Sequence record: MH791411.1
Strand: one strand, 5' to 3'
Length of the DNA stretch: 64,000 nucleotides
Shown here: positions 1 through 64,000 of the stretch, piece by piece
Position numbering within the stretch: position 1 is the first letter of the stretch
How the letters are laid out: every line of letters starts with the position of its first letter
Program-made: the position numbers and the translations under genes
Notes under the pieces: model-generated
What the model was told of the DNA's origin: nothing
The model's input: only the letters and a program-made list of their open reading frames with translations
The model's database searches: none

Positions 1-123
1 TGCATTATAATCACAATAACCATCTTCTGTAATCGTCCCTAAGAAAGCAGACTTTTTAGGAATGGATGTTTGAGCTTTAGCAGCGAATTGGCCTTTTGCT
101 AATTGTTCACGAAAACTGAGCAT
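1..123 (-). CDS. hypothetical protein, N-terminal part (runs off window)
   Basis: ATG at 123 with GGGAG RBS; frame MLSFREQLAKGQF... open to position 1; not in ORF track. Confidence 0.6.
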   Translation of the reverse strand, partial: MLSFREQLAKGQFAAKAQTSIPKKSAFLGTITEDGYCDYNA

Positions 124-168
124 AATAGTATCTCCCAAATTGTTACGAAGAACTTGTGTTCTTCATTA

Positions 169-411
169 TTATTTAGGGTTGCTCGAAACCTCTACTGAAG
201 CGATGAATGCCAAAATATCATCTTTACTGAAAGCTTCAATAATATAAGCAACCGCTTTATCGTACTGTTCTTTCTTAGTAGTGTATTCTTTCATTTTGTG
301 AATTTTACGTTGTGCTTTAACTTTTGCAGCTTCCATATCAGGCATTTTAAATTCAACACCCAATGTGTCAGCTAAATGTTTTGCACGAGATGATACTTTA
401 TCAATATTCAT
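169..411 (-). CDS. hypothetical protein
   Basis: 80 aa ORF coupled to glutaredoxin stop. Confidence 0.75.
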   Translation of the reverse strand: MNIDKVSSRAKHLADTLGVEFKMPDMEAAKVKAQRKIHKMKEYTTKKEQYDKAVAYIIEAFSKDDILAFIASVEVSSNPK

Positions 412-659
412 TAATTCCAGCGACCTTCTTTAAGACCTTCAACGAAACCAGTACAGCCACCTGGAACGTAAACATCGTTTACGAAAATTTGTGGAACCTG
501 TCGTACTGGCTCACCACATAGTTCAGATAGTTTAGCACCATCAATACCAGCGGTAACAATATCGATAAACTCCATATCAAATTTGTTATTTTCACATACT
601 GCTTTAGCAGTGTCGCAGAATTTACAACCAGTAGTGCGACCATAAATTTTAACTTTCAT
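411..659 (-). CDS. glutaredoxin (T4 NrdC/NrdH-like)
   Basis: CKFC redox motif, VRQVPQIFVND cis-Pro motif, GG motif. Confidence 0.92.
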   Translation of the reverse strand: MKVKIYGRTTGCKFCDTAKAVCENNKFDMEFIDIVTAGIDGAKLSELCGEPVRQVPQIFVNDVYVPGGCTGFVEGLKEGRWN

Positions 660-1093
660 TTCTTTTCCCTTTATTTCGTTGAAACATTGTAACAGCCTTT
701 ATTATACTGTTACACATTCGTTCAGTCAAATACTTTTGACAATCTAGTACATCAATGTACATGAACTTATCCAATTCTGGGTGACTTCTACCATATCTGT
801 TTGTGTAAGTACTTTTACACTCCAACTCTTCTGGTATAGGCTTATCTTTGGCTGTATAGAAAAATAAAACTAAACGTTTCCCCTTTCTATACGATACATC
901 ACCAAGAAACAGAAGATCATCTTCATCGATTTCATATCCTGTCTCTTCGTAGCATTCACGTACAGCAGCCTCTTTAAATGTTTCTGTACCTTCAGTTTTA
1001 CCTTTAGGTAAGTCCCAGTGATTCTGTCCGTGTTGTATGCCCGATAAGTATCTGACCATCACGATAAAATATTATACCACAGCTATAACGCAT
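649..1093 (-). pseudogene. Nudix hydrolase with an apparent 1-nt frameshift near 1030-1034 (or sequencing error)
   Basis: Nudix box GKTEGTETFKEAAVRECYEETG in 649..1062; the expected N-terminal strand MRYSCGIIFYRDGQILIGHTT starts at ATG 1093 in another frame and joins GQNHWDLPKG if one base is removed. Confidence 0.7.
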
Positions 1094-1135
1094 AATCTTA
1101 TCTCTTTATCATCAAGTGATGTTCAGATACTAGTA

Positions 1136-1163
1136 ATTATATCAGAAGATGTTAACTTGTCCC
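1136..1163 (-). promoter_or_regulatory. putative phage promoter GGGACA-N16-TATAAT with extended -10 TG
   Basis: GGGACAagttaacatcttcTGATATAAT upstream of the Nudix ATG at 1093; same motif at five other sites. Confidence 0.65.
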
Positions 1164-1168
1164 AGCTT

Positions 1169-2284
1169 TTAGAACATTTGCTTGATTGCTTCAATACGCA
1201 ATTCAGCAACAAAATCACGAATCTCCGATGTTTGGAGTTCACCATCTTTCACTAACTGCTGAATATCAGGTAATTCAACATCAGTATAACGATCATAAAC
1301 TTTAATAATCAAATCTTCAAGTTCAGAATCAATTTCTTTGTTCAAAATGAAGTTTTCCAGTACTTTGTAAAGGAAATCTTCACCACCATTGTTTTTGATA
1401 TTCATATCCAGTAAGATTTGTCCCATTTCAACTGGGGTCTTCTTACGGAAGGTTTTAATATCTTCACGGAAACGCTTGATGTAATTACTAAACTTAACGT
1501 ACTTAACTGGAACCTTAATGGAACCGTTAAGTACTGAATCATTATTTACTTCTTCATTTTCAAGAAGTACTGTCCATAAGAAATATGGTTTATATTCTTC
1601 TGTACAATTTGCAGCGATAGAATCAATTAATTCCAGACGTTTCTTGGTAACTGGAACTGTAGTAAATGCCTTTTCGTAATAACCAAATTGTACCAGAGTT
1701 TTGATAAACTTGGAAGGGTTTTCTTCAGAAAGTGCTTTTTCGAATTCAACAAAAACACGATCTGGAACTAGATGGTCTAGTTCACCAGTACTAACCATAT
1801 CTTTACACATTGTCATAGTATCATCATGGATTGTAAAGTCGGAGTAACGCGTAGCGAAACGGGCCAAACGTAGAACACGCAATGGATCTTCTTTAAAGTG
1901 TTCTGATACATGACGAAGTACTTTGTTCTTGATATCAGCTTTCCCGCCATAAGGGTCGATGTGAATCTGGAGTACTGGATCATATGCAATACTATTGATT
2001 GTGAGATCACGACGATATAGATCTTGTTCTAGTGTCACACCTTTTGTATTCACTTCGAAGCCACCATATCCAGTACCAGTTTTACGCTCAGTACGGGCTA
2101 ATGCGTGTTCATTACCTTCTGGACTTAGATATACAGGGAAATCCTTACCTACTTGCTTGTATCCAATACTTTGCAAGTATTTAATATCGGATTCGGTAGC
2201 ACCGACAATAACATAATCTTTGTCTTTTGCACGGATACCCATTAAACGGTCACGAACGTAGCCACCAACCAAATACTTTTTCAT
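1169..2284 (-). CDS. cca: tRNA nucleotidyltransferase (CCA-adding enzyme, class II)
   Basis: YLVGGYVRD, DKDYV, VGKDFPV, ALARTERK, DLYRRDLTINSIA, EDPLRVLRLARF motifs. Confidence 0.96.
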   Translation of the reverse strand: MKKYLVGGYVRDRLMGIRAKDKDYVIVGATESDIKYLQSIGYKQVGKDFPVYLSPEGNEHALARTERKTGTGYGGFEVNTKGVTLEQDLYRRDLTINSIAYDPVLQIHIDPYGGKADIKNKVLRHVSEHFKEDPLRVLRLARFATRYSDFTIHDDTMTMCKDMVSTGELDHLVPDRVFVEFEKALSEENPSKFIKTLVQFGYYEKAFTTVPVTKKRLELIDSIAANCTEEYKPYFLWTVLLENEEVNNDSVLNGSIKVPVKYVKFSNYIKRFREDIKTFRKKTPVEMGQILLDMNIKNNGGEDFLYKVLENFILNKEIDSELEDLIIKVYDRYTDVELPDIQQLVKDGELQTSEIRDFVAELRIEAIKQMF

Positions 2285-2285
2285 A

Positions 2286-2408
2286 TCATTCCCCCATCAA
2301 CCAATCACGTAGACGTTCCCAGAAGCCTTTTGGCTGATATTCTGGATATTCATATTCATCTGTTCCTTGCTCGGAAACACCCCAATCTTCTTCTAATACT
2401 GTAATCAC
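2286..2408 (-). CDS. 40-aa acidic peptide with C-terminal amphipathic helix (paralog A)
   Basis: GGAGG RBS plus GTG start; MITVLEEDWGVSEQGTDEYEYPEYQPKGFWERLRDWLMGE; paralog at 3418..3543. Confidence 0.75.
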   Translation of the reverse strand: MITVLEEDWGVSEQGTDEYEYPEYQPKGFWERLRDWLMGE

Positions 2409-2419
2409 AATGCCTCCAA

Positions 2420-2863
2420 TTAAATTAATCTATCACGTAGACGGTCGTAATATTTTGCATGTATATCTAGTATACACTGAAATGATGGATAGTCAATACT
2501 AAATGTATCATCAATGAACATGTACTGAAGAAGTGTTTCTGGTCCATTATCAACAACTGGTAATGTCCCTTCTTTTTTTGATAGGGTGTGCCACATCAAC
2601 TCACTTTCAATATGGTGAGTTGCGTATGTCAATTCAATCTTACTTTTTCGTAGTAAAATTAACAATTCATCATTGTCATCGAGTGCATTACGAAATTTAA
2701 TACGAACTGTACCCTGGAAATTATTAGTGTACATAACACGATGATGATTGTATGAAATTAAACCACGTCTTTCAGTACTGATTTCATGTTCAGCAAAGTA
2801 CTTTAACGTTTCATTAAATTTTGGAATTTTACTTGCGTCCACCAATGTAATCCTCATATACAT
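2420..2863 (-). CDS. hypothetical protein (paralog family, C-terminal LQY-FIDDTF motif)
   Basis: shares LQYxFIDDTF with 2829..3242. Confidence 0.75.
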   Translation of the reverse strand: MYMRITLVDASKIPKFNETLKYFAEHEISTERRGLISYNHHRVMYTNNFQGTVRIKFRNALDDNDELLILLRKSKIELTYATHHIESELMWHTLSKKEGTLPVVDNGPETLLQYMFIDDTFSIDYPSFQCILDIHAKYYDRLRDRLI

Positions 2864-3242
2864 GATATACGTTCATTATACTATTATATAGTTCAAAGTC
2901 AAATCCAAATGTGTCATCAATGAACTGGTATTGCAGATATTCTTCATATGAAGCATCAATTGGTAATGATCCAGCACGAATATCATCTGATTTAAAATCG
3001 TCAATGTATCTTAATGTTATGTCTTCATCAACAGTAATATCTATCATCAACGTATCGTCACTGTACCAAAGGTTATGTATACGGATGTAAAGTTTCTTAG
3101 CACGATTAAAACTAGATACATTGGTATTGCGATGGAGTTTATCTAAGTTGAAGTAAAAACCAGGCTCGTTTTTACTTATGTTTTTCATATGTTCTGCAAT
3201 CGAATCAATTATATAATCAATGTTGAATGTTCTCATAAACAA
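2829..3242 (-). CDS. hypothetical protein (paralog family)
   Basis: YLQYQFIDDTF shared with 2420..2863. Confidence 0.75.
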   Translation of the reverse strand: MFMRTFNIDYIIDSIAEHMKNISKNEPGFYFNLDKLHRNTNVSSFNRAKKLYIRIHNLWYSDDTLMIDITVDEDITLRYIDDFKSDDIRAGSLPIDASYEEYLQYQFIDDTFGFDFELYNSIMNVYHVYEDYIGGRK

Positions 3243-3418
3243 ATCTCATAGCGGTTTGTGTTTGGATTGTAGCAATAGGTATCATTAATTTTAACACCAG
3301 GTTTAAGTGTTATTGTTGTTCCTACTTCAGTACTGGGTTCTGCATCACAATAAATCATCACACCAACGCCACAGATTAAAGCTAAGATACAAATAATAGC
3401 ACATATTGTATATTCCAT
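3233..3418 (-). CDS. small membrane protein
   Basis: hydrophobic N-terminus MEYTICAIICILALICGVGV; start overlaps TGA of upstream peptide. Confidence 0.7.
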   Translation of the reverse strand: MEYTICAIICILALICGVGVMIYCDAEPSTEVGTTITLKPGVKINDTYCYNPNTNRYEICL

Positions 3419-3543
3419 CACTCCCCCATCAGCCAATCAAAGAGACGTTCCAAGAAGCCATTAGGCTTGTATTCTGGTTCTTTGTTCACGTCGGTTTCTT
3501 GTTCATAAACACCCAAATCTTCTTCAAGTATAATTGTATTCAT
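3418..3543 (-). CDS. 41-aa acidic peptide with C-terminal amphipathic helix (paralog B)
   Basis: MNTIILEEDLGVYEQETDVNKEPEYKPNGFLERLFDWLMGE; start overlaps upstream stop; paralog of 2286..2408. Confidence 0.75.
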   Translation of the reverse strand: MNTIILEEDLGVYEQETDVNKEPEYKPNGFLERLFDWLMGE

Positions 3544-3926
3544 TATATATTATACTCTATTATACCATCATCACTTTCACCAGACAACCACTTAATGTAA
3601 TTTACTTTGTAGAAATTAATCAATGCATAAGTGCTGTACTCAATCAACAAGTGATCTCTCAAGAATTCGTCTTGAGCATATCCATCTTCATCCAAATCTG
3701 TTGGAATATCAGTTTCTTTGTCTTGAATGTGTAAAGTTATTGTGTCTTTTGTTATACAAATTGTTATATGATTACAAATAGTAATGATGATTATGCTATA
3801 TGTTCTATTGAAATATATTGTGAAATCTTCATTAATATTATATCTTCGACTTTCTTCATATTTCTGATATGGGTCGAAATGTGATAAATTAACTTTAATT
3901 AATGTATTTCTCAACTTACACCTCAA
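3543..3926 (-). CDS. hypothetical protein
   Basis: 127 aa ORF in packed run. Confidence 0.65.
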   Translation of the reverse strand: MRCKLRNTLIKVNLSHFDPYQKYEESRRYNINEDFTIYFNRTYSIIIITICNHITICITKDTITLHIQDKETDIPTDLDEDGYAQDEFLRDHLLIEYSTYALINFYKVNYIKWLSGESDDGIIEYNI

Positions 3927-4307
3927 TCATATAAAGTAATTATACATTTTATTGTACAATATAAAAAGGTCTTTAACATTATCATAAGTAATATCAGATA
4001 CATCATGAATTAATGATAACTGGAAAAATGATGCTTCGTCTATCTCTACTGGGATTATAACATCATAGTCTTCGTCAATTTTATGGGTGTAGTATTTTAT
4101 GTGATCAGCATTCAACACAAGGTTGTATTTTGTATCATCTTCAATTAATCCGACAAATTGAGATTTTTGATTAATAAAAAATCCAATCCCAACACAACGG
4201 TTATCTGGATATGGATAGTACCATCTATTAATAACTAGGTGTTCAGGTAAGTCCATATCATGTGTTGATATTAAAGATTTTACAATTCCCATCCAGGAAT
4301 AATTCAT
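3927..4307 (-). CDS. hypothetical protein (DE-xFFQ paralog family)
   Basis: EIDEASFFQL C-terminal motif; GGAG RBS. Confidence 0.75.
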   Translation of the reverse strand: MNYSWMGIVKSLISTHDMDLPEHLVINRWYYPYPDNRCVGIGFFINQKSQFVGLIEDDTKYNLVLNADHIKYYTHKIDEDYDVIIPVEIDEASFFQLSLIHDVSDITYDNVKDLFILYNKMYNYFI

Positions 4308-4322
4308 AATTAAAACTCCATA

Positions 4323-4350
4323 AGAAAAGGGACAGAATAATCTCTGTCCC
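4323..4350 (-). terminator. intrinsic terminator
   Basis: GGGACAGA/TCTGTCCC stem followed by U-tract on minus strand. Confidence 0.8.
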
Positions 4351-4361
4351 TTTATTATATC

Positions 4362-4694
4362 TTACTCTTCGTCTTCAGTCAAGTCTTCTTGAACTGGATG
4401 TTCGGGGTGGTTACGGCGATGCAATTTGATGCTTTTGTCTTTACCTAAGACAGTTTCCATTTTTTCAAATGAATCACCAATTGCTTTGTATAAATCTGCA
4501 TCATCGGCGGTGACAATCTTACCACCTGATGTTAAAGTTACGGAATATTGATTCTTATGCTCTTTCTTCACATGAACACCGATATAAAGTACTGAAGAAT
4601 CACTAAACTTCGTTAGTGCATTTGCTTCTGCATGAATCGCGTCATTGATTGCTGGAGTAATATCAACATTACCTTGGATAACTAAATCTAGCAT
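4362..4694 (-). CDS. hpf: ribosome hibernation promoting factor HPF/RaiA (S30AE)-like protein
   Basis: I-GN-VDIT-AI start and D-DLYKAI-DSFEKME-L-K pattern typical of HPF. Confidence 0.8.
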   Translation of the reverse strand: MLDLVIQGNVDITPAINDAIHAEANALTKFSDSSVLYIGVHVKKEHKNQYSVTLTSGGKIVTADDADLYKAIGDSFEKMETVLGKDKSIKLHRRNHPEHPVQEDLTEDEE

Positions 4695-4719
4695 AATTTA
4701 CCTACCTTTTTTTTTAGTT

Positions 4720-5646
4720 TTAAAGATTACTAACTAACAATTCTGCACGGTTTCCTACTTGACGATACCATAGAGAATTCTTAATTTCTTTTTTGAACTT
4801 GTTATTATTTTGATTATCAACGCTTTTCCATAATTTATTGAAAGTATTTAACTTATCAACTCCTAATGTAAATGCCATCTCAAATAAAATTCGTTGTTGT
4901 TCAGCCGTAAGGTTTGTTGCATTTCTTTTCTTCAATAATAAAACTAAATCATTATTAGTTCGTTCCATGTCAGACAATAAAAGTTTATGTGCTTGTGACT
5001 TCGTAATACCATTACGATACTTACTTGCATCTGATTCTTTCTTTCCAAGATAATGTCCGTACCCAATAGTGAAGTTACCTTTTATATCACGATACGGATA
5101 AAATTTAGAATTTCGATATGGAACTCCAACTTTCCCACCAAGTAAACGTCGTTTGTTCTTGGACTGAAATTCAATAGAACCTTCAGCTTCTTTGATGTGA
5201 TTGACAATTTCTGGATCTTTATAATCAAACAGTACAGTCACATCTGGTAACAATACGTGCTTCAAATCCTCTTTTGTTGGGATAAAGATACCCTGAGAAG
5301 TATGAAGAGTTGCATTTAAGTTGATGTTCTTCAACAAAATGACATAATCTTCAATCTGTACATTTTTAGGTTTAAATTTCTGTGCAATAGAATAATAACT
5401 ATCACCAGGTTGAACCGTATAATGTTTCTCGCTGCTTGGAACTGCTTTTGGTACTGACACCTGTGGTAGTTCCTGCTTTTGAATTTGCGTAACTTGTGGT
5501 TTTAAATTATGCACCTGACTTTCGTCTAATGATGATGCACGATCACTTTGAGAAAAACCATAAAATCCAATCGCAGCGAATAGGGCTGATGAAACTAATA
5601 CGCCTACGGCAATTTTAGTTTTCAGTTCTTTTTTCGCTTTTTTCAA
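4720..5646 (-). CDS. membrane-anchored LysM plus T4-type (GH24-like) lysozyme
   Basis: N-terminal TM segment; LysM HYTVQPGDSYYSIAQKF; EAEG...YRDIKGNFTIGYGH catalytic pattern; probable TTG start at 5646 after GGAGG. Confidence 0.85.
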   Translation of the reverse strand: MKKAKKELKTKIAVGVLVSSALFAAIGFYGFSQSDRASSLDESQVHNLKPQVTQIQKQELPQVSVPKAVPSSEKHYTVQPGDSYYSIAQKFKPKNVQIEDYVILLKNINLNATLHTSQGIFIPTKEDLKHVLLPDVTVLFDYKDPEIVNHIKEAEGSIEFQSKNKRRLLGGKVGVPYRNSKFYPYRDIKGNFTIGYGHYLGKKESDASKYRNGITKSQAHKLLLSDMERTNNDLVLLLKKRNATNLTAEQQRILFEMAFTLGVDKLNTFNKLWKSVDNQNNNKFKKEIKNSLWYRQVGNRAELLVSNL

Positions 5647-5813
5647 AACGCCTCCTTTGTTGGTTGTTAACAATGAGCAATCACAAAGAGGGCAAAGAGG
5701 CCATTTGCAAAAGCCTCATTGGACTTTCTACAGTACTCAGTTGTTCTTTGGAACATTTAAGTAGTATAGCATACTTTTTAGTTATATCAAGACCTATTTA
5801 CCAAATAACCACA

Positions 5814-6224
5814 TTAATCGTAGTATGTTCTACCAATGGTGATGTGATATTTGAAATATTTAGATGCCAAACCCAGTTCATTACGAATATGTGCAATGAA
5901 ATCATCTTCAAACTCTATGATAAAGAATGACCCAGGTTTCTTATTGTCTTTTACTTCTTCGATGAAAGGATCGAACTTAATCTTAACTTTCATACCATCG
6001 TACTTTTTCCAGTACTCTGGATTTGGTGGCACTTCACCACGAACGATACTGACATGTGCTCCCCATTGTGGGTCTTTAATATCAATATGTAAGTCAGTTC
6101 TGATGAAGTACTGGTAGTATCGAACCAACTGTAATGGAAGTTGCAGTACTAACCAGAAGTCCTTCTTCTTTTTCATAGTGCCACGATCTGGATCATACAC
6201 CAGAGTTCCTTCCATTTCAATCAT
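5814..6224 (-). CDS. 2H phosphoesterase superfamily protein
   Basis: two HxS/T motifs (AHVSI, YHITI) about 70 aa apart. Confidence 0.7.
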   Translation of the reverse strand: MIEMEGTLVYDPDRGTMKKKKDFWLVLQLPLQLVRYYQYFIRTDLHIDIKDPQWGAHVSIVRGEVPPNPEYWKKYDGMKVKIKFDPFIEEVKDNKKPGSFFIIEFEDDFIAHIRNELGLASKYFKYHITIGRTYYD

Positions 6225-6231
6225 ATTTTAC

Positions 6232-6435
6232 CTATAAATTTACATATATATTTTTATTTTCAATACGAACATAAGTTTCTAAAACATCTTTCGGAATTTT
6301 ATTACTTGTTTTGTACCATGTAGTATTATCTACTAAAACAAAAGTTTCACCTTCAGTTTCACCAAATGTACTTAGTGCATAAATGAAGTAGTTTGGTGAT
6401 GCACTACAATAAACATCAGCATTAATTTCAATCAT
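6232..6435 (-). CDS. hypothetical protein
   Basis: 67 aa ORF in packed run. Confidence 0.65.
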   Translation of the reverse strand: MIEINADVYCSASPNYFIYALSTFGETEGETFVLVDNTTWYKTSNKIPKDVLETYVRIENKNIYVNL

Positions 6436-6438
6436 ATT

Positions 6439-6570
6439 TTACACCACAATAAAGCTTAATACAACGAGTGTAATAAACACACCCACAATGGCGGTCATTT
6501 CAGGGTTAGCATCGTATGTATAACGGATGCACTTTAGAAAATCTTTACCAAACTTTTTTAGTCCATTCAT
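6439..6570 (-). CDS. 43-aa membrane peptide
   Basis: MNGLKKFGKDFLKCIRYTYDANPEMTAIVGVFITLVVLSFIVV fills intergenic gap; AGGA RBS; not in ORF track. Confidence 0.65.
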   Translation of the reverse strand: MNGLKKFGKDFLKCIRYTYDANPEMTAIVGVFITLVVLSFIVV

Positions 6571-6581
6571 ATATTTTCCTT

Positions 6582-6938
6582 TCATTTCTTGTGTAAAGGG
6601 TCGGCACTTTCATAATAGATTGTATCATTGTTTCGCTCAATAGTAAAACTCTTTTGACACAACTCTTCAGCTAAACCCTTAGCATAGTTTAATACATCTC
6701 GGTTGAGATATACTTCTTCTTTTGGGAAGCGTGGGTACTGAATAATACGAGCACACATTCCACTTTCAAGACCACCCGTGTAGATGTATTCACACGGAAT
6801 CAATTGTACACAAAATCCAAGCTTGAATGCAAACTTTCGTGTGTACTCTCTTGCTGTTTGGATATCACCAGCAATATGAATATTCCAGTACTGTGTTTCA
6901 ACTGTACCTTTGTCGATGTATTTCATACTCATCTCCAA
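6582..6938 (-). CDS. hypothetical protein
   Basis: 118 aa ORF. Confidence 0.75.
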   Translation of the reverse strand: MEMSMKYIDKGTVETQYWNIHIAGDIQTAREYTRKFAFKLGFCVQLIPCEYIYTGGLESGMCARIIQYPRFPKEEVYLNRDVLNYAKGLAEELCQKSFTIERNNDTIYYESADPLHKK

Positions 6939-6955
6939 TTATAGCATAAAAAATC

Positions 6956-7351
6956 CTACTTGCCCAAATCTTCTATAATTCTTTTTATGATATCATTGTT
7001 TTCCAGACATAAAGTACTGAAATTTCTACCTGTTTTTTCATTGAGTTCATTAATCTCAAGCATAAGATAACCATAAGTGATATCTTGGACCCTACTTCGT
7101 TTTACCCTTGAGTACAGTCTGATGGGTACAGATACACGAGTATTCAAAAAGAATTCTGATAAATCATAACGATATACCAGGTATTCATTCTTGTAACGTT
7201 TACGACTGTACGATTCTAAACACTGTGGGAAACGTCTATCAAACATACTACTTCTTAGTTGAAGTGTGATTGGATCTAACTTATGCGAGAAATACTTTTT
7301 GATTATTTTATTAAATCTTGTTACATGTCGTTTACGCCATCTCATAATCAA
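6956..7351 (-). CDS. hypothetical protein
   Basis: 131 aa ORF, coupled overlap. Confidence 0.7.
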   Translation of the reverse strand: MIMRWRKRHVTRFNKIIKKYFSHKLDPITLQLRSSMFDRRFPQCLESYSRKRYKNEYLVYRYDLSEFFLNTRVSVPIRLYSRVKRSRVQDITYGYLMLEINELNEKTGRNFSTLCLENNDIIKRIIEDLGK

Positions 7352-7791
7352 ACCTTAAAAAATATAATAGGAAAGTATTTTGTTTCCGAATCTGAAATAC
7401 TGTTACAGTAATCTTTCAATTCATCATGGATAACATTCAAATGAATAGTAGGATAGTTCATAGGTTTCTGTACTGGGCCAGTGGCATATACGCAATCTGT
7501 TCTATCCCAACTTACATATTGGGTTGGGTAATTATCTTTAGTACGTTCTTCAATAATAATATTATATTCTGGTGTATTGAATATATACATATCACATTGT
7601 GAAATGTACTGAACATTAAAATCACCGTCAGTGAGATGGATCATGTTCCCATCGCAATATAAGCATGATGGTTCAGTGTATCCTAAAATTGAAGATAAAG
7701 TTCTGAAGTTTGCTCCTGGACCCAAATATACCAAATTCGTGTGTAAACAAATATCAATGAAACGTTTGAAGACTTCAGTTTCGTTATGCAT
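7348..7791 (-). CDS. hypothetical protein
   Basis: 147 aa ORF. Confidence 0.75.
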   Translation of the reverse strand: MHNETEVFKRFIDICLHTNLVYLGPGANFRTLSSILGYTEPSCLYCDGNMIHLTDGDFNVQYISQCDMYIFNTPEYNIIIEERTKDNYPTQYVSWDRTDCVYATGPVQKPMNYPTIHLNVIHDELKDYCNSISDSETKYFPIIFFKV

Positions 7792-7834
7792 ATAGATACC
7801 TTAAAAAGACCCCACATAGTGAGGTCAAACACTT

Positions 7835-8059
7835 TTAAACGTTATCATCATCCAAAGCTTCACGGTAAACATAATAAACATGCGTACCTAGAAGAACAAT
7901 GAGTACAATGAATACTAACCAGAATGGTACAAAATGCAGTACAAGTGCAAATGCCATTACGGTAATAACCATCACTACTGAACTAAAAATAAGACTAGTC
8001 GCTTTTTTAAATCCAGATAGTACATCATTCAAAACGCGTTTCATAAATGAATCAACCAT
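7835..8059 (-). CDS. small membrane protein
   Basis: two hydrophobic segments. Confidence 0.7.
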   Translation of the reverse strand: MVDSFMKRVLNDVLSGFKKATSLIFSSVVMVITVMAFALVLHFVPFWLVFIVLIVLLGTHVYYVYREALDDDNV

Positions 8060-8636
8060 TTTTATTCCTCATATAATCCATATAGCAAGTTCTGCATAGA
8101 CTCTTGTATGATTCATCACCACCAATAAAGACTTTATCAGTACTTTCAACTATACGGGCATTCATAGTGGCTTCTTTGCCACACTTCTGATTCTCACACA
8201 CGTTCTTAAGTTCATGTATGTCATCAGCTATTTCGAACAGTCTTTGTGAACCTTCAAAAAGATTGGATTCAAAATCTGTTCGTATTCCATAACAGGAAAC
8301 ATCAACACCATAATTATCTGCTATATCAGCTAAATGGTCAATTTGTTCTCTGTTTAAAAATTGACATTCATCAACATAGATACTGTTAATGTCAACGTCA
8401 TTTTTGAGTGTTTCTTTAACTTTAAGAAGAACACTAATGTCATTTTTTGGAATTACTTCAGCCACAGCTTCGATGCCAATTCTTGAAGTAATCTTTCCTG
8501 TTCCATAACGATCATCAAGTGCACTGGTTAAGTAAATTACCTTCATTCCATTTTTCTTATGGTTATATGCTTTTTGTAAAAGATGAGTACTTTTACCACT
8601 AGACATACTACCATAGTAATATACTAATTTACCCAT
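8052..8636 (-). CDS. tdk: thymidine kinase
   Basis: YYYGSMSSGKST P-loop, VDECQF, YGIRTDF, Cys pairs, GGDESY. Confidence 0.96.
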   Translation of the reverse strand: MGKLVYYYGSMSSGKSTHLLQKAYNHKKNGMKVIYLTSALDDRYGTGKITSRIGIEAVAEVIPKNDISVLLKVKETLKNDVDINSIYVDECQFLNREQIDHLADIADNYGVDVSCYGIRTDFESNLFEGSQRLFEIADDIHELKNVCENQKCGKEATMNARIVESTDKVFIGGDESYKSLCRTCYMDYMRNKNG

Positions 8637-8967
8637 TTTTAATCCTTAAGTACGTGTGCTTACATTTTAATCTATTACCATAGGATGAAATTGGGATATT
8701 GAACATTTCTATTTTACCCTCTTTTAAAAGACGTAAAATATCTGGATCGTTTTTGGTTTGTACACAATGAAGACCATTGACTTGAATTTCTAAACCATTC
8801 TTCAGAAATTCATAAATCTTCTGTCTACGCTTCCCACCGAAACTTTCATTTCGGATAACATCTCTTAGGTCTTTATATTCTTGTTTTAATTTCCTGTCAA
8901 AAAGTGTTCCATCTTTCTTTCTGATTTCTTCAATACACTTATATTGAGTTTGTCCTCTAAGAGCCAT
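8629..8967 (-). CDS. hypothetical protein
   Basis: 112 aa ORF, coupled. Confidence 0.7.
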   Translation of the reverse strand: MALRGQTQYKCIEEIRKKDGTLFDRKLKQEYKDLRDVIRNESFGGKRRQKIYEFLKNGLEIQVNGLHCVQTKNDPDILRLLKEGKIEMFNIPISSYGNRLKCKHTYLRIKNG

Positions 8968-9436
8968 ATTTGACCTCGTTGGGATATTTCTTCATTAACT
9001 CATGTAAACGTTGAATTTCCTGATTTTTCTTATGTTCTTCATCATACTTCTTAGAAAGATTCTTTCTTGTATTTGTTTCTAATAATCTAAAATTAGTACA
9101 GAATCTATCATTTTTAGCAACGTTCTTACGTAACGCATCAAAAACAGTACTGAAATAGTTATCCAATGGAAAAGAAGTATCAGTGTAATTATAAAAATCC
9201 ATTACATTTGTCATGTTCACATGTTCAATTACCGCACCATTGTGCGTTACAATAAACATTATATCACCATAATTACAATTTGCATCAGTACGGTACAGAT
9301 ATAAATGATCACGTAAATAATCTTTTAATTTATGTTCAATACCACTTTGTTCAGTACTTTGAAATACCAAAACTTCACCATAGATTGTATTACCTTCATA
9401 ATCATTTGGTTCGCGGATAATTGTAAGGTTATACAT
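8957..9436 (-). CDS. hypothetical protein
   Basis: 159 aa ORF. Confidence 0.75.
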   Translation of the reverse strand: MYNLTIIREPNDYEGNTIYGEVLVFQSTEQSGIEHKLKDYLRDHLYLYRTDANCNYGDIMFIVTHNGAVIEHVNMTNVMDFYNYTDTSFPLDNYFSTVFDALRKNVAKNDRFCTNFRLLETNTRKNLSKKYDEEHKKNQEIQRLHELMKKYPNEVKYGS

Positions 9437-9444
9437 ATAACTCC

Positions 9445-9735
9445 TTATACCGGAGATACGGTACTCAGCATTAGTAGAGCAGTGTTTTCATCAATTTCAT
9501 GTTGATTGTCGCACACTAGTGTTTCCAATAGGTCTGGATTGTAATAATAATGTTCATAATCTGTATCATTTGGAATATGGTGATAGGTGAATACAATGTC
9601 AAATACATCATCATCATTTTCACTTTTGAAACGCTTTAATTCTTCTACACTTTCAACAAAACCATACTCTTCAAAAGCAGTAGTACCATCAGTAAGTTTC
9701 ATCCATGCACTTGCGACAATTTTCATAAATTTCAA
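9445..9735 (-). CDS. hypothetical protein
   Basis: 96 aa ORF. Confidence 0.7.
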   Translation of the reverse strand: MKFMKIVASAWMKLTDGTTAFEEYGFVESVEELKRFKSENDDDVFDIVFTYHHIPNDTDYEHYYYNPDLLETLVCDNQHEIDENTALLMLSTVSPV

Positions 9736-9739
9736 ATCC

Positions 9740-10327
9740 TTATTCTTTTGTAATGTTTAGTTTAGAAACGAAATGGTTTTTTGCTTCTTCAAATGTCATT
9801 GAAGTATATACTGGGTTCCAATTATCGTCAAGATCTGTAAGTACTTTAACTTCCATTACATCTTCAGGTGTGTAGAATTGCCATGTGTTATGATCTGGTT
9901 CATAATTAGGGTCTAGTGTGAAAACTGTTCCATTCTGACCATAAACTTGTCCATCCTCTAATAGCTCACGAAATAAGTCTTCCCCAGTTGTTGGGTCTTC
10001 GTATGCATTATAAAAAGGAAAAACAACATTCTCAACATCAGTTCGGGTAGTACCATCGTCTTCATCATATTCAACCAAACGGTCCTGATGAAATACTAGG
10101 TCAATAGCACCAATGCGAGGTTTATTATGTGGAGTTTTGATTTCTTGCTGGGAATTGTAATCCATACGTTCAGTACTGATGAATACACCACTTGGTGTGA
10201 TTTCAATACCAGATACATTTTCTGGTGAATAATAAGAGTCACACATATCATCAATATGCATGTGCTCATGATACACTTCCATTTCAGGGTTCTGCATCAA
10301 CAGTGCTGCTAGGTCTTTTGCTTTCAA
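9740..10327 (-). CDS. hypothetical protein (paralog of 11067..11684)
   Basis: MKAKDLAALL...ITPSGVF...YTPEDV matches MKSHDLAKLL...VTPSGIF...YTPDDI. Confidence 0.8.
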   Translation of the reverse strand: MKAKDLAALLMQNPEMEVYHEHMHIDDMCDSYYSPENVSGIEITPSGVFISTERMDYNSQQEIKTPHNKPRIGAIDLVFHQDRLVEYDEDDGTTRTDVENVVFPFYNAYEDPTTGEDLFRELLEDGQVYGQNGTVFTLDPNYEPDHNTWQFYTPEDVMEVKVLTDLDDNWNPVYTSMTFEEAKNHFVSKLNITKE

Positions 10328-10716
10328 TCTTCAATCTCCATAGAGTCATCACTTTCGTAATCATCACTAGTGTACTTAGTTTTTACCTCAATACCATTCT
10401 CATGAAGGTATGTGATAAAGCCATTACCATGAACGAATTGATTATAATATGTATTTTCTTCTACATGTGAGTCATAATCATCTTCGTAATATGTGGGCAT
10501 TGTAACATCATGACCAGCACTTTGCAAGTACTGGAACAATTCTTTCAGAACTACTTCGATATCACCTTCTTCTGTGCCATAACAATATGCAGGTTCACCG
10601 TGAGTGAATTTGAATCCTTTACAGGAAACTGTATAAATGTCACTCATGTTCATACCACAATCATCACATTCATGTATAGAACAATGCTGGTGGAATTTAA
10701 TCTTTTTGATTTGCAT
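10324..10716 (-). CDS. hypothetical protein, possible metal-binding N-terminus
   Basis: HHCxxHECDDC motif. Confidence 0.7.
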   Translation of the reverse strand: MQIKKIKFHQHCSIHECDDCGMNMSDIYTVSCKGFKFTHGEPAYCYGTEEGDIEVVLKELFQYLQSAGHDVTMPTYYEDDYDSHVEENTYYNQFVHGNGFITYLHENGIEVKTKYTSDDYESDDSMEIED

Positions 10717-11050
10717 TTAGAAAATCCTGTAAAGATGTAGTAGACATTGGACTATCAGCACCATCATACCACAGTGATGTATATGGCTGAACTGAACTAA
10801 TATCAATACAGAATCCTTCACGCTCACATTTTCGAGCGAATTCTTCAGTAGTTAGTTTGTTACCAAAAGAAATCTCAAATTCATAACTAGACATATCAAT
10901 ATCAGTACTGTAAATCAATGTACCATCATATGTAATATGGAGTTTAGAATCTGCGTCAAAAAGACGATCTGAAATAGCTTCATAATCATCTTCAGGAACT
11001 GCTTCAATAAGACGGGCCATTAGTCCAGATGTTACGCGGTAATCACTCAT
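10697..11050 (-). CDS. hypothetical protein
   Basis: 117 aa ORF. Confidence 0.75.
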   Translation of the reverse strand: MSDYRVTSGLMARLIEAVPEDDYEAISDRLFDADSKLHITYDGTLIYSTDIDMSSYEFEISFGNKLTTEEFARKCEREGFCIDISSVQPYTSLWYDGADSPMSTTSLQDFLNANQKD

Positions 11051-11066
11051 TTTTTAATCCTTTTTT

Positions 11067-11684
11067 TTATTTTTCAAGTTTATCAATAATAGAAGGTGAT
11101 ACTTTTACATTGAATTCAGAATCAGGAAAATCTTTAGAAAATGAATCAATTTGTTCTTGTGAAAGTTCTTCTTTTTGTGGAAATAACATTTTAACTAAAT
11201 TTTTACCACATTCAATTGCTTCATCATACGACATAGTTTCCCATGTTCCATGCCAAGTACTAGGTTCATATTCTGTCAGTACAGAAATGAAATCAATATC
11301 ATCGGGTGTATACCAAACAGCATTTTGATTCCCTGATGGTGCTGATTGATTTTTACCTAATAAAACAATTGGCTTTTCATAAGGAATGTTAAATATCAAC
11401 CCAGATTCTAAGTTAAGAACAGTTTGAATAGATGAACCCTCCAATTTTGGAGTAATAGTACCATCCTTAAAGAAAATTTGTACATGACCCAAGAGTGGGG
11501 TTTCATATGGTGTAAGTACATTTTCAGAAACTGATGTGGGTTTTGCCGTTGTGAAAATACCAGATGGGGTGACCATTAATTTATTATCAAAATTCTGATA
11601 ATGCAATTCACTATCCACATCATAATGATAAATGTCTAGATTTGGTTGAGATAGTAGTAATTTTGCTAAATCATGAGATTTCAT
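11067..11684 (-). CDS. hypothetical protein (paralog of 9740..10327)
   Basis: start reassigned to MKSHD at 11684 after GGAG RBS. Confidence 0.8.
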   Translation of the reverse strand: MKSHDLAKLLLSQPNLDIYHYDVDSELHYQNFDNKLMVTPSGIFTTAKPTSVSENVLTPYETPLLGHVQIFFKDGTITPKLEGSSIQTVLNLESGLIFNIPYEKPIVLLGKNQSAPSGNQNAVWYTPDDIDFISVLTEYEPSTWHGTWETMSYDEAIECGKNLVKMLFPQKEELSQEQIDSFSKDFPDSEFNVKVSPSIIDKLEK

Positions 11685-11696
11685 TTTATTTCTCCA

Positions 11697-11725
11697 AAAG
11701 AAAAGGAGAGTCACAATGACTCTCC
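11697..11725 (-). terminator. intrinsic terminator
   Basis: GGAGAGTCA/TGACTCTCC 9-bp stem plus U-tract. Confidence 0.8.
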
Positions 11726-11732
11726 ATATATT

Positions 11733-12173
11733 TTATTGTAAAACTTTGAGTTTGTAAAGCATTCCTTCACAAAAACTCATAATGTCTTCTAGCGTGTTAG
11801 TACTACCATAGTCTTCAGCCTCTTCTAGCATAGCATGAATGGCTTTACATTGACTAACATATTCTTCAAGAATTGGTACACAATCCTCGATAGGGGTAAA
11901 ACGATAACTGTTACCAGTACCTACCTGCAATGCCCCGCGAGTGTTCATAATACCCTCTACAAATGCATCAACGTACTCAGGTAACTCTTTGTATAGTTCA
12001 TCCAATTGTAGGTGCTTCGTGTAGAAATGGCTCTGTAAATGCCAGTTGTGAGCAGCAGCACTTAAAAATAAACTATTCTCAATAAATGTAAGTAGTACTT
12101 CATCATAAGAACTATCTTCTTCAGTATCTCCGATAAAGTCCATTACATGTCGTAAATCATTAATATTTTCCAT
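11733..12173 (-). CDS. ferritin/Dps-like protein
   Basis: AHNWHLQS...HLQLDELY-EL---VDAFVE ferroxidase-type pattern. Confidence 0.75.
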   Translation of the reverse strand: MENINDLRHVMDFIGDTEEDSSYDEVLLTFIENSLFLSAAAHNWHLQSHFYTKHLQLDELYKELPEYVDAFVEGIMNTRGALQVGTGNSYRFTPIEDCVPILEEYVSQCKAIHAMLEEAEDYGSTNTLEDIMSFCEGMLYKLKVLQ

Positions 12174-12203
12174 AAATCTCTCCTTAGAGTTATTCTATGG
12201 TAT

Positions 12204-12632
12204 TTAGTTAATAATAAAGGTAACTTCAGGATTCATTTCTGAAACTGCATTTCTCTTACTTCTATTCCATAGTACTCTATTGTTATATAATGAAGAATCA
12301 CAAATTATAAGTAAGCAATTCCTTAATCTACTTACAGTACTTTGATTACTTAAATCAGTTTCTGTAACAAAAAATACATTATCAGGAACTTCTACAGGAA
12401 TTGATTTATCAAAGAAGAAAACTACAATAGGTCTGTTTGTATGAACTAAATTAATAAAGTCTAAAATACTGTTATAAAATTCAGTTCCTTTGTTTAAACT
12501 TAATGGATCTTTGATTCTCTTCAAATAGGTCTGAACCAAATTATGATCGCTTTTGATTTGATACTCAAAATATTCTTTGAATAACATTTGTGTTAATTCA
12601 GATGTATTGGATATTTTCGTTGTGTTACTCAT
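12204..12632 (-). CDS. hypothetical protein
   Basis: 142 aa ORF directly downstream of non-coding element copy 1. Confidence 0.7.
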   Translation of the reverse strand: MSNTTKISNTSELTQMLFKEYFEYQIKSDHNLVQTYLKRIKDPLSLNKGTEFYNSILDFINLVHTNRPIVVFFFDKSIPVEVPDNVFFVTETDLSNQSTVSRLRNCLLIICDSSLYNNRVLWNRSKRNAVSEMNPEVTFIIN

Positions 12633-12718
12633 TCACTTCGTTCTCTCGTAACTCAAGAAGTCACTACGTTTACTTCGTAAACTAGTTCCTTCTGAAAATG
12701 ATAATGTACTTTAAAAGC

Positions 12719-13287
12719 TTGACGGGATTTGTTGAGGACTATTTCATCCCCCCGCAGGGGAATGAAGGTAATAAAAAAGAGACAATTAAGTCTCTCTTGA
12801 CGATGATGGCATCGGATATTATCGAATTGCGAATTTCTCAAATTTTGGACGGATCTTTCCTGTACCAAAATTTAGAGAGCGAAAGCGGGTTGCTCGGTTT
12901 CTCTCTATCGCAGTCATATGCAACGGTCGCTGGTCTTTTCATCAACAGCACTCAGTACTAAACTCTATTCGATCAAAGTAGTACCTGTTCTCAAATTTTG
13001 GACGCAACTTTCTTGTAAAATCGCGTCCACAATCCTTGAACTCCCTTAGCAAATTCGTAAGGTGCGAACCTTATACATCTATCTAGGAACTCTCTGTGTG
13101 CTTATTGGAGTTCTTTATACAGCCGTGTCGCCGTGATTCGTGGTCTTATCTCGTGTTTGTTTGATTGCCAGTACTCTAACAGGTTTCTTTTGCTGTTCGC
13201 TACAACGGTAAAGCTCATCTATCCTTTACATTTTCAAGAGAAGTAGGTTCTCATTATCCATTTTTCAATGTCCGTTGTCATTTTACA
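12719..13287 (-). ncRNA. candidate large structured ncRNA, copy 1 (about 570 nt, family not recognised)
   Basis: gene-free gap; multiple blocks nearly identical to 63533-64000; stems with G-U-compatible changes on minus strand; own promoter motif at 13294-13321. Confidence 0.7.
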
Positions 13288-13293
13288 ATATAC

Positions 13294-13321
13294 ATTATAT
13301 CACTAGGATGTATTATGTCCC
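13294..13321 (-). promoter_or_regulatory. putative promoter for the ncRNA candidate
   Basis: GGGACAtaatacatcctagTGATATAAT. Confidence 0.7.
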
Positions 13322-13322
13322 G

Positions 13323-13736
13323 TTACATGTATACCTTTTTCAAATCCTTGGAACAACGGTCAAAAATTGTGTTGATGAATTCGACATCCTCTTTGATATT
13401 GGAGTCTATAGCATCATTCTCGTTTCTTGTTGTGTTCCTGTATTTGTGTTCAGGGTGATTGTATACCACCTTGACTACATTATTTAGGTCTACAAAAAAT
13501 GACGATTTTTGCGTATAGGAAGCCTGAAGCTTGATGAGTTTACCATCGTTTTGTAGATTAGTCTTGTGAATTAGTTCTTCAATACCATCTAAATGGCTAT
13601 AGCTATCCTGTTCTTTGACGAATGTAACAGTTACCAGTACTGACTTCTCATCTCCAAAGTCAGAGATATTTTTAACAGCACTGATGATTTCTAAGTTTGA
13701 AAAATCTAATTCTTTTAGCATTACAAATATTTCCAC
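13323..13736 (-). CDS. hypothetical protein
   Basis: 137 aa ORF. Confidence 0.7.
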   Translation of the reverse strand: MEIFVMLKELDFSNLEIISAVKNISDFGDEKSVLVTVTFVKEQDSYSHLDGIEELIHKTNLQNDGKLIKLQASYTQKSSFFVDLNNVVKVVYNHPEHKYRNTTRNENDAIDSNIKEDVEFINTIFDRCSKDLKKVYM

Positions 13737-14077
13737 AAAGTTCGATAAGTGATAATTTCTTCTCTGGTAACAGAAACTTCATAGCACTTAACACCATCAG
13801 TTTCATTTCTGAATGGTTCTGCTGGTCTATCTTCTGTTAAACCTCGTTCATACGTACAATGATAATATTTGTTCGTGTTCATGTCAAGAAAAACTAGATC
13901 AAATTCTTCTGTCCATCGTCTATGCCCTTTACTTTCATTACTAATGATTTTGTACTTAACATCGGGATTGAATGATTCAGTACTGTCATCCCATGTACCA
14001 TAGTCAGTATATTCATCATCTTCATCTAACTCTGCCAGATGCCACATTAACTGCGGTAAAAAGATTTTAGATTTCAT
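13721..14077 (-). CDS. hypothetical protein
   Basis: 118 aa ORF with GGAG RBS. Confidence 0.75.
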   Translation of the reverse strand: MKSKIFLPQLMWHLAELDEDDEYTDYGTWDDSTESFNPDVKYKIISNESKGHRRWTEEFDLVFLDMNTNKYYHCTYERGLTEDRPAEPFRNETDGVKCYEVSVTREEIITYRTLWKYL

Positions 14078-14088
14078 TTATTTTCTCC

Positions 14089-14122
14089 AAAAAAATAGGG
14101 ACTCGATTTCTCAAGTCCCTAT
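14089..14122 (-). terminator. intrinsic terminator
   Basis: ATAGGGACT/AGTCCCTAT stem plus U-tract. Confidence 0.8.
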
Positions 14123-14131
14123 CATAACATA

Positions 14132-14743
14132 TTAATTGTGATTATTCAATTTCTTTTGTTCTTTTTTTAGAGCTTTCATATGTCGTCCAAAATCACGAAC
14201 ATGCCATATATGGTCGGTTTCCCATAGTTCTGTACGTAAACGGCGTTCTTCCAATTCTTCTGGCGTAGGAATTTTAGATTTCTTCTTATCTTTATTGAAA
14301 AAATCATTCATATGTTCTTCCAGTAGATTTCTACCCTTAACTTTTTCCAGGAATTCATCTACTGATTCAGTTTTATTAGAACGAAGACTGTTACAACGTG
14401 AACACATGGTGTTGTAATTTGACTCTAAATCAGGTCCACCCTTAGATGCTAGTTGGTTATGATCTACTGTCATCAGTACTTCATATAGACCACAAACTGC
14501 ATAGACATTTAAGTGAGGTTTACCATATACCGGATCAGTGCTATGTGAACGCTCAATGCGAACTTCAGTGGCTTCAATACCACACGCAACGCATTTACGA
14601 TTCTTAACGAATGTAAGTACTTTTTGTGGGAAGTATCGGAAAGTAACACCGTTATATGTATAGCGTTTCATCTGTGTACTTCTTTGATTTAACTCATCAA
14701 GAAGTGATAGTTTGGCAACATAGTAGACCTGATATTTTGACAT
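14132..14743 (-). CDS. HNH endonuclease family protein
   Basis: CVACG...MTVDHNQLASKGG...NYNTMCSRCN pattern (CxxC, DH, GG, N, CxxCN). Confidence 0.8.
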   Translation of the reverse strand: MSKYQVYYVAKLSLLDELNQRSTQMKRYTYNGVTFRYFPQKVLTFVKNRKCVACGIEATEVRIERSHSTDPVYGKPHLNVYAVCGLYEVLMTVDHNQLASKGGPDLESNYNTMCSRCNSLRSNKTESVDEFLEKVKGRNLLEEHMNDFFNKDKKKSKIPTPEELEERRLRTELWETDHIWHVRDFGRHMKALKKEQKKLNNHN

Positions 14744-14745
14744 TT

Positions 14746-15060
14746 TTAATCCTCGGATTTAATTTTAACCTTAACATCTTGATTTTGTAAATCACGAATA
14801 GTTTTAATTAATGCATCATGTTTTAGTGCACAGTCATTGTACATTGCATCCCATTTTACGAGTACTGCAAGAATTTCAGCACCATCATATCCTCTGAACC
14901 CGTTTTTATCGACCATGATTTTACTTGGTAGTGGTGTATTTTCGTCACAACGTTCAAGTAAGATTTCTTGTTCTACAATTGGCTTAGGTTGATACTTAAT
15001 TTCTTCAGCACAACCACTAATTAATAGAAAAGAAATTGCAAATACTAAAGCGTATTTCAT
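14746..15060 (-). CDS. o-spanin (Rz1-like outer-membrane lipoprotein)
   Basis: lipobox LLISGC, internal Cys, adjacent to i-spanin. Confidence 0.8.
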   Translation of the reverse strand: MKYALVFAISFLLISGCAEEIKYQPKPIVEQEILLERCDENTPLPSKIMVDKNGFRGYDGAEILAVLVKWDAMYNDCALKHDALIKTIRDLQNQDVKVKIKSED

Positions 15061-15431
15061 TTGAATTTATTCCTCGCTGCAAGGGAATTCTGTTTAAGTT
15101 CATTCAGAAGTTTAACGCCATCTTCATCTAGACATACGTTTTTGTAAACTTCTCTTTCTACTATAATAGGCACTTGTGTCTCAATAACTTTAGCATTATC
15201 TTGCATTATCTTTTTGGTTTCTATATAGTTTTTTGCATTTTCTTGCTGCATCTTAGCGAGTGCAGAATCAACTTTCTTTTCTATTTTTTGGTCAATACTT
15301 TCTTTATAACCAGTATAATAAGTATTTGCTGACCATCCACCGTAAACACAACCTGCCATTACTCCTACTACCAAAATTGGTTTCCAATATGGTATTAAAA
15401 CTTTTGAAACAATAATTTCTAGTACACTCAT
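15057..15431 (-). CDS. i-spanin (Rz-like)
   Basis: N-terminal TM, coiled coil, C-terminal CLD motif, overlaps o-spanin start. Confidence 0.8.
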   Translation of the reverse strand: MSVLEIIVSKVLIPYWKPILVVGVMAGCVYGGWSANTYYTGYKESIDQKIEKKVDSALAKMQQENAKNYIETKKIMQDNAKVIETQVPIIVEREVYKNVCLDEDGVKLLNELKQNSLAARNKFK

Positions 15432-15484
15432 AATAACATCTCCTATAGTTGGTAATATTATTTAGAGTGTACTATATTATATGT

Positions 15485-15901
15485 TTACAACATTTTTTGA
15501 ATATGATCTACGAGTTTATACAGTTTAGTGTTTTCATTCTCGTATTCCAAATCAACTTCAACTTTGAATTCTTCTTCAAGTTCCATGATCATTTCAATCC
15601 AGTCAAGCCAATCGAATTTAAATTTTTCCACGACTTCACATTTAGTAAGATGGAAGTTCATTGATACATCTTTTTCGGATGCATTTTTGTCGCGACTTGT
15701 AATGAATTTGACAATTGCTTTTTCAACGTCAGTTAATTCACGAGTGCGATATTCTGGTTCAAGATACCATTCGCCATTATTGATAGCTTCCAACGAAAGT
15801 CTAAGTTCATGCATTAGTTTATAACGATCAGTACTTTTATGGATGCGGTTAACTTCGCGATTCAGTACACGTAGTGCGTCTTTGATTTGTTCGTTTAGCA
15901 T
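15485..15901 (-). CDS. protein with C-terminal acyl-carrier-protein-like domain lacking the Ppant serine
   Basis: FKFDWLDWIEMIMELEEEFKVEV aligns with ACP [23 protein letters not shown]; start at MLNEQ after GAGG RBS. Confidence 0.7.
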   Translation of the reverse strand: MLNEQIKDALRVLNREVNRIHKSTDRYKLMHELRLSLEAINNGEWYLEPEYRTRELTDVEKAIVKFITSRDKNASEKDVSMNFHLTKCEVVEKFKFDWLDWIEMIMELEEEFKVEVDLEYENENTKLYKLVDHIQKML

Positions 15902-15911
15902 AACAATCCTC

Positions 15912-17150
15912 TTATTTTTTACTGTACCATTGCATTTCACGGATATCTAATAGTACCTTCGTAGCCAACTTTATGTTTGGTCGCTTCGGTAGATGGGTCT
16001 TATGATACGCCACATTTCGGATGTAGTCAACCTTTTCGTTGAAATAATCCATAACTTCTTGATACAACCACTTCCCGTTACGAATGTCCATCAACATAGC
16101 AGCATCCGGTCGGTGAACTTGGATGATACCAGTTTCAAGTGCTTCCTGTGCTGTATTCAGCAGCCTGACTGTATGCATTGCGTGTTTACAATCATAACCG
16201 TGGTGTGATTCAAGAATAGCACGTTTGGCATTACGATTCTGCTTCCATTTGTGATAACTCTTACGGTTCTCACTATTTTCTTTGTATTCTTTTTCATTGA
16301 ATTTTACAATGAGTTCAGGACGAACTTTCAATTCTTCTGTAGTACGTTCTTTGTTGAAGTAACGTAGTGAACCATCAGCATTCACTGTACTTTCATTCGG
16401 GTTGATAATTACCCCAAAGATGTTTTCACCGTAATGGATTAGTTCATATCCAGAATTGTAATTCAATAAATTGAAATCACGATCTAATACTTTATCAGTA
16501 CTATAATTATGTACTAAACGTACAAAATGATATTGTTTCAATGCTTGTGTTGAAACTAATTGTAATGAAGTATCACGCATGTATTTTTCAAAATCAATTT
16601 TTGTAGCATTGAATGGGTGAAGATTGGATTTATTCAAACGGTCAACCAAATACTGCGGAAATGTATCATACATCCATGAAAGTACTTCGTCAACTGGATG
16701 TTCTTCTAAAATTTCATTTAGTTTACGTTCAGCAATTCGTTCCTTATCGAGCCAGCCGTGGTGATTAGACATACGCTTAACCTGATTGTATGCATATCCA
16801 CTGTATGAGTGTGCAATCTTTGAACTCAATAATTGCTGATTGAATGAGCGTAGATAGTCATAGATTTCAGTACTTTCTACGATGTGTTCCGGTTTAACCC
16901 ATAGTGATTCAAGAATGTTTGGGTTAGCTTCAGTATACAGACTTAAGTACTGATTGATTTCATAAAATTTAGTATCTTCTTCAGAAGTATCTGAAACTTC
17001 CTTAACATTAAAAAAAGGAGTTAGGATATATTCTTTGTTTGCAAGGAAGATACCACGATAATCTGTATCACTTTCTGGTGTGCTTGTGCCATACGCCTGT
17101 GAACCAGCTAAGTGTTTCACAATAGTTTGTTCTAGAAAATTGTTTTTCAT
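15912..17150 (-). CDS. Pol-beta superfamily nucleotidyltransferase (YcgL/RlaP-like)
   Basis: LAGSQAYGTSTPESDTDYRGIF, ANPNILE, GYDCKHAMHTVRLL...IRNG motifs. Confidence 0.85.
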   Translation of the reverse strand: MKNNFLEQTIVKHLAGSQAYGTSTPESDTDYRGIFLANKEYILTPFFNVKEVSDTSEEDTKFYEINQYLSLYTEANPNILESLWVKPEHIVESTEIYDYLRSFNQQLLSSKIAHSYSGYAYNQVKRMSNHHGWLDKERIAERKLNEILEEHPVDEVLSWMYDTFPQYLVDRLNKSNLHPFNATKIDFEKYMRDTSLQLVSTQALKQYHFVRLVHNYSTDKVLDRDFNLLNYNSGYELIHYGENIFGVIINPNESTVNADGSLRYFNKERTTEELKVRPELIVKFNEKEYKENSENRKSYHKWKQNRNAKRAILESHHGYDCKHAMHTVRLLNTAQEALETGIIQVHRPDAAMLMDIRNGKWLYQEVMDYFNEKVDYIRNVAYHKTHLPKRPNIKLATKVLLDIREMQWYSKK

Positions 17151-17548
17151 AAGTAAATCGTTAACTCCTTTAGAAAACCATTATAGTATCGTTTAAAATC
17201 ATGATCCAGTACTTGATAGTCATTGTAACTAAATCCAAGATTGATGATGGTATCTTCTTGGAAGAATTTCTCTTCATTCATTACTTCGATGGGTTCGTAT
17301 TCTTTCCCACCTTTACATACTTTAGTAAAGAACATACCATCATTGTTAATTTCAACGTACATGAAATTATTTTCTGGATCTCGTGGACACACAATGTTTA
17401 GTGAACTTGTCCCATTGTTATTATATTCGTATGAAATAATATCAAAAGAATCGATGCCATAACATTTGGACTTTTCTTTGTCACCAAAGACTTTTCTATC
17501 TGTACTCATATTGCGTATAGTACTGTAGATATCATCGATTGTAGTCAT
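17147..17548 (-). CDS. hypothetical protein (EE-FFQ paralog family)
   Basis: MNEEKFFQEDT motif. Confidence 0.75.
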   Translation of the reverse strand: MTTIDDIYSTIRNMSTDRKVFGDKEKSKCYGIDSFDIISYEYNNNGTSSLNIVCPRDPENNFMYVEINNDGMFFTKVCKGGKEYEPIEVMNEEKFFQEDTIINLGFSYNDYQVLDHDFKRYYNGFLKELTIYL

Positions 17549-17550
17549 AA

Positions 17551-18060
17551 TTAACCACCGTACTTTGACTTATATGTTTCTAAAGATAAAGAAATGCGAT
17601 TTTGCTTTTTAATTCTTTCATCAATATCCTTTGAATTCTTAACACTTCTGTATACATCAGCTAATAAATTATAATCTTCTTTATTTGAGCTATGTAATGC
17701 CCAACCTATATCTGTTTTGATTCGAACATATGCTTTATTTGATGTGAAATAAAAATTGAATCCGTTAGACCCATCAAAAATATCATAAGTATTTACCCAA
17801 TCTCCATAAGGAAAACTCATTGGTACTGACTCATAATCAATGGTGATATCCGATAAATTTTTAGAACAGTACTTTACAAAGTGGTAAACAATCGGATCAC
17901 ATTTTGATAATTCGTATTTGTATTCAATGATAGTTTTTCTATTAGTATCATTGATGGCATATTCTTTTATCAATGGACTTTTTTTGATGATAAGAGTCCA
18001 TAGAAACGATTCTAATCCAGTTTCATCAACTTTTTCTTTCTTTTTGAAAAATGAAATCAT
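17551..18060 (-). CDS. hypothetical protein, tandem paralog 1 of 3
   Basis: D-R---IE-KY-LSK motif shared with next two ORFs. Confidence 0.8.
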   Translation of the reverse strand: MISFFKKKEKVDETGLESFLWTLIIKKSPLIKEYAINDTNRKTIIEYKYELSKCDPIVYHFVKYCSKNLSDITIDYESVPMSFPYGDWVNTYDIFDGSNGFNFYFTSNKAYVRIKTDIGWALHSSNKEDYNLLADVYRSVKNSKDIDERIKKQNRISLSLETYKSKYGG

Positions 18061-18578
18061 TTATATAAACCCTTAATTTTCTGTCTATTATGTATATCAT
18101 TTTGCTGAATTTTCAAATTAGTAAGATTGTGTCTTACACCTTCAACGCCACGCATTATTTGTAACATAATTAGTGATTCGTCATATGTTAGAACATTGCT
18201 ATTATTATCGATATATACTTTCACTCCACTTTCAAGATAATCATTTTCTTTGGAGTTAAAGTTTCTAATAGCAAACTTAACGCCATTTGTTGCATCACTG
18301 AATACATATCGTTCCGCACCGTAGAATGTTTTTCCACGAAATAAACCGCCTTCTTCAAACTTCCAACGACTGGATTCATAATCATTAACGTAATCAATGA
18401 TTAATGGTAGCAAAGGGTGTTTGCTCAATTTATATTTTGCTTCTAACAGAACACGACGATCTTGATCTGTATTGATGATATCTTTAAGTGTGAAACTTTT
18501 TGATATAATTTTAAAGATAATTTCATGCCAAATTAAAGTACTGTTTTGTTTTCCAACTGGGCCAAAAAACATATTCAT
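18057..18578 (-). CDS. hypothetical protein, tandem paralog 2 of 3
   Basis: DQDRRVLLEAKYKLSK. Confidence 0.8.
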   Translation of the reverse strand: MNMFFGPVGKQNSTLIWHEIIFKIISKSFTLKDIINTDQDRRVLLEAKYKLSKHPLLPLIIDYVNDYESSRWKFEEGGLFRGKTFYGAERYVFSDATNGVKFAIRNFNSKENDYLESGVKVYIDNNSNVLTYDESLIMLQIMRGVEGVRHNLTNLKIQQNDIHNRQKIKGLYK

Positions 18579-18584
18579 TCCTCA

Positions 18585-19151
18585 TTAGTATAAATCAGTA
18601 ATGTCTTTGTATGCATTAATCTGTTTTTGTTGTAATGAAAGTTCATTGAGTTTAGTTACCATTTTATCTACACCAACACGTATATAGAAAATAATAAATG
18701 AATCTAACTTGCCTAGAGTAATTCTTGAACTGTAAGTTGAAAGTTTTCTTGCATAAACATAAATTTCTTCTTCACTTGGTAAACGTTTCTCAATCAGCAA
18801 GTTTTCCACACCATTCGGCTCATAATCAATCTCGAACTCTACGCCTATCACAGTATCTTGAATGATATCAGTATATGAACCACCGAAAAAAAACTCTCTT
18901 GGTTTGGTTCTCCAACGAGGACTAAATGGGTCAGATGCGTATTCTTTTACAAATTTGTAAAAGGACATTTTACTGAGCATATACTTCATCTCAATTAGTG
19001 CTTTGCGGTCATCATCAGTTTTAAACTCTGCTTTGAGCGATGGACTTTTACACAGTAACTTAACTAAATTGTTGTACATCTTTAATGTACGTTGGTCTTT
19101 CATTTCTTGGATTTTGTGACGCTTTGGTGGTGGTAGTAAAGATTTGACCAT
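18585..19151 (-). CDS. hypothetical protein, tandem paralog 3 of 3
   Basis: DDDRKALIEMKYMLSK. Confidence 0.8.
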   Translation of the reverse strand: MVKSLLPPPKRHKIQEMKDQRTLKMYNNLVKLLCKSPSLKAEFKTDDDRKALIEMKYMLSKMSFYKFVKEYASDPFSPRWRTKPREFFFGGSYTDIIQDTVIGVEFEIDYEPNGVENLLIEKRLPSEEEIYVYARKLSTYSSRITLGKLDSFIIFYIRVGVDKMVTKLNELSLQQKQINAYKDITDLY

Positions 19152-19174
19152 AATTTCCTCCTGTATTTTCTAGC

Positions 19175-19203
19175 ATTATACACATAAAAGAAAAGCCCGT
19201 CAA
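19175..19203 (-). promoter_or_regulatory. sigma70-type promoter overlapping terminator
   Basis: TTGACG-17 nt-TATAAT with TG extension. Confidence 0.75.
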
Positions 19204-19214
19204 TAGACGAGCTT
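19186..19214 (-). terminator. intrinsic terminator after structural genes
   Basis: AAGCTCGTC/GACGGGCTT stem plus U-tract. Confidence 0.75.
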
Positions 19215-19221
19215 AAAATTT

Positions 19222-21951
19222 TTAATGCCAACGTGTACCAGAGCTTGAAGGAACACCAGTACTTGCGGGGATAGCAGAACCACGCTTGGTCGTACTAGGT
19301 CTGTATGTCAAGAATCGGGTTACCTTTTCAGTATCAATTGACGTAATACTCGTACTTCCAGTAACAATATCACCAACATATACGTTTGTCAATGTCTCAT
19401 CAAGAAGAGTTGTACTGATAACGTATGCCGCTTTTCTTGTGTTACGGTTCATTTGAATGTAAAGATAAAAAGTACTGTTAGCTGGGTTAGTTTTAATAGT
19501 ACTTAATTCTATGGTTTGAATCGCCAATCTATCAAACATACCACCAAGGAATACCGGAACTTCACGGGTGAAGTACACAGTGAAACCTTCAGCAACATCT
19601 TGTGAAACTACTACGATTTTATCTTGTACAGTTCCTGAACCATCAATCAACCCATCCATCTGTGCTGATGTTGTCCCAAAGAGACTAAACACTGCTTTAG
19701 TTTGATAATCTGAATCTTGAAGATGATAGTATCCAAATCCAACACCTGGTATAACTCCGTGCTGGAATGCATTGCCATTATCTATGTAGCTGGATGACAT
19801 AAATCGGTTAGATGTAATCAAACCATTCACTGTTTTAGCAATCATCAATTTGAATTGAGCATTACCAGGTTGTGAAAACTGATGAACTGCATCAACACCA
19901 ATATAACCAAAACCAGAATACTTAGCAACAGTTAGACCAGTACAGCGTTTCATATAGGCTTCGGTTACAATACCTGTTACAGAATTAAGTGTTTCGTATC
20001 TAGAACTCACCATAGACGCAGAACTAATATTGGTTCCTGAAACCGTGACATCAACTTCAGAATATATTGCATAACCTTGGTTATTTCCTAAGTTATATGC
20101 AGAAACCACCGCAATAGATTTTGAGAAAGAACTATCTGGTACATAATATAAAGCAATTTTACCAGAAAATGCTCCTACTATTCCAATATTAGCAAGTATT
20201 TCTTGTTTTAATGTTTCCAGAACATTATCACCAATTGTATAAGAACCATCAAATTCTAAAGTATCTGGGTTAAACAAACCACCACTTGTTTTGTATACAC
20301 CTTCAATGAATGATGTCCCATAACATTTAACTGAACCGTCAGTATCAATTAGTGAAATCATACCTGTATATTTGAAATCATCACCAAGACGAGTTCGGTT
20401 AGCTTGTGGTGCAAAACCATTAAGTGTTGTATTGTTTTGTACTGAATTGAACTGGAAGGTTGGATCAGTACCAATTTCAGAAAATACTGTATTGTTATAA
20501 CCATATGACTCATCTTCATATGTTCCAGAACATGCTAACAGTACTTTACGTTTATCAATAAAACGTGTTCCTAAAAGGTTTTCACCTACTGCACTACCAT
20601 ATGTTGGGGCAACGTTTACAAATTTAGAATTGTTCGCTTTGCGAGTACTGGCAACCCAACTATCATATGGTGTTCCTGTTACGTTATAAACCTGAATACC
20701 ATAGGTTTCAGAAGAACTCCAACGAGCACGTGTGCTGAATACTAAACCGTCATAGGTTTGGCATATAGAACCAACGTTACCTAATTGTGGAACACCTAAC
20801 TGTGTACCCATGAAGTTATTCATCTCAATGGCAAATGGGTTTGTTAGTGTGAATCCATCAACATCATTATATTCCGCTGCTATTGGTGCTCTACTACTTC
20901 CATCAATTGATAATGATTTAGAGTTGATAGTATAAACAAAACTAAAACCACTAGCATAAACAGTACTAATATATAGATTTGATACTAAACGGTTAGTTGG
21001 GAATAATGTAATTCTAATCTTTGATAAATCTGGACTTACGTTTGCTTGTATATTATAATCTGTATAATCTGAATATTCAACTCGTGTAACTGGTGAAGTG
21101 CATTCAAATAATGAATCACTACTAGTTCCAACTGAATATAATCTTTCATAAATTTTCAAATTATTAGCACTTGTGTAGTTAACACTTCTTAAGGTTTGAC
21201 CAGAAAAACCAGTAACCTTAGCAAAAGTACTCATAGTACCATCTTTAATACTACTTGTATTAACAGTATATAATGTTAAAGCCAAACCATAGTTTGCTAT
21301 AGTAGTGTCTTTGCACCACACAAATACTTTATCATTAACGATATGTGCATACAATGGTTTATCTGTACCAAATGATGTAGCAGCGATAGAAGCGTGAATA
21401 TGTGCAACTTCGTTAAATGTACCATTTGTTAAAGTGAAAATATAATTACTTGCACTAGATAGGCTAACTAGTAATTCATAACCATTCGTTCCGATGAACT
21501 GTTTAACATTTTCAGTACTTGGAAGAATTCTAGGATGATATTTTGATGTAGTACTGATAACACTACTTTGTGTTAGTGCATCAATATTACGCAAATCACG
21601 AATGAATGCATAGTAATATCCTTCAGTACTACCATTTGTACCAGCACGTAATACCACACCAGTACCATCATCTTCGACTATTGTTGGTTGCATACGGTAT
21701 ACATCTGAAAGCGACGTTGCCCCTTCGTATGAACCATTAACGTTTAATGGTAGATAATCCATTTCCCCTATACGGGAGATTGGTAACATATCAAGTATTT
21801 TTTGAACTTCTGATCTTTTATAAATTGGATAGTCAACAATACCTGTATTTGCGTCTGGTGCTGTACCATTAAAAGTACGCATAGCGTACTTTCCACCAAT
21901 TGCCAAATTTCCAAGTATAGCAGCACTACCAATGATGCGTTTGGATGACAT
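19222..21951 (-). CDS. large virion structural / tail-fibre-like protein
   Basis: 909 aa, S/T/G-rich beta content; N- and C-terminal regions homologous to 22568..25264. Confidence 0.65.
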   Translation of the reverse strand: MSSKRIIGSAAILGNLAIGGKYAMRTFNGTAPDANTGIVDYPIYKRSEVQKILDMLPISRIGEMDYLPLNVNGSYEGATSLSDVYRMQPTIVEDDGTGVVLRAGTNGSTEGYYYAFIRDLRNIDALTQSSVISTTSKYHPRILPSTENVKQFIGTNGYELLVSLSSASNYIFTLTNGTFNEVAHIHASIAATSFGTDKPLYAHIVNDKVFVWCKDTTIANYGLALTLYTVNTSSIKDGTMSTFAKVTGFSGQTLRSVNYTSANNLKIYERLYSVGTSSDSLFECTSPVTRVEYSDYTDYNIQANVSPDLSKIRITLFPTNRLVSNLYISTVYASGFSFVYTINSKSLSIDGSSRAPIAAEYNDVDGFTLTNPFAIEMNNFMGTQLGVPQLGNVGSICQTYDGLVFSTRARWSSSETYGIQVYNVTGTPYDSWVASTRKANNSKFVNVAPTYGSAVGENLLGTRFIDKRKVLLACSGTYEDESYGYNNTVFSEIGTDPTFQFNSVQNNTTLNGFAPQANRTRLGDDFKYTGMISLIDTDGSVKCYGTSFIEGVYKTSGGLFNPDTLEFDGSYTIGDNVLETLKQEILANIGIVGAFSGKIALYYVPDSSFSKSIAVVSAYNLGNNQGYAIYSEVDVTVSGTNISSASMVSSRYETLNSVTGIVTEAYMKRCTGLTVAKYSGFGYIGVDAVHQFSQPGNAQFKLMIAKTVNGLITSNRFMSSSYIDNGNAFQHGVIPGVGFGYYHLQDSDYQTKAVFSLFGTTSAQMDGLIDGSGTVQDKIVVVSQDVAEGFTVYFTREVPVFLGGMFDRLAIQTIELSTIKTNPANSTFYLYIQMNRNTRKAAYVISTTLLDETLTNVYVGDIVTGSTSITSIDTEKVTRFLTYRPSTTKRGSAIPASTGVPSSSGTRWH

Positions 21952-21967
21952 ATTCTTTTTCCTTTAA

Positions 21968-22555
21968 TTACCAGCCTAATGTACCAGTTTGTGTTGGATT
22001 TCCAGTACTGACTGGGAAAGATGAACCTTTTTGTGTTGTACTTGGTCTGTATGTATTGAATCGTGATACGCGTTCAATGTTGATAGCAGTAATACCAGAA
22101 GTTCCAACGGTAATAGTCCCGATGAACATTATAATCTGTGATTCTTGTAATTGTGAAGTTGAGATTCTATAAATTGGCTCTCCCAGTACTAAAGTAGCGT
22201 ATACATATTGTGTTTGTGTGCCTGATGCCACTGTTGGTGCTGTCACTGCAACAACAGGGTAATTATAAAGATAGCCACCGATGAATGCAGGTATCTCTCG
22301 GTTAAAACGTAATGAATAACCGCTTGATGTAATTGACAAACTAGATACATCATAAAGTTCACCATATTGTGATAATGGTAAACCGTTAACAATAGAATCA
22401 ACTTCATCTTTTGTTAAGAGGGGGAATGTACATTCCCCATTTGCGTCTGTTCGATACGATACGTCATTAATATCACTAATAGATAGTCCAGTGTTTTTAT
22501 TCTGGACTACGATTTGTGACATAGCTTCGATATCGGATCTTATAATATATGCCAT
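21968..22555 (-). CDS. short paralog of the structural proteins (shared C-terminal domain)
   Basis: RF--YRPSTT-KGSSFPVSTG-P--GT--W tail shared with both neighbours. Confidence 0.65.
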   Translation of the reverse strand: MAYIIRSDIEAMSQIVVQNKNTGLSISDINDVSYRTDANGECTFPLLTKDEVDSIVNGLPLSQYGELYDVSSLSITSSGYSLRFNREIPAFIGGYLYNYPVVAVTAPTVASGTQTQYVYATLVLGEPIYRISTSQLQESQIIMFIGTITVGTSGITAINIERVSRFNTYRPSTTQKGSSFPVSTGNPTQTGTLGW

Positions 22556-22567
22556 AAGATTAATCCT

Positions 22568-25264
22568 TTACCAATTGATTGTTCCTGTTTGTGACGGTAG
22601 ACCATAACTAACTGGGAATGAAGAACCAGCAGCTTCAAGAGACGCACCGAAAATATCCAATCTTGAACGTTTTTGTATGTTAACATTTGATATTTGTAGT
22701 GAGTTTGTTTGTATAGTACCTATCCAGAAAATATTATATGCTGTAGAACCAGTTTCTGAAATAACATCAGTTGTTATTACATATTTTGCATTACCTTGTT
22801 CCATTTTAACATATACATGAAATAATGTGTTTGCTGGATTAGCCTTAACTGTAGTTAAGTTTATACTAGTAATCGGTAATGTAAATGCTTTACCAGAAAG
22901 AATTACTGGAGTTTCTTCTGTGAAGTACACAATAAAACCTTGAGCAACGTCTTGTGAAACTACGTTAATCGGTGCACCTTGAGCAGTCCAGTTATTATAA
23001 TCAGCAATTGTAGTACCACATTTTTGGAAAGTCATTTTGTTTACATAGTCTATTGCTTGGAAATAACCAAAACCAATACCAGGTAAAGCTGCTGGTTGAA
23101 TACCTTGCTCATAACTTGCATGTGAACCACTGATAATAAAACTATCAAATTGTGCAGTTGCTTTTGTTACATATGCTCTGAATTGGTGTGTGTTTGTATT
23201 ACCAATAGTTGGGTGAGATAATGGGTCAGAACCACCTATGAAGTAGAAAGAACCACCATCATATATTGTTAAACCAACAGAAGACGAAGCAAAACTACCA
23301 TTACCATTTGGTGTAAAGTTACTTCCGTAAACGTTTTCTAGTACTAAACGCTTGAAGGTAATTGTAGTGATATTACCTGAACGTGTATTCACATTCACTT
23401 CAGCAATTCTAATATAGTTCTGATATGTATTTGTAACTGTACTTAGCATTACGAATGCAGGTATATCAGTTTGTTGTGGAACAAACAATGTCATATCTTT
23501 ATAAGCAGCGGAAGATAAGTTCCAGTCGCTTAGTACTTTGGCGTATTCAGCATTTCTGAAATTATCAAGTACAGATTGAGTAACACTAATGATACCAGTT
23601 CCGTTCATATTTTTATCATATGATAGTGATTGGGAATATCTCTGACCTACCATGAATATCCCACCATTTGTAGTAACATTATTACCACTAATGGAACTAA
23701 TAAAAACTCTGTTGTTCGTGTTATCTGTCACATTAGCACGTTCTGTTGTTGGCTCATAACCTTGTATGGTTCCACGTGATAAAGAATTAAACGTAAAGTT
23801 AGGAGTACTTTTATGAACTGCATAAGATGGACGGAATGCACCAGAACCAGTTGAACGAGAATACTGTTTAGTACTGTTCCCTGGAAGCAATTCTACGCCG
23901 TTAATAAAAGAACCAACTGCTGAACCAAATGAAGGACGAACTATGCCATTTCTGAAATCAGTTGAAATGTTCGCACGTACATTAATCATGCTATATATTG
24001 ATTGTGCAGTAAATTTAGCTTTCTGCATAAGCAATGGTTCTGCTAAGTTTGGACATGCAGTACAGAATACTTCACCTGTATTCAGATAATAATATGAACT
24101 GTAAATGTTTCTTGCACCGCTATGGTCATATAAAGGATCTTTGTTGAGAACGTTACCAGTAGCAACCAATGCCGAACCTGTGTTTGTAACAACAAATGGT
24201 GCAGCAAATGTACCAATATCGTTCCCATTATCCAAGTTACATTGTTTAGTACTCATGTTAAAATTGAAACTATAACTATGCTGTGGTCGGGTATTGTAGT
24301 TTGCCATAGTGAACCATGCGTCACCATTCATTCTGAATCGGAAGTTCTGCGTTCCTGGCTCCTGAGCAACATATAAATCGATAGATGTCATATAAATCCC
24401 CATACCAGCCAAATTTTGTGGTACATAGACATATGGCTTATCAGCAATATTAGTTGAGTTAACATGGTCAGTAATGATTATATTATTCTGAGCAGTATAT
24501 GTAGTATTGTAAAAAGTTTTTGTTGTCCATCCCGTGATTCGGGTAGCAGTATAAGTACCGTTTGCAATATTCAATACAACACGAACAACAACAATCTGTA
24601 GTTTGTTATTTTCATTAAGGACGTTGAATACATAAACTGAACCGTCTTCTGCCATCATAGCATACTCAATCCCACCTTCAGGTGAAATATCAGCTTGGTT
24701 CACAAAAAGACCACTATGTTGTGTATCATCCAATGTACCATTCGTTACTGATATAAACAACCCATTAGTATTGGTAGATGTGTCATTGTAACGACCTAAT
24801 AGTATTTTTGAATCAGTATTGTATAAACCAATAGCAACACGGTTTGCCCCAAAATAGCCAGGCTTATACTGACGGCTTGTATTAACAGTACGGCTCATAT
24901 CGGTAACGGATAATGCGTTCGCTAGGTAAGAATAAAATAAACCTTCAACACTACCGTTTGTACCACTACGTAATAGTACTAATGTGCCATCGTTTTCTAA
25001 AAGTATTTTGTTTCTACGTTGGGATTGGTTTTCTGATGCACCATTAAAATCACCAGATACCCCAGCAGGTAGATAGTTATGTGTACCATAATGCGAGATT
25101 GGAAGTAAACTAATTACATCAAGTAATTCTTCTTTGGAATATGTATCAATTTCCATATTACCATTAGCATCAAATACTTGATCATTGATGCCCTGTACTG
25201 TTCTTTTCCCTTTAACTGTCACATTATGAGTGACGTCTAAGCCACCATATATTTTCTTTGACAT
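22568..25264 (-). CDS. large virion structural / tail-fibre-like protein
   Basis: 898 aa paralog of 19222..21951 (LE-DGT-V-LR-GTNGS-EG; SQDVA-GF-VYFT). Confidence 0.65.
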   Translation of the reverse strand: MSKKIYGGLDVTHNVTVKGKRTVQGINDQVFDANGNMEIDTYSKEELLDVISLLPISHYGTHNYLPAGVSGDFNGASENQSQRRNKILLENDGTLVLLRSGTNGSVEGLFYSYLANALSVTDMSRTVNTSRQYKPGYFGANRVAIGLYNTDSKILLGRYNDTSTNTNGLFISVTNGTLDDTQHSGLFVNQADISPEGGIEYAMMAEDGSVYVFNVLNENNKLQIVVVRVVLNIANGTYTATRITGWTTKTFYNTTYTAQNNIIITDHVNSTNIADKPYVYVPQNLAGMGIYMTSIDLYVAQEPGTQNFRFRMNGDAWFTMANYNTRPQHSYSFNFNMSTKQCNLDNGNDIGTFAAPFVVTNTGSALVATGNVLNKDPLYDHSGARNIYSSYYYLNTGEVFCTACPNLAEPLLMQKAKFTAQSIYSMINVRANISTDFRNGIVRPSFGSAVGSFINGVELLPGNSTKQYSRSTGSGAFRPSYAVHKSTPNFTFNSLSRGTIQGYEPTTERANVTDNTNNRVFISSISGNNVTTNGGIFMVGQRYSQSLSYDKNMNGTGIISVTQSVLDNFRNAEYAKVLSDWNLSSAAYKDMTLFVPQQTDIPAFVMLSTVTNTYQNYIRIAEVNVNTRSGNITTITFKRLVLENVYGSNFTPNGNGSFASSSVGLTIYDGGSFYFIGGSDPLSHPTIGNTNTHQFRAYVTKATAQFDSFIISGSHASYEQGIQPAALPGIGFGYFQAIDYVNKMTFQKCGTTIADYNNWTAQGAPINVVSQDVAQGFIVYFTEETPVILSGKAFTLPITSINLTTVKANPANTLFHVYVKMEQGNAKYVITTDVISETGSTAYNIFWIGTIQTNSLQISNVNIQKRSRLDIFGASLEAAGSSFPVSYGLPSQTGTINW

Positions 25265-25312
25265 ACATATCCTTGTAATTTAGATATTAGTTACTGTATT
25301 TATGAATGTAAT

Positions 25313-25335
25313 AAAAAAGCACCCATTGGGTGCTT
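25313..25335 (-). terminator. intrinsic terminator after nrdG
   Basis: AAGCACCC/GGGTGCTT stem plus U-tract. Confidence 0.8.
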
Positions 25336-25339
25336 GTGT

Positions 25340-25810
25340 TTAAAAGTCTTTATTTTTATATAAAATTCGTTGGTTATTTGAACCACGAAATGGTAATGTT
25401 AAATTCTTTTCTTCTGAAACAAATTTACCATCAACTAATACATCTAAGTACTGAAGAATGTCTTTAGCATGATTATTCATAATCTCTTCTAAAGTATATC
25501 CACTCCAGCACCAAATAGTTTTATTGGGATAAGTCTCTTTTACAATCTTACATAGTTCTAAAATTGTTTCTATGTTCTTTTTCATTAGAGGATCTCCACC
25601 AAGGAGGGATAATCCACTAACGTAAGGCTTACTGAGTTCAGCTAAAATTATATCAATTGTATCAGTACTGAACTCTTGTCCACTTCTATAATCCCATGCT
25701 TCTTCATTGAAGCATCCGTCACACCCATGACTGCACCCACTAACAAAAAGGGAGCATCTTACTCCCTCCCCATTAATAAGGTCGTCTTTAATTATCGTCT
25801 GGTAATTCAT
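25340..25810 (-). CDS. nrdG: anaerobic ribonucleotide reductase activating protein (radical SAM)
   Basis: INGEGVRCSLFVSGCSHGCDGCFN (CxxxCxxC), GGDPL, RGSNNQR. Confidence 0.97.
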   Translation of the reverse strand: MNYQTIIKDDLINGEGVRCSLFVSGCSHGCDGCFNEEAWDYRSGQEFSTDTIDIILAELSKPYVSGLSLLGGDPLMKKNIETILELCKIVKETYPNKTIWCWSGYTLEEIMNNHAKDILQYLDVLVDGKFVSEEKNLTLPFRGSNNQRILYKNKDF

Positions 25811-26114
25811 CTAATATTGCACTCACTATCTCAACGAGAACATCACCATGACATGATTTCGGTTTACAGAAACAGCCAAGACGTTTCCCTGCTAACTCAA
25901 GTAAATCATCAATCTGAACTTCACCGTTAGAAATACGCTCAATAATGTATTCTCTGAACTTTTCGATTGATTCTTCCCTTGTAGCAACAATGAACTCGGC
26001 TTTGGTCTGTTTATCACTGATATGGGTAAATGGGTTGCCCCATTTAGACCCACGACCGATATACACATCATACGGTTCTTTATATTTGTTAACCACAATT
26101 GGCTTTAAATCCAT
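25788..26114 (-). CDS. DUF4326-like protein
   Basis: YDVYIGRGSKWGNPF...LAGKRLGCFCKPKSCHGDVL. Confidence 0.85.
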   Translation of the reverse strand: MDLKPIVVNKYKEPYDVYIGRGSKWGNPFTHISDKQTKAEFIVATREESIEKFREYIIERISNGEVQIDDLLELAGKRLGCFCKPKSCHGDVLVEIVSAILDELPDDN

Positions 26115-26122
26115 AATGTACC

Positions 26123-27955
26123 TTATTTGTGTTGTATACGCTCACAACATTCTTGTTGTTTGCCTTTGTTGAATCCACGAGACGATGGGTTCCCCAAATA
26201 TCCAGAAACACGACGAATCACTGAGATTGTCTTCTCATTGCGATTATCACATACTGGACAATGAAAACCGTGTTTATCTACACTGAACTCACCTTTATAC
26301 CCACACTCGTAACACTGGTCAATTGGCTGGTTGATGCCAAAATATGGAATCTTTGTGTAAGCGTAATTGACTAAAGTCTCAAGTGCTTGAATATTGTTAC
26401 TTAGGTTGGGTGATTCCACATAACTGATGTTTCCTCCATTACTGAGGTAAGCAAAGCCCTCTTCGTAGCTCCACTTATCAAATGCAGAACTTTCTACCCA
26501 TACTGGTTGATGGAAGGAATTTGTGATGTAATCACGTTTTAGTACTGAAGGGTATTTAGATTCGATGCAACGTGCAAATTTGTAGCAAAGTGACTCTGCT
26601 GGGGTTCCATATAGACTAAAAGCTATATTACTCTCTTTTTTGAACTCATCGCATTTTACTTTCATATAATTCAGTACTGACATACAGAACTCCTTACTGA
26701 TAGAACCAGTCAGAATTTCTGAACATTCAACTAAACCAACGTAACCAATACTAATACTAGCATATCCGTTATAAAATAGCTTGTCAATCGTTTCTTCTGC
26801 CCCTAAACGTGAAAGTGCACCTTCCATGAACAAAATCGGATTCTGCTTCGCTTTTGTGCCTTTTAAACGCTCTACGCGGTTCATCTGAGCACGATATGCA
26901 ATATTCATATGCTCGTCTATTTTATCAAAAAACTCTCCATCTGAGGCACTTTCAAGAGCAATTAGAGGTAAATTGATAGAAACCACGCCTAAGTTGAAAC
27001 GACCGTTATATTGCTCATTTCCATTGGAATCTTCCCATTTTCCTAAAAATGAACGACAACCCATAGGAGTTACTGCTGTACTGCTACTTCCTGTAACTTT
27101 GTGATTTAACGGCACAGAAACGAAGTCTGGGTAGATTCTCTTCGATGCACAACGCATTGCCAACTGTTTCATGTCATAGTTGCAATCATCGCTATTCATG
27201 TTGATTCCGTCCTGTAAAAAGAAAATTACTTTAGGAAACACAGGAGTGATCTTATCTTTACCTAAACCATTCTCATGTACTTTTAAGTACTGTTCAGTGA
27301 TTAATTTACCAAATTTTGAAGTATTCAGTCCTAAACTAAGAGAAATGAATGCTGCTTGACCATTTGTACTAATCATTGAATTTGTCTGGTAAAGTAAGGT
27401 TTGACACCCATCATAGACTTCTTTTCGTAATTCTTCCTCAATGTATTCAGTACTGAGATTATATGCCTTTTGCTTCGCTAATAGCTTATCCCACGACTTT
27501 TGGACGTAAGGTTCAAGACCAACGTCGATATGAGCCAACGATTGACCACCGTACTGGGAACTAGCAACAGCTTGTACAATTTGTGTCAGTACTGTACATG
27601 CTACACTAAAACTCTTTGGTTCTTCAATTTTGGCACAACCAATGGTAAATCCATTTTTTAGCATATCTGGGTAGTTAACTAAGCAACAGTTAGTTAATGG
27701 GCTGATATAGTAGTCTAAATCATGAATATGACCATAACCATCATTATGCCACTGCATTAGCTCCTTTGGAATAACATCTTGTGAATAATGCTTAGATAGG
27801 ATACCAGCAAGTAAATCCCTGTGTGTATTGACGCATTTCGCATCTTTGTTTGCATTTTCATTTGTAAGATCAGTATTGCTCTGATTTAGGAAATTTGTTA
27901 CGTCAGTATATAATTTATCTAATTGCATTTTACTTTCCTTGTATTTTGAAATCAT
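26123..27955 (-). CDS. nrdD: anaerobic ribonucleoside-triphosphate reductase (class III)
   Basis: HIHDLDY, TNCCL, TPMGCR, TPAESL, YITNSFH, two C-terminal CxxC, RRVSGYL glycyl-radical motif; true start may be MQLDK. Confidence 0.97.
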   Translation of the reverse strand: MISKYKESKMQLDKLYTDVTNFLNQSNTDLTNENANKDAKCVNTHRDLLAGILSKHYSQDVIPKELMQWHNDGYGHIHDLDYYISPLTNCCLVNYPDMLKNGFTIGCAKIEEPKSFSVACTVLTQIVQAVASSQYGGQSLAHIDVGLEPYVQKSWDKLLAKQKAYNLSTEYIEEELRKEVYDGCQTLLYQTNSMISTNGQAAFISLSLGLNTSKFGKLITEQYLKVHENGLGKDKITPVFPKVIFFLQDGINMNSDDCNYDMKQLAMRCASKRIYPDFVSVPLNHKVTGSSSTAVTPMGCRSFLGKWEDSNGNEQYNGRFNLGVVSINLPLIALESASDGEFFDKIDEHMNIAYRAQMNRVERLKGTKAKQNPILFMEGALSRLGAEETIDKLFYNGYASISIGYVGLVECSEILTGSISKEFCMSVLNYMKVKCDEFKKESNIAFSLYGTPAESLCYKFARCIESKYPSVLKRDYITNSFHQPVWVESSAFDKWSYEEGFAYLSNGGNISYVESPNLSNNIQALETLVNYAYTKIPYFGINQPIDQCYECGYKGEFSVDKHGFHCPVCDNRNEKTISVIRRVSGYLGNPSSRGFNKGKQQECCERIQHK

Positions 27956-28066
27956 CTGGGGGTGAAGTTATTTAACATCACCAGACACCATTATAGCGTC
28001 AGAACAGGGTATTTCTCTTGACCTATATCAAGGAAAGGTCACATTGCTTTATATTTGTACAAATAG

Positions 28067-28089
28067 AAAAAGCACCACTAGGGTGCTTT
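28067..28089 (-). terminator. intrinsic terminator
   Basis: AAAGCACC/GGTGCTTT stem plus U-tract. Confidence 0.75.
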
Positions 28090-28204
28090 AAAGTACTGCT
28101 AATATAAAAACTGCCCAAATTAGCAGTACTACATTGGTTGGAGCGGCAAAAAACATATATGCAGCAATTGCACTGCATCCGATTACAAGTTTAGCTAGTC
28201 TCAT
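28088..28204 (-). CDS. 38-aa membrane peptide
   Basis: MRLAKLVIGCSAIAAYMFFAAPTNVVLLIWAVFILAVL; ends at terminator; not in ORF track. Confidence 0.6.
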   Translation of the reverse strand: MRLAKLVIGCSAIAAYMFFAAPTNVVLLIWAVFILAVL

Positions 28205-28376
28205 CTGGACTCCATGTAATAGTCACAGTAAATGTGCCTTCTTGGAAACCAAACTCATCTTGTGGGATTTGTCCAGCTAATGGGTTAAATCTTGAATCGA
28301 ATGCTTCATGTACGTCTCGCTGAATATCATAGAGACTTTCACCATCGTATTCTTTTTTAAAGATTTCATTCTGCAT
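28191..28376 (-). CDS. hypothetical protein
   Basis: 61 aa ORF. Confidence 0.7.
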   Translation of the reverse strand: MQNEIFKKEYDGESLYDIQRDVHEAFDSRFNPLAGQIPQDEFGFQEGTFTVTITWSPDETS

Positions 28377-28776
28377 TTATACGTAACGACCCTCGTATTC
28401 TGTCTGGATATCCATCAAATAGATCAATGAATTGGTTTAACGCATAAGTACTGATGAATGGATTATTCTTTGCAAGTTCTATGCGTTTTTCAAAATCCAT
28501 TAATATAATCTCTGGTCTACTGAAATTTCCTTTACGTCTATATGTTAGTAAACGCTCGGTATGACCACTGAACTGAAATTCAAAATATGTTGATGCTGCA
28601 TAATCACTTCCATCAGGAACCGGAATTGAAAAATCAACATTGAACTTATTACCAAATGCGAAAAAATATCCACCATCTTCGTGTGGTATAGTTTTATCAT
28701 TTAGATGGAAATCTATTTCATCACCTAATATATCAAATATCTTGATACTTAGAGACATAAAATCATCGGCTAACAT
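28366..28776 (-). CDS. hypothetical protein
   Basis: 136 aa ORF. Confidence 0.7.
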   Translation of the reverse strand: MLADDFMSLSIKIFDILGDEIDFHLNDKTIPHEDGGYFFAFGNKFNVDFSIPVPDGSDYAASTYFEFQFSGHTERLLTYRRKGNFSRPEIILMDFEKRIELAKNNPFISTYALNQFIDLFDGYPDRIRGSLRINAE

Positions 28777-28787
28777 TTCTTTTTACC

Positions 28788-29006
28788 TTATTTTATAACT
28801 CTACAATAGAAATGAATAATATACGGAAATATAGGATTATCTACGTATGTTGCAAAATTAGCTATGGTAATTTTTTTATAGTACGAGTTATGTATGGATA
28901 TAATGGTTTGTGGGTCGATTGCTTCTCTATTTGATAGTTCAACAAAACGACCACACTTCATATAAGCCTTACCATAATAATCGTAAGTTATCTCATATTG
29001 TTCCAT
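28788..29006 (-). CDS. hypothetical protein
   Basis: 72 aa ORF. Confidence 0.65.
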   Translation of the reverse strand: MEQYEITYDYYGKAYMKCGRFVELSNREAIDPQTIISIHNSYYKKITIANFATYVDNPIFPYIIHFYCRVIK

Positions 29007-29366
29007 TTATTCTGGATCTTTGTTTTTATCCACTGTATTGTTTTTGTTTAGATCAATACCGAGTGCCACTGCTGCTGCCAGGTTTTCAATACCATCACCA
29101 TTCAAACGAAAACCTTGCTTGAGTAGGTTTTGTGTGTAGTATTTGTTGTAGAAAAATGCCCATACAAACATGGCGATGAAACCTAATGTACCAAAACTAA
29201 TAACGTTCAGGATTACAAAGATGACAAACGCACCGATGAATGTTAGAAAATCAGAACGGAATAGTGCAGGGATTGGACCAAAAAAGAATGTAGTCCATGA
29301 AAAACCATAGAAACCGTCTTTCTTGATTCCAGTACTTTCATTTTTTAAAGAAATAGTTTTAGCCAT
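29007..29366 (-). CDS. membrane protein (DUF2628/HrgC-like)
   Basis: GFSWTTFFFGPIPALFRSD, two TM segments, YNKYYTQNLLKQGF; start at MAKTI after GGAG. Confidence 0.7.
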   Translation of the reverse strand: MAKTISLKNESTGIKKDGFYGFSWTTFFFGPIPALFRSDFLTFIGAFVIFVILNVISFGTLGFIAMFVWAFFYNKYYTQNLLKQGFRLNGDGIENLAAAVALGIDLNKNNTVDKNKDPE

Positions 29367-29376
29367 TGTTGACTCC

Positions 29377-29598
29377 TTACATGTTATGATTTGGTATACA
29401 GTACACAAATACTAAATTGGAAAAGTGTTCAGTACTGGAATATTTTGCTAAATCTGTTATATGGAAGTAGACATCTTTGAAATTATCATTCTCAAATGTC
29501 GTTATTTGTAAACAGTGTGTGGGTCTGAAAATATAATAATAAAATATATCATCTTCAGCCACAACTGTATGGTTTTTGTAGCGTTCAATTTTTTTCAT
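29377..29598 (-). CDS. hypothetical protein
   Basis: start at MKKIER overlapping upstream stop. Confidence 0.6.
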   Translation of the reverse strand: MKKIERYKNHTVVAEDDIFYYYIFRPTHCLQITTFENDNFKDVYFHITDLAKYSSTEHFSNLVFVYCIPNHNM

Positions 29599-29963
29599 GT
29601 GTGAATAATTTCTTTTACCCCATATTCCATAATTGCCAACGTACAAATCTCACAAGGCTTGGCAGGGACTGGAATACCATCTTTACTTACCCGTGCAATC
29701 AACAAAGTATGAACTTCAGCACGAGAAGCCAGCAAACATGAGATTTCAGCATGAAGAAATTCACCTTGTGGACGACCAGCACGGATTGCAAAACCTTTCT
29801 GTACTGGGTGAGTATGTGTGTAAGAATTAGTACGTGTTGCCAATACACGACCTTTCTTATCAAGTGCACGAGCAATCACACGATAACGTTTGTAGCTCCC
29901 CACTTGCTCGATTGGTGGCATCCGTCGCAATTCTTCAATTAGTTTCTCAAGTTTACGATTCAT
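29595..29963 (-). CDS. cytidine/dCMP-deaminase-like zinc enzyme
   Basis: LHAE...KPCEIC motif. Confidence 0.8.
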   Translation of the reverse strand: MNRKLEKLIEELRRMPPIEQVGSYKRYRVIARALDKKGRVLATRTNSYTHTHPVQKGFAIRAGRPQGEFLHAEISCLLASRAEVHTLLIARVSKDGIPVPAKPCEICTLAIMEYGVKEIIHT

Positions 29964-30586
29964 AAGTCTAAGTCTATACCCTTTTCAAATGATTTCTCTA
30001 GAACCCAAAGTTTACATTCTTCACTCTCCAAATGCATCTTTGCCTCTTTCTGTTGTTCTATTGTACAAGACTTTATAAATTCACGCAAGGCTTCTATTGT
30101 ACTTTTTATATTTTTTATGTCTTCCAGAATTGTTTCTTTGGCTTCAGCATCAATTACAGATGAACTCCACCCGTGACGTTCTTCCCAAATTGTTTTTGTT
30201 GAATTGTAAATTGATGATGTAGAAATGACTGCATGGACCTTATTAAACGTATCGTCTGCTTCTTGTTGGGTGTAATCACCATAAGTGTTTAGCACATTTT
30301 TGTATAGTTCATCAATTGCCTCATCATAAGTATCACCACCGCAATCTAACTCATAATCATGTGCTTGTACCCATTCATCATCTTGCTCAACGTACATAGG
30401 TGAGATGAATTCTACCCAAAATTGTGTCTTTGTATTCAGAGCTTTAAATGATTCAATGCGGTTTGTGATTGGACACACATCATGTGGTTCGATATCAATC
30501 CTTGGGGGAACCATATCTCCGTTGATGAATTTAGGATGGCCCATAATCCACCAGTACTTTTCAGATGTAGTCATTGTAATCTCCAA
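29960..30586 (-). CDS. hypothetical protein
   Basis: 208 aa ORF. Confidence 0.75.
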   Translation of the reverse strand: MEITMTTSEKYWWIMGHPKFINGDMVPPRIDIEPHDVCPITNRIESFKALNTKTQFWVEFISPMYVEQDDEWVQAHDYELDCGGDTYDEAIDELYKNVLNTYGDYTQQEADDTFNKVHAVISTSSIYNSTKTIWEERHGWSSSVIDAEAKETILEDIKNIKSTIEALREFIKSCTIEQQKEAKMHLESEECKLWVLEKSFEKGIDLDL

Positions 30587-30615
30587 ATAAAAAGTACTGC
30601 CACTATAACAGTACT
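30587..30615 (-). terminator. intrinsic terminator whose stem arms are AGTACT sites
   Basis: AGTACTG/CAGTACT arms plus U-tract. Confidence 0.65.
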
Positions 30616-30619
30616 GATA

Positions 30620-30979
30620 TTAAATGTAACGTTTCTTTTTATAATCATACCCTACTTCTTTGTAAAAGTCAAACAAAGAAGCATGGGTAAACGTAGGTAA
30701 CAGATCATATGGGTGCTGATAGTTCGCAATACCAACAACTGCCAGCATTGATTCAGCCGTTCTGGAATTTTCACTATCCCATTCATCTAAACGCCACAGT
30801 GAACAAAGAACTTCACGTTCGTGTTGCTTACCAAGAAAGAATTCAGCTTCACGGTCACGAAATGCACCTACGCTGATAGTACTTTTGTACCAGTCTTTCT
30901 CACCATAAGCTGGCATACGGATAATGTGTTTTTCTTGAGCTTCACCAAAGCGATGAAGAAATGCCACATAATCACTCAT
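30620..30979 (-). CDS. hypothetical protein
   Basis: 119 aa ORF. Confidence 0.75.
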   Translation of the reverse strand: MSDYVAFLHRFGEAQEKHIIRMPAYGEKDWYKSTISVGAFRDREAEFFLGKQHEREVLCSLWRLDEWDSENSRTAESMLAVVGIANYQHPYDLLPTFTHASLFDFYKEVGYDYKKKRYI

Positions 30980-31146
30980 AACTTATAACCCATTACTGGT
31001 TTTGAATAATCAGGTTCATAAAACTTTTCAGTACTGAACCCTCTGAAATTACCACGACCTGGCTTCGGACAAGCCATCCCTTCTACACCGTGCTTACCCT
31101 GAACCTTTCCGCAGTTTTTGCATTTGTATCCAATAACTTCTTTCAT
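30976..31146 (-). CDS. 56-aa putative zinc-binding protein
   Basis: MKEVIGYKCKNCGKVQGKHGVEGMACPKPG...; coupled at both ends; not in ORF track. Confidence 0.7.
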   Translation of the reverse strand: MKEVIGYKCKNCGKVQGKHGVEGMACPKPGRGNFRGFSTEKFYEPDYSKPVMGYKL

Positions 31147-31391
31147 TGTGCATCCTTTGGAATAGTGTTAAGGCGTGTACGGTTTACAATCTTCCTGCAC
31201 ATGAGATTAAGATCTTGCCCATGACGCATCTCATGGCAAGCATACAATGTACCATCATAGTTAAGTTTAGTCAAATTCTGGCGAATGAACTCTGCATCAG
31301 CCTCCTGAACTTTAGGTGCACAGCCACAGAGAGTAATGGACACAAATATTGTTAATGTAATGAATATATTTTTCATGATATTTTTTCTCAT
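31143..31391 (-). CDS. putative lipoprotein
   Basis: hydrophobic leader with LCGC lipobox. Confidence 0.65.
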   Translation of the reverse strand: MRKNIMKNIFITLTIFVSITLCGCAPKVQEADAEFIRQNLTKLNYDGTLYACHEMRHGQDLNLMCRKIVNRTRLNTIPKDAQ

Positions 31392-32359
31392 TTTGGGCTA
31401 TAACCACTTTTAATTTTAGAAATTACTTTCTTCTCGAAGAACTTACGTGCTTCTTCAATAGTTTTGAATTCTTCACCATCTGTAGTACTGGTTTTACCAA
31501 TAGCACCATACTCAATAATTACTTCACACACTGGAGCATTCAATTCAATATTATAGAATTTGTTCGAAGAACCGTGAACATATTCCAAATGTACATTATC
31601 AGGAATGTTCTGCACATAATCATAGTTCTTGAAGATAATATCAATCATATTTTCTTCACCGCGATCAGGAAATAGTTCAGTATTATTCAGTACTAAACGC
31701 TGTGCAGCACGGAACATATCAAAATATTGTTCACCTTTTTTCAGTTCTTTTGTATCAGAACAGAAATGACCATAGTATTCTACATAATCATTCCAAGGAT
31801 AAATTCCTTCATCAGCAGTTTCAAAAGCGTAAGTTTCATCTTGTGGAACTTTAAAACCACGAGTTTTTGGATGAGAAATTAAGCACAGTGAAATATTATG
31901 ACCGATATCTGAATCATCAGTAATACTACCACCAACCATATGAACAACATTTTTAATACGTTCAAAATCTACATCTTCAATTTCATGATACATTAAATGT
32001 TCTTCAATATTACTTACTAGTAATGAATTACCATTTCCTGCATCGAATTCAAAAATGAAAAGTTCTACACAATCTTCTTCTTTCATTTCAATAGTATCAC
32101 TGAGTTTAATATACTCATTTTTTACTTGTTCAATATTTTCATGAGAACCAAAACTATAACGAGAACTGATATAACTACTACCATCCAACCATCCCATATC
32201 CCAAGGTTCTTCTGACATGTATTCGGTGCTATAGAAATCAGTCAAATCATCTCTCTGAGTACAAACCGTAAGAGAACGAACATTATTAAGACCTTGAACT
32301 TCAAGATTCAGTACTGTAGTGTTGCCGATTTTTTGTTCAGAAATAATTTTAGTTTTCAT
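31388..32359 (-). CDS. protein with C-terminal WGR domain
   Basis: SNKFYNIEL...VIIEYGAIGK...F...EEARKFFEKKVISKIKSGY. Confidence 0.75.
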   Translation of the reverse strand: MKTKIISEQKIGNTTVLNLEVQGLNNVRSLTVCTQRDDLTDFYSTEYMSEEPWDMGWLDGSSYISSRYSFGSHENIEQVKNEYIKLSDTIEMKEEDCVELFIFEFDAGNGNSLLVSNIEEHLMYHEIEDVDFERIKNVVHMVGGSITDDSDIGHNISLCLISHPKTRGFKVPQDETYAFETADEGIYPWNDYVEYYGHFCSDTKELKKGEQYFDMFRAAQRLVLNNTELFPDRGEENMIDIIFKNYDYVQNIPDNVHLEYVHGSSNKFYNIELNAPVCEVIIEYGAIGKTSTTDGEEFKTIEEARKFFEKKVISKIKSGYSPK

Positions 32360-32449
32360 TTAAAATACCTATTGAAATGATTTACGCCATTTGACTAGTT
32401 TAACATTCATGTAAGTAAGGAACTCACGTTCCATCTCTTCTGGACTCAT

Positions 32450-32478
32450 ATTATCGCATTGCAAAGCGAACATGTCAA
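32450..32478 (-). promoter_or_regulatory. sigma70-type promoter
   Basis: TTGACA-17 nt-GATAAT with TG extension. Confidence 0.7.
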
Positions 32479-32490
32479 GTGCACATCATC

Positions 32491-33138
32491 CTACTTTTTT
32501 GATTTATGTAATGCAATTTGTACTCGCGTAATGAACTCACGCTCTACTTCATCTGAATTAACACCATCATATTGTGTTTTGAATAGTTCCATAGCTTTGA
32601 TAGCCATCTGAACTGAAAGATCAGCAATACTTTCAGTACTGGTACTTTCAAATACATTTTTGAGGCTTAGTTCACCATCATCAATACATTCTTTTGGTTT
32701 GTTGATTTCTGGTACTTGGATGTATCGCAATGCTTTGTATTCTGCTTTGGTCAGATTCCCAGTCCATCTTGGTTCATTGAACAAGTCATGCATTGTAATG
32801 CCAGCTTCACCCATTAGGTGTACTAACTCTTCATTTCGGCGAATATGCTTTTCTTCATCTTTGAAATTTTTGTAAGTGTAAGCACAACGCATGATAGCCA
32901 AACGTACTTCACCACTTTTAGTAATTGTATACGTATGAATTGCATTATCGTAGTCACTTTCCCATTGTTGACCCGCATATTCGTACCAAAGGTCATTTGT
33001 CTCCCAACGGAGCATTTTACCTTCTAGTAGCTCGTCAATCATTTTAGCCATGTTACCATGATATTCACAACTGGTAATATTAAATCCACCATTGTACTTT
33101 GCAAGGTACAGAATCTTTTCTTGTGATACATTTTTCAT
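32491..33138 (-). CDS. hypothetical protein
   Basis: 215 aa ORF. Confidence 0.75.
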   Translation of the reverse strand: MKNVSQEKILYLAKYNGGFNITSCEYHGNMAKMIDELLEGKMLRWETNDLWYEYAGQQWESDYDNAIHTYTITKSGEVRLAIMRCAYTYKNFKDEEKHIRRNEELVHLMGEAGITMHDLFNEPRWTGNLTKAEYKALRYIQVPEINKPKECIDDGELSLKNVFESTSTESIADLSVQMAIKAMELFKTQYDGVNSDEVEREFITRVQIALHKSKK

Positions 33139-33476
33139 TACATGTAATCCTTGATGTATTTTAGCAGTTTAGATTTCTCTTCGGTACTTAATGATTTCTT
33201 GTTCATCAAGTGTTTCATTTCTTGACGTTCAATTTCTTCACATCTTTTAGATTCAGCTTCAATTCGTGTATGGTATTCTTCGTCAGTTTCTTCTCTGGTC
33301 CAAATTACATTGTATCCATCGAAACCACCGTAACCACCGTCTGGTGAAAGACTAATGTATCCCTTGTACTCTGAACGGTACTTATTAAGAGTGTCAATAA
33401 AGGTATCAATGCCACACTGTTCAATTTCAATATAACCAATCACGACAGCAACTTCAATTTTGTTCATAAAGTTCAC
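33138..33476 (-). CDS. hypothetical protein
   Basis: 112 aa ORF. Confidence 0.75.
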   Translation of the reverse strand: MNFMNKIEVAVVIGYIEIEQCGIDTFIDTLNKYRSEYKGYISLSPDGGYGGFDGYNVIWTREETDEEYHTRIEAESKRCEEIERQEMKHLMNKKSLSTEEKSKLLKYIKDYM

Positions 33477-33480
33477 CTAT

Positions 33481-33504
33481 AAAAATAGGGAGCATTAGCT
33501 CCCT
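33481..33504 (-). terminator. intrinsic terminator
   Basis: AGGGAGC/GCTCCCT stem plus U-tract. Confidence 0.75.
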
Positions 33505-34052
33505 TTGTATTGATGTTTACGTTTAGTACTGTATTTCCAGCCAGTACTGTGTCTTGTTCTGATATCATCCCAATACGATGGTAGTGAACGCATCTTACGT
33601 CTTCCACGTATATCCGGTTCCCCCTCATCCTTCAGTACTGCACAAGCCATACGACGCTCTTGTTGGGTCTTAGGACGTTTGTATCTGGAGTGGTTATGTT
33701 TGTACATATACGAACGCTTGTGTCGCCATTCAGTGTCACGAGCATTTCGTTTATGATCCCAGTACTCATTATAGAGTATCATGTATTCACCCATAAGTAA
33801 ATCAGGAGATACAAGTAATCCTTTTTCAGTACAAAGATAATAACCTACGAACTTTTCTGGATACATTTCGTAATAGAAACGGTTCTTCCAAAATGTTTCA
33901 CGATTCTTTTTGTTGAATTCAGCTAAATCGAATTTCATCTTACTGTGGAAACGGTCTATACCGTCATGTTCCGCAATGTACTCTAACAGATTATCAATAA
34001 TCTCAACTTTACCTGAATCATGGTACAACGTAAATGTTTGGTCAAAAAACAT
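33495..34052 (-). CDS. conserved hypothetical basic protein
   Basis: R-PKTQQERR and RSLPSYWDD...GWKYSTKRKHQY motifs. Confidence 0.75.
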   Translation of the reverse strand: MFFDQTFTLYHDSGKVEIIDNLLEYIAEHDGIDRFHSKMKFDLAEFNKKNRETFWKNRFYYEMYPEKFVGYYLCTEKGLLVSPDLLMGEYMILYNEYWDHKRNARDTEWRHKRSYMYKHNHSRYKRPKTQQERRMACAVLKDEGEPDIRGRRKMRSLPSYWDDIRTRHSTGWKYSTKRKHQYKGS

Positions 34053-34145
34053 ATATTTCTCCTTTAAGTTAAACTAACCTAATGGAATGTCATTCTTCCT
34101 TTACTACATGTTCTCATGGTTTAATCCTTTTGTCAATATCTAGAA

Positions 34146-34174
34146 AGAAAAAATCCCTGCCAAAAGACAGGGAT
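34146..34174 (-). terminator. intrinsic terminator
   Basis: ATCCCTG/CAGGGAT stem plus U-tract. Confidence 0.7.
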
Positions 34175-34268
34175 GAAAAACTGAAATAACACATGGAGTT
34201 CTTTTTAAATTAATAAAAAGTATTATTATTCTTATGAAAGTATTTATCATGAACTCCAGTTTATTGCT

Positions 34269-34466
34269 TCAAATGCCCCAATAACCTTTTTGTGCTACTA
34301 TCTCACGGTATTGAGCACGAGTTAGAACACCTTGTTTACGTAGAGCTTGAAGACCTGATAGGGTTTCTGCTTTACGTAGTTCGTAATTGCGTTGTTCTTT
34401 AGATTGAATAACTTTAACTTTCTTAACTTTTGCTACTGGTTCTTTTTTCTTAGGTTGCTTTGCCAT
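34269..34466 (-). CDS. small basic protein
   Basis: 65 aa Lys-rich ORF with GGAG RBS and own promoter. Confidence 0.75.
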   Translation of the reverse strand: MAKQPKKKEPVAKVKKVKVIQSKEQRNYELRKAETLSGLQALRKQGVLTRAQYREIVAQKGYWGI

Positions 34467-34496
34467 GAGTATTTCTCCTTTGTTGTTAACAATATT

Positions 34497-34524
34497 ATTA
34501 TATCATGTATGGGACGAATGTCCC
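34497..34524 (-). promoter_or_regulatory. putative phage promoter GGGACA-N16-TATAAT embedded in an inverted repeat
   Basis: GGGACAttcgtcccatacaTGATATAAT; ATGTATGGGAC/GTCCCATACAT palindrome. Confidence 0.65.
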
Positions 34525-34532
34525 ATACATTA

Positions 34533-35972
34533 TTACATATTTTCTTCAGCAAATTCTGCCAGTGGTGAACGAACGACACCTTCTAGTTCGATTACACGAC
34601 AACCGTCCCAGTTCTTGAACTTCTCGGTAACATAAGTTAGACCGCTGTTAACTGGACTAATGAATTTAGAGTCAATCTGGCTCAAGTTGCCCATAATAAC
34701 CACTTTACAGTTCATTCCTGCACGAGTCAGGATTGTTTTAGCCTGAGCAGGAGTAATGTTCTGGAATTCATCCACTACTAGGATAGTGTTTGTGAAAGAA
34801 CGCCCACGAACGAAGTTTAGTGCTTTGAACTGGATAACATTACGTTTCATGATTTCTTCGATACTGCCTTGTGGGTTAGCATCATCTTTGTGTAGGAATT
34901 CCAACGCATCAATGGCAGCTCCACAGAATGGAATCACCTTCTCTGCCTCAGAACCTGGCAAGAAACCAATGTCTTCGAATTGGGAATCTTGTGTTTTGGA
35001 GAAGATGATACGGTCGTATTTTTTCTTCTCTAGTACTAGCTCCAGTGCAGTAGCAATGGTGATCAATGTTTTACCAGTACCTGCGGAACCCAACAGTACT
35101 GTTAGATGAACATCAGGATCTAGGATACTGTTGATTGCTAGTGCTTGTTGAATATTCTTAGCCTTAATATCCCACACTTTAGCACGTAGAGCAACAGATT
35201 GTCCAATATCTTGGAATACAAGAATATCTTCTGGTGTTAAAGTACCATCATCTTCTTCAATTGCAGATTGGCCTTCGTACACAAATAGAACATCAGCATT
35301 ATCATATAGGTAATCACCGATGCAAATATTTTGTGGCATGATATGTTCAATCAAGCTTTTTGGAATGTAGTGATACAAACGGCGACCAACTTGTTCAGAT
35401 TGGATAGACACATCAGTTAGATTGCTATACACATCCCAAAAATCTAGGTCGAGGTGATGTTGACCAATGTGAATCAAATCACTATCACCAATCACGATAT
35501 CATGACGATAATCTTGAACTTCCACCCCGTAGCTTAGAGCCTTGATACGCATATTGATATCACGGGTAACCAGTACTGAATCAGTTGCTAATGCTACTAA
35601 AATGATTTTATCATCTGGTACTGTGCTTTTTAGAAGAGTTTGAACTTTCTCTTCGTTACCAGAAGTACGAATTAGTGCTTCAGCTTCTTCGCTTGTAATA
35701 ACAAACAATTTGCTTTCAGGACTCATATTAGTATGAACATCAGCAATATTAACACCAGTACTACTAATTTCTTCATGTGATGCATCAGAAAGGATAGCTT
35801 CAATGTTACGGATTGCAACACGAGCATCACGGGAAACATCCACATTACGACTTTTGATTGAATCCAATTCTTCAAGTACTGTGAACGGTAGAATGATAGC
35901 TGCTCCATCAAAAGCAATGGTAGCATTTGGATCAGATAGTAGTACGTTTGTGTCAATTGTATATTTTTTCAT
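34533..35972 (-). CDS. phoH: PIN-domain plus PhoH-family ATPase
   Basis: IDTNVLLSDP PIN start, GSAGTGKT Walker A, RGRSF, VDEFQN, GNLSQID. Confidence 0.92.
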   Translation of the reverse strand: MKKYTIDTNVLLSDPNATIAFDGAAIILPFTVLEELDSIKSRNVDVSRDARVAIRNIEAILSDASHEEISSTGVNIADVHTNMSPESKLFVITSEEAEALIRTSGNEEKVQTLLKSTVPDDKIILVALATDSVLVTRDINMRIKALSYGVEVQDYRHDIVIGDSDLIHIGQHHLDLDFWDVYSNLTDVSIQSEQVGRRLYHYIPKSLIEHIMPQNICIGDYLYDNADVLFVYEGQSAIEEDDGTLTPEDILVFQDIGQSVALRAKVWDIKAKNIQQALAINSILDPDVHLTVLLGSAGTGKTLITIATALELVLEKKKYDRIIFSKTQDSQFEDIGFLPGSEAEKVIPFCGAAIDALEFLHKDDANPQGSIEEIMKRNVIQFKALNFVRGRSFTNTILVVDEFQNITPAQAKTILTRAGMNCKVVIMGNLSQIDSKFISPVNSGLTYVTEKFKNWDGCRVIELEGVVRSPLAEFAEENM

Positions 35973-36033
35973 AAAACATCCTTGAGTTATGAGTACATCC
36001 TTGTACTCGACTAATGGTTAGTGACTCGGAATA

Positions 36034-36336
36034 TTACATGCTCGGTTCGTATTCAACATAACATCTTGAACCACGAGCCTTTTCCTCCCAGCATTCCTGG
36101 TAAACTAGTTGACCAATTGATACTGGATCTCTTGATAACCCATTACGAACTTCACCAGTACTGGTTTTATAAGTAAATGAGCATTTATTTTCATTACATT
36201 GACCTAATCCTGTTACAGTCGCTGTATTGTAATGAATATTATAACGTTTAGTGTTCTCATGATATGAACTGAACCACAGAACACCTATACCTAATAGCGT
36301 TGTGCAAATAAGACTCTTGATATGTGTTGAAATCAT
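36034..36336 (-). CDS. membrane-anchored hypothetical protein
   Basis: N-terminal TM, four Cys. Confidence 0.7.
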   Translation of the reverse strand: MISTHIKSLICTTLLGIGVLWFSSYHENTKRYNIHYNTATVTGLGQCNENKCSFTYKTSTGEVRNGLSRDPVSIGQLVYQECWEEKARGSRCYVEYEPSM

Positions 36337-36653
36337 AGTGCATTAAATCCATTAGTTAAGTAAGTTTCAATATTAACTTTCCCTACTGGATTACTACTAT
36401 GTACATAGTATTTAAATGGTTCTTTAATATTATGCTCAAACATATAATCAATTAGAAATTTGGCAAAAGTGTATCCAGTTTTCTCATCTGTACTCAAGTC
36501 ACCCAAGTCATGGTCAAATGAGACAAATGCTGGAATTCCATTTTTGATTACGTATTCACATGCACTTTCGTAGTCACGACACAATACCATCTCTTGGTCA
36601 GGATAATATTTTTGATAATCACGAATATCATCCAAGAACATTGAGTACGACAT
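36333..36653 (-). CDS. cyclic-phosphate-processing receiver-like domain protein
   Basis: MFLDDIR, VSFDHDLG, TGY, HSSNPVG motifs. Confidence 0.8.
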   Translation of the reverse strand: MSYSMFLDDIRDYQKYYPDQEMVLCRDYESACEYVIKNGIPAFVSFDHDLGDLSTDEKTGYTFAKFLIDYMFEHNIKEPFKYYVHSSNPVGKVNIETYLTNGFNAL

Positions 36654-36662
36654 TTTAAACTC

Positions 36663-37214
36663 CTATAGATAGCTGATTAGTAAGTTTTCTTTTTGTACAA
36701 GATACTCTAATTCTTGTTTCGCAGTTCCGATGAAGTTCTGTGTCATAAGATTATTATATCCTGCTTCTCGATTTTGTCCCTTCGAATAACGAGAGATGTG
36801 ACATAAATTTACACCAGCCACCTCTGCACTAGCATGTTTGCCATATGCATAATTATCACGAAGTTTTTTAAGTTCAGCATAAGTCATTTCATAACTATAG
36901 CTATGTGAGTGACCCTCTGGAAACAATTCAAGTGATTTTAATGGAGACAGGCGACTTTTGTCAATGATATAGTTCATTTCTTCTTGTACTTCACGTTGTA
37001 ACGCATCTTCTAATGACTTATCAGTACTTTCAACTGTTCCACCACATGCACCCAACAATCCATCCCAACGCACTTGTAGGAGTACTAAGTTAACCACTGG
37101 AATATCATTTAGTTCATAACCAGAGTATGGGGTACATTCTTTTGCATAAAAGAAACAGAATACAAAATTTGCACGTTTCCCCAGTTGTCCCAGTGGTACT
37201 TCAGCTTTACTCAT
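36663..37214 (-). CDS. Nudix hydrolase, NUDT16 (U8 decapping)-like
   Basis: LLQVRWDGLLGACGGTVESTDKSLEDALQREVQEEM resembles NUDT16 MQMRFDGRLGFPGGFVD...LEDGLNREL-EE. Confidence 0.8.
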   Translation of the reverse strand: MSKAEVPLGQLGKRANFVFCFFYAKECTPYSGYELNDIPVVNLVLLQVRWDGLLGACGGTVESTDKSLEDALQREVQEEMNYIIDKSRLSPLKSLELFPEGHSHSYSYEMTYAELKKLRDNYAYGKHASAEVAGVNLCHISRYSKGQNREAGYNNLMTQNFIGTAKQELEYLVQKENLLISYL

Positions 37215-37963
37215 CGCATTCGTTCCTTAATTATAGTTTCAACCTGTGGAATTGCTTTCGTCGCAGGTTTGATGACCTTCTCATTAAAAAGAAAATCATT
37301 ATCATTTTTTCGGATGTTAACATTTACACTATAGCATGGAAGTGCACCAGCTAGTCTGGACCATACCAGTACTGTATCACTACTTCCAATAACTACAACT
37401 GTATCATTTTCTGTGAGACTTTTCAACACTTCATTTCGTTCTTCATAAATGGGGAGACGTACCCCATCAACGTAGCGATGATACTCACCAATCATCACTA
37501 CATTTGGTTTTGCAAAAACATCAGCTTTAGGGATATATGGTTCATAACCACAATTAATGACATTGTAATCATCAGTATTAATAGAAAAGTTCTCAATTAC
37601 TTCACATAAATTGCCGTGTAGTTTGAGTTCGGTTCCACCAATTCTAGTATATAGATCATCCATATTAGAAGTCATGTGTAAAAAACAATCACCATACAAA
37701 TCTTCTAATGATTTAATAAAGTAATGCATTTCATTAGGATGACATTCACCTAATTTTACACGCAATGTATTATAAAATGAATGAACTATATGATACTTAG
37801 AACTAAGTCGTGCAATGTTACAAACATCATTAATTTTGAAATTGTCCCACAACCCATCATCAAAGCGGAATGGTTCCATCCCGCTCTCAACTGAAAGACC
37901 TGCCCCTGAAATTATAAGTAATCTTTTGTTCCCAGCATTTTGTATAAATTTATCTGATATCAC
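37211..37963 (-). CDS. Sir2-family NAD-dependent enzyme
   Basis: SGAGLSVESG--FR---GLW, NMDDL, LHG, PNVVMIG motifs. Confidence 0.88.
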   Translation of the reverse strand: MISDKFIQNAGNKRLLIISGAGLSVESGMEPFRFDDGLWDNFKINDVCNIARLSSKYHIVHSFYNTLRVKLGECHPNEMHYFIKSLEDLYGDCFLHMTSNMDDLYTRIGGTELKLHGNLCEVIENFSINTDDYNVINCGYEPYIPKADVFAKPNVVMIGEYHRYVDGVRLPIYEERNEVLKSLTENDTVVVIGSSDTVLVWSRLAGALPCYSVNVNIRKNDNDFLFNEKVIKPATKAIPQVETIIKERMR

Positions 37964-37972
37964 ATTTACTCC

Positions 37973-38164
37973 TTATATAAAAAGTATCAAGTTTAATACT
38001 AAAAATACAATGATAGCAATATGATAGACATACATCCACTTATTGTGTCCATGTTTATTACCATTCCTGAATTCTCGGTATAAACATTTAGTATGATTGT
38101 ATAACACCACACAAATAAACACAACTATGAAACAAAAAATCCACTCGTAAACTATGTATGCCAT
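37973..38164 (-). CDS. small membrane protein
   Basis: two hydrophobic segments. Confidence 0.65.
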   Translation of the reverse strand: MAYIVYEWIFCFIVVFICVVLYNHTKCLYREFRNGNKHGHNKWMYVYHIAIIVFLVLNLILFI

Positions 38165-38195
38165 CAGATATACTCTCTCTTTATAATTATTATTC

Positions 38196-38789
38196 TCAGT
38201 ATTTCAAAATATCAAACTCTGGACTAACACTTGTTACATTATCACTGACAATTTTGAAAATAGACTCAACACGTTCATGTAACTGAACATTGGTTTCTTC
38301 TTGAACTTCAATATACGCTGACATGGATGCAATTGCATGATAAGTCCCACTTCCGACAGCAGTAATTTGTGTTTTAGGTTGCAGTACTGAAAAGTCTTCT
38401 TGAACTTCATAAATCGTATGATTATGAAGAATAATGAACTGACCACCACCAACGTCTTGTGATGCATCACGAGCACCCCATTCATCTTTAAACATTTGAC
38501 GAATGATAGGAATAACTTTCAGTACTAGATACTGTGAAAAGGTTTCCCCTGCAACTTGTTCTGGTAGAGTTAGGTTGTAATTCAACAACTGTCCCATGCG
38601 GAACGAGGTAGTATACCCCAACGCCATTACTTCTTTAGTGCGAGAAAGACCATCCTCATTGAGTTTAATGAACTCTTTCTCAAATACTTTAGGCTCAGTT
38701 TGAACTGCTTTAGTGAAACCATTGCTTCCTAATTTATCACCAGCGATGAAGGAAGATGTGCCATTTGTGTGAGCGATAATACAAGTCAT
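38196..38789 (-). CDS. Ntn-hydrolase / HslV-proteasome-beta-like peptidase
   Basis: start reassigned to MTCIIA (Thr nucleophile) after GGAG; AGDKLGS, AVGSG motifs. Confidence 0.75.
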   Translation of the reverse strand: MTCIIAHTNGTSSFIAGDKLGSNGFTKAVQTEPKVFEKEFIKLNEDGLSRTKEVMALGYTTSFRMGQLLNYNLTLPEQVAGETFSQYLVLKVIPIIRQMFKDEWGARDASQDVGGGQFIILHNHTIYEVQEDFSVLQPKTQITAVGSGTYHAIASMSAYIEVQEETNVQLHERVESIFKIVSDNVTSVSPEFDILKY

Positions 38790-39046
38790 GAAATAACTCC
38801 TTGTGCAAAAAGGGCCGTATACAACCAGTATATCAACAACCCTAGTGTAAGTAAACATGCTCCATAAGAAATTGATAGAACATAGTAAATTCCTGCTTCT
38901 AACTTGGATGAAAATTTGTGTGTACTGGAATCCATAAAACCACGTTTGTAGTCTTTATAGATGAAACATGTTAAAACTAATGTAATGCAATATACAATAG
39001 TTGTTGCATAAAAAACAAGAGATGTTAAGTTTTGTAAATTTGTCAT
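38786..39046 (-). CDS. membrane protein (2 TM)
   Basis: 86 aa; RBS lies in a hairpin at 39052-39069. Confidence 0.7.
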   Translation of the reverse strand: MTNLQNLTSLVFYATTIVYCITLVLTCFIYKDYKRGFMDSSTHKFSSKLEAGIYYVLSISYGACLLTLGLLIYWLYTALFAQGVIS

Positions 39047-39138
39047 AGTTTATACACTCCTAGTGTATGTGAACTTATAACAAAGGATGTACCACTTTAT
39101 CATCCTCTTATTATAATATTATTATTTTGTATCTAATA

Positions 39139-39747
39139 CTAATGAATGATACTACCTAATTCGAGCAACTGATCTGGTGTAAGTCTTACAACTTCATTAC
39201 CACGAACCTTACTAACCTCCACTAACAATTCTGGAGGAATACCATTCGCTGCATATAACGCAAATAGAACACCAACCTTAGTTGATAGCTGTTCAGCAAA
39301 AATAGTCATTTGGCGAACTGATATGTATGTGTCATCACTATTTCGTGCTTTACTTTCGATTGACACATTATGTAGACCTAGAATTGAGTCCTTCATCATG
39401 TATCTGTTTTCTATATTAGCACTAAAGAATGCGATAGTGCAAGAAGAATTACAATATCTTTCAACAATAATTGTTAAATTGTTATCATTGACAAAATTTC
39501 CTAGTGCCACTCCCGCATCAAAATCACCACCTGGTGACGTAATGATGATCGTGTCAAATGGGTGTGTTTCTCTAAAAACCATCAAACGGTTTACAGTATT
39601 TTCAGTTAAAGTTGAAATGAACTGAACTGTCTGTTTAGATTCATCATATCTAATGATACTTTTTCTTTCAACACCTGCACTTGCAGGAAAGTTAATTAAG
39701 AAAATAATAATAATAGATTGGATGATTTCTTTACATAATCGTACCAC
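39139..39747 (-). CDS. exported ClpP/crotonase-fold protein
   Basis: signal peptide; ITSPGGDF...CNSSC...LGLH motifs. Confidence 0.7.
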   Translation of the reverse strand: MVRLCKEIIQSIIIIFLINFPASAGVERKSIIRYDESKQTVQFISTLTENTVNRLMVFRETHPFDTIIITSPGGDFDAGVALGNFVNDNNLTIIVERYCNSSCTIAFFSANIENRYMMKDSILGLHNVSIESKARNSDDTYISVRQMTIFAEQLSTKVGVLFALYAANGIPPELLVEVSKVRGNEVVRLTPDQLLELGSIIH

Positions 39748-39882
39748 TGGTTAACCCTCTTAGTTGATTGTTGATTACATAAATAATATTATAGGAAGAT
39801 TTAACTTAAGTCAAATTGTTTTTTATATCACTTCACAAATTCCCTCGCAGAATCACCCCGCCTTTTTACCTTCTTTGGAATG

Positions 39883-39910
39883 ATTATATCACACTAATGT
39901 ATAATGTCTA
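39883..39910 (-). promoter_or_regulatory. putative phage promoter TAGACA-N16-TATAAT
   Basis: TAGACAttatacattagtgTGATATAAT in intergenic gap. Confidence 0.65.
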
Positions 39911-40002
39911 TGCTTTTGTCAACAAATAACGTGGTAGTACTGAACTCGTTGTTGGTTCTAAGAGTTTTCCTGAAATTCAAACAAGTTGTGTACTAACAAA
40001 AG

Positions 40003-40028
40003 AAAAAGGAGCCTTATGGCTCCTTTTT
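40003..40028. terminator. intrinsic terminator (possibly bidirectional)
   Basis: AAAAAGGAGCC/GGCTCCTTTTT. Confidence 0.8.
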
Positions 40029-40295
40029 TTATTCTACCGTATTAAGTTTCTGACAAATCATGTCAGCTTCAACACGGTCTTTATAATAAATGGTAAAACC
40101 AAATTTACCAGTTACTTTATACTCTTTACAAGTTAAACAATTTACAATGTAGTACTTGTTGTTTTGTGCTGAAAATCGTACTTCATGATTACGCATCACT
40201 GGTGGAGTAGTATTATCATTTAATACCATCATCACTAAAAGTACAAGAATCACAACTGCAAATGGAATACCTAAAATCAAGAAAGTCAAAGTCAC
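40029..40295 (-). CDS. membrane-anchored hypothetical protein
   Basis: N-terminal TM. Confidence 0.7.
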   Translation of the reverse strand: MTLTFLILGIPFAVVILVLLVMMVLNDNTTPPVMRNHEVRFSAQNNKYYIVNCLTCKEYKVTGKFGFTIYYKDRVEADMICQKLNTVE

Positions 40296-40768
40296 AACCC
40301 CTTATCATAAATGCAATTTACAATAATCCCAGCATCTTCCAGTACTTTAATAGCTTCTGGTGGAGTGCGAGGATAACTTTTGTGATAAATCACACGAGCA
40401 ATACCACTTCCCGCGATCAACTTAGAACAAGTATAGCATGGTTGTAGCGTTGTGTAAAGTGTTGCTCCCTGACGTTCAGTAGGTGAACTGTATAACAATG
40501 CATTCATTTCAGCATGGATTTCATGGATATTACTCCATTCATGGTGTTCATGCTTTGCGTCATCGCTAACCCAGTCTTGGAAACGTCCACCATTAACTAA
40601 GTGCTCATTAGCGTCACAGCAGTTAGGTTGTTTAGATGGAGTGCCATTATAACCAGTACTCAATACTCGGTTATTTTTAACAATAACACAACCAACTTTC
40701 TGTGAAATGCATTTACTCTCTTCAGCCACGACTTCGGCTATCTTCAACCACGTCAAGTGTTTCATCAT
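40292..40768 (-). CDS. cd: dCMP deaminase
   Basis: KVGCVIV...STGYNGTPS, EIHAEMNAL, LQPCYTCSKLI. Confidence 0.95.
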   Translation of the reverse strand: MMKHLTWLKIAEVVAEESKCISQKVGCVIVKNNRVLSTGYNGTPSKQPNCCDANEHLVNGGRFQDWVSDDAKHEHHEWSNIHEIHAEMNALLYSSPTERQGATLYTTLQPCYTCSKLIAGSGIARVIYHKSYPRTPPEAIKVLEDAGIIVNCIYDKGL

Positions 40769-41249
40769 ATACTCCTAGGGATTGTAATTTGGCTTTACAG
40801 TTCGAATGTATTTTAAGAATACGAAGGTAGTTTAGCACATCTGATTCTTCAATGTCAAATGGTTTCGCTGCATAAACGTCCCATGCTCCCATTAATTCTG
40901 TACAGAACTTGATATCACCCGAACCCAGCAACTTGTCACGGAATTGTTTAAACTCGATTTCTTCATCGGATAATGAAAAACCCAAATCCATAAAGCACAT
41001 ACCACCAGCACTGAAGCATGACCCAGATGATGTACCAATTAAAATATCATCCATCCCATATAAGCCGTAAAAAATATTGGAGTACCAAGTACTAAGTTTA
41101 CTTCGGTGATGATATTTAAGAACATTCTTCTTGATATTTACATCTAATGAATTAGCTGTTGATATCACTTTTTTGGTTAAAATAATAGTTTTGTTCAAAT
41201 TACTCAACCATACTTTAGTATCAGTTGGGCTAAGAGCAGTGTATTTCAT
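40722..41249 (-). CDS. hypothetical protein
   Basis: 175 aa ORF. Confidence 0.7.
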   Translation of the reverse strand: MKYTALSPTDTKVWLSNLNKTIILTKKVISTANSLDVNIKKNVLKYHHRSKLSTWYSNIFYGLYGMDDILIGTSSGSCFSAGGMCFMDLGFSLSDEEIEFKQFRDKLLGSGDIKFCTELMGAWDVYAAKPFDIEESDVLNYLRILKIHSNCKAKLQSLGVYDETLDVVEDSRSRG

Positions 41250-41250
41250 G

Positions 41251-41775
41251 TTAATCCTCTAAATTCCATTCATCAACCATAGTTGAGCATAATTCCATGT
41301 GTCGGAAATATTTCTCATTAAGTGAATATGGACTCTTATAAAATTGTCGTACATCAGTGAATATATCATAGTTTCTATATATAAATGACATATTTTTATT
41401 CATGAATTCTATAATCTTCCATAACTTTTCTGTATCGTTTTGTATAGTTTCTGCACTCAATCCCGTCAATTTCATTAGACGCTTGATTTTGAAGCCTGAC
41501 TCTATTGACGTATTATTATGCTTAGTTAAGTAACTATAGCCGATAGAACTCTGTATTAGTTCGATACTATCAGTACTAGTTATTGTTCCTAGAAATGATT
41601 TTAAATTTCTATTCAACCAATACCATTTTTTGTTCTTGTTATAGCAAGAATACCACTTTTTAACTATAGCTATTGCCTCTGAATTTAAACTTTCGGCAAA
41701 TTCATCAATTAAAAACATGTGATTGAAAAATAAATCACTTTGATCTTCAGATAATTTATATTGCTGCATATCCAC
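41251..41775 (-). CDS. hypothetical protein
   Basis: 174 aa ORF. Confidence 0.7.
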   Translation of the reverse strand: MDMQQYKLSEDQSDLFFNHMFLIDEFAESLNSEAIAIVKKWYSCYNKNKKWYWLNRNLKSFLGTITSTDSIELIQSSIGYSYLTKHNNTSIESGFKIKRLMKLTGLSAETIQNDTEKLWKIIEFMNKNMSFIYRNYDIFTDVRQFYKSPYSLNEKYFRHMELCSTMVDEWNLED

Positions 41776-41888
41776 CTACCCTATTAACAATTACACCTTG
41801 GGTATTTACCTCGTATGGATCAATTTTTGATCAATAATTTTTGATATGCAGCAAATAAAATGGGAATCATGAAAGATTCCCTAAGTAA

Positions 41889-42389
41889 TTATTTCTGGAA
41901 TGGAGTGTACTGGTACTGCTCACAATCAGATACAGTTAGTACACCTTCATCATAACCGTACTGGAGAATAAGATCAAATGCTTTATCAACCATAGCTACA
42001 ACGTCTTTGTAACGAACGATGGTATGTGCCTGTTTCTCAACTGCTTTCATAATACCCATCAACATCCAGCGACCTTCATCAGTGTGAAGTTTAGCAAAAC
42101 GAGGACGTTTAGTTGCTGCCATAATGTCAGTCCATTCTGCTTTAAACACTGATGGACGTTTAGGAATATCATACAGAGTTGTTGGGAATGTTACGTTGTT
42201 TTTCTTCATAGCTTCAGCTTGTGCAGCACGATAACCTTGACGGAATAGTGGGTGCTGTGATTTTAGCTGTTCATTGTTAAAAACTACTTTGTTTTTAAAC
42301 GCGGCAGAACCTTCTTTGTATTGTGCATTAGACATATTATTCTTTCCCCTCGTCAGTACTGATGAATTTTTTATCTGAGAATGTGCCAT
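41889..42389 (-). CDS. hypothetical protein
   Basis: ORF; real start probably MSNAQY. Confidence 0.7.
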   Translation of the reverse strand: MAHSQIKNSSVLTRGKNNMSNAQYKEGSAAFKNKVVFNNEQLKSQHPLFRQGYRAAQAEAMKKNNVTFPTTLYDIPKRPSVFKAEWTDIMAATKRPRFAKLHTDEGRWMLMGIMKAVEKQAHTIVRYKDVVAMVDKAFDLILQYGYDEGVLTVSDCEQYQYTPFQK

Positions 42390-42666
42390 GTTCTTGACGC
42401 ATAGCTTCTGCGTGTTGAACTGCGTTAATTGGATTAATGTTCTTTTTAATAAGAACTTCTTGCATTAGTTCGAGAACAATAGAAAAACCATTGAGTACTC
42501 GTTCTGCCTCGTCAACACCTTTCAATTCAATAGCCACTGCACTAATCTGATCTAATGCGGTATTAATAAACTCTGAATCATCTAACACATCATTGACTTC
42601 AGTATTATTACGTACAAGAACTTTCATATAATCTCCAGAAATAAGATGCCCCAAATGAGGCATCAA
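42337..42666 (-). CDS. hypothetical protein
   Basis: real start probably MKVLV after GGAG. Confidence 0.7.
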   Translation of the reverse strand: MMPHLGHLISGDYMKVLVRNNTEVNDVLDDSEFINTALDQISAVAIELKGVDEAERVLNGFSIVLELMQEVLIKKNINPINAVQHAEAMRQEHGTFSDKKFISTDEGKE

Positions 42667-42678
42667 ATGAAATTCAAA

Positions 42679-43374
42679 TTAGACCCACTCTTCCACGCCA
42701 CCGCGACGTTTGACGAGATACTTACCTTCTTCGTTGCGTGGACCAAGGATGATACCATCAATGAAACCATGTTCACCGTATTCGAGTGCTTCTTCAGCGT
42801 TCAACCACAGGTCACGATCCGCATCTTTCAGTAGTTGTTCGTGTGATACACCAACTGCTTCAGCAATTTCTTTAGTCAGTAGTGTGTTCAATGCATCAGA
42901 GTGTTTCAAGGAAATCTTCTGATCAGTAATCAGACCCTGAGTACCGGAACTTACTTGGTGACACATGAAGTAAGAACGCTTCCCGCCTAGACGGAAACCT
43001 TTAGTACCAACTACTGATTGTGTATAGCAACCCATTGATGCTGCATAACCCATTACTACTGTACGGATAGGAGATACACAAGACTTAGCAATGTCAGCGA
43101 TACCTAAACCTGCGTGTACTGAACCACCAGGAGAACTAATGTAGAAGGTAATTGGTTCAGAACCCTGAGAATCCAACCACACCAATTGTTGCTTGATGAT
43201 ATGTGCCATTTGGTCATTGAAGTCAGTATCAAGGAAAATGATACGGTCTTGCATCATACGAGATGCTAGATCATAAGTACGTTCTGCACCATTAACTTTT
43301 TCAACTACATAAGGAATAGAAATGTCGCGAACTTCACCACCAGCATAACCACCAAAATTGAATTGTTCAACCAT
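42679..43374 (-). CDS. clpP: ATP-dependent Clp protease proteolytic subunit
   Basis: YDLASRMMQDRIIFL, ISSPGGSV, AASMG (Ser), MCHQ (His), DRDLWL-AEEALEYG-ID. Confidence 0.93.
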   Translation of the reverse strand: MVEQFNFGGYAGGEVRDISIPYVVEKVNGAERTYDLASRMMQDRIIFLDTDFNDQMAHIIKQQLVWLDSQGSEPITFYISSPGGSVHAGLGIADIAKSCVSPIRTVVMGYAASMGCYTQSVVGTKGFRLGGKRSYFMCHQVSSGTQGLITDQKISLKHSDALNTLLTKEIAEAVGVSHEQLLKDADRDLWLNAEEALEYGEHGFIDGIILGPRNEEGKYLVKRRGGVEEWV

Positions 43375-43408
43375 TGTTATTTTCCTCTATTGTTTCATTG
43401 ATGTGAGT

Positions 43409-43436
43409 ATTATATCACAGTGTTCGTATTTGTCTA
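43409..43436 (-). promoter_or_regulatory. putative phage promoter TAGACA-N16-TATAAT upstream of clpP
   Basis: TAGACAaatacgaacactgTGATATAAT. Confidence 0.7.
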
Positions 43437-43817
43437 CAAGTTTCTTAAAAAATCGAGTAAACCGCAAATTGTATGTTTATTAAACATATCGTGGTCAATC
43501 TTTAACAACTTAACCATAGCATTATCATACACCGTAGAGTCGGTAATGTCAAACAAAGAATTTGTGTAATAACGTTCATTTTCTACATAAATGTATAATT
43601 CATTTGATTTGTCAAGATCTTCATAGAAGTTAGCATCAAAGTACTCTGCATTTCCATCAATCCAAACCTCAACTGAATCATCATCTAAGCAGTAGTTTCT
43701 TGCTTCTTTTGAATATATTTCCAGCTTTCTGGCTGCACTGGAGTAATGTTTATAACCATTAATTACGTACTTTATTTCATCATTGTACTCAATTACATAC
43801 ACAACGATATTTTCCAT
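43434..43817 (-). CDS. hypothetical protein
   Basis: 127 aa ORF. Confidence 0.7.
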   Translation of the reverse strand: MENIVVYVIEYNDEIKYVINGYKHYSSAARKLEIYSKEARNYCLDDDSVEVWIDGNAEYFDANFYEDLDKSNELYIYVENERYYTNSLFDITDSTVYDNAMVKLLKIDHDMFNKHTICGLLDFLRNL

Positions 43818-44212
43818 CAGTACACCCCTATTGACGCAAGAGCATGAAGAAATTCATATCGTATACCAACTGGGATGTCATCAAAATCAATCTCAATCAT
43901 TCTTAGTGAATTTGAAAATTGTTCGTATTTAAAGAACGTATTAATTGATAAAGTACTGAATGGTAACACATCACCACGACTATCATCATGTACAAGAACA
44001 TACACCTTTCCCACAAATGAATCCAAATCGTCTGCTTGTCTTACATCACTGGTGAAGTTATACCTATCTTTCATCACAGTGCCAGTACCATCAGGATTGT
44101 AGTATTGGGTTTTATCACAAGAGTATAGTATACGCATACCCCATCGTCGATACAAATGACAGCTACCCAATATAACAAGCATTTTGTCTTTTATATGCAA
44201 TGTATATATCAT
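43817..44212 (-). CDS. hypothetical protein
   Basis: 131 aa ORF. Confidence 0.7.
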   Translation of the reverse strand: MIYTLHIKDKMLVILGSCHLYRRWGMRILYSCDKTQYYNPDGTGTVMKDRYNFTSDVRQADDLDSFVGKVYVLVHDDSRGDVLPFSTLSINTFFKYEQFSNSLRMIEIDFDDIPVGIRYEFLHALASIGVY

Positions 44213-44221
44213 AGTAATTCC

Positions 44222-45013
44222 TTAGATTTCAAATACAAATTTAGGATCGTAATCGAAGTTCTCACATGCACCACTGTAAGATTCATAACCTCTTGGATTA
44301 CAAATGATACGAGTTTTCCCAATGTTGTAGTCAAAGCTACTATGAACGTGACCATGAATCCAAACATCAGCACCCAAATCTTCGATGTACTGGTCCATAT
44401 CAGAACAATAACATCCATTCAGTGAGTCATTCTTGTATCTCGGAGATACACTCTGATAACTTGGTGCATGATGTGTTACCACCACAACCTTGAAATCATT
44501 ATCATTCATTAGACGAACTGTGTTAACTGAATTTTTGATAAATTGTTTATCCTGATGATGCATGAACTCAACATCATCAGGTTTGAGCTTACGTTTCCAC
44601 GGTTCTGATGTTGTTCCATGACGAATGTGTTTATAATCATTCATCTTTTGTTGAGCATCAAACTTAACCAGTGCGTTGCCTTTATCAAAGTCAGTCCACA
44701 GTGTACTACCAACCAGCAGTACACCATCCAGCCATACAAATTTGTTTTGCAAAAAGATGAAATTTGGAATCTCATCTTGCATATCGGACAGTACTTTATT
44801 AGTCTTGTGAATGTTTGAACCGTAGTACTCATGATTACCAGGAACCAGTACTACATTCTTGAACTGCTTGCACAGGGATTCGATGCCAGTACGATAACGA
44901 CTACGTTTAACTTCATCAAAATCCCCAGCAATAATCAGTACTGTATCACTGTAATCACCACTATGGAGGTAATCAGTGCCACCGTGTACGTCTGACGTTA
45001 CAACAAATTTCAT
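44222..45013 (-). CDS. calcineurin-like metallophosphoesterase
   Basis: SDVH, AGD, PGNHEYY, THHAP, HGHVH. Confidence 0.92.
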   Translation of the reverse strand: MKFVVTSDVHGGTDYLHSGDYSDTVLIIAGDFDEVKRSRYRTGIESLCKQFKNVVLVPGNHEYYGSNIHKTNKVLSDMQDEIPNFIFLQNKFVWLDGVLLVGSTLWTDFDKGNALVKFDAQQKMNDYKHIRHGTTSEPWKRKLKPDDVEFMHHQDKQFIKNSVNTVRLMNDNDFKVVVVTHHAPSYQSVSPRYKNDSLNGCYCSDMDQYIEDLGADVWIHGHVHSSFDYNIGKTRIICNPRGYESYSGACENFDYDPKFVFEI

Positions 45014-45032
45014 AATTACCTCCTATAAATGA

Positions 45033-46451
45033 TTAACCGAGTGATTCAAGAATACTATTAGAGAACACCTCAACAGCACTATCACGAATTTCTAAGATAC
45101 GAGTATAGTCGTCACAGGTGTTTTTGTCAAATCTAAATTCAATAAACACTGGTAAAAATAGTGATGGCTCGCCAGTTCGCTTATCGAACACAATATCATT
45201 GCACTCTACTGTCACTACTTGACCAATGAGTTCTTGCATTCTTTCCCAAATGGTTTTAAACGTCCATTCTGCGTCTTTCTCTTTAATTCCAGTGCCTACA
45301 TTAACTTTCAATGTACCACAAGCACTTTCCAGTTGTAAAGAACCAAGGCTACCTTTACGCTTACCTTCACCTTCATTGAAACCAACAATACGCAAGTCCA
45401 ATTGCATTTTAAGTTTCATTTTCAACTGCTTAGGAGAAGTGTGAGATTTCCAGATACCATCTTCACATTTCAGTACTGAACCCTCTTCACCTTCGTTCAT
45501 TAGTTCACTATTGTACTCAAATGCTTCTTTGATGTTTAGAACTTTACGGAATCCAACCATACGAACAAAATCACTACCGAGTTCGTTAATTGCATCTACT
45601 AAGATCTCGCGGCGTTCTTTGCGTTTTACATTCCATACACCTTCACAAAATGCATCATATGGAACAACATCCCAGAGAACGAATACAGTACGCATTGCTT
45701 CATTCTGACTGATGCTATCTTTACCAGCTTTCTGAATGATACCGTTACCAGTAGTGCGTGGGAGAATGGTTTCTCCATCATTGTCCAGTACTACACCTTC
45801 ACCCATAAAGACTACACCACTACTAAAACGTTCATCTTTACTTTGGATAATGTGAGCAAGACCTGCCATCTCACCATCACGACAACCTAGGAAGTCGTAT
45901 AGTTTACCATTACGGGATGTAGAAGTTAATGAACCATTAATGACAACGTGGTTCAAGTACTGACCATCCATTTTAACTTCTGATATAGCATAACCATAAT
46001 CTTTGAAGTTAATGTTCTTTGCAGTCTTTTTGTCAATCAAAGAACAACGCATGTATGGTTCGTCTTTGATGAAACCTTTCCCGAACACATCATTACAGTT
46101 CTTTTCTTGGATACCACAATCAAGGTTCTTCGTGAGCATTTTACGAAGAACTTCTTGGTCATCTTCTGATACAGAACCCAGTACTGAAGCAATGAAGTCA
46201 CGTCCAGCATTTCCGGTCACACCACGTTTGTAAATGCATTCTAGCTTATCAATTGCTTCGTCTAATGTCATATGTTGGTATAGATCATCAGCTTGTGGTA
46301 GCTTTTTATATCCACTTACAATTGAAGGGTCTAGTGTATATTTCAGTACTTTTTGTAATGTTTGATTATCTTTGTTTTGTTCAAGGATAGCTTTTTTACC
46401 CAGAGTACTGCTAGTATTTTTAATGCTTTCAAGAATTGCTAAAATGCTCAT
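45033..46451 (-). CDS. lig: ATP-dependent DNA ligase (T4 gp30-like)
   Basis: EVKMDG adenylation motif, GEG, WD, EGSVLK, KLK, OB fold ending LFLPVF--FR-DK. Confidence 0.95.
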   Translation of the reverse strand: MSILAILESIKNTSSTLGKKAILEQNKDNQTLQKVLKYTLDPSIVSGYKKLPQADDLYQHMTLDEAIDKLECIYKRGVTGNAGRDFIASVLGSVSEDDQEVLRKMLTKNLDCGIQEKNCNDVFGKGFIKDEPYMRCSLIDKKTAKNINFKDYGYAISEVKMDGQYLNHVVINGSLTSTSRNGKLYDFLGCRDGEMAGLAHIIQSKDERFSSGVVFMGEGVVLDNDGETILPRTTGNGIIQKAGKDSISQNEAMRTVFVLWDVVPYDAFCEGVWNVKRKERREILVDAINELGSDFVRMVGFRKVLNIKEAFEYNSELMNEGEEGSVLKCEDGIWKSHTSPKQLKMKLKMQLDLRIVGFNEGEGKRKGSLGSLQLESACGTLKVNVGTGIKEKDAEWTFKTIWERMQELIGQVVTVECNDIVFDKRTGEPSLFLPVFIEFRFDKNTCDDYTRILEIRDSAVEVFSNSILESLG

Positions 46452-46462
46452 TGTATATTCCC

Positions 46463-47665
46463 TTATAGATAATACTTTCCAATGTAAAGTTTATTACTTA
46501 GTGATAGCTGGACGTGACAAGGTTTTTCTTGGTAGTAACGAGTTGATGCTGTTTTATTTTCAGTTGGTGGGAAGAAAGGAGAACGGTATCCATTCCATGT
46601 ACCAAATGATACATGTTCGTTTAAATCCACATCCATTGTCATAATACCATTAGCATCAATTTCAACTGGATACGCACTGTATCGTTCAAATACATCAGTG
46701 TATTGAAGAATATAATCACCATTGCGACCATAATAACTTCTGGTTGTATTGTTCTTTACACCAAAGAAAACACGATATGCCTGTTCATCAACTTTACACA
46801 TGAACGGTACGTTCTCATTGAATCGTCCATTACTCATTATATCATCAGGATTGATTTCTTCGTACTTTACTTTCAAATCTTGTGCTTTAAACGACTTATC
46901 ACTTATCAGTACTGGAATATTGCTTTCACATAATGGGTTACTGCGATTTCGTTGGATATTTTGCCAAAATGCATTAGCTTTAACAATTTCATCTTGAACT
47001 GTAGTTTTTACATTCAGTGCAGCACTTGGTTCTAACGCATAAGTTTCAAGACGAGCATTAAGAGCATATGTCCCACGAGTAGTATTATATACTAAGTGAT
47101 ACTTGGAACTCTTATCAGAAAATGAAAACTCTTTAGTTTTCTTGATACAAATAGCATTTACTTTACCACAATAATAGTAATCTTCCTTATTGTGTCTAAA
47201 ACCATCACCCACTTTCAATTTAGAAACAACTTCTTTTTGATGTTCTTTCTTATTCTCCTTCTCAACCAATTTAGCAAAGGTTTTAGTTTTACCGTTAATT
47301 AGTTCTAAACTATTATTAAAGAACATAGGTTCAACAAATACACCCTTAACAATATCATTGTTGATGATAAGGTCGTTCATGTTTTTAGCACTCACCAAGA
47401 ACTCGAAACCTTCAGGGTGACGTATGGTGAAGTATGTTTCGCGAGCATGAACAGTGAGCTTATGTACCACAGAAAACCCAATTGTAGGCACATTATCAAT
47501 CCATAGTGAAGGTAGATTGTTTTTCTTAGCCCAGTACTCGGCCTTTTCTTTTTTAGTCTCAAACGCTTTTGTGTGTGATTTTGTGGCATCTATAATGTAA
47601 CCAGTAACTTGGTTATGATTTACATATGAACGAGCCACAAATAACTTCTCTGGAAAATCCATCAA
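46463..47665 (-). CDS. conserved hypothetical phage protein
   Basis: 400 aa ORF coupled to neighbour; DNVPTIGF, IRHPEGFEF. Confidence 0.8.
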   Translation of the reverse strand: MMDFPEKLFVARSYVNHNQVTGYIIDATKSHTKAFETKKEKAEYWAKKNNLPSLWIDNVPTIGFSVVHKLTVHARETYFTIRHPEGFEFLVSAKNMNDLIINNDIVKGVFVEPMFFNNSLELINGKTKTFAKLVEKENKKEHQKEVVSKLKVGDGFRHNKEDYYYCGKVNAICIKKTKEFSFSDKSSKYHLVYNTTRGTYALNARLETYALEPSAALNVKTTVQDEIVKANAFWQNIQRNRSNPLCESNIPVLISDKSFKAQDLKVKYEEINPDDIMSNGRFNENVPFMCKVDEQAYRVFFGVKNNTTRSYYGRNGDYILQYTDVFERYSAYPVEIDANGIMTMDVDLNEHVSFGTWNGYRSPFFPPTENKTASTRYYQEKPCHVQLSLSNKLYIGKYYL

Positions 47666-48081
47666 ACAGTCCTCATTGTGCTAATTGCTTTTAATGTGTT
47701 AAACAATGCACCATATTTTACTTGCATTAGTTGATCCCCAGCAGGAAGATTCATACGCATAACAGACATGTCTTCAACCATTTCAGATGTACATAGTACT
47801 GCTACACATGTAGTTGCATCATTTAATCCGGCTTCATTGAATTTAGCGAATGGCACTTTTCCCTGCTTACAAAGGTCATCATAATAAGAATTTAACTTAT
47901 CATGACCACCAGCATTTAGTACTACAATAGTTTCGTGGTCATAATACCATTCATCAATAATAGTACTGAAAGCAGTACCTTCATATTCTTTAATTAGTTT
48001 TATGCCAGCATGAAATGCTTGAATGCCAGCTTGGACACCTTGACAGTACATGTTTGTTAAGCAATATAATTTCATTTCCAT
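47662..48081 (-). CDS. peptidyl-tRNA hydrolase PTH2-like protein
   Basis: G-QAGIQA-HA...W...ETIVVL...F-E-L----T-VAV pattern. Confidence 0.55.
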   Translation of the reverse strand: MEMKLYCLTNMYCQGVQAGIQAFHAGIKLIKEYEGTAFSTIIDEWYYDHETIVVLNAGGHDKLNSYYDDLCKQGKVPFAKFNEAGLNDATTCVAVLCTSEMVEDMSVMRMNLPAGDQLMQVKYGALFNTLKAISTMRTV

Positions 48082-48299
48082 ACCTCTTGTTTTTCTACAA
48101 ACCCTTTACCATCACAATGTGGACAAGCATAATAACTGCGATAGTCTTCAGATGGAACTTGTTGTGTACCATTACATGTAGGGCACACTTTACGTGCTCC
48201 AGAAATAATACGTTCATGGTGTTCAGCTTGTTTTGCTGAATCAAAAATACGACCATCTTCAGTTTGGTATTTTTCTACCATAACTTGAATTACTTTCAT
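48072..48299 (-). CDS. DnaJ-type zinc-finger protein
   Basis: CPTCNGT and CPHCDGKG repeats. Confidence 0.75.
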   Translation of the reverse strand: MKVIQVMVEKYQTEDGRIFDSAKQAEHHERIISGARKVCPTCNGTQQVPSEDYRSYYACPHCDGKGFVEKQEVWK

Positions 48300-48309
48300 T
48301 TCTATTTCC

Positions 48310-48615
48310 TTATAAAAATGTTAAATCTTCAGTACTTAATTGTAATAATTTACCATCATATTCAATTTCAACATATACATTTTGGTCATAAACAGCAACT
48401 ACACGACTAATAACTCCACTCTTCACCACATTCTTTTTGTAGTTGAATTCAACTGAGCAACCAATAAGTTTCTTTGATAGAATCTCACGTATTTGATTAG
48501 CATGGTCTTTTAGGATAGAATTAATAGATTTTTTCACAACATATCTATCATTTAAGTATTTTTTAACTACATCATGCATATTATTACCTTTTGAAGCGGT
48601 TAAATGAGTACTCAT
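48310..48615 (-). CDS. hypothetical protein
   Basis: ORF; start likely MHDVV. Confidence 0.65.
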   Translation of the reverse strand: MSTHLTASKGNNMHDVVKKYLNDRYVVKKSINSILKDHANQIREILSKKLIGCSVEFNYKKNVVKSGVISRVVAVYDQNVYVEIEYDGKLLQLSTEDLTFL

Positions 48616-49342
48616 CTTTTTCTTTACGTAAGTATCTCATCCCACCACTTTGGGGAGTTGCAAGAGTCAAATCACCAGTTAAGAACTGACTATCAATCCA
48701 GATACGATTACCATAAATGAGTGGGTCGGATACTGCGGTATGACCACTAAAGACGCAATGGATACCATCAAGTCTAGGGACGTAATATGTGTTATTTTTC
48801 TTGCAGTAGTCGAATGTATCACGGTCCCACAAGCACTTCTCAATTATATCAGCACTAAGTGATTTTGTCCCACTAACGAAACGTTCCCATGTGGTATATT
48901 CCAAAGGAACACCAGCATGAACCAGTCCAATCTTCAATCCTCGGTGATTGATTTGGATAATCATAGGGAGATCCTTTAAGTACTGACGGAAGAACTGTAT
49001 ACCTGTCTCACCAACTTCATCAATGAACTTATCTCCACCATTTTGTACCCAACAGTGATGCCAGTCACGGTGAGTTTCAGAATCAACGCACATGATCTCG
49101 TGGTTACCAGCAATCATAAAACGGTTTTCACCGAAAAGGAATTCAAACAGTAGTTTGGAATTCTGGTCACCACGGTCAATAACATCACCTACACAAAAAA
49201 CATAGTCATTATTGGTGATACCAAATTCTTTCTTGGTAGCATCCCACAGTTTTCCATTGCCGTGTAAATCACCAACGATATATAAATCTTTATCATCCGG
49301 TACTGTAACTTCCAAAAAATGTTTCATTATTGTTCCAACCAT
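48584..49342 (-). CDS. Ser/Thr protein phosphatase (NinI/PphA-like)
   Basis: VGDLHG, VGDVIDRG, GNHE, HAG, SGHT. Confidence 0.9.
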   Translation of the reverse strand: MVGTIMKHFLEVTVPDDKDLYIVGDLHGNGKLWDATKKEFGITNNDYVFCVGDVIDRGDQNSKLLFEFLFGENRFMIAGNHEIMCVDSETHRDWHHCWVQNGGDKFIDEVGETGIQFFRQYLKDLPMIIQINHRGLKIGLVHAGVPLEYTTWERFVSGTKSLSADIIEKCLWDRDTFDYCKKNNTYYVPRLDGIHCVFSGHTAVSDPLIYGNRIWIDSQFLTGDLTLATPQSGGMRYLRKEKDEYSFNRFKR

Positions 49343-49656
49343 ATAATGTTAGTGTGTTTTGTAACTTGTGTACCTGCAAAAGAACCATCTTTAAGATACG
49401 TATTAACTTTGAAACGCCATTCACCACCGCTAATATACATATCAGCGATAATGTACTTCCCATAACCCCTTGAGTTTATCAAACGTACTTCTTGTCCAAT
49501 ATACTTCGGCTTCAAATCATTAATAAAATCATCAGCCAAAGACATAAGATATCGCAAATGTGAATAGTCGGTGTTGAACATTATTTCTTTCTCTTGAAGT
49601 GGGATATGATATCTTTTGTTATTGAGATAAAAAGATACACCATAGTTACAGGCCAA
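49327..49656 (-). CDS. hypothetical protein
   Basis: real start probably MFNTDY. Confidence 0.6.
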   Translation of the reverse strand: MACNYGVSFYLNNKRYHIPLQEKEIMFNTDYSHLRYLMSLADDFINDLKPKYIGQEVRLINSRGYGKYIIADMYISGGEWRFKVNTYLKDGSFAGTQVTKHTNIIWLEQ

Positions 49657-49796
49657 ATTATAGCCATTAGTGCTGCTGATTGTAGACTCATTGCAGTTAT
49701 GATTTCATCTTTGAAACATTTCCAATTCAGTACTAGAAAGTTACATATAAATGAGCAAAACGCAACAAATCCATATATTGCAAAAAAGGTAGTCAT
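49581..49796 (-). CDS. small membrane protein
   Basis: two TM, IIWP motif. Confidence 0.7.
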   Translation of the reverse strand: MTTFFAIYGFVAFCSFICNFLVLNWKCFKDEIITAMSLQSAALMAIIWPVTMVYLFISITKDIISHFKRKK

Positions 49797-49798
49797 TA

Positions 49799-50131
49799 TT
49801 ATTCCTCATCAACTTGAATAAGATATTCTAAACTTATTTCATCACCAAAGGCAGCGGCATCAATTGCATCGTGATTGATGTATTCTACTTGTGCAATTAA
49901 ACGTATACCGTATTTTAGAATTTCAATAATTCTCATTCTTGTATTGGAATTTATGTACTGGTAGTATGATTCATACTCTGGATCATCGTCCATTTCCGCA
50001 TATCGGTTGATGTACTCGTCAGTAAATTTTACTATCTTACCGACGAGTTCTGTTTCTGCACTTTTATAGAAATCATCTTTCATTTGATGCAACGCAATCA
50101 AGTACTGATTATATTGTGCAAGATGTTTCAT
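49799..50131 (-). CDS. hypothetical protein
   Basis: 110 aa ORF. Confidence 0.7.
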   Translation of the reverse strand: MKHLAQYNQYLIALHQMKDDFYKSAETELVGKIVKFTDEYINRYAEMDDDPEYESYYQYINSNTRMRIIEILKYGIRLIAQVEYINHDAIDAAAFGDEISLEYLIQVDEE

Positions 50132-50133
50132 TG

Positions 50134-50730
50134 TTAATCACAGCTACCGGAACTTGAACTAGAGCTTGAATCACAGCTAGAGCTATCATATGAACCAGTA
50201 TCAGCAGAAGAGATATATGGCGTTACGATTGCTGCGGTGGTGGCTGCTGTAATAATATGGGAAGTATGGTCGTGTGTACCTTGTTGTGGTTCATCTTGGA
50301 CTTTGTTTTTATTCTTCCCTTTAGTATAGCGAGCTTTCTTTGTAGTTTTGGTGTTCTTTGGTGCTTTAGTACTTTTCGGTGCTGCTTTAGGCTTTACTTC
50401 ATTAACTACAGGAACAACAGTAACATTAACTTTAGGGTCAGATTCATCAAGTGCATTGTGAACATTCACTTGCATTTGAACTTCAACTTTAAGTTCTTCT
50501 TGTTCTTCAGGAATAACTTTTTCAGGTTCTGGTGTAACCTGATCACGTTTATCATTAATCATGAAGTTGATATTACGTTCACCTAGCACTAATAAAGTAA
50601 CGATGGTGAGTACTGGGGTTAGTACTAGACTAAGTAGTACATAGCCGATAACACTACGATTGTAATTGTATGCAAGCATACCTGCAATAACTACACCAAG
50701 TACACTAATAACTGCTGCGATTGTTAACAT
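50134..50730 (-). CDS. membrane protein with Ser-rich low-complexity tail
   Basis: two N-terminal TM; SSCDSSSSSSSGSCD end. Confidence 0.75.
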   Translation of the reverse strand: MLTIAAVISVLGVVIAGMLAYNYNRSVIGYVLLSLVLTPVLTIVTLLVLGERNINFMINDKRDQVTPEPEKVIPEEQEELKVEVQMQVNVHNALDESDPKVNVTVVPVVNEVKPKAAPKSTKAPKNTKTTKKARYTKGKNKNKVQDEPQQGTHDHTSHIITAATTAAIVTPYISSADTGSYDSSSCDSSSSSSSGSCD

Positions 50731-51034
50731 ATTCTACTCCTTTGTATATAAATTTACCAATATCTTCGATGTATAAACAGATTCCACCTCGATCATTTAA
50801 CACAAGCCAATCACCAAAACCACAACTGATGTTGCATATATTAAATTCTTCAATACCATCCGGTGAATACGCAATGAATGGACATATTTCATCTGATATA
50901 CCATTTACATAGTTATTACATATTAAATCAAATATATGTGAACTATAAGAATTATCAGTACTGAAAATGTGCATTAATGAACTAGATAGAATTACTATTG
51001 TTTTTTCCCACATTTTTAAAAAATCGTTATTCAC
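50705..51034 (-). CDS. hypothetical protein
   Basis: 109 aa ORF. Confidence 0.55.
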   Translation of the reverse strand: MNNDFLKMWEKTIVILSSSLMHIFSTDNSYSSHIFDLICNNYVNGISDEICPFIAYSPDGIEEFNICNISCGFGDWLVLNDRGGICLYIEDIGKFIYKGVEYVNNRSSY

Positions 51035-51091
51035 AACAACTACTCCATGTCAGTGTTGTAATGAAATTATATCACCGAATCAAGATATGTC

Positions 51092-51397
51092 TCATGAGAT
51101 TCGCATTTCATCCAGATATAAACTACATGCTTCGAAATTGTTGTCAGCACTTAAACCTAAATCAACCATCAGACCACAATGCGTTCCACAGAATTTCTTT
51201 ATGTATAGTTTCTTATTGTTTGTACCTAAGTCGTATACATATTCATTTTCGAAAATAGTTTTTAAATCATTACAAATACTTTTTACTATCTTCATTACAT
51301 CATTATGATACTCATATGGTATTCCATCTAGTTCATCAATGATAATAGCAAAACCATTGTCATAGTACTTTAGTTTATTGAATGTTTGTATATCCAT
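51092..51397 (-). CDS. hypothetical protein
   Basis: 101 aa ORF. Confidence 0.65.
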   Translation of the reverse strand: MDIQTFNKLKYYDNGFAIIIDELDGIPYEYHNDVMKIVKSICNDLKTIFENEYVYDLGTNNKKLYIKKFCGTHCGLMVDLGLSADNNFEACSLYLDEMRIS

Positions 51398-51694
51398 TTA
51401 ATATATAATCTCACTTACTTCTATGGTGTAGACACCATCATCAGTCATTAATCTAACTGCAACTTTAATATTACTAGACATTCGTGTAACTATCAATCCA
51501 ATAATTATACCATTCTTTAAAGTACCATTATGGTATCTAACTTTTACTTCAGTTTTATTATCAATTAAGTATCTTCTAATTATGTGTATTTCCGTTCTAA
51601 ACAGTTCTAAATAAACTTCACTATACTCCTTATCAGAACCATCAGCACAGCTATACAATAAATGTACCTGTTCTAACAAAAGTTTTAAATTCAT
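51398..51694 (-). CDS. hypothetical protein (about 90-100 aa paralog family)
   Basis: helical N-terminus plus short beta-rich C-terminus like 58442-60581 genes. Confidence 0.65.
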   Translation of the reverse strand: MNLKLLLEQVHLLYSCADGSDKEYSEVYLELFRTEIHIIRRYLIDNKTEVKVRYHNGTLKNGIIIGLIVTRMSSNIKVAVRLMTDDGVYTIEVSEIIY

Positions 51695-52050
51695 AAGAAC
51701 CTCACAGATTTAATATTACTTGTTACATGTTTAAACACAGTGTTATCGAACTTGTAAACAATTGTATTAAGTGATTTATGAAAATTAACCTCGCACACTA
51801 ATGCCTTGGAACCATTGATTGTACAGACCGTGGATGGTAAGTTGTTTGCTAATATCTCTTTTTCATCTAAACATAGTGAACTAATACAATCATAATAGAG
51901 AGGTTCAAGAACTTTTTCAGTACTAAGAAAATCGAAAGCAAGATCATCTATTTGTTTTATGTAATTGAATAAATTTTGATAGTACTCATTCATGGTCGAT
52001 CCTCTTGAATTTAGCATTATTCGAATAAGTATATGAATGTCCAAAATCAT
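51691..52050 (-). CDS. hypothetical protein
   Basis: ORF in packed run. Confidence 0.6.
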   Translation of the reverse strand: MILDIHILIRIMLNSRGSTMNEYYQNLFNYIKQIDDLAFDFLSTEKVLEPLYYDCISSLCLDEKEILANNLPSTVCTINGSKALVCEVNFHKSLNTIVYKFDNTVFKHVTSNIKSVRFL

Positions 52051-52240
52051 TTACACCATGCACATTCAATACACCGTCAATGAAATAGATTCGGTCGATT
52101 GTTAGTTCACGTTTATAATCCGAATCATCATACCAGCACAGAACACGAATACCTTTATACTTTGTAGTTAGCTCTTTTTCTAATGTAACTAAGTACTCGA
52201 TATAACTTTTGAATAGCTCTAAGTCCTGCTCAAACATCAT
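51986..52240 (-). CDS. hypothetical protein
   Basis: 84 aa ORF. Confidence 0.65.
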   Translation of the reverse strand: MMFEQDLELFKSYIEYLVTLEKELTTKYKGIRVLCWYDDSDYKRELTIDRIYFIDGVLNVHGVNDFGHSYTYSNNAKFKRIDHE

Positions 52241-52497
52241 TGTTCCTCGTATAATTCCATGTCATCAACTCCAACTTGGCGAATTGCAGTACTTCTTTTA
52301 AATGTACCTTTTTCATATAAACATACAGTTAAACGTATTTCACACTTCAATGCACTGTAATAAATCATATCAATAACACCATATGTTTCATACATTTCTA
52401 AGTATACATTTCGTCCTAAGTACTTTTCTTCTAAATCAGTAATTAGACTATTGATAAGATTACCTATCTGTGATATATCTGTGTGAAATTTATCCAT
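52237..52497 (-). CDS. hypothetical protein
   Basis: 86 aa ORF. Confidence 0.65.
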   Translation of the reverse strand: MDKFHTDISQIGNLINSLITDLEEKYLGRNVYLEMYETYGVIDMIYYSALKCEIRLTVCLYEKGTFKRSTAIRQVGVDDMELYEEQ

Positions 52498-52742
52498 TAC
52501 AATAATCCTCTCACATAAAACATTGATGAAAATAGATAATCTTCAGTACTAGAATTTAGTAGTTTATCAAAACTATATTTTTTATGCTTATTTTTATACA
52601 AAGACATTCTATAGAATCTTTCTATATTTTCTAAGTATTCATTTCGTAATAACATCTGTGTTGTTACATTCACTATAATGTACCTTAAAAGAAAAAGGGA
52701 CCAATATATGATCCCTTTTGTATTAGAAATTACCTTCAGCAA
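52497..52742 (-). CDS. hypothetical protein
   Basis: ORF; start uncertain. Confidence 0.45.
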   Translation of the reverse strand: MLKVISNTKGIIYWSLFLLRYIIVNVTTQMLLRNEYLENIERFYRMSLYKNKHKKYSFDKLLNSSTEDYLFSSMFYVRGLL

Positions 52743-53655
52743 CTTGCATTACTTTCAACCCAAGTAGCTTACGCCACATGAATACAACTTGTGATCTATC
52801 ATCATAAACCTTTTTAACATCGTAATGATCAACCACATTTTTCATGTACAGGTCGAATTTTACAACATCATCAGGACGTTTGTCATCGATGCCTCGCATA
52901 AACAACGCATCATAAGGAACACCCCAATTCTTAAGCCACTGTTCGGTATCAGCACGACACCCTTCAGTACGCCCACTCATGACGATAATCTTGCGTTTAT
53001 GAAAAACTGCTTCAGCGATAACAGATAAAATAACTTCTTCGTCTGGTGTATCCTGGAGTACAGTACTTTCATCGAACGGGTTACGTCCCCATTTATGAGC
53101 AAGAGTACCGTCGATATCAACGATAATAGCAGCTTCTCGTGAATTACCATAGTAACCAATGTGTAATGCCTTACTATAATAGTACGTATCTGCCATAGTG
53201 TCAATGATATTATCTTGTACTGAACGCTCACGCTGGAGGTTATATTTCTTACAAAGTTTTACGAACTCTTTAATCTTAAAGAATTCATGAACATCTGCAC
53301 CACGGTCTTCATTAGGTACAAAATCATCATAGAAGTTCTTTTCTTTGTAATCATAACCATTATCTATAGCCCATACTTTCCATAGATTACGGAAATGTTG
53401 TTTAAGGTTCGTATCGGATATGATGATGTTCCAACCATTCTCTGCTGCTGAATTTGCTGCACTGAACTGTAAATTAGTTACGTACTGCTCATTAGCATCG
53501 TTGAATTTGTAAGCATCATGTGACCCAGCCATAGATTCACGAATATCATCACGGTTGATGTTGATAGTCTTGGATTTGGCTTTTTTAATCTCTTGCACTG
53601 CCCATGTAGTTTTACCACACCCAGGCAATCCAACTGTTAGTGTGATAGTTGGCAT
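52723..53655 (-). CDS. pseT: polynucleotide 5'-kinase / 3'-phosphatase
   Basis: VGLPGCGKTT P-loop, NRDDIR, DIDGTLA HAD motif, SGR, DDR-QVV-MWR. Confidence 0.95.
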   Translation of the reverse strand: MPTITLTVGLPGCGKTTWAVQEIKKAKSKTININRDDIRESMAGSHDAYKFNDANEQYVTNLQFSAANSAAENGWNIIISDTNLKQHFRNLWKVWAIDNGYDYKEKNFYDDFVPNEDRGADVHEFFKIKEFVKLCKKYNLQRERSVQDNIIDTMADTYYYSKALHIGYYGNSREAAIIVDIDGTLAHKWGRNPFDESTVLQDTPDEEVILSVIAEAVFHKRKIIVMSGRTEGCRADTEQWLKNWGVPYDALFMRGIDDKRPDDVVKFDLYMKNVVDHYDVKKVYDDRSQVVFMWRKLLGLKVMQVAEGNF

Positions 53656-53658
53656 CCA

Positions 53659-53988
53659 TTAATCCTCTAAAAATTTAACATGCTCTATATTATGATAGGT
53701 GAGCCATTCCTGTGGTGTTCCCTTGCGTATTAAAACACCAATATACGCAATACCATTAATTAGACCATTACTATCAGTATTCACATCAACTTTCACAATC
53801 TCGGAATCGTACCAGTGTTTGAATGTGTAATCCCAACATCTGACTTTCTTTCCAATAAGATTGCTCTTGTATTTGTCAATCATTTCATCGACGATAGTTT
53901 GTACTGAATTTTTAATTTCAGCTTCTACTGACTTTATATATAGTAAATTACTTTGTGCATTGTTTATCATTGTATTTCCCAATCCCAA
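53659..53988 (-). CDS. hypothetical protein
   Basis: ORF in packed run. Confidence 0.65.
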   Translation of the reverse strand: MGLGNTMINNAQSNLLYIKSVEAEIKNSVQTIVDEMIDKYKSNLIGKKVRCWDYTFKHWYDSEIVKVDVNTDSNGLINGIAYIGVLIRKGTPQEWLTYHNIEHVKFLED

Positions 53989-54184
53989 ATCGCTTGGAGA
54001 TTTTCACAAGTACAGATTCATCACAACGAATACTAGCAGTATCATTGGATGAACTGTACTTTAATGGGGTCCACTGTAATTGAGATTCTTCTAGGAACTT
54101 GATACATCTGAAATAATCTTTCAAGGAAAGAAATTTAACTACTGACATATCCTGAACAATACTATGCTGAACTTCAACTTTCAT
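53948..54184 (-). CDS. hypothetical protein
   Basis: 78 aa ORF with GGAG RBS. Confidence 0.65.
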   Translation of the reverse strand: MKVEVQHSIVQDMSVVKFLSLKDYFRCIKFLEESQLQWTPLKYSSSNDTASIRCDESVLVKISKRFGIGKYNDKQCTK

Positions 54185-54193
54185 ATGAACTCC

Positions 54194-54451
54194 TTATAGT
54201 GGGTCGAATTTATTTTCACGTTTTGATGTATAGCGAGTTACATCATGTATTCTCGGCTTAACACCTTTTGGTTTCCTTTTCTTCTTGTATTCAGTACTAC
54301 TACACCCGAAAGTATTCTCGATTCGTTTCTTACTAATCTTCACACCTTTCTTAGAGCGTTTGTGCTGTAATTCATCGATTTCTTCTTGTATTTTCCTGAA
54401 TTCTGTCGGAGAAAGGGAACCGTCATTTTTATACTTAGGTTTAGCCATCAC
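54194..54451 (-). CDS. small basic protein
   Basis: 85 aa Lys-rich ORF with GGAG RBS. Confidence 0.7.
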   Translation of the reverse strand: MMAKPKYKNDGSLSPTEFRKIQEEIDELQHKRSKKGVKISKKRIENTFGCSSTEYKKKRKPKGVKPRIHDVTRYTSKRENKFDPL

Positions 54452-54477
54452 TTCTCCTTGTGCTAGGCTAGATAGTA

Positions 54478-55620
54478 CTAAAAATCCTTTAGTACAATTT
54501 TCATGTACTTAATAAGAGTCTCTTTGTAATCGACTTTCTTATTGTTGTACATTGCAAAGGCCAAGCCCTGACGATTCAGTTCATTAGTTAAACACTCCTG
54601 AACCTTCTTAGCGAATTCCTTTCGCTCCAAGTGCTTGTGTTCCTTGACGAAGCTTTCAACTTCATCTTGTAAAGCATTATAGCACGAAAAGACTAGTTGT
54701 TCCATTCTTAATATCTTTTGGGTAGCATATTCGTCAGTACTGAACAACTGTTTTAAATCATCACTCGAACCATTTAATACAGCTTCATATAAATGGGAAT
54801 CGAATATAATACTGTCTTTCGTTAAATGCAAAGAACAATACCAGTCGGTTTTGATTTTGCACATTGTACCATTATTTAGGATGCACACAAAACCTTCAAT
54901 GTCAAGCATTTTCTTAACTTCTTCAACACTTTCTTTGAATGTAGCACGAACAGGGAAAGTGTAATGAATATCTTTACCTGTCATGTTAGTACTGTACTGT
55001 GCAAGGCATGGAAACTTGTTACGTAATGCAGAACCACATAATAGTTCACCACTCTTGCGATGGCGAACGTTTAGTACAAATATTTGTTCAACCTGGTATG
55101 GTAATACAATACGGTACTCTGGACTTGTATACTCCAGATTAACAGTATAGCCCAAACGGTCTGCTTCGTCAATGTATTGATACAAATTTTGGTTCTCATT
55201 GAGAAGACGAGTACTGTTAATCGCATGGTCTGAATACAATGCAGTATGTGATTTACAACGAATTACACCATCATTATCACGGTAAGTACTGATTACTGAA
55301 CCATCCAACTTAGGCATCACTACTGCAATGTCATCGAATGTGGTATCAGCAGGGAACATTGTAGCAGGATTTTCGTAAGCATTGAAGAACTTTTTCATAG
55401 TACGAGCAGCACAACGAATCATATCACCGTCTTCATCAATTTCCCACATAGAACCACGGGTTTCTAATGCATTGGGTTGCATGAAATCGGTATATGATGC
55501 TAGACGATAACTGAATACACGATATGTTCCACCAGCAGGACTTTTATGATCCACATAAAAGAAAGCCTCACGAGTATTACATAAGTGCATTAAATCTTCA
55601 TATATTTGTAAAAGGGTCAT
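54478..55620 (-). CDS. rnlA: RNA ligase 1 (T4 RnlA-like)
   Basis: FSYRLASY, ETRG, KFFN, PKLDGS motif I, NLEY, EGFV, KIKTDWY--LH. Confidence 0.93.
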   Translation of the reverse strand: MTLLQIYEDLMHLCNTREAFFYVDHKSPAGGTYRVFSYRLASYTDFMQPNALETRGSMWEIDEDGDMIRCAARTMKKFFNAYENPATMFPADTTFDDIAVVMPKLDGSVISTYRDNDGVIRCKSHTALYSDHAINSTRLLNENQNLYQYIDEADRLGYTVNLEYTSPEYRIVLPYQVEQIFVLNVRHRKSGELLCGSALRNKFPCLAQYSTNMTGKDIHYTFPVRATFKESVEEVKKMLDIEGFVCILNNGTMCKIKTDWYCSLHLTKDSIIFDSHLYEAVLNGSSDDLKQLFSTDEYATQKILRMEQLVFSCYNALQDEVESFVKEHKHLERKEFAKKVQECLTNELNRQGLAFAMYNNKKVDYKETLIKYMKIVLKDF

Positions 55621-55925
55621 TTTATTACCTCTATATCTACATCTGTGCCATAGTAGGAAACGTAACCATTATCTGAATTACATTGAATTGATAACTCTGA
55701 TTCATAGTATGTTACTTTGATCACTGTTAGAACTTTTTCATCAATTTTTCCCGTTAAATAATCCATTTCACGAACACGAACTTTGGTTCCTTTTGGGAGT
55801 TCTTGTGCAATTTTATTAACAAGTTCAAAAGCAGCTTCTTCAAGTGTGTGCAACAATTGCAATCTATCTTGGATATTCATATTATTTCCACCAAGTTGTA
55901 TCACGACCACCAGACAAAGATTCAT
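55617..55925 (-). CDS. hypothetical protein
   Basis: real start probably MNIQD after GGAA/GGTGG. Confidence 0.65.
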   Translation of the reverse strand: MNLCLVVVIQLGGNNMNIQDRLQLLHTLEEAAFELVNKIAQELPKGTKVRVREMDYLTGKIDEKVLTVIKVTYYESELSIQCNSDNGYVSYYGTDVDIEVIK

Positions 55926-56571
55926 TGTACTGATGCCTGAAATTAGTATTTGGATTATTTGTCATTGTACTAATAAAATCAAATTTAACATTCTCTTGAA
56001 TGTAATTAATAACATTATCTTTAAATTTAATAGTACTGAAATCTAAATCCAAATGTTCATACAATACCGGATGACAAAACTCATGTGTACGCAACGATGG
56101 CATGGTATCCTTAATGTATTGCACAGTGTTAATCATTGCATTGTATTCAGGCATAGCACGCATCATCATTAGCTGAAAGTGTTCTTCCTCTGACATTGAC
56201 TCATCCAAATCAATAACGACTTCATCATTTTTAGAGTCATATACTTTAATGGAACTCTTGGTTGGATCAAGCATAGCCCACTCTGGATACAGGCATGTTT
56301 TCCAAAAAGGATTATTGCACTGAAACATACTAATTAGATTTTGATTTTTATCAAAAATAGCAAACCCAAGATCCGAACTTGGCTGTACTTCACATACACA
56401 AATATCATAAGGGGAGTCTTCAGTACTGAATGAACCAACTACATTTGATATATGTGAATATGGAGTTTCTCTTGATTTTAATTCAAAGGCTCTCTCCATA
56501 CGATTAACCTGTGGTTGTAATGTAATTACACCCCTCAGTACATATAAAATTCTATCTAAATCTTTAATCAA
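55882..56571 (-). CDS. hypothetical protein (EE-FQ paralog family)
   Basis: DESMSEEEHFQLMM motif. Confidence 0.7.
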   Translation of the reverse strand: MIKDLDRILYVLRGVITLQPQVNRMERAFELKSRETPYSHISNVVGSFSTEDSPYDICVCEVQPSSDLGFAIFDKNQNLISMFQCNNPFWKTCLYPEWAMLDPTKSSIKVYDSKNDEVVIDLDESMSEEEHFQLMMMRAMPEYNAMINTVQYIKDTMPSLRTHEFCHPVLYEHLDLDFSTIKFKDNVINYIQENVKFDFISTMTNNPNTNFRHQYNESLSGGRDTTWWK

Positions 56572-56575
56572 AATT

Positions 56576-56875
56576 CTATCCTCTTAGTTTAATAGTACTG
56601 GCTGGATAATCTACCATAGTACTATCTGGTAATCCTATACAGTAATAAGGAAAATATCCCATCATATTAATACCAATTAACATTCCTGTTTTATATGAAG
56701 TATTAATTTCATAGTGGTCGTCTATATCAACCGCCAGTCCATATAAGGATATGTTACAATCCTTGATGTATCGTTCAAAGATTTTATACATTGATGGGTA
56801 TACAGTTCCATTGGATTCTCTCACTACATCAGCCAACAACTTTATAGTACTGTTAATTAAATCTATACTAATCAT
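56576..56875 (-). CDS. hypothetical protein
   Basis: 99 aa ORF. Confidence 0.65.
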   Translation of the reverse strand: MISIDLINSTIKLLADVVRESNGTVYPSMYKIFERYIKDCNISLYGLAVDIDDHYEINTSYKTGMLIGINMMGYFPYYCIGLPDSTMVDYPASTIKLRG

Positions 56876-56919
56876 CTTTGTACCTGCGAAAAAAGACCAG
56901 CAAACGCTGGCCTAAAAAT

Positions 56920-57201
56920 TTAAATTATTTCATATAGACAATATACACCATCAACGCCATCACAAGGAAAATCAACATAGAAATTCACACTAACAGTATC
57001 ATAATCAATCTCAGTGATGCGTCCGGTTTTACCTACACTCTTCACGAATAGGTCAGAGCCAAGATATACAAACTCAAACTCATCTGCATACTCTTTTATA
57101 ATATCAGCAAAATCACAACCATATCTGGGATCAGTATTAATAATCTCAAGATATAATGTAATGTATTGTTCGTATGACCATGTGTGTAGGTAAAAATCCA
57201 T
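56920..57201 (-). CDS. hypothetical protein
   Basis: 93 aa ORF. Confidence 0.65.
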   Translation of the reverse strand: MDFYLHTWSYEQYITLYLEIINTDPRYGCDFADIIKEYADEFEFVYLGSDLFVKSVGKTGRITEIDYDTVSVNFYVDFPCDGVDGVYCLYEII

Positions 57202-57210
57202 AACAGTTCC

Positions 57211-57948
57211 TTAGAAATATACCATACCCATCAATTCTGAATCTTCAGGGCGAGTATAGCCTTGTTTCTTAACTTTAAAGTAGAAGGATTCATTGTCTTC
57301 TAAATTATAACGTTTCTTCAAGCAACGGGTATATGTCTGGCAATTAGGATGAACCCATTCATATATATGAACACCATCTTCATTATAACCATTTATACTA
57401 CAACGGTTGCCTTCATGTTTCTTGTAGTTCTTGCTTTTCTCGGTAAATTCTTTTACAGCAGTAGTACTTGGTGATTTATATTCAAAAGGAACTTCAGTCA
57501 TACGGAAATAATAATATTGATCGTCTTCATCATATCCCAAGAGCACTGTGTTAGTTTCACGTACATTGTAATGATTCTTACTTTTCAATTCATTTTCATA
57601 TATATCTTGAAGTACTTCTGCAAATACTGTAGTACTGTCAGCATTTGGGTTGGATACACCTGATACTCTTCGTTCAATAATAAAATCAGTATATTTGCGG
57701 TCTTCTGCAATGTCTTCATTCATATAAAGACTAACGAACTTATCCTTGTACGTCTTTACACTGTATTGTTTACTTTGAACTTCGCTATATACATCTGCTA
57801 ACATATTCTCCTGACCGCACTGCACACCACTTACAGAATAAGCACATGCATGTTCAGCCATCACTGATGTTAACATTTGAAAATTTGCCATGTTTAATTC
57901 ATTCGCCATCTCTGTAGCGAAACGGATACGGTCAAGCACTTTACACAC
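57211..57948 (-). CDS. hypothetical protein
   Basis: 245 aa ORF with GGAG RBS and promoter motif upstream. Confidence 0.75.
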   Translation of the reverse strand: MCKVLDRIRFATEMANELNMANFQMLTSVMAEHACAYSVSGVQCGQENMLADVYSEVQSKQYSVKTYKDKFVSLYMNEDIAEDRKYTDFIIERRVSGVSNPNADSTTVFAEVLQDIYENELKSKNHYNVRETNTVLLGYDEDDQYYYFRMTEVPFEYKSPSTTAVKEFTEKSKNYKKHEGNRCSINGYNEDGVHIYEWVHPNCQTYTRCLKKRYNLEDNESFYFKVKKQGYTRPEDSELMGMVYF

Positions 57949-57979
57949 TCCTTGTGTTAGTTATTGTTCCTCATCCAAT

Positions 57980-58007
57980 ATTATATCACTACTTGAGCTA
58001 TTGTCCC
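57980..58007 (-). promoter_or_regulatory. putative phage promoter GGGACA-N16-TATAAT
   Basis: GGGACAatagctcaagtagTGATATAAT. Confidence 0.7.
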
Positions 58008-58300
58008 GCTTTGTAACAATAAAGATTCTCAAATTTAAAGTTCTCTATATCACATTCCTCACGAACTCGGTTCTTGTTCCAGAACAGAATACGAATCCTT
58101 TCATAATCACGATAAACACTAATAATACTTTTGTGTTTAGATTTGTAGTACTGCTGTATAACCTGAAGAGTTATATCCCTCAACTTGGACTTAATTGGGT
58201 AAGACAAATCATTACTAGTTGTTATGGCATAAACCATCTTCATTGTTTCAGCAACAAGTACTTCATTCGATTTATTTGCCATTAAAATCCTTACAAACAC
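57998..58300 (-). CDS. hypothetical protein
   Basis: real start probably MANKSN. Confidence 0.65.
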   Translation of the reverse strand: MFVRILMANKSNEVLVAETMKMVYAITTSNDLSYPIKSKLRDITLQVIQQYYKSKHKSIISVYRDYERIRILFWNKNRVREECDIENFKFENLYCYKAGQ

Positions 58301-58445
58301 TATGTAAAGTAAATCCTAAACCAACACCTACGAATGGGAATAGTAAATTAATGTACCAGACATTCATTGTCGAAAGGAAACAAATCCCACTTACTGTCAG
58401 TACTGCTAGTGAGAAAAGACTCCAGATAAAAAATAATGCTCTCAT
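58272..58445 (-). CDS. 57-aa membrane peptide
   Basis: MRALFFIWSLFSLAVLTVSGICFLSTMNVWYINLLFPFVGVGLGFTLHSVCKDFNGK; coupled to upstream stop; not in ORF track. Confidence 0.6.
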   Translation of the reverse strand: MRALFFIWSLFSLAVLTVSGICFLSTMNVWYINLLFPFVGVGLGFTLHSVCKDFNGK

Positions 58446-58732
58446 AAAAATGTTACCTCGTTAGATGGGTAGTTACGATATATTTGTGAATTATGTTCCA
58501 CACCATGAATTGTTATATGCCCGTTGTAGAAAAAAGTAATATCTACAACTTTGAGTTCTTTACGTTTTTTAGTACTGAAATATCTACCCACTAACGCAGC
58601 ATATATATAATCCCTGTACTCTTGAGTAATGAATTTATACATATTATGATTTGCACTACACTTTTCATCATAAGTATTAGTATATTCTTTCATCAGTATA
58701 GCATATGTTTTTTGTATCAATATAATATTCAT
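58442..58732 (-). CDS. hypothetical protein (I/F-Q-TY paralog family)
   Basis: MNIILIQKTY start. Confidence 0.65.
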   Translation of the reverse strand: MNIILIQKTYAILMKEYTNTYDEKCSANHNMYKFITQEYRDYIYAALVGRYFSTKKRKELKVVDITFFYNGHITIHGVEHNSQIYRNYPSNEVTFL

Positions 58733-59115
58733 CTATAGTTTAATATTGAAATGGGTAGACTATATATATGTACGTAAAGTTTATCAACTCTTTCCATATT
58801 CACTTTTAAAGTACTTCCAAGACGACTGATGCTATCTATGCGATAAAGCACGTCATTCAGCATCATTACGGTATCGGTGTAATCTTCACTAAGAGATTCA
58901 ATGTAGATATCTTCAAGTTTCACATCCGTGCGTGGGATATCTAAATCCCTCAATAAACGCAGTGTTTGCACGATCAGTTCAGCTTTAGTCATGGATACGC
59001 TCACAATTAAGGCAATAAATGCACTCAATGTCAGGTCGCCATGATTTATCAAAATCTTTGTGCTGTTCTTCAGTGTATTCCGAATCATCATTGATGGGAA
59101 AGAAATCACCAGCAC
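58729..59115 (-). CDS. hypothetical protein
   Basis: real start probably MTKAEL. Confidence 0.55.
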   Translation of the reverse strand: MLVISFPSMMIRNTLKNSTKILINHGDLTLSAFIALIVSVSMTKAELIVQTLRLLRDLDIPRTDVKLEDIYIESLSEDYTDTVMMLNDVLYRIDSISRLGSTLKVNMERVDKLYVHIYSLPISILNYR

Positions 59116-59185
59116 CAGTGGCCCAGTCTGAATCTAAACGGAAACGAGCTAATTGAGTACTGTTGCAATATGGACATTTATTCAA
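58985..59185 (-). CDS. small zinc-ribbon protein
   Basis: CPYC ... CIYCLNC. Confidence 0.65.
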   Translation of the reverse strand: MNKCPYCNSTQLARFRLDSDWATGAGDFFPINDDSEYTEEQHKDFDKSWRPDIECIYCLNCERIHD

Positions 59186-59462
59186 AATTTATTCCTTCTA
59201 ACTGATATACGTTTAATGAAAATGACCCACTATTATTATCGCATCTGAAACACAGTGTTAAAGAACCATTAAAACTAACAACATCAGTACATATACATTT
59301 TTCACCATTGGATATGATAGATTTTCCTATATATAAATCTCTTACTATAGTACGGTAATGTTGCCATAAAAAATAATACACACTTTCATAGTACTCATCT
59401 TTTACATATGACAAGTATAAGAATTTATAAAATACTTGTATTTCCTTTAAGTTGTTTTTCAT
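59178..59462 (-). CDS. tandem paralog
   Basis: LKEIQVFYKFLY. Confidence 0.7.
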   Translation of the reverse strand: MKNNLKEIQVFYKFLYLSYVKDEYYESVYYFLWQHYRTIVRDLYIGKSIISNGEKCICTDVVSFNGSLTLCFRCDNNSGSFSLNVYQLEGINFE

Positions 59463-59736
59463 TCTCCAACTCCAGTAAATTTACACCAATCCAATCAACA
59501 TCACTATCAGTACTTAATTCCAATCGTAGCTTACCGCTATGACTAACAATATCGCGGAATTTGTATATTTTATTATCACGAACTATACACAAATCATGGT
59601 AATATTCATGTAATTCATCCAAAAACTTTATCCATACCGAACGATAGATTTCACCGTAGAGATATTCTCCAGCATCAACCGTAGCGTATTGGATATACAA
59701 AAATTTGTATGTGAATTGTATATCATTAAGATTCAT
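59425..59736 (-). CDS. tandem paralog
   Basis: LNDIQFTYKFLY. Confidence 0.7.
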   Translation of the reverse strand: MNLNDIQFTYKFLYIQYATVDAGEYLYGEIYRSVWIKFLDELHEYYHDLCIVRDNKIYKFRDIVSHSGKLRLELSTDSDVDWIGVNLLELENEKQLKGNTSIL

Positions 59737-59746
59737 ATGTCAATCC

Positions 59747-60058
59747 TTATAGGTCCGTTAACTTCAAAACTTTGATCTCCATAAATTCCCTATCAGTTTT
59801 TTCAAGAAATTCTACATGGATAATACCTTGATAAGATTTGACACCTGAATATTCGAATATATCATCTCCATCAGTGTAAGTACTGTAATTCTTTTTTATA
59901 TATTCAGCAATAGAATCTAAGTAATCATAGTAATTATGAATAAATGGTGATTCTTTTGATTCTACATGTTCACCAATCTTCCCACTAAAAAGATACATGT
60001 CATACAAACCGTATATATTTTTATATGTGAATTGAACATCATTCAAATTTAATTTCAA
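59747..60058 (-). CDS. tandem paralog
   Basis: LNDVQFTYKNIY. Confidence 0.7.
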   Translation of the reverse strand: MKLNLNDVQFTYKNIYGLYDMYLFSGKIGEHVESKESPFIHNYYDYLDSIAEYIKKNYSTYTDGDDIFEYSGVKSYQGIIHVEFLEKTDREFMEIKVLKLTDL

Positions 60059-60315
60059 GGGAATATCTCCAGAGGAACACTCGTAAATCCAAAATCTGTG
60101 AAGAACTGTACCTCAACTTTACCATCGAGCTTAATGATTATATCTGAAAATTCTGCATGATCGTTATTAATAATTACAGTACTGAATTTTTCTTTAATCC
60201 TCTCACGCACAGTATTAATCATTTCATTACATGTATCTTCTAAAAATATACTATTATTTTTATTTGCTAGGTCACGAATGCACTTGAATGTTAATTGGAA
60301 ATCTTTATAATTCAT
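60055..60315 (-). CDS. tandem paralog
   Basis: MNYKDFQLTFK. Confidence 0.7.
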   Translation of the reverse strand: MNYKDFQLTFKCIRDLANKNNSIFLEDTCNEMINTVRERIKEKFSTVIINNDHAEFSDIIIKLDGKVEVQFFTDFGFTSVPLEIFP

Positions 60316-60581
60316 ATATTCACCAAATCCACAGAGAATAGGTCGTTATCAAATTTATATGAAAGTACTAATCTACCACCGAAACTATCTACTCTAAGTA
60401 TCTTTCGTTTTTTTCCATTAATGACAATTTCAGTATTAACAAAATACTCACGTAATTCTTCTAGATAATTTGACCATATTTTATGGGTAAACGCATTTTT
60501 ATTAATTGTGTTAGTACTTCGGTGATTGTGGTGTAATTTAAATAATTCCATATAAGTGAATTGTATATGTTTGTAATTCAT
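60312..60581 (-). CDS. tandem paralog
   Basis: MNYKHIQFTY. Confidence 0.7.
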   Translation of the reverse strand: MNYKHIQFTYMELFKLHHNHRSTNTINKNAFTHKIWSNYLEELREYFVNTEIVINGKKRKILRVDSFGGRLVLSYKFDNDLFSVDLVNI

Positions 60582-60592
60582 ATTTCCCCTTA

Positions 60593-60621
60593 CAAAAATA
60601 GCCCGAACTTATGTCGGGCTA
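60593..60621 (-). terminator. intrinsic terminator
   Basis: TAGCCCGA/TCGGGCTA stem plus U-tract. Confidence 0.8.
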
Positions 60622-60627
60622 TATGTA

Positions 60628-61287
60628 TTATTCATCGTCATCATCGTCGTCGAGATCTAGGTAAATGTCACTATCACCATCATCGAAGTACTCAACCACT
60701 ACACCAGGAATGTTCAGTGCTGTGAACATCGCATCATATTTTTCATCAGATGGGATAAGAACAAACTCATCAATGCTTTGAATTTCAGGCATACGATCTT
60801 CAGGAATACCCATTTGCAATAAGGATTGGATGATTTTTTCTTTGTATTCTTGGAACTTCTCTTCTGATTCAAAATCCATAATAAGTTGTGCTACATAACC
60901 ATCTTCGTTACCAAATGCGATTGACATTTGTGCATCAGTACCGACATATGACCATGTACGCTTGCCAGTATTTTTCTCAATGAAGTTCTGAATTTCAAGA
61001 ACGATTTCATGACGAGAACTATTGGCAATGTTGTTAAGGTTAGCAACACCAGCAATAATTTCTGAACTGTCATTGGATTCTTCGAATGTGCCATAGTCAC
61101 CTAATACATATTGAACACCATCACAATGTAATGCATATGCATAATCCAAATCAGCAAGTGAATCACACTTACCACGGATTGGGCGTAGGGAAAGCCCTAG
61201 GCGAAGATAACGAAAATATGTATTAGTATTTGTATTTGTCAACGTAATGCTCCTTAACAATATAAAAGTAGTTGCTGTTGTTGTCAA
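60628..61287 (-). CDS. hypothetical protein with acidic tail
   Basis: ORF; start uncertain. Confidence 0.7.
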   Translation of the reverse strand: MTTTATTFILLRSITLTNTNTNTYFRYLRLGLSLRPIRGKCDSLADLDYAYALHCDGVQYVLGDYGTFEESNDSSEIIAGVANLNNIANSSRHEIVLEIQNFIEKNTGKRTWSYVGTDAQMSIAFGNEDGYVAQLIMDFESEEKFQEYKEKIIQSLLQMGIPEDRMPEIQSIDEFVLIPSDEKYDAMFTALNIPGVVVEYFDDGDSDIYLDLDDDDDDE

Positions 61288-61531
61288 AAAAGATGACTAA
61301 TCCTTTGTAGACATTTACACCAATCTTGATTTGGCATATTTTATTCGATTTACAAGCCTCAGTCAATAACATTTTGTGCTCTTTACTGAAAGTGTGGAAG
61401 AGTGGTTTTACATGCCACATCTCCACACCATCTAGTACTGGAAAATGTTCACTGAATTTGATCATTGATTCTTGCAAAAAATAACCTGTTAGATTTGAAT
61501 CATCAGACATGTAAGTTCGCCAGGAAGTCAA
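61223..61531 (-). CDS. hypothetical protein
   Basis: real start probably MSDDS. Confidence 0.6.
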   Translation of the reverse strand: MTSWRTYMSDDSNLTGYFLQESMIKFSEHFPVLDGVEMWHVKPLFHTFSKEHKMLLTEACKSNKICQIKIGVNVYKGLVIFFDNNSNYFYIVKEHYVDKYKY

Positions 61532-61796
61532 TTACTTCGTCATGTGTTAACTTATCACTACGCTCTAGAACATTGATGATGAATGGTGTTTGACTATATA
61601 ATTCAGCCAGAAACGCAACTTCATCAGATGTATAAGAATATCCCATAGGAACAACTTGTGCAGTCCAGTTTCCTAAAGTTTTGTTTGCAATGATTGCAAC
61701 CACCGTATTACCTTTGAATTCAACATGGATTGAACGGAAACCCGAATCCTCATTCTGATCCCAAAGTACTGGGTTAGTTTTAAACAGTACTGACAT
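61503..61796 (-). CDS. hypothetical protein
   Basis: 97 aa ORF. Confidence 0.7.
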   Translation of the reverse strand: MSVLFKTNPVLWDQNEDSGFRSIHVEFKGNTVVAIIANKTLGNWTAQVVPMGYSYTSDEVAFLAELYSQTPFIINVLERSDKLTHDEVIDFLANLHV

Positions 61797-61798
61797 AG

Positions 61799-62332
61799 TT
61801 ATTTCCTCATGTATTTTATTACATCTTCAAATAGTTTAGTTTTCAGTGCATCATCATTACCAGGTAGAAAAGTACTGAAGCTATTAAAATCTTCATTCTT
61901 GGCAAACTCACGCATCTGTGTGGAACTGTAGCGACTTATATTTCGGTCAATTCCAGCTTGAACTGCCTTGATTGAACAAAAATTATATAACTTCCCATTG
62001 TACGTGTCAAGTGTTTTTTGGAATGGTTCAAGTCTATCTGAACCACATATGAAAAGAACATCTAAGTACTTTCCATCCAGTTCTCTCATTATATCAAACA
62101 GATTATCTTCTGTATAGATATTTTCTTGTACAGATGGGTAAAATCCTTCTGTATAGTACATTTTCAGTTCAGGAGGTAATGGGTTTTTGATGGCATCAGT
62201 ACTGGTACTAAGGAATATTTTCAAATCAGCATTGTACTGTTCTTGTAGTGCTTGAGCTTTTTCAAACACTAAACCATGACCTCGATGTACAGGGTTAATT
62301 CTTCCGAATGTCACTACGCATGTTTCTTTCAT
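61799..62332 (-). CDS. cytidylyltransferase-like (HxGH) nucleotidyltransferase
   Basis: TFGRINPVHRGH, KNPL, GSDR, SSTQMR motifs. Confidence 0.85.
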   Translation of the reverse strand: MKETCVVTFGRINPVHRGHGLVFEKAQALQEQYNADLKIFLSTSTDAIKNPLPPELKMYYTEGFYPSVQENIYTEDNLFDIMRELDGKYLDVLFICGSDRLEPFQKTLDTYNGKLYNFCSIKAVQAGIDRNISRYSSTQMREFAKNEDFNSFSTFLPGNDDALKTKLFEDVIKYMRK

Positions 62333-62853
62333 ATGTTCTTCATCACCTGACCAATAGATTTAAGATGGTTGATTTTAGCTGGAGTCAAATACTTATCCAG
62401 TACTATTAAACAACTAGGGAATGGAGCACTGTCAGTCTTTTTATCTGGTTCTTCAGGGATACCGAACTTTAAGCGACCTTTTATAAAACAAATACAATCA
62501 CAAACTTTCGCAGCATAATCCTGAAAGGCTATAGTATCAGTTCTTGATGGTACGAGAATCAGTACTGTAGCACCTTTGTTATATGCATCAACTGCCTTAG
62601 ATAACCACGTTTTCAAATCACTGTACGGTGGGTTGAGCCACACGATATTGTTTCCCCAGTCCTGTTCAAGTGAATTGTCTTCTGGTGTAAAGAAATTATC
62701 ACACAATGCTGTTTCTTTAACACATGCTGCATCTAGTGTAAATCCCCAGAGTTCATCCAAATCTTCAAAGAAATCCTTTGGAGTAGTCCAGTTATCTTTC
62801 CCAGTACTGAAATGTACTGATTGTTTTTTCTTCGAAGCATCCTTCTTCGACAT
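62329..62853 (-). CDS. phage DNA N6-adenine methyltransferase (Dam-like, NPPY)
   Basis: W-TP--FF--LD---GFTLDAAC, WLNPPYS, LVPSRTDT, GRLKF, APFPS. Confidence 0.9.
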   Translation of the reverse strand: MSKKDASKKKQSVHFSTGKDNWTTPKDFFEDLDELWGFTLDAACVKETALCDNFFTPEDNSLEQDWGNNIVWLNPPYSDLKTWLSKAVDAYNKGATVLILVPSRTDTIAFQDYAAKVCDCICFIKGRLKFGIPEEPDKKTDSAPFPSCLIVLDKYLTPAKINHLKSIGQVMKNI

Positions 62854-62869
62854 ACATAATTTCCTTTGA

Positions 62870-63415
62870 TTATAGACAGTTAAGTACTATGTCATCAAAA
62901 GTACTACTGTCAATGTTGTATTCATATAAAAATTTAAAATGTGATCCATAACGCATCATCAGATTAAACTCTTCTTCAGTATTAAATTTGTAATCATGAA
63001 GAGTTTCAAGGGTACATGTTAAACCTAAAAACTCAATAATTTCTGATGTTACATCATTTCCTGAATTGAAGTATTTAACCCAAACACATTTTCCTTGTGG
63101 GTTGAATTTTCTATATTCTCCTTCTAGTTCTCCATTGACGATATGTGCTTTCGCACTGATTAGATTATTACTATAACGCTCTTCGTAGTAGTTCCCATAA
63201 CGAGCTTTAAGAATTGTAGGCTTCTTGGTTGGGAATAACTTAATGGAAGTTAATTCAAAACCGCACTGCAACTCTTTGATGTACGAAATACATCCCTTTT
63301 CTTTAATCACAACAAAACCAGTAAAATTCTCTTGGTCTTGGTTCTGATTGTCTGAATCAACAAATTCTAGTGTTTTATAAGTGACGCTTTTAGATTTTTT
63401 AATAAATGACATCAT
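62870..63415 (-). CDS. hypothetical protein with MORN-like repeat and EEEF C-terminal motif
   Basis: NGELEGEYRKFNPQGK; TEEEFNLMMRYG. Confidence 0.7.
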   Translation of the reverse strand: MMSFIKKSKSVTYKTLEFVDSDNQNQDQENFTGFVVIKEKGCISYIKELQCGFELTSIKLFPTKKPTILKARYGNYYEERYSNNLISAKAHIVNGELEGEYRKFNPQGKCVWVKYFNSGNDVTSEIIEFLGLTCTLETLHDYKFNTEEEFNLMMRYGSHFKFLYEYNIDSSTFDDIVLNCL

Positions 63416-63532
63416 TATTCCTATGGAAACATCAATGACTGTACATGGCGTTGACTACATCAACACCAGTCGAATTATACACGCTTCGCATGTCTAATTC
63501 GACGAAAGTACTATGATTTGTTTTAATTAATA

Positions 63533-64000
63533 TTGACGGGGTTTGCTTGAGCATATTTCATCCCCCCCGCAGGGGAAAGAACAAAAAAAGTTTGACGCTG
63601 GTGGCCTTCACATAGTTCATATCACGAATTCTCTTACGAGGCGAAAGCGGGTTGCTCTGTTTCTCTCTATCGCGGTTCTTGTAGCAACGGTCGTCGGTCT
63701 TAAACATCCCGACACATAATACAAATACCATATGACCAGTACTTGTATTTGATTTCACGAATTTTGGACGCAACTATATTGTATAAATTACGACCGCAAA
63801 TTTCTCATGAAATCTCCCTTAGATAATTGGTAAGGTGCGATCCTTATATGTCTATCGAGGAACTCTCTTTATCCTATTGGAGTTCTTTATACAGCCGCAT
63901 TGCCGTGAGTGGTTCAAACTATGCCATCATCTAACGGGTTTCATTTGCTGTTCGTACTGAAAGGACTACTCATCTACCCTCTACTTTTCGAGTGGATTAG
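63533..64000 (-). ncRNA. candidate large structured ncRNA, copy 2 (5' end beyond window)
   Basis: collinear conserved blocks with 12719-13260, e.g. 63641-63676 vs 12879-12914 (34/36) and 63875-63897 vs 13103-13125 (23/23). Confidence 0.7.

Follow-up and report, generated by a model that had tools for sequence, protein, structure and literature searches.

The hexameric palindrome AGTACT is hyper-abundant throughout the DNA of Escherichia phage Ecwhy_1, an Asteriusvirus and RaK2-like jumbo phage, and the best reading of the data, which we hold tentatively, is that it is a selected recognition site of a putative sequence-specific DNA-binding factor. The window analyzed is the 64-kb stretch comprising bases 186001-250000 of the genome (record MH791411.1); positions are those of the window unless the record is named. 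AGTACT occurs there 182 times, vs. 18.3 ± 4.2 (maximum 29) in 100 dinucleotide-preserving shuffles. The excess noted by eye in the initial annotation is thus confirmed, and its counts of 22 sites in positions 1-10000, 18 in 19222-25264, and 12 in 43600-46500 proved exact when the position list was consulted. Every 2-kb bin of the window contains 2-9 sites, and spacing is approximately Poisson at 2.8/kb across 117 minus-strand genes and the intergenic DNA; 35 genes have no copy, where per-gene Poisson counts predict 39, and sites are evenly distributed along gene length. Among the 64 palindromic hexamers, AGTACT is the only one enriched in the window, at 8.5-fold over composition (the runner-up is at 1.7-fold), and 26 are missing entirely; the genome otherwise avoids palindromes in the ordinary way, and the excess stands out against this. 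The preferred 5′ neighbor is C (87/182) and the preferred 3′ neighbor is G (86/182); CAGTACTG occurs 39 times vs. 0.6 expected. One-mismatch variants lie between 0.45- and 2.25-fold, most of them above 1, vs. 8.5-fold for the exact word, and such strictness toward a short palindrome is what restriction-type or dimeric recognition typically shows. Being mildly elevated and not depleted, these neighbors are as decay from a selected word would predict, whereas biased repair should deplete them. We found no prior report of this AGTACT excess in the literature. Individual features of the window are listed in Table 1.

Table 1. AGTACT sites and associated elements in the 64-kb window of Ecwhy_1.
Feature	Position	Strand	Detail
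AGTACT, 182 copies, 39 as CAGTACTG	1..64000	.	Counts, bins, flanks, frames
AGTACT in frame 2 (xxA GTA CTx, Val-Leu), phosphatase gene 1169-2284	1359..1364	-	Annotated gene
AGTACT in frame 0 (AGT ACT, Ser-Thr)	2774..2779	-	Annotated gene
AGTACT in frame 1 (xAG TAC Txx, Lys-Tyr-Phe)	2797..2802	-	Annotated gene
Long intergenic element copy 1, AGTACT at 12954 and 13170	12633..13322	.	73% identical to copy 2 over 383 bp
AGTACT pair, 33 bp apart, forming the base of a hairpin with a 12-bp stem (AGUACUGCUAAU...AUUAGCAGUACU)	28092..28130	-	-15.8 kcal/mol
AGTACT pair, 17 bp apart, in the stem of an intrinsic-terminator-like hairpin with U-run	30593..30615	-	Centroid stem 10 bp, -10.2 kcal/mol
Dam-family N6-adenine methyltransferase gene Ecwhy1_356	62329..62853	-	Pfam PF05869, E = 6e-33
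Long intergenic element copy 2, AGTACT at 63507 and 63738	63413..64000	.	73% identical to copy 1 over 383 bp

The excess was originally proposed to act at the DNA level and not to be driven by amino acids, and all reading frames, the intergenic DNA, and the null models agree. The examples given for the three frames (Val-Leu at 1359, Ser-Thr at 2774, and Lys-Tyr-Phe at 2797) do lie in annotated minus-strand genes; the last of these sites is missing at the orthologous position of phage PBECO4, where the protein reads Arg-Phe-Phe. By reading frame, the genes of the window hold 81, 24-25, and 58 copies, and the density is 2.85/kb in coding vs. 2.62/kb in intergenic DNA. Although AGT, ACT, and GTA are among the most-used codons of Ecwhy_1, the chance that the excess is an artifact of amino acid content, codon usage, or codon-pair preference is negligible: every frame and the intergenic DNA are affected; the 164 genic copies stand 4.1-fold above the 40.2 ± 5.5 found by synonymous permutation, which leaves the proteins and their codon usage unchanged (z = 22.6), and exceed an independent-codon model 7.5-fold; and the motif itself inflates those codon preferences. 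A codon-pair (dicodon) model by construction keeps each in-frame AGT-ACT and is informative for the other two frames, where it predicts 30.5 and 14.4 sites and 58 and 25 are observed, leaving the ratio of observed to expected above 1. Codon choice, and even protein sequence, gives way to AGTACT. Of the window's 130 Ser-Thr dipeptides, 81 are encoded as AGT ACT, where codon usage predicts 15%; only 79 Ser-Thr are expected, and Thr-Ser numbers 79. Similarly, Val-Leu occurs 149 times vs. 101 expected, and Leu-Val 98 times.

Over the whole 350-kb Ecwhy_1 genome, there are 970 copies of AGTACT (8.2-fold) and 216 of CAGTACTG, vs. 3.7 expected (58-fold). About 90% of the sites are intragenic, with Poisson short-range spacing and no gene-level pattern, and the density is at its maximum, 6.3/kb, within the terminal repeat of 21 kb. 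Early promoters of the σ70 type in this repeat have their −35 box flanked by a pair of copies with a spacing of 22 bp, which is two helical turns. Of 192 strict promoter matches in Ecwhy_1, 21 have an AGTACT that begins 7-8 bp upstream of their −10 hexamer (~1 expected), although these copies are not independent within one genome because they sit in repeated cassettes; a second copy often adjoins the −35 box. The same twin layout, again 22 bp apart, is present in the terminal repeat of Pectobacterium phage CBB, where the remaining spacer differs. As for an operator, the position of AGTACT is fixed with respect to the −35 and −10 elements, and it is kept in both Ecwhy_1 and CBB. In the CBB study, these promoters are described as early, RpoD-like, and equipped with UP elements (PMC5259590).

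Eight RaK2-like phages of enterobacteria, belonging to at least four named genera, were sampled: Ecwhy_1, PBECO4, Yen9-04, RaK2, GAP32, CBB, Kaldavass, and Hallingskeid. AGTACT, at 6-10.5-fold, outranks every other palindromic hexamer in each of these genomes; the word is under-represented, at 0-0.3-fold, in PA5oct, Atu_ph07, XacN1, T4, the phi92-like coliphage W22, and E. coli. Its flank preference varies between genera. Site positions are conserved above controls, as 67.5% of sites are common to Ecwhy_1 and PBECO4 (84% nucleotide identity) vs. 41% for hexamers of the same composition, and cross-genus sharing is 21-37% vs. 6-15% for controls at 59-69% identity. Retention is thus 1.5-3.5 times that of control hexamers, but most sites still turn over. 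Nevertheless, AGTACT is found at 2-3/kb in all gene classes and frames, persisting across genera at ~60% nucleotide identity.

In the reading that we prefer, AGTACT would be a selected recognition word in DNA that is peculiar to the enterobacterial RaK2-like jumbo phages. The putative factor most likely reads double-stranded DNA with two-fold symmetry, in the manner of a restriction enzyme or a dimeric repressor; it may be encoded by the phage or delivered with the virion, and would read unmodified DNA. At early promoters, it could occupy the RNA polymerase site and thereby gate pre-early transcription, and over the rest of the genome the same putative factor may coat, mark, organize, or protect phage DNA; its action would be selective, as AGTACT is ~46-fold denser in phage than in host DNA. 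That ~90% of the sites are intragenic and Poisson-spaced is unusual for a transcription factor and speaks against this reading, which then needs a second, genome-wide role that we purely infer. Of the users originally suggested for the word (DNA-binding, packaging, repair, or methylation systems), a DNA-binding target fits best, and methylation is disfavored by the methylomes of relatives. Neither the annotation nor Pfam scans yielded a candidate for the cognate DNA-binding protein: the “DNA condensation” paralogs turned out to be RCC1-repeat propellers, and the “starvation-inducible DNA-binding protein” a DUF5856 protein. Also counting against the factor are the genus-dependent flank preference and the cassette-repeated promoter copies, and a simple dimer-binding model does not predict an island of AGTACA without AGTACT.

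That island (island 1), 8 kb long and found in Asteriusvirus, lacks AGTACT and carries 43 single-orientation copies of AGTACA, whose reverse complement is TGTACT; as such, 43 consecutive TGTACT run unbroken with neither AGTACT nor AGTACA among them. On the plus and minus strands, respectively, AGTAC is found 0 and 34 times in record 274-280 kb, 7 and 0 times in record 284-288 kb, and in balanced numbers in the rest of Ecwhy_1. The island variant falls in all three reading frames (15/12/13), mostly in non-paralogous genes; both islands lie just inside the terminal repeat and are kept, with the same polarity, in PBECO4 at ~80-85% identity. Possibly, then, it is the pentamer AGTAC that functions, in a strand-specific way, in some directional process on DNA, for example priming of the lagging strand, Chi-like signaling to a recombination nuclease, or a step that loads or orients a translocase or clamp. 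AGTACT would then be its bidirectional version, used wherever forks or enzymes run both ways. We regard this as unlikely. The polarity is limited to ~13 kb of one genus, and the first 50 kb of CBB contain no such island; AGTACT is palindromic, its non-palindromic variants divide evenly between the strands except in record 250-288 kb, with no genome-wide strand switch, and a clear compositional origin signature is absent at the flip. Furthermore, island 2 consists of small paralogs in tandem, whose few sites are perhaps not independent, the fixed promoter placement is left unexplained, and we know of no palindromic Chi-like or primase signal. Like Chi (GCTGGTGG), the FtsK-orienting KOPS, and DUS/USS, AGTACT is an over-represented word under selection on density, with positional turnover tolerated. 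Those words mark “self” DNA for a DNA-processing machine, and the Asteriusvirus islands carry single-orientation variants as polar signals do, but a palindrome has no orientation.

The word was initially likened to cyanobacterial HIP1 (GCGATCGC), a comparison that holds for many-fold genome-wide excess, for presence in all frames and intergenic DNA, and for conservation above control words, but probably not for the link to a methyltransferase. Both are hyper-abundant short palindromes within and between genes (HIP1 is 15-300-fold, CAGTACTG 58-fold, and the hexamer 8-fold), both have sites conserved above controls, arguing for selection (PMC5861425), and both words are less strict at their outer positions than in the core (PMC4390886). 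A quasi-periodic distribution over long ranges (10-90 kb), for which a 350-kb genome is rather small, has been reported for HIP1; the short-range spacing of AGTACT is Poisson. However, HIP1 belongs to a cyanobacterial cell and not to a virus; the phage word is AT-rich, occupies fixed early-promoter positions, and has a density peak in the terminal repeat; and the cognate orphan methyltransferase and methylation that define HIP1 were not found for AGTACT in the relatives' methylomes or in W22. An orphan phage enzyme might still mark AGTACT, with methylation-dependent repair or function making and keeping the sites. Cognate methyltransferases accompany HIP1 and alternate HIPs (PMC4390886), and the way in which CAGTACTG softens at its outer positions is reminiscent of how HIP1 is substituted; Ecwhy_1 encodes both a C5-cytosine methyltransferase (PF00145), 63-100% identical in Asteriusvirus, Mimasvirus, Alcyoneusvirus, and Erwinia relatives, and a Dam-family enzyme (PF05869). 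We nevertheless find such a methylated palindrome improbable. A native vs. amplified nanopore comparison of Hallingskeid and Kaldavass reported modification at GATC, CCWGG, and TGCAT only (PMC11780129), although AGTACT outnumbers GATC in both (169 and 152 vs. 141 and 133 per 50 kb, respectively), and the Dam-type and Dcm-type enzymes are already accounted for by GATC and CCWGG. Since the relatives' methylomes show GATC and not AGTACT, Ecwhy1_356, at first sight the obvious suspect, is a candidate writer of GATC methylation and not of a mark on AGTACT. In Ecwhy_1, GATC is at 0.5-fold, and CCWGG is not avoided (260 vs. 224 expected); AGTATT, the deamination product, is 1.25-fold and shows no depletion; and W22 pairs a 50% identical homolog of the clade C5 enzyme with zero AGTACT, where 11.8 are expected. 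Nor does the word behave as a restriction-modification target, being enriched and, in the relatives' methylomes, not reported as modified, while other palindromes are avoided as usual. Two further systems invite comparison. Enterobacterial Dam GATC, with SeqA/MutH, is likewise a short palindrome that is recognized all along the genome, every few hundred bp, and it has a local timing role in promoters and origins besides, but GATC acts via its methylation state and without 8-fold enrichment, whereas modification of AGTACT was not reported in two relatives. The nick motifs of Pseudomonas phages (TACTRTGMC, tf and Rembedalsseter) and the T5 nicks are likewise clade-specific conserved DNA-level words, but number ~13 per genome, are asymmetric and strand-specific, and coincide with nicks in virion DNA; no such nicks were reported in RaK2-like phages in that study (PMC11780129).

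It is similarly doubtful that AGTACT has no function and simply results from mutation or repair biased toward a specific sequence, the process being biased gene conversion or very-short-patch-type repair toward the word in recombination-heavy replication. Equal coding and non-coding densities, Poisson spacing, high turnover at constant density, and the amino acid changes that accompany 40 of 70 AGTACT gains are all in keeping with such a bias, and biased repair would of course also slow the apparent loss of sites. However, a repair substrate should be depleted, which no one-mismatch neighbor is; the fixed twin promoter placement is kept between genera, one island has been spared for longer than the Ecwhy_1/PBECO4 divergence, and there is no Vsr-like gene among the annotated genes (as judged by annotation only).

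Some sites have evident potential at the RNA level. The terminator recognized in the initial annotation was borne out, the copies at 30593 and 30610 pairing as a 10-bp stem with the U-run next to it, and the second hairpin in Table 1 is intergenic, after an nrdD-like gene; the hexamer is self-complementary, so any nearby AGTACT pair can form a stem. Two sites do occur in each copy of the repeated intergenic element previously described as an ncRNA, but that identity is unsupported, as an Rfam search of the 64-kb window gave zero matches. We consider it very unlikely that the word is an RNA signal, with AGUACU acting in hairpins and terminators or as the target of a sequence-specific ribonuclease or RNA-binding protein, even though a palindrome is always carried by the sense strand. 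Only 16 of 181 neighbor gaps in the window are ≤40 nt, close AGTACT pairs are not in excess genome-wide, and the word also occurs ahead of transcription starts, within promoter spacers, and in the 1.7 kb of non-coding DNA that ends the genome; in addition, the sense-strand words of the two islands differ (AGUACA vs. UGUACU).

At the center of the SlmA site, GTGAGTACTCAC, stands the hexamer AGTACT (PMC3020112), and SlmA is a dimeric protein that binds unmodified DNA, but it is hardly credible that the phage mimics this host sequence to titrate or activate the nucleoid-occlusion factor and so block host cell division. The flanks that SlmA requires (GT.AGTACT.AC) are the ones most avoided in the phage: G at −1 and C at +1 are the rarest (76/970 and 89/970), GAGTACTC occurs 6 times vs. 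216 for CAGTACTG, GTNAGTACTNAC twice, and the full 12-bp palindrome not at all in 350 kb. The host, moreover, has tens of sites and the phage ~1,000.

These giant viruses of gut bacteria thus carry about 1000 copies of AGTACT, eight times the number expected by chance, whereas the same viruses, their hosts, and their relatives otherwise shun such words. The clade-wide hyper-abundance points to a putative system that reads the word on viral DNA.

Bases 186001-250000 of the Escherichia phage Ecwhy_1 record (MH791411.1, 354,537 bp) match the window exactly; Ecwhy_1 is a RaK2-like jumbo myovirus in the genus Asteriusvirus, and its host is E. coli. The G+C content of the window is 34.7% and its coding density 89%, and the minus strand carries 116 of the 117 intact annotated genes. 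The record is flagged UNVERIFIED in GenBank, and several window genes are annotated merely as "similar to" features, which are probable frameshifts or pseudogenes; AGTACT sites within them were scored as non-coding. AGTACT occurs 182 times in the window, as opposed to 18.3 ± 4.2 times (maximum 29) in dinucleotide-preserving shuffles, and every 2-kb bin contains 2-9 sites; the by-eye counts of the initial annotation for three stretches (22, 18, and 12) were all exact. Among the 64 palindromic hexamers, AGTACT is 8.5-fold over composition in the window and the runner-up 1.7-fold. Its one-mismatch variants lie at 0.45-2.25-fold, and the enrichment is specific to the exact word. Sites are preferentially preceded by C and followed by G, with 39 copies of the longer form CAGTACTG in the window where 0.6 are expected. 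Over the first 350 kb of the record there are 970 AGTACT (2.77/kb, 8.2-fold) and 216 CAGTACTG (58-fold), and the spacing of AGTACT is that of a Poisson process. Two anomalies are evident: site density is raised in a hot zone (record 288-315 kb), and two stretches are site-free. As 26 of the 64 palindromic hexamers are missing from the window, and GGTACC and CGTACG have no copies in 350 kb, the usual palindrome avoidance coexists with this single excess; GATC and CTAG are at about 0.5-fold.

Coordinates of features in the window and in the Ecwhy_1 record
Feature	Coordinate system	Position	Strand
"Similar to" feature	window	39139-39744	
"Similar to" feature	window	40029-40292	
"Similar to" feature	window	50705-51031	
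"Similar to" feature	window	57211-57936	
Chi octamer GCTGGTGG	window	10686	+
Chi octamer GCTGGTGG	window	41002	-
Chi octamer GCTGGTGG	window	43337	-
Chi octamer GCTGGTGG	window	47906	-
Chi octamer GCTGGTGG	window	55529	-
Chi octamer GCTGGTGG	window	63597	+
Intergenic stretch, copy 1	window	12633-13322	
Intergenic stretch, second copy	window	63413-64000	
Dam-family enzyme gene	window	62329-62853	
Island 1	record	272,475-280,466	
Island 2	record	282,515-288,043	
Counterpart of fEgEco12 terminal repeat	record	287,912-309,864	
RCC1-repeat paralogs	record	314,881-330,136	

Two further observations concern the same DNA. The E. coli Chi octamer is over-represented, with six copies in the window where about 0.4 are expected; in 350 kb, the + strand has seven and the − strand 24 (about one expected on each), and the excess, mostly on the gene strand, could be either protection from RecBCD or a codon effect. 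Separately, a pair of long intergenic stretches share 73% identity over 383 bp, and an ortholog of copy 1 is present in PBECO4. They had been read as ncRNA copies, but no Rfam family matches either; the pair may be an undescribed non-coding element.

The excess is not a by-product of coding. Sites in the window occupy every reading frame, encoding Ser-Thr (81), Val-Leu (58), or x-Tyr-x (24), and the intergenic density matches that of coding DNA (2.62 vs. 2.85 per kb). Permutation of synonymous codons within genes, which leaves each protein and its codon usage unchanged, gives 40.2 ± 5.5 sites, compared with 164 observed (z = 22.6), and shuffling codon order yields 23. The proteome itself is bent by the pressure for AGTACT: the window has 130 Ser-Thr dipeptides (79 expected; 79 of the reverse Thr-Ser) and 149 Val-Leu (101 expected; 98 of the reverse Leu-Val), and 81 of the 130 Ser-Thr are spelled AGTACT, where codon usage predicts 15%. 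The initial annotation had proposed a dicodon-preserving shuffle as the test that could refute its claim. As a test, such a shuffle is ill-posed, since no in-frame AGT-ACT is ever broken up; even so, in the two frames left free by a first-order codon-pair model, the predictions are 30.5 (Val-Leu) and 14.4 (x-Tyr-x) sites, compared with 58 and 25 observed, and the excess thus outlasts a check of this type. Sites are evenly distributed along genes, and the number per gene follows a Poisson distribution. Frame analysis, synonymous permutation, and the dicodon model together refute a codon or amino-acid artefact.

Samples of 35-50 kb per genome delimit the excess to the RaK2-like phages of enterobacteria. 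AGTACT-rich phages span at least four named genera with hosts in Escherichia, Yersinia, Klebsiella, Cronobacter, Pectobacterium, and Erwinia, and AGTACT is the top palindromic hexamer in each such genome sampled; no palindromic hexamer exceeds about 4-fold in any sampled outgroup. AGTACT density in the phage is about 46 times that of the host sample. The zero counts in W22 and XacN1 indicate active avoidance of AGTACT by unrelated phages, making the excess in the clade all the more striking.

AGTACT counts in sampled genomes
Genome	Observed	Expected
PBECO4	126	16.8
Yersinia phage fHe-Yen9-04	82	13.9
Klebsiella phage RaK2	114	16.6
Cronobacter phage GAP32	114	16.8
Pectobacterium phage CBB	112	16.8
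Erwinia phage Kaldavass	152	16.4
Erwinia phage Hallingskeid	169	16.1
Pseudomonas phage PA5oct	3	16.6
Agrobacterium phage Atu_ph07	3	13.7
Xanthomonas phage XacN1	0	10.0
T4	4	13.6
phi92-like coliphage W22 (35 kb)	0	11.8
E. coli K-12	3	11.6

Phage fEgEco12, which is near-identical to Ecwhy_1, carries a direct terminal repeat that is perfect over 20,993 bp (fEgEco12 1-20,993), and its mapping onto the Ecwhy_1 record identifies the AGTACT hot zone as the terminal repeat. The Ecwhy_1 record itself shows such a genome in permuted form, with the 20,993-bp repeat present once. AGTACT reaches its highest density there (132 copies, 6.3/kb), including 17 within the non-coding 1.7 kb at the genome end. The repeat contains small early genes and σ70-type promoters, and many of its AGTACT copies occupy fixed promoter positions, e.g., TTGACA-N9/10-AGTACTg-TATAAT; in Ecwhy_1, 21 of 192 strict promoter matches have an AGTACT that begins 7-8 bp upstream of the −10 hexamer (about one expected), and a second copy is often found immediately 5' of the −35 box. 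Pectobacterium phage CBB, of another genus and with a record that begins at its annotated 22.5-kb repeat, has the same profile: AGTACT density is 6.4/kb in the repeat, 4.5/kb over the following 27 kb, and 2.2/kb among structural genes. The CBB promoters have the form AGTACT-TTGACA-N11-AGTACTt-TATAAT, with the two copies 22 bp apart and the remaining spacer unlike that of Ecwhy_1; the CBB authors call them RpoD-like early promoters with UP elements and do not mention AGTACT (PMC5259590).

The two site-free stretches, islands 1 and 2, are strand-specific. Island 1 (8 kb), just inside the terminal repeat, has no internal AGTACT, but GTAC is at 3.6-fold; its + strand carries 43 TGTACT, 13 TGTACA, and 12 TGTACC, so that the gene strand reads AGTACA and relatives. 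The 43 TGTACT are consecutive, unbroken by AGTACT or the opposite orientation, and the variant falls in every reading frame (15/12/13) of genes that are for the most part unrelated. Island 2 (5.5 kb), a tandem array of small genes, has the mirror-image bias, with AGTACA on the + strand. Counts of the AGTAC pentamer on the + and − strands are 0 vs. 34 in island 1 and 7 vs. 0 in island 2, and are balanced elsewhere. PBECO4, a second Asteriusvirus species, has conserved counterparts of both islands (117.5-123.5 kb and 127.5-132.5 kb); neither is present in the first 50 kb of CBB. This suggests that a strand-specific half-word carries a meaning of its own. We consider a directional AGTAC signal unlikely as the explanation of the excess. 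AT- and GC-skew shifts near 282 kb gave no convincing replication-origin signature at the polarity flip.

A methyltransferase link in the style of HIP1, the iterated palindrome of cyanobacteria, is more doubtful. Ecwhy_1 encodes a Dam-family enzyme and a short C5-cytosine methyltransferase, the latter conserved in Asteriusvirus, Mimasvirus, Alcyoneusvirus, and Erwinia relatives. However, a published nanopore study that compared native with amplified DNA of Hallingskeid and Kaldavass reports no modified motifs other than GATC, CCWGG, and, for Kaldavass, TGCAT (PMC11780129); AGTACT is commoner than GATC in both, and modification at AGTACT should therefore have shown at least as well. W22 has a 50%-identical C5 enzyme yet no AGTACT. 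These observations, the methylomes being from relatives outside Asteriusvirus, disfavour AGTACT methylation and argue against both enzymes as writers despite their conservation in the clade. Sensitivity patterns of RaK2 were described, as data not shown, as compatible with Dam, Dcm, and CpG methylation (PMC3622015). CCWGG is not avoided in Ecwhy_1 (260 found, 224 expected), which fits Dcm-type self-methylation. The Yen9-04 adenine methyltransferase g241 was also rejected: it is missing from Ecwhy_1, where the unannotated gap beside endonuclease VII contains no gene of this type, and it has homologs in the AGTACT-poor Atu_ph07.

Sites turn over but are retained better than controls. In 44 kb aligned at 84% identity, 79 of 117 Ecwhy_1 sites (67.5%) are common to PBECO4, vs. 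41% for hexamers of the same composition, and 38 and 37 sites are specific to Ecwhy_1 and PBECO4, respectively. Codon alignments of core orthologs from six phages of other genera (59-69% identity) place 21-37% of Ecwhy_1 sites at the identical position, vs. 6-15% of controls, while density holds at 2-3.3/kb. Individual sites are thus lost at below the neutral rate, and gains continue; an amino-acid difference coincides with 40 of the 70 lineage-specific coding sites. Functionless biased repair, another rival explanation, seems about as doubtful as the methyltransferase link. Words neighbouring AGTACT are mildly elevated, which fits decay from a selected word better than repair consuming particular near-cognate substrates, and a very-short-patch-type signature is rejected because no neighbour word is depleted. 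A role at the RNA level is very improbable. Mimicry of the E. coli SlmA site, whose six central bases are AGTACT (PMC3020112), can be dismissed, as SlmA-type flanks are the rarest in the phage.

The exactness of the word, the strength and age of the pressure, above-neutral retention, conserved placement of twin copies around the −35 box of early promoters, and the lack of any reported modification lead us, tentatively, to regard AGTACT as a selected recognition site, its most likely reader being a putative clade-specific binding factor of two-fold symmetry. Such a factor would read AGTACT on unmodified double-stranded DNA; at promoters it would gate pre-early transcription, and genome-wide it might selectively mark, organise, or protect phage DNA. 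Annotation and Pfam scans revealed no cognate AGTACT-binding protein. The 12 tandem paralogs labelled "putative DNA condensation protein" are RCC1-repeat β-propellers, the label being a carry-over of a Pfam family name and not a sign that they bind DNA, and they were rejected as readers. HIP1 is the closest analogue of AGTACT, in common hyper-abundance, frame independence, above-control conservation, and unknown function (PMC5861425, PMC4390886). In contrast to HIP1, AGTACT is viral and AT-rich, has fixed promoter placement and a terminal-repeat maximum, and, as far as present data go, is without the defining methyltransferase link. Full-text searches covering some 8.4 million articles found no prior description of AGTACT or CAGTACTG in RaK2-like phages. 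A broader proposal, to which we give a low probability, is that AGTACT, with AGTAC as its unit, is an unmodified "self" tag by which a clade-specific machine distinguishes phage DNA from the roughly 46-fold site-poorer host DNA, controls the pre-early promoters of the terminal repeat, and directs a strand-specific DNA transaction where a single orientation is permitted, as in the islands.

Phages are textbook cases of palindrome avoidance. The Ecwhy_1 genome, which otherwise conforms, has kept about 1,000 copies of one palindrome, although the host and every sampled outgroup under-represent it, under a pressure that has altered both codon choice and dipeptide content and has outlived the divergence of at least four named genera. 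Such strong and lasting pressure implies a conserved reader, possibly a new early-transcription regulator or a novel means by which viral DNA is marked or protected. In practical terms, ScaI should cut clade genomes into fragments of ~360 bp, and AGTACT is a simple diagnostic signature of the clade in metagenomes. The purpose of highly iterated palindromes has been a question for 30 years, and these phages provide a genetically tractable model of viral size in which to study it. If the "self" tag proposal were true, it would reveal a type of genome-wide recognition undescribed for any virus, and jumbo phages without a nucleus-like shell would mark or shield their DNA without base modification.

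Follow-up and report, generated by a model that had tools for sequence, protein, structure and literature searches.

A probable new family of large structured non-coding RNAs of enterobacterial phages, found in two gene-free gaps of a jumbo coliphage genome

What is encoded in two gene-free gaps of a jumbo coliphage genome? The window considered here, the whole stretch of 64,000 nucleotides analysed from sequence record MH791411.1, originates from an Asteriusvirus (121Q/PBECO4-like), and both gaps are situated between minus-strand ORFs, at 12633-13322 and from 63416 to the window end. The first-pass annotation of this DNA had claimed that the gaps share collinear blocks, and this was confirmed. 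Copy 1 (12719-13321, including its promoter) and copy 2 (63533-64000, cut by the window end) are aligned collinearly with 74% column identity, and they are the sole pair found by blastn within the window (E 2e-44) besides one internal 30-nt repeat. This direct repeat (D1), located at 12835-12864 and 12988-13017, corresponds to two module hairpins of the element. Using nhmmer with a profile of the family, the two copies were recovered at E 4e-127 and 1e-121, and no further match below E 0.05 was obtained in the window.

In the near-identical phage EC.P1, copy 2 runs for about 95 nt beyond the end of our window, up to its own promoter; the remainder occupies positions 4217-4313 of EC.P1 L002 and contains the TGATATAAT box. 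The interpretation of the copies as diverged paralogs was correct, but their number had been underestimated, as there are four per genome, and the two previously noticed, both on the minus strand, are only half of them. Sequence blocks such as GACCGUUGC and AACCCGCUUUCG are identical across all four paralogs.

A protein-coding function was rejected: the longest stop-free stretches (50–118 aa) are not consistent in frame or strand, and PHROG gave no match to them. Short ORFs overlapping the copies are indeed not conserved as proteins, as had been noted earlier. In several deposited genomes, small hypothetical proteins have been annotated across the element, which, together with its dispersion in multiple copies of about 0.6 kb, might suggest a decayed protein-coding gene or a non-autonomous mobile element (IS remnant or MITE). 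In tblastn searches, however, different contexts matched each other only on the RNA itself and in mixed frames and strands; neither a conserved reading frame nor terminal inverted or tandem repeats were found. Moreover, the copies keep their synteny from genus to genus and group according to their place in the genome, and therefore they should be regarded as ancient and not recently mobile. The origin from decayed coding or IS sequence, named in the first-pass annotation as a finding that would refute its proposal, can be given practically no weight.

The structure of the putative RNA was studied on 48 non-redundant jumbo-phage copies, aligned with MAFFT without any structural input. The model obtained includes 16 helices with 94 base pairs and three pseudoknots. 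Its elements in copy 1 and the corresponding landmarks in copy 2 are as follows.

13202..13278, minus strand: pseudoknot PK1, 13278-13272 with 13208-13202 (loop of H3); 7 of 8 pairs change on both sides; arms ACAACGG/CCGUUGU here, CUGAUUG/CAAUCAG in most copies.
13219..13246, minus strand: hairpin H2 with conserved loop GAAAAUGUA, followed by conserved AGAUGAG; 91% paired, 7 of 8 pairs change on both sides.
13214-13212 / 13201-13199, minus strand: hairpin H3, whose loop is one strand of PK1.
13119..13196, minus strand: region of helix H4 (13196-13192 / 13123-13119; 98% paired, 4 of 5 pairs change on both sides), with GAAACCYGUUAG and CACGGC...CGGC conserved.
13182-13179 / 13134-13131, minus strand: helix H5 of the covariation model, inside H4, plus a hairpin of variable length.
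13087..13113, minus strand: hairpin H6, GAACUC/GAGUUC in copy 1 and wholly rewritten in other lineages; 7 of 7 pairs change on both sides.
13058..13073, minus strand: hairpin H7 (UAAGG/CCUUA) of the covariation model, preceded by conserved CUNGAUAGA.
13041..13048, minus strand: single-stranded UAAGGGAG, columns invariant in the alignment.
12987..13041, minus strand: helix H8 (13041-13038 / 12990-12987), closing variable insertion site 1; 4 of 4 pairs covary.
13029-13017 / 13011-12999, minus strand: module hairpin 1 in insertion site 1, loop UUACAAGAAAG; a 13-bp hairpin on this strand only.
12954..12985, minus strand: hairpin H9, a long one of about 11 bp in which G-U pairs are conserved (G-U 102, A-C 1).
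12973-12967 with 12821..12827, minus strand: pseudoknot PK2 between the H9 loop AUCGAAU and AUUCGAU; 95.5% paired, 5 of 7 pairs change on both sides.
12881..12950, minus strand: most conserved core, holding H11, GACCGUUGC, the 5' arm of H13, H14 and PK3.
12950-12948 / 12930-12928, minus strand: helix H11 of the covariation model.
12924-12920 with 12893-12889, minus strand: pseudoknot PK3; 100% paired, covarying.
12912-12908 / 12832-12828, minus strand: 5' and 3' arms of H13; 100% paired, covarying.
12905-12901 / 12885-12881, minus strand: hairpin H14, loop AAACCGAGCAACCCG; 100% paired, covarying.
12828..12878, minus strand: region of helix H15 (12878-12875 / 12839-12836), closing insertion site 2.
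About 12874-12841, minus strand: module hairpin 2 in insertion site 2, related to module 1 by direct repeat D1.
12801..12814, minus strand: hairpin Pk (CGAUG / CAUCG), whose 3' arm enters the first CGUCAA motif (12802-12797).
63533..64000, minus strand: 3' four-fifths of copy 2, with the 5' end and promoter beyond the window.
63533-63597, minus strand: copy 2 tail CGUCAA (63533-63538), GC hairpin (about 63557-63580) and Pk CGUCAA (63592-63597).
63647-63989, minus strand: copy 2 AACCCGC (63647-63653), GACCGUUGC (63684-63692), module 1 loop (63774-63783), UAAGGGAG (63814-63821) and H2 loop (63981-63989).

In the 48-copy alignment, 92.2% of the positions forming the 94 model pairs are paired, against 39–43% when the partners are slid by 1–3 columns. 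Changes on both sides were found in 69 of the 94 pairs (743 cells); the slid controls gave 28–36 pairs and 79–129 cells, and none of 500 shuffles attained the observed values. It should be taken into account that the structure was derived from, and first tested on, one and the same alignment. This circularity is only partly lifted by the out-of-sample test, in which the jumbo-derived model was 86.1% paired in 7 copies from bacterial genomes (41–46% when slid); for 42 other sequences the value was 84.9%. About 110 nucleotides of the RNA are invariant, and folding of the 569-nt RNA gave a minimum free energy of −154.5 kcal/mol (z −5.07). The idea that the gaps contain a highly structured RNA is thus supported by strong covariation.

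The functional strand can also be determined. The two strands could not be told apart by RNAalifold when it was run on a crude global alignment, and column-pair statistics and counts of G-U and A-C combinations were therefore used. At the model pairs read on the minus strand, G-U occurs 291 times and A-C 92 times (86 and 25 at covarying pairs), and several pairs are G-U in 34–44 sequences and A-C in none. Pairing on the plus strand falls to 87.7%. Because G-U pairs outnumber A-C three to one, the minus strand is the functional one. The same strand had been proposed from a hairpin placed at 13001-13027, which in our calculations extends over 12999-13029; its stem has 13 bp when read on the minus strand (−17.4 kcal/mol, z −5.95) and just 7 bp on the plus strand.

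These data bear directly on the explanation that the conserved element acts as double-stranded DNA, being a set of protein-binding or recombination sites (packaging, partition, attachment) or a cluster of plus-strand promoters. The co-orientation and spacing of the copies, their position next to integrase genes in prophages and two plus-strand TTGACG boxes at promoter-like distances from TTTCAT or TATTGT are compatible with it. Duplex sites, however, would show neither compensatory changes nor an excess of G-U over A-C, and this strand-asymmetric covariation has already largely refuted the explanation. Plus-strand promoters were rejected on their own grounds: the TTGACG boxes mutate in parallel to non-promoter sequences (CTGACG, TTGAAG, TTGTCG, CTTCG), and the sequence taken as −10 for the second box forms a covarying pseudoknot strand. 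In prophages, the integrase may be of the Ser or Tyr type, yet the RNA element remains unchanged. We consider a DNA-level function scarcely credible.

The signals that would begin and end the transcript in copy 1 are the following.

13294..13321, minus strand: promoter with −10 TATAAT (13299-13294), TG (13302-13301) and weak −35-like GGGACA (13321-13316).
About 13286-13289, minus strand: predicted transcription start, not mapped.
12773..13287, minus strand: core RNA of about 515 nt, from the start to the terminator U-tract, as given by the covariation model; ends predicted, not mapped.
12773..12798, minus strand: intrinsic terminator, stem 12798-12790 / 12783-12775 with core AGAGAC/GUCUCU and U-tract to 12773; −10.8 kcal/mol, z −4.2.
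12719..12766, minus strand: conserved 3' extension beyond the terminator, GC hairpin plus tail; −16.9 kcal/mol, z −4.3.
12766-12743, minus strand: GC hairpin UUCAUUCCCC-UGC-GGGGGGAUGAA of the 3' extension.
12724-12719, minus strand: second CGUCAA motif at the end of the tail, twin of the Pk motif, with which it covaries in parallel.

The promoter ascribed to copy 1 in the first-pass annotation proved to be the top sigma-70-type match in the scanned region (GGGACA-16-TATAAT with upstream TG, 10/12). Its extended −10 element TGnTATAAT is conserved in the family, TATAAT being present in 47 and TG in 46 of the 48 non-redundant copies; it is also kept in most prophage and metagenome copies, and one copy in phage TH47 is devoid of the TATAAT box. 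The terminator hairpin with U6–9 was found in about 27 of the 48 copies, with covarying stems, and is absent from about 20 (~40%). A simple terminator scan missed this minus-strand terminator, so that its support comes from folding and conservation. The 3' extension is present in all 48 copies and in prophage copies, is conserved as strongly as the core and has an invariant GGGGGG right after the terminator. Since some 20 copies have no terminator hairpin and the sequence beyond it is equally conserved, the mature 3' end is uncertain. In the absence of transcript data for these phages, both the 5' and 3' ends are predictions only.

The search among related jumbo phages, suggested by the first-pass annotation, revealed homologs across the Rak2-like clade and also in temperate prophages. 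All Rak2-like jumbo phages carry 2–5 copies per genome, spaced 55–145 kb apart and always in one orientation. Prophages of Citrobacter, Serratia, Enterobacter, Silvania and, rarely, E. coli have a single copy between the integrase and CI repressor genes, an interval that is the usual slot for accessory genes. Lysogens with the RNA include Citrobacter amalonaticus P55 and E. coli LR-29-1. In the phage collection, Rak2-like jumbo phages were the sole carriers, with no copy in isolated temperate phages; none was found in plasmids. Altogether, about 90 non-redundant members of the family were assembled.

The neighbours of the element vary. In four genera, one jumbo copy has a baseplate-hub gene on one side and an endonuclease VII gene on the other and is antisense to them. 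Copy D is antisense to its neighbouring genes and has no co-directional gene downstream, and the prophage copies face the convergent cI gene, most of them likewise without a co-directional downstream gene. This antisense and convergent placement indicates independence from neighbours. A giant 5' UTR or riboswitch-like attenuator controlling the next gene on the same strand was nevertheless considered. Such a leader could account for an internal terminator followed by conserved sequence, for the gene that begins in our window 87 nt past the RNA tail, for the 165-aa ORF downstream of the RNA in a Citrobacter prophage and for the ADP-ribosylglycohydrolase gene, which stands directly after one copy in many jumbo genomes. 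In several of them this copy runs directly into that gene, and some copies may for this reason double as leaders. As a general explanation, a leader is contradicted by downstream genes that differ between paralogs, by the above copies with no co-directional gene to control and by the lack of the terminator in ~40% of copies. We regard it as very improbable.

The co-orientation and spacing of copies could hint at a cis-acting or DNA-linked role, and they count against action in trans. One may suppose that the transcript forms an R-loop on its template, aided by the invariant G6, and primes replication, spaced copies serving a 350-kb genome. ColE1 RNA II and the T4 origin transcripts (oriF/oriG) are such primer RNAs; like the new RNA, they are promoter-driven, several hundred nucleotides long and have a G-rich segment, and RNA II is of similar size. 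The strong constitutive-type promoter at each copy is in line with this idea, and, in a large T4-related genome, the presence of several spaced copies would agree with the use of more than one origin. On the other hand, the prophage copy is found next to int and cI, in the lysogeny module and outside any replication module, gene orientation does not switch at copies A–C, and the region showed neither iterons nor an AT-rich unwinding element. In its density of covariation, its pseudoknots and the depth of its structural conservation, the RNA far exceeds what a T4 origin needs, and we know of no homology to these primer RNAs. A primer function therefore seems improbable to us.

The first-pass annotation had not recognised the family of this RNA, and no known one was found here either. 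At the gathering score, Rfam 15 gave no match on the whole window or on six bacterial loci; when the limit was relaxed to E 10 for copies 1 and 2 and one prophage copy, only short chance matches to unrelated small RNAs were obtained. Thus, ROOL, GOLLD, OLE, raiA and HEARO RNAs were rejected for want of a covariance-model match, as were group I and group II introns, RNase P RNA, tmRNA, 6S and SRP RNAs. The intergenic position of the element and its own promoter also count against an intron. Neither tRNA nor tmRNA was found by ARAGORN. Arrays of VIPR vrRNA consist of tandem 5-nt GGYNN units (10.64898/2026.10.15.759431); the element has no tandem repeats, and the GGYNN x4 pattern occurs nowhere in the window. 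A literature search found no description of this RNA.

Summarizing these data, it may be concluded that the element represents a new, undescribed RNA family of enterobacterial phages, about 515–570 nt in length. Its non-coding nature, strand, promoter and terminator signals, conserved structure and distribution have been established computationally. That it is a structured RNA gene can be stated with high confidence, although there are no RNA data and the transcript is unproven. It is very probable that in each gap a large, highly structured minus-strand RNA of this family is encoded by a gene of its own; its action in trans is inferred. Trans action is favoured because no protein gene is common to the jumbo and temperate flanks, as far as these are available, and because ancient paralogs are kept by genome position.

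The host sigma-70 RNA polymerase would initiate transcription at the perfect extended −10 promoter with its weak −35. The transcript is predicted to fold into at least 16 helices and three pseudoknots around its invariant nucleotides, and to end at the intrinsic terminator (~515 nt) or continue through the GC hairpin and tail (~570 nt). A host factor, or further molecules of the same RNA, may be contacted through the conserved loops, the twin CGUCAR motifs and the hairpin module that is present twice, and additional copies in jumbo phages may serve dosage; both suggestions are inferences. That the RNA is abundant and works in trans as a scaffold, as a decoy or as a particle assembling by itself is only tentatively proposed. 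The sequence gives no indication of a partner or of an activity.

It is possible, but in our opinion unlikely, that virulent and temperate enterobacterial phages share here a new class of large functional RNA without a dedicated protein, i.e., a ribozyme or a self-assembling multi-subunit RNA particle. The twin CGUCAR motifs covary in parallel and both match one 5' arm. If such a particle or ribozyme existed, these motifs and the loop-to-distal "pseudoknots" could be intermolecular contacts or a conformational switch, and the 4–5 ancient jumbo paralogs might form homo- or hetero-oligomers. On this view, the presence of the RNA in the int–cI slot of prophages would suggest that it may act in phage–phage or phage–host-defence conflicts.

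To our knowledge, bacterial and phage RNAs longer than 400 nt with a comparable density of conserved structure make up no more than about a dozen classes. Every one of these either led to new biochemistry, as did RNase P, group I/II introns, tmRNA and HEARO/omega RNA guides, or is still a prominent open problem, as are OLE, ROOL, GOLLD and raiA. The new family accounts for four "empty" gaps of 0.6–0.7 kb, left blank or filled with spurious small ORFs, in more than 70 annotated jumbo-phage genomes. Its multiple ancient paralogs, its presence both in virulent jumbo phages and in the prophage int–cI slot, and its extended −10 promoter provide handles on function.

Among known systems, OLE is a ribonucleoprotein RNA of about 600 nt from extremophilic Firmicutes. 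It resembles the new RNA in length, structural complexity and in being an independent non-coding RNA. The new RNA differs in having no match to the OLE model of Rfam, in being phage-borne instead of chromosomal and in lacking adjacent oapA-like partner genes or any protein gene common to its contexts.

In PA5oct, a jumbo phage and distant relative of the Rak2 clade, RNA-seq defined four "putative lncRNAs" per genome (ncRNA001-004) of 236–619 nt, mostly on the main coding strand, two of which are very abundant, with about 5% of phage reads (PMC7318152). They are likewise non-coding and several hundred nucleotides long, and ncRNA004 also has a GC hairpin at its end. Homology to the new RNA was not detectable by nhmmer (best E 0.5; no covariance model was used), and the hallmark blocks GACCGUUG, AACCCGC and UAAGGGAG are missing from them, so these lncRNAs are at most analogues.

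ROOL and GOLLD are large ornate phage and prophage RNAs that form homo-oligomeric RNA cages (PMC12286853). The new RNA shares with them the size class of ~500–800 nt, many helices, pseudoknots and numerous invariant nucleotides, as well as the status of phage- or prophage-borne independent genes with no obligatory protein-gene partner and no known function. In contrast to ROOL and GOLLD, whose Rfam models it does not match even at E up to 10, it has no tRNA-gene neighbourhood, occurs as 2–5 diverged paralogs per jumbo genome and belongs to phages of Enterobacterales, not of Firmicutes, rumen or lake bacteria. Isolates 121Q, PBECO4, phAPEC6 and Sharanji are available on E. coli K-12-type laboratory hosts, which makes the new RNA far more tractable than either ROOL or GOLLD.

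The window comes from a jumbo coliphage of the genus Asteriusvirus (121Q/PBECO4 type), and the surroundings of its RNA copies match EC.P1, Ecwhy_1 and others at 100% identity and 121Q at 97%. Nearly all window ORFs of at least 100 aa are borne by the minus strand. Two gaps, 12633-13322, flanked by two minus-strand ORFs, and 63416 to the window end, likewise between minus-strand ORFs, contain the shared blocks reported in the first-pass annotation, and these gaps are collinear with 74% column identity. That the window holds two copies was upheld by blastn within it, which gave no third and just an internal 30-nt repeat, while a family profile in nhmmer scored the copies at E 4e-127 and 1e-121 and all else at 0.05 or above.

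Features of the RNA copies in the window (all on the minus strand)
12719-13321: copy 1
63533-64000: copy 2, cut by the window end
13321-13294: promoter of copy 1, GGGACA-16-TATAAT with TG
12835-12864 and 12988-13017: 30-nt direct repeat, 90% identity, representing two copies of a hairpin module with loops UACAAGAAAG and UACAGGAAAG
12798-12773: terminator hairpin followed by U6-9 (-10.8 kcal/mol, z -4.2)
12766-12743: GC hairpin (-16.9 kcal/mol)
12719-12727 and 12797-12805: twin CGUCAA motifs of copy 1, in the tail and in the 3' arm of the Pk helix, respectively
63533-63538 and 63592-63597: twin CGUCAA motifs of copy 2

The EC.P1 equivalent of copy 2 extends about 95 nt past the window end, up to the TGATATAAT box. 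There, at the 5' end of copy 2 (4225-4290 of the EC.P1 stretch L002), a strong hairpin with a U-run lies, in this paralog type, directly 3' of the TATAAT box; read-through from the upstream gene would be stopped by it, and transcripts from the RNA's own promoter would start within its 5' arm. Offsets between copies 1 and 2 in the window and in EC.P1 (PQ657772) differ by 1537 bp, and an indel therefore lies between the copies in these near-identical genomes. Window positions 14132-14743 and about 11733-12173 correspond to 121Q genes 513 and 518 (stretch L001), annotated in 121Q as an HNH endonuclease and a Dps-like 'starvation-inducible DNA-binding protein', respectively; the former is two genes upstream of copy 1 and the latter two downstream. 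The start region (12590-12650) of the minus-strand ORF 12204-12632 matches, as DNA, the non-coding flank AACGAAGUGAA...ACGAAAAU found 3' of the RNA in other copies; either its start codon is mis-set or the ORF grew into former flank sequence.

Runs of complementary, covarying columns were sought in structure-blind MAFFT alignments, and the resulting model comprises 16 helices with 94 pairs, three of the helices being pseudoknots between a hairpin loop and a distant strand. The highly structured RNA proposed from the window alone is borne out by covariation across homologs, with the following values.

Support for the model in the 48-sequence MAFFT alignment A2 (model; partners slid by 1-3 columns)
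Cells paired: 92.2%; 39-43%
Pairs changing on both sides: 69 of 94; 28-36
Compensatory cells: 743; 79-129
Covariation score: 0.467; 0.06-0.10

The observed values were not attained in any of 500 shuffles. Pairing reaches 100% in several helices, with three or four kinds of pair at each position, and the pseudoknot PK1 is wholly rewritten in copy 1 (ACAACGG/CCGUUGU versus CUGAUUG/CAAUCAG in most copies). Since the same sequences served for derivation and for the first test, the model was also applied to later-found ones, where 86.1% of cells were paired in seven bacterial-genome copies (slid, 41-46%) and 84.9% in 42 further sequences. As a single sequence, copy 1 folds 5 standard deviations more stably than its shuffles. 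G-U outnumbers A-C at model pairs (291 versus 92) and at covarying pairs (86 versus 25), the A-C cases being mainly at helix ends; several model pairs are G-U in 34-44 sequences and A-C in none. The minus-strand hairpin noticed earlier has 13 bp on that strand versus 7 bp on the plus strand. This asymmetry, the hairpin, the promoter and the terminator together fix the minus strand.

At the right end of each copy stands a near-invariant ATTATAnCA, which on the minus strand gives TGnTATAAT (47 of 48 copies have TATAAT and 46 have TG), and the promoter motif previously assigned to copy 1 proved to be the region's best sigma-70-type site. About 515 nt downstream of the promoter, the minus strand carries the hairpin and U6-9 run, a combination present in approximately 27 of the 48 copies. 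Its stem covaries (GAGAC/GUCUC, GUACAC/GUGUAC, GUACC/GGUAC, GAUCC/GGGUC), and the last of these variants has a wobble that forms a pair on the minus strand only. Conserved sequence continues beyond the terminator as the GC hairpin and a tail to 12719, and this extension is found in all copies, even those without the terminator hairpin. Promoter, terminator and conserved extension thus predict an RNA of about 515 nt and a read-through form of about 570 nt, no transcript having been shown; the longer form agrees with the size of about 570 nt first put forward.

A hairpin module of 26-30 nt with the loop UACAAUAUAG and the 3' arm AUCCGUCC occupies two alternative sites, within helices H8 and H15. 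Prophage copies have both modules and jumbo-phage paralogs two, one or none; copy 1 of the window has both and copy 2 has one. Further, an identical 5-6-mer stands in the Pk 3' arm and in the extreme 3' tail of 80 of 82 sequences, an approximate count, as motif picking favours similarity. These twin motifs vary in parallel among lineages (CGUCAG, CGUCAA, CGAAG, CUUCA, CGACA) and the Pk 5' arm is complementary to both, which, judging from sequence alone, suggests that the pairing may alternate or be intermolecular, or that a single partner has two sites.

The longest stop-free stretches over the element reach 50-118 aa; the majority are antisense and their frames are inconsistent. The overlapping short ORFs have no PHROG match, so the earlier statement that they are not conserved as proteins stands. 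In tblastn between jumbo and temperate contexts, matches fell in the RNA region only, with mixed frames, and no terminal inverted or tandem repeats were found at the element. As explanations, a DNA-level site and a decayed gene can be all but ruled out. Rfam 15 at the gathering score gave no match for the window and six bacterial loci and, at E up to 10 for three copies, only chance-level matches to unrelated small RNAs; an ARAGORN scan found nothing, and a literature search found no description of the family. The RNA family is new and a member of no described family.

Rak2-like jumbo phages of Escherichia, Salmonella, Klebsiella, Cronobacter, Erwinia, Serratia, Yersinia, Pectobacterium and Xanthomonas account for all 72 deposited phage genomes in which blastn located the element, at 2-5 places per genome. 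IMG/VR pattern scans followed by nhmmer gave 65 matches, reduced to 48 copies below 97% identity. Copy orientation is uniform within each of 14 genomes or long contigs, with a spacing of 55-145 kb. TH47, a complete, unannotated relative (99.9% identity here), has four copies on one strand at 49, 146, 262 and 345 kb; three are co-directional with their neighbours, and the fourth is antisense, with a baseplate-hub gene on one side and an endonuclease VII gene on the other, a position kept in Serratia phage BF, Salmonella phage 7t3 and Erwinia phage Hallingskeid. Mimasvirus and Eneladusvirus copies group by genome position rather than by genome, and hence the 4-5 paralogs predate those genera; copies of Asteriusvirus and Rak2 cluster partly within genus. 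Several paralogs suggest, by inference, dosage or subunit diversity. Copy C of TH47 (stretch L007, 48047-48584) is without the TGnTATAAT box, which the orthologous 121Q copy (stretch L085) retains; this TH47 paralog may be in decay or expressed differently. In many jumbo genomes an ADP-ribosylglycohydrolase gene (PF03747) lies directly 3' of the RNA copy situated about 0.72 of the way along the genome; the short flank between them is conserved and has a covarying hairpin (UUGACAUUCGAAGAAUGGCAA).

RNA copy with PF03747 gene, by stretch
L059: 6897-7730
L025, L028, L036, L041, L043 and L044: same arrangement

One genome per bacterial species and JGI metagenomes were searched with a degenerate pattern from the most conserved core and filtered by nhmmer. 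Full-length copies (E 1e-86 to 1e-118) were found in nine bacterial assemblies and at 86 of 108 metagenome loci. The assemblies comprise Citrobacter amalonaticus, a Serratia fonticola chromosome, Serratia sp., Enterobacter chinensis, Silvania hatchlandensis, Buttiauxella, other Enterobacteriaceae and one probably mis-binned contig. Bacterial genomes have one copy, in a prophage lysogeny module, directly downstream of and co-directional with the integrase gene (four encode large serine recombinases and two tyrosine integrases) and convergent with a CI-type S24 repressor gene, a cro-like gene being next. The interval between int and cI is the usual prophage slot for accessory genes expressed in lysogens. 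The integrase–RNA–cI order recurs in eleven metagenome loci, most others being jumbo-phage-flanked. The Citrobacter integrase directly adjoins ppdD/hofB of the chromosome, and the S. fonticola series runs recombinase, ParB, ParB, RNA (convergent) and chromosomal rof/tilS. Two full-length tandem rof genes (stretch L116, 4775-5038 and 5227-5490) at the junction of the RNA-carrying element and the chromosome look like a duplication made by integration at rof. All conserved blocks are retained in prophage copies, and usually the extended -10 box too. A divergent subfamily of eight loci, one adjoining a T4-type baseplate gene, has a remodelled 5' domain, an unchanged 3' domain and a TGTTATAAT box. 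Of 5426 complete E. coli genomes, only 2 have the element, in a small island beside ffs with no annotation over the element. In strain LR-29-1 (L230, NZ_AP027515 3464971-3493553), the island adjoining ffs is about 10 kb and includes IS3, a truncated tyrosine integrase, a small serine recombinase and a DUF4326/mSLOG-DUF488-dual-OB gene trio, whose DUF4326 protein has a 40%-identical homolog in TH47 (8619-8927). No element was found in the plasmids searched or in the isolated temperate phages of the phage collection.

The data show that a complex RNA has an independent gene of its own, driven by sigma-70 and conserved in virulent as well as temperate Enterobacterales phages; the transcript has yet to be demonstrated. 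No protein gene is shared by both contexts and the neighbours vary, from which it is inferred that the RNA probably works in trans, either unaided or together with a host factor. A leader role, in which the RNA would serve an adjoining gene, is in our opinion very improbable. A cis-acting primer or R-loop role, favoured by the co-oriented, spaced copies and by the G6 run close to the RNA 3' end, is unlikely, if somewhat less so. The preferred reading, an abundant scaffold, decoy or self-assembling RNA, remains a tentative possibility. Extended -10 promoters with a weak -35 are independent of -35 recognition, and the RNA promoter could, by analogy with T4 AsiA, be active after host takeover.

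Guide RNAs of the phage VIPR system consist of tandem GGYNN arrays (10.64898/2026.10.15.759431); these arrays are absent here, and this identity was rejected. PA5oct, a distantly related jumbo phage, has four RNA-seq-defined 'lncRNAs' (PMC7318152), which have no significant similarity to the RNA family (best E 0.5) and may be analogues, providing no evidence for it. One of them, ncRNA004 (stretches L101 652-1102 and L102 617-1235), has a terminal GC hairpin UUCCUUCCC-AAAC-GGGGAGGAA and contains UAUAGAUUCCGU and GAAACAGAG in the order of the resembling motifs of the RNA family, without statistical support for homology. ROOL and GOLLD belong to the same broad, recognised kind as the new family, namely large ornate phage and prophage RNAs of unknown function, but the latter differs from them in host range, paralog number and prophage position and has no sequence relation to either.

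Follow-up and report, generated by a model that had tools for sequence, protein, structure and literature searches.

A Gene for a Structured Non-coding RNA with a Swappable Arm Module at Syntenic Loci of Jumbo Phages Related to 121Q and PBECO4

Introduction

What kind of element occurs twice in one stretch of phage DNA, with a long hairpin in one copy, a short one in the other, and different genes downstream of each? The stretch analyzed here is 64,000 nt long (hereafter the window) and corresponds to positions 186001-250000 of record MH791411.1, so that a window position is the record position minus 186000. A preliminary description made from the sequence alone had read the two copies as a variable-length peripheral helix on a conserved core with unrelated neighbors, and had favored a trans-acting or self-contained, possibly mobile RNA over a cis-regulatory leader. 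The window was assigned at 100% identity to Escherichia phage Ecwhy_1 (MH791411.1), genus Asteriusvirus, which belongs to the 121Q/PBECO4 group of jumbo phages with genomes of ~350 kb. All long ORFs of the window lie on its minus strand, and no tRNA genes were found within the 64 kb.

Results and Discussion

Two Copies of the Element in the Window

The conserved core of copy 1, which lies at the E locus by synteny, spans 12719-13247 on the minus strand, and that of copy 2, the D-locus paralogue, spans 63533-64000 on the same strand as a full-length nhmmer match. Since the copy 2 core ends at ~64001, the window contains nearly all of it; the 5' leader of its RNA lies beyond the window at window-equivalent 64002-64071 (minus strand) and was read from MH791411.1. 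The two copies share 77% identity across ~530 nt, and each occupies a gene-free gap of ~690 nt. The annotations at both loci confirmed that the downstream genes differ, as had been described: copy 1 is followed by a hypothetical gene and a Dps-like gene, and copy 2 by a hypothetical gene (an unknown-function entry in PHROGs), a DNA methyltransferase gene and a cytidylyltransferase gene, the latter so named in related phages and called "ribonucleotide reductase A" in Ecwhy_1. An HNH endonuclease gene (14132-14743, minus strand) is found ~900 nt from copy 1 and is absent from the examined flanks of the other copies.

An 87-aa plus-strand ORF (window 12698-12961) overlaps the copy 1 RNA gene, and up to 4-5 "hypothetical proteins" are annotated across the RNA-gene gaps in several phage records. 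These annotations, the 87-aa ORF included, are almost certainly spurious, a point of practical consequence in that many GenBank records carry such "hypothetical proteins" over these 0.7-kb gaps.

A Non-coding RNA Family of Jumbo Phages

Ecwhy_1 carries four copies of the element, at ~1.3, 113.9, 199.0 (copy 1), and 249.8 kb (copy 2), all on one strand. BLAST located the element in 62-72 phage records, at four places per Asteriusvirus genome and five in other genera, and the copies within each of six genomes (27 copies in all) share one strand. A motif scan of IMG/VR returned 59 stretches, 57 of them profile-confirmed, and every one came from a contig of 345-378 kb or from a fragment of such a phage.

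Protein coding was considered and rejected, in that the longest ORFs (26-97 aa) fall at differing places with none conserved and 84% of pairwise indels have lengths not divisible by 3. A search of the whole window against Rfam 15 (4227 models, among them GOLLD, ROOL, OLE, HEARO, raiA, group I and II introns, RNase P, 6S, and tmRNA) gave no match at the gathering threshold, and at E<=10 over both strands of 12400-13600 it gave three chance-level matches only, to unrelated small RNAs. No description of the RNA was found in the literature. The element is therefore an RNA class absent from Rfam and from the searchable literature. Taken together, these data and the covariation described below show it to be a gene for a structured non-coding RNA of ~500-530 nt in jumbo phages of the 121Q/PBECO4-GAP32-BF-7t3-XaC1 clade.

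Fold and Covariation

The fold was derived from an alignment of 27 full-length copies, all from Ecwhy_1, Cronobacter GAP32, Serratia BF, Erwinia Kaldavass, Salmonella 7t3, and Xanthomonas XaC1, with a larger set of 71 non-redundant copies used for curated pairs. RNAalifold placed 62 pairs in the 27 copies, 36 of which showed double compensatory changes. Across the 71 copies, the 56 curated pairs were canonical in 98.1% of cases, compared with 73% for column shuffles and 29-42% for slid partners, and 45 of the 56 occurred as at least two Watson-Crick types. RNAalifold together with a covariation scan that allows crossing helices supported at least 13 covarying helices, three of which form pseudoknots. 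A comparison of copies 1 and 2 alone already reveals compensatory changes, namely in Pc, Pg, H1, Pl, and Pm. Judged by this covariation, the predicted fold is real and elaborate.

All features of copy 2 that follow lie on the minus strand. The central pseudoknotted domain, delimited by covariation counts, spans 63616-63749. Within it, pseudoknot Pc joins the 7-nt loop of hairpin H1 to a strand 150 nt away, with 488 Watson-Crick cells against ~9 others in the 71 copies; in copy 2 its strands are 63616-63622 and 63730-63736 (the H1 loop), and H1 itself pairs 63718-63729 with 63738-63749. Helix P5 (63623-63627/63670-63674) encloses H7 (63643-63647/63663-63667), whose loop pairs downstream, past P5, to form pseudoknot Pe (63651-63655/63684-63688), and Pg follows at 63693-63696/63711-63713. 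The promoter-proximal domain (63830-64000) comprises Ph, H13, Pi, Pj, Pk, Pl, and Pm, with H13 linking it to the central domain as the third pseudoknot. The pseudoknot status of H13 is the weakest of the three because Pb, the helix that it crossed, was later dropped. Pb and Pa, two long-range helices proposed by RNAalifold in the plus reading, were both discarded, as neither shows a double compensatory change or holds up in the minus reading.

The 3' block of copy 2 (63534-63597) contains two invariant CGUCA motifs, which in plus letters read TGACG at 63534-63538 and 63593-63597, a C4-UGC-G6 hairpin at ~63556-63583, and a U7 run at 63583-63589 without a local terminator stem. We also considered a GNRA-tetraloop reading of GCGAAAGC and rejected it, as its GAAAG pairs with a CUCUC 16 nt away and this pairing covaries (ACUGG/CCAGU, GGAAG/CUUCC).

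Strand, Promoters and Ends

A minus-strand match to a sigma-70-type promoter was present in all 27 copies, 42-113 nt past the core edge. Its extended -10, TGnTATAAT, was found in 21 of the 22 non-Xanthomonas copies and as TGnTACAAT in one, and the XaC1 copies had TATACT or a TG-type hexamer 8 nt from the edge. For copy 1, the promoter scan placed GGGACA-16-TGATATAAT at 13294-13321 and a second promoter, ATGACA-17-GATAAT, at 13253-13281, both on the minus strand. The same promoter type had been anticipated for copy 2 past the end of the window, and the scan located it there, on the minus strand, as GAGACA-16-TGATATAAT at window-equivalent 64072-64101. No conserved plus-strand promoter was found in the 27 copies, and left-side candidates were few and weak.

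In the whole Ecwhy_1 genome, the minus strand has 78 occurrences of TGnTATAAT and the plus strand 15, with ~22 expected by composition; GAP32 mirrors this bias (62 vs. 18) and has one such motif beside each of its five copies. The motif serves as the early-promoter signature of the phage, and its positions amount to a ready-made early-promoter map for Asteriusvirus. Two other motifs were set aside: TTGACG as a plus-strand -35, for which there is no -10 at a consistent spacing and which is invariant together with its surroundings, and the T4-type late promoter TATAAATA, which occurs three times on the plus strand and seven times on the minus strand of the genome and at none of the elements.

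The helices likewise bear on strand. In a stringent helix scan, where A.C in plus letters (G.U in the minus-strand RNA) was scored as wobble in the minus reading, the covarying pairs numbered 42 for minus and 30 for plus with the 27 copies, and 47 and 42, respectively, with the 71 copies; G-run artifacts made up 5 of the 15 plus-reading helices in the 71-copy scan. Helices H1, H7, P5, and H4 require the minus reading, and the C4-UGC-G6 hairpin at the 3' end was the more stable in that reading in 25 of 27 copies. An initial plus-strand reading, antisense to the genes, was withdrawn after the promoter survey and these wobble-specific scans. At the level of sequence, promoters and helices together show a predicted RNA gene transcribed from the minus strand of the window by host RNA polymerase, from an early-type promoter of its own.

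The strand signals were not unanimous, since three promoter-proximal hairpins favor the plus strand. Hairpins Ph and Pi and the interior of Pk hold conserved G.T (in plus letters), and in 26-27 of the 27 copies they are more stable on the plus strand; they are located at window positions 13055-13185 in copy 1 and 63828-63940 in copy 2, alignment columns 432-589. Single-sequence and alifold energies, in addition, were about equal on both strands. A functional RNA made from the plus strand, or a second, antisense RNA over the promoter-proximal domain, would agree with these observations. The conserved G.T positions lie at helix ends, however, where they are perhaps not pairs, and may denote either an antisense RNA or conserved A.C appositions. 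As such a transcript would also lack a conserved promoter, and as H1, H7, P5, H4, and the 3' hairpin need the minus reading, we regard transcription of the functional RNA, or of such an antisense RNA, from the plus strand as improbable and describe the gene as a minus-strand gene in what follows.

The ends of the RNA differ among copies. Sequence and alignment revealed a terminator-like hairpin in copy 1, GAGAC-UUAAUU-GUCUC followed by U6 (12773-12794, minus strand), which a consensus terminator scan had missed; such a hairpin with a U-run is present in 13 of the 27 copies and absent from copy 2, which has the U7 run alone. Copy 2 and its orthologues have a 12-bp hairpin with a U-run (64041-64069) within 3 nt of the promoter -10, so that transcripts from the copy 2 promoter would start with a terminator-like stem; this hairpin doubles as the terminator of the upstream gene and is so annotated in GAP32. 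Contigs from four RNA-labeled sequencing runs over 11000-15000 gave patchy cover of genes and element alike, from which strand, ends, and level could not be read. In one RNA-seq contig (run X4), the element sequence gives way to an Illumina adapter at 12893, a fragment end inside the element that is uninformative by itself.

A Module Carried on Either of Two Arms

The contrast between a long hairpin in copy 1 and a short one in copy 2, between the same flanks, proved exact to the base. Copy 1 reads CGAATT (12830-12835), a 43-nt hairpin TCTCAAATTTTGG...CCAAAATTTAGAGA (12836-12878), and GCGAAAGC (12879-12886), and copy 2 reads CGAATT (63625-63630), CTC-TTAC-GAG (63631-63640), and GCGAAAGC (63641-63648). 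This place, which we call site 1 and which is closed by the covarying helix Pd, is one of the two main length-variable places in the core; the other, site 2, lies ~150 nt off on helix H4. Either arm is a stub or a hairpin of 35-65 nt, and the long form bears a sequence-conserved 25-nt module that reads AATTTTGGACGGATCTATATTGTA in plus letters and roughly UACAAUAUAGAUCCGUCCAAAAUU in the RNA sense.

Copy 2 has the module at site 2 only (plus letters AATTTTGGACGCAACTATATTGTA, 63760-63783), and its site-1 arm is accordingly a 3-bp stub. The latter (63630-63641, minus strand) comprises a stem of 3-4 bp, a 4-nt loop, and no module, with a stability no better than that of shuffles, and the site-2 arm (63751-63814, minus strand) consists of H4 enclosing a ~56-nt hairpin with the module (-15.5 kcal/mol, z -3.3). 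Copy 1 bears the module twice: in a long site-1 arm (12835-12879, minus strand), with a folding energy of -16.9 kcal/mol (z -3.7) for the minus strand and -17.7 (z -4.0) for the plus strand, and in its site-2 arm (12987-13041, minus strand; -25.4 kcal/mol, z -6.7).

Placement of the module among 62 non-redundant phage copies followed a one-arm-or-the-other pattern (Fisher p 9e-8, uncorrected for phylogeny): 22 copies had it at site 1 only, 30 at site 2 only, four, including copy 1, at both, and six at neither. All nine chromosomal copies, described below, have it at both sites. A general role of the module as a promoter or protein site was rejected, as it is absent outside the elements from two whole phage genomes. 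Copy 2 is of the site-2-only type, and the site-1 stub is common to all of its orthologues in other Enterobacterales phages; the copy 2 hairpin has thus not been randomly remodeled. A variable peripheral arm on a conserved core was therefore a sound description, given that the core covaries and the arm is stub or long among paralogues. The term "remodeled" captures that the arm differs, but is better replaced by the presence or absence of a discrete module, which copy 2 bears on its other arm. Of two alternative docking arms, the copy 2 stub is one in its empty form, and the module-swap pattern suggests that the two arms lie close together in three dimensions.

Synteny and Spacing of the Loci

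Clustering of the flanking ORFs placed the copies at five loci (A-E), 50-110 kb apart and syntenic across six phage genera, each with a downstream gene set unrelated to those of the other four. The two window copies have different neighbors because they are paralogues occupying two of these loci. In a tree of the family, the D and E types form old clades, and other paralogues cluster by genome within Ecwhy_1, 7t3, and XaC1, which points to some gene conversion.

These relationships bear directly on whether the element is mobile, as the preliminary description had thought possible. An autonomous element, MITE-like or a retro-element, inserted beside unrelated genes would account for the multiple copies, for the different neighbors of the two window copies, and for the additional copies in bacterial islands. 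Five old paralogous loci that keep their synteny from Asteriusvirus to a Xanthomonas phage, with one orientation for all copies in a genome, indicate instead that the elements are not mobile in phages, and the island copies are single and sit, cargo-like, inside the island next to its integrase. The autonomous mobile reading is largely refuted by this synteny, and we consider it highly improbable.

Synteny likewise separates a self-contained gene from a cis-regulatory 5' leader, that is, a riboswitch or attenuator of the co-directional genes downstream, which for copy 2 would be the hypothetical, methyltransferase, and cytidylyltransferase genes. Co-directional genes follow the element at four of the five loci, and the copy 2 locus always reads hypothetical-methyltransferase-cytidylyltransferase/RNA/two hypothetical genes. 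Homologues upstream of one gene family, which had been named as the pattern contrary to a trans-acting RNA, are thus the rule among copy 2 orthologues, but not for a family that occupies five loci with unrelated genes. The hairpin and U-run that end half of the copies could serve a leader as expression platform, and the interval from each window copy to the gene downstream of it yielded no sigma-70 promoter in a consensus scan. At the B locus, however, the RNA gene lies between a baseplate-hub operon and an endoVII gene, both on the opposite strand, and although it has no co-directional downstream gene it keeps its promoter, its full core, and its terminator-like hairpin; a hairpin followed by a U-run ends every B copy. 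The RNA there is a self-contained gene and not a leader. Further points against a leader are the five unrelated downstream gene sets, the island copies, which converge on a cI-like repressor gene, and a TTGACA box for the next gene after the element in several genera (seen by eye). A search for alternative pairing that would compete with the U-run hairpin (present in 13 of 27 copies; copy 2 has U7 only) found none. A leader role is excluded at the B locus and not strictly at that of copy 2, and we judge it very unlikely for the element as such. The preference for a self-contained or trans-acting RNA over a leader holds for self-containment, on the strength of a promoter in 27 of 27 copies and of the B locus, and the D locus leaves some room for co-transcription: copy 2 lacks a hairpin terminator, the genes that follow it are always the same, and transcription may run on into them.

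The copies are also more evenly spaced than chance. In four genomes with five copies the minimum gap was 52-56 kb (P 0.003-0.005 per genome, the genomes being syntenic and not independent). All copies are oriented with the ~80% of genes that share one direction, with the strand switch falling at the B copy. Action in trans does not account for this spacing. One reading that would account for it is that the elements are RNA-primed replication origins, in which a folded early transcript would form a persistent R-loop near the G6/C4 3' block and prime DNA synthesis, in the manner of ColE1 RNA II and the T4 oriF and oriG transcripts. Consistent with origins are the four to five copies in the one orientation of most genes, their even spacing, the location of one copy right where the strand switches, with endoVII and gp46-like recombination genes next to it, the invariant G6 run in the hairpin at the RNA 3' end, and a host-type early promoter at each of the 27 copies, which without any conserved ORF have the features of a non-coding transcript made by host polymerase. 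Against them, GC skew tracks gene orientation and shows no inflection at copies A, C, and D; three pseudoknots and many invariant loops exceed the needs of known primer RNAs; the supposed priming block comes after a terminator-like hairpin and U-run in 13 of 27 copies; and widely spaced direct repeats could be simply what survives deletion. We take replication origins to be the main rival to action in trans, though a rather unlikely explanation.

Copies in Bacterial Integrative Islands

A motif scan of one genome per species in 185,579 species, followed by a profile search, returned full-length single copies in nine bacterial contigs. Eight were from Enterobacterales, including Enterobacter chinensis, Silvania, Citrobacter amalonaticus, two Serratia, and Buttiauxella, and the ninth was a 2.8-kb contig binned as Clostridium. 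Complete E. coli genomes carried a copy in 2 of 5,426 cases. The bacterial copies sit, as cargo, in small integrative islands that lack structural genes.

The island of E. chinensis is ~11 kb long and lies between nadC and ppdD (~8400-19200 of the stretch 98000-117500 of NZ_JARDVI010000005.1). It contains a large serine recombinase gene, the RNA, a cI-like S24 repressor, a Cro-like HTH protein, and unknown genes, together with a resolvase, an LprI-like gene, a UvrD_C fragment, and a DarT/DarG-like toxin-antitoxin defense pair; for one of its proteins, I1 (286 aa), Pfam, PHROG, and Atlas gave no lead. This island could be a satellite or defense island linked to jumbo phages. In Serratia fonticola (NZ_CP183218.1, stretch 4232000-4251900, positions 8107-12168), a serine recombinase gene and two tandem ParB_N/RepB-like genes are followed by the RNA, beside tilS, with Hcp and DUF4225 cargo further left. 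The ~10-kb island of E. coli LR-29-1 (NZ_AP027515.1; 3200-13600 of the stretch examined) lies beside the SRP RNA gene ffs and carries an RNA copy, recombinases, dual-OB, DUF488, and DUF4326 genes, and an IS3. The DUF4326 protein is the only one of that island with a phage homologue, an Ecwhy_1/GAP32 ORF of ~40% identity.

For the origin explanation, the islands would carry a copy in order to replicate after excision or to hijack the phage replisome, and it is consistent with this that chromosomal copies lie beside large serine recombinase or ParB/RepB-like genes in islands without a recognizable replicase. In its fuller form, the RNAs would be the cis-acting cores of multi-origin replication in jumbo phages, with elaborately folded early transcripts of host polymerase licensing R-loop priming at four to five evenly spaced sites, and small integrative defense islands of Enterobacterales, such as that with DarTG, would have captured a copy to sense an infecting jumbo phage or be amplified by it; this fuller form we find rather doubtful.

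Proposed Function of the RNA

The account that we favor, as somewhat probable overall, is a stand-alone, minus-strand structured RNA gene with a modular arm, non-mobile in phages, for which action in trans is the leading function. The many invariant loops and a module usable from either arm imply that three-dimensional shape matters, which favors a trans role. Under this account, transcription by host polymerase would begin in the first minutes of infection, and several strong promoters would make the product abundant; the RNA would then act in trans, as a ribonucleoprotein or an RNA-only assembly, and a phage or host partner would dock on its conserved loops and module. That the RNA acts in this way as an abundant early species is, taken separately, a tentative proposal, though quite a possible one.

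Large non-coding RNAs with intricate folds make up very few known classes, each of which has led to new biology or structure. Because the present RNA occurs in culturable E. coli phages (121Q, PBECO4, phAPEC6, and relatives), expression studies, knock-outs, pull-downs, and cryo-EM are straightforward. Three handles on function are at hand, namely old paralogues kept at evenly spaced loci, a sequence-conserved module on either of two arms, and copies in small integrative islands with anti-phage cargo.

Comparison with Known Systems

Peripheral elements are swapped in RNase P RNA and group I introns, where a docking hairpin is grafted on alternative helices of a conserved core. A module at site 1 or site 2 resembles this as an architectural analogy only, and the Rfam models of RNase P RNA and of group I and II introns were absent among the matches. 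ColE1 RNA II, of ~550 nt and with a G-run, acts in cis at a fixed place in the DNA, and T4 has several dispersed origins, with oriF and oriG transcripts that prime DNA synthesis. These are, like the product predicted here, folded non-coding transcripts made by host polymerase, but the structure of the new RNA is far more elaborate and more conserved, and R-loop formation and priming are in its case only proposed. The RNAI model gave no match at E<=10 over 12400-13600, and Rfam holds no RNA II model.

Long non-coding RNAs occur in a related jumbo-phage clade. In the Pseudomonas jumbo phage PA5oct, RNA-seq revealed four ORF-free transcripts of 236-619 nt, two of which account for 2-5% of phage reads from early infection onwards (PMC7318152). 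Homology to them was rejected: profiles of the present family gave no nhmmer match at E<1 to the four PA5oct loci, and the best values with nhmmer --max against lncRNA001-004 were E 2.2-6.6, over short chance segments. The PA5oct RNAs are at most functional analogues of the RNA described here.

Among known RNAs, those most similar in kind are the large ornate ones, GOLLD, ROOL, and OLE. They too are structured, several hundred nucleotides long, rich in covarying helices and pseudoknots, and borne by phages or prophage-like elements. The new RNA differs from them in that it has no sequence or structure match to any Rfam 15 model and in its hosts, being found in jumbo myoviruses of Enterobacterales and Xanthomonas, whereas the GOLLD, ROOL, and OLE group is found in Lactobacillales or rumen phages. 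Unlike them, it also lies in a window without tRNA genes and has four to five diverged paralogues at evenly spaced, syntenic loci, with early promoters of their own and a swappable module. GOLLD, ROOL, and OLE form RNA-only homo-oligomers (PMC12286853), and such assemblies could be a model for the role of the conserved loops and the swappable arm in the RNA of these jumbo phages.
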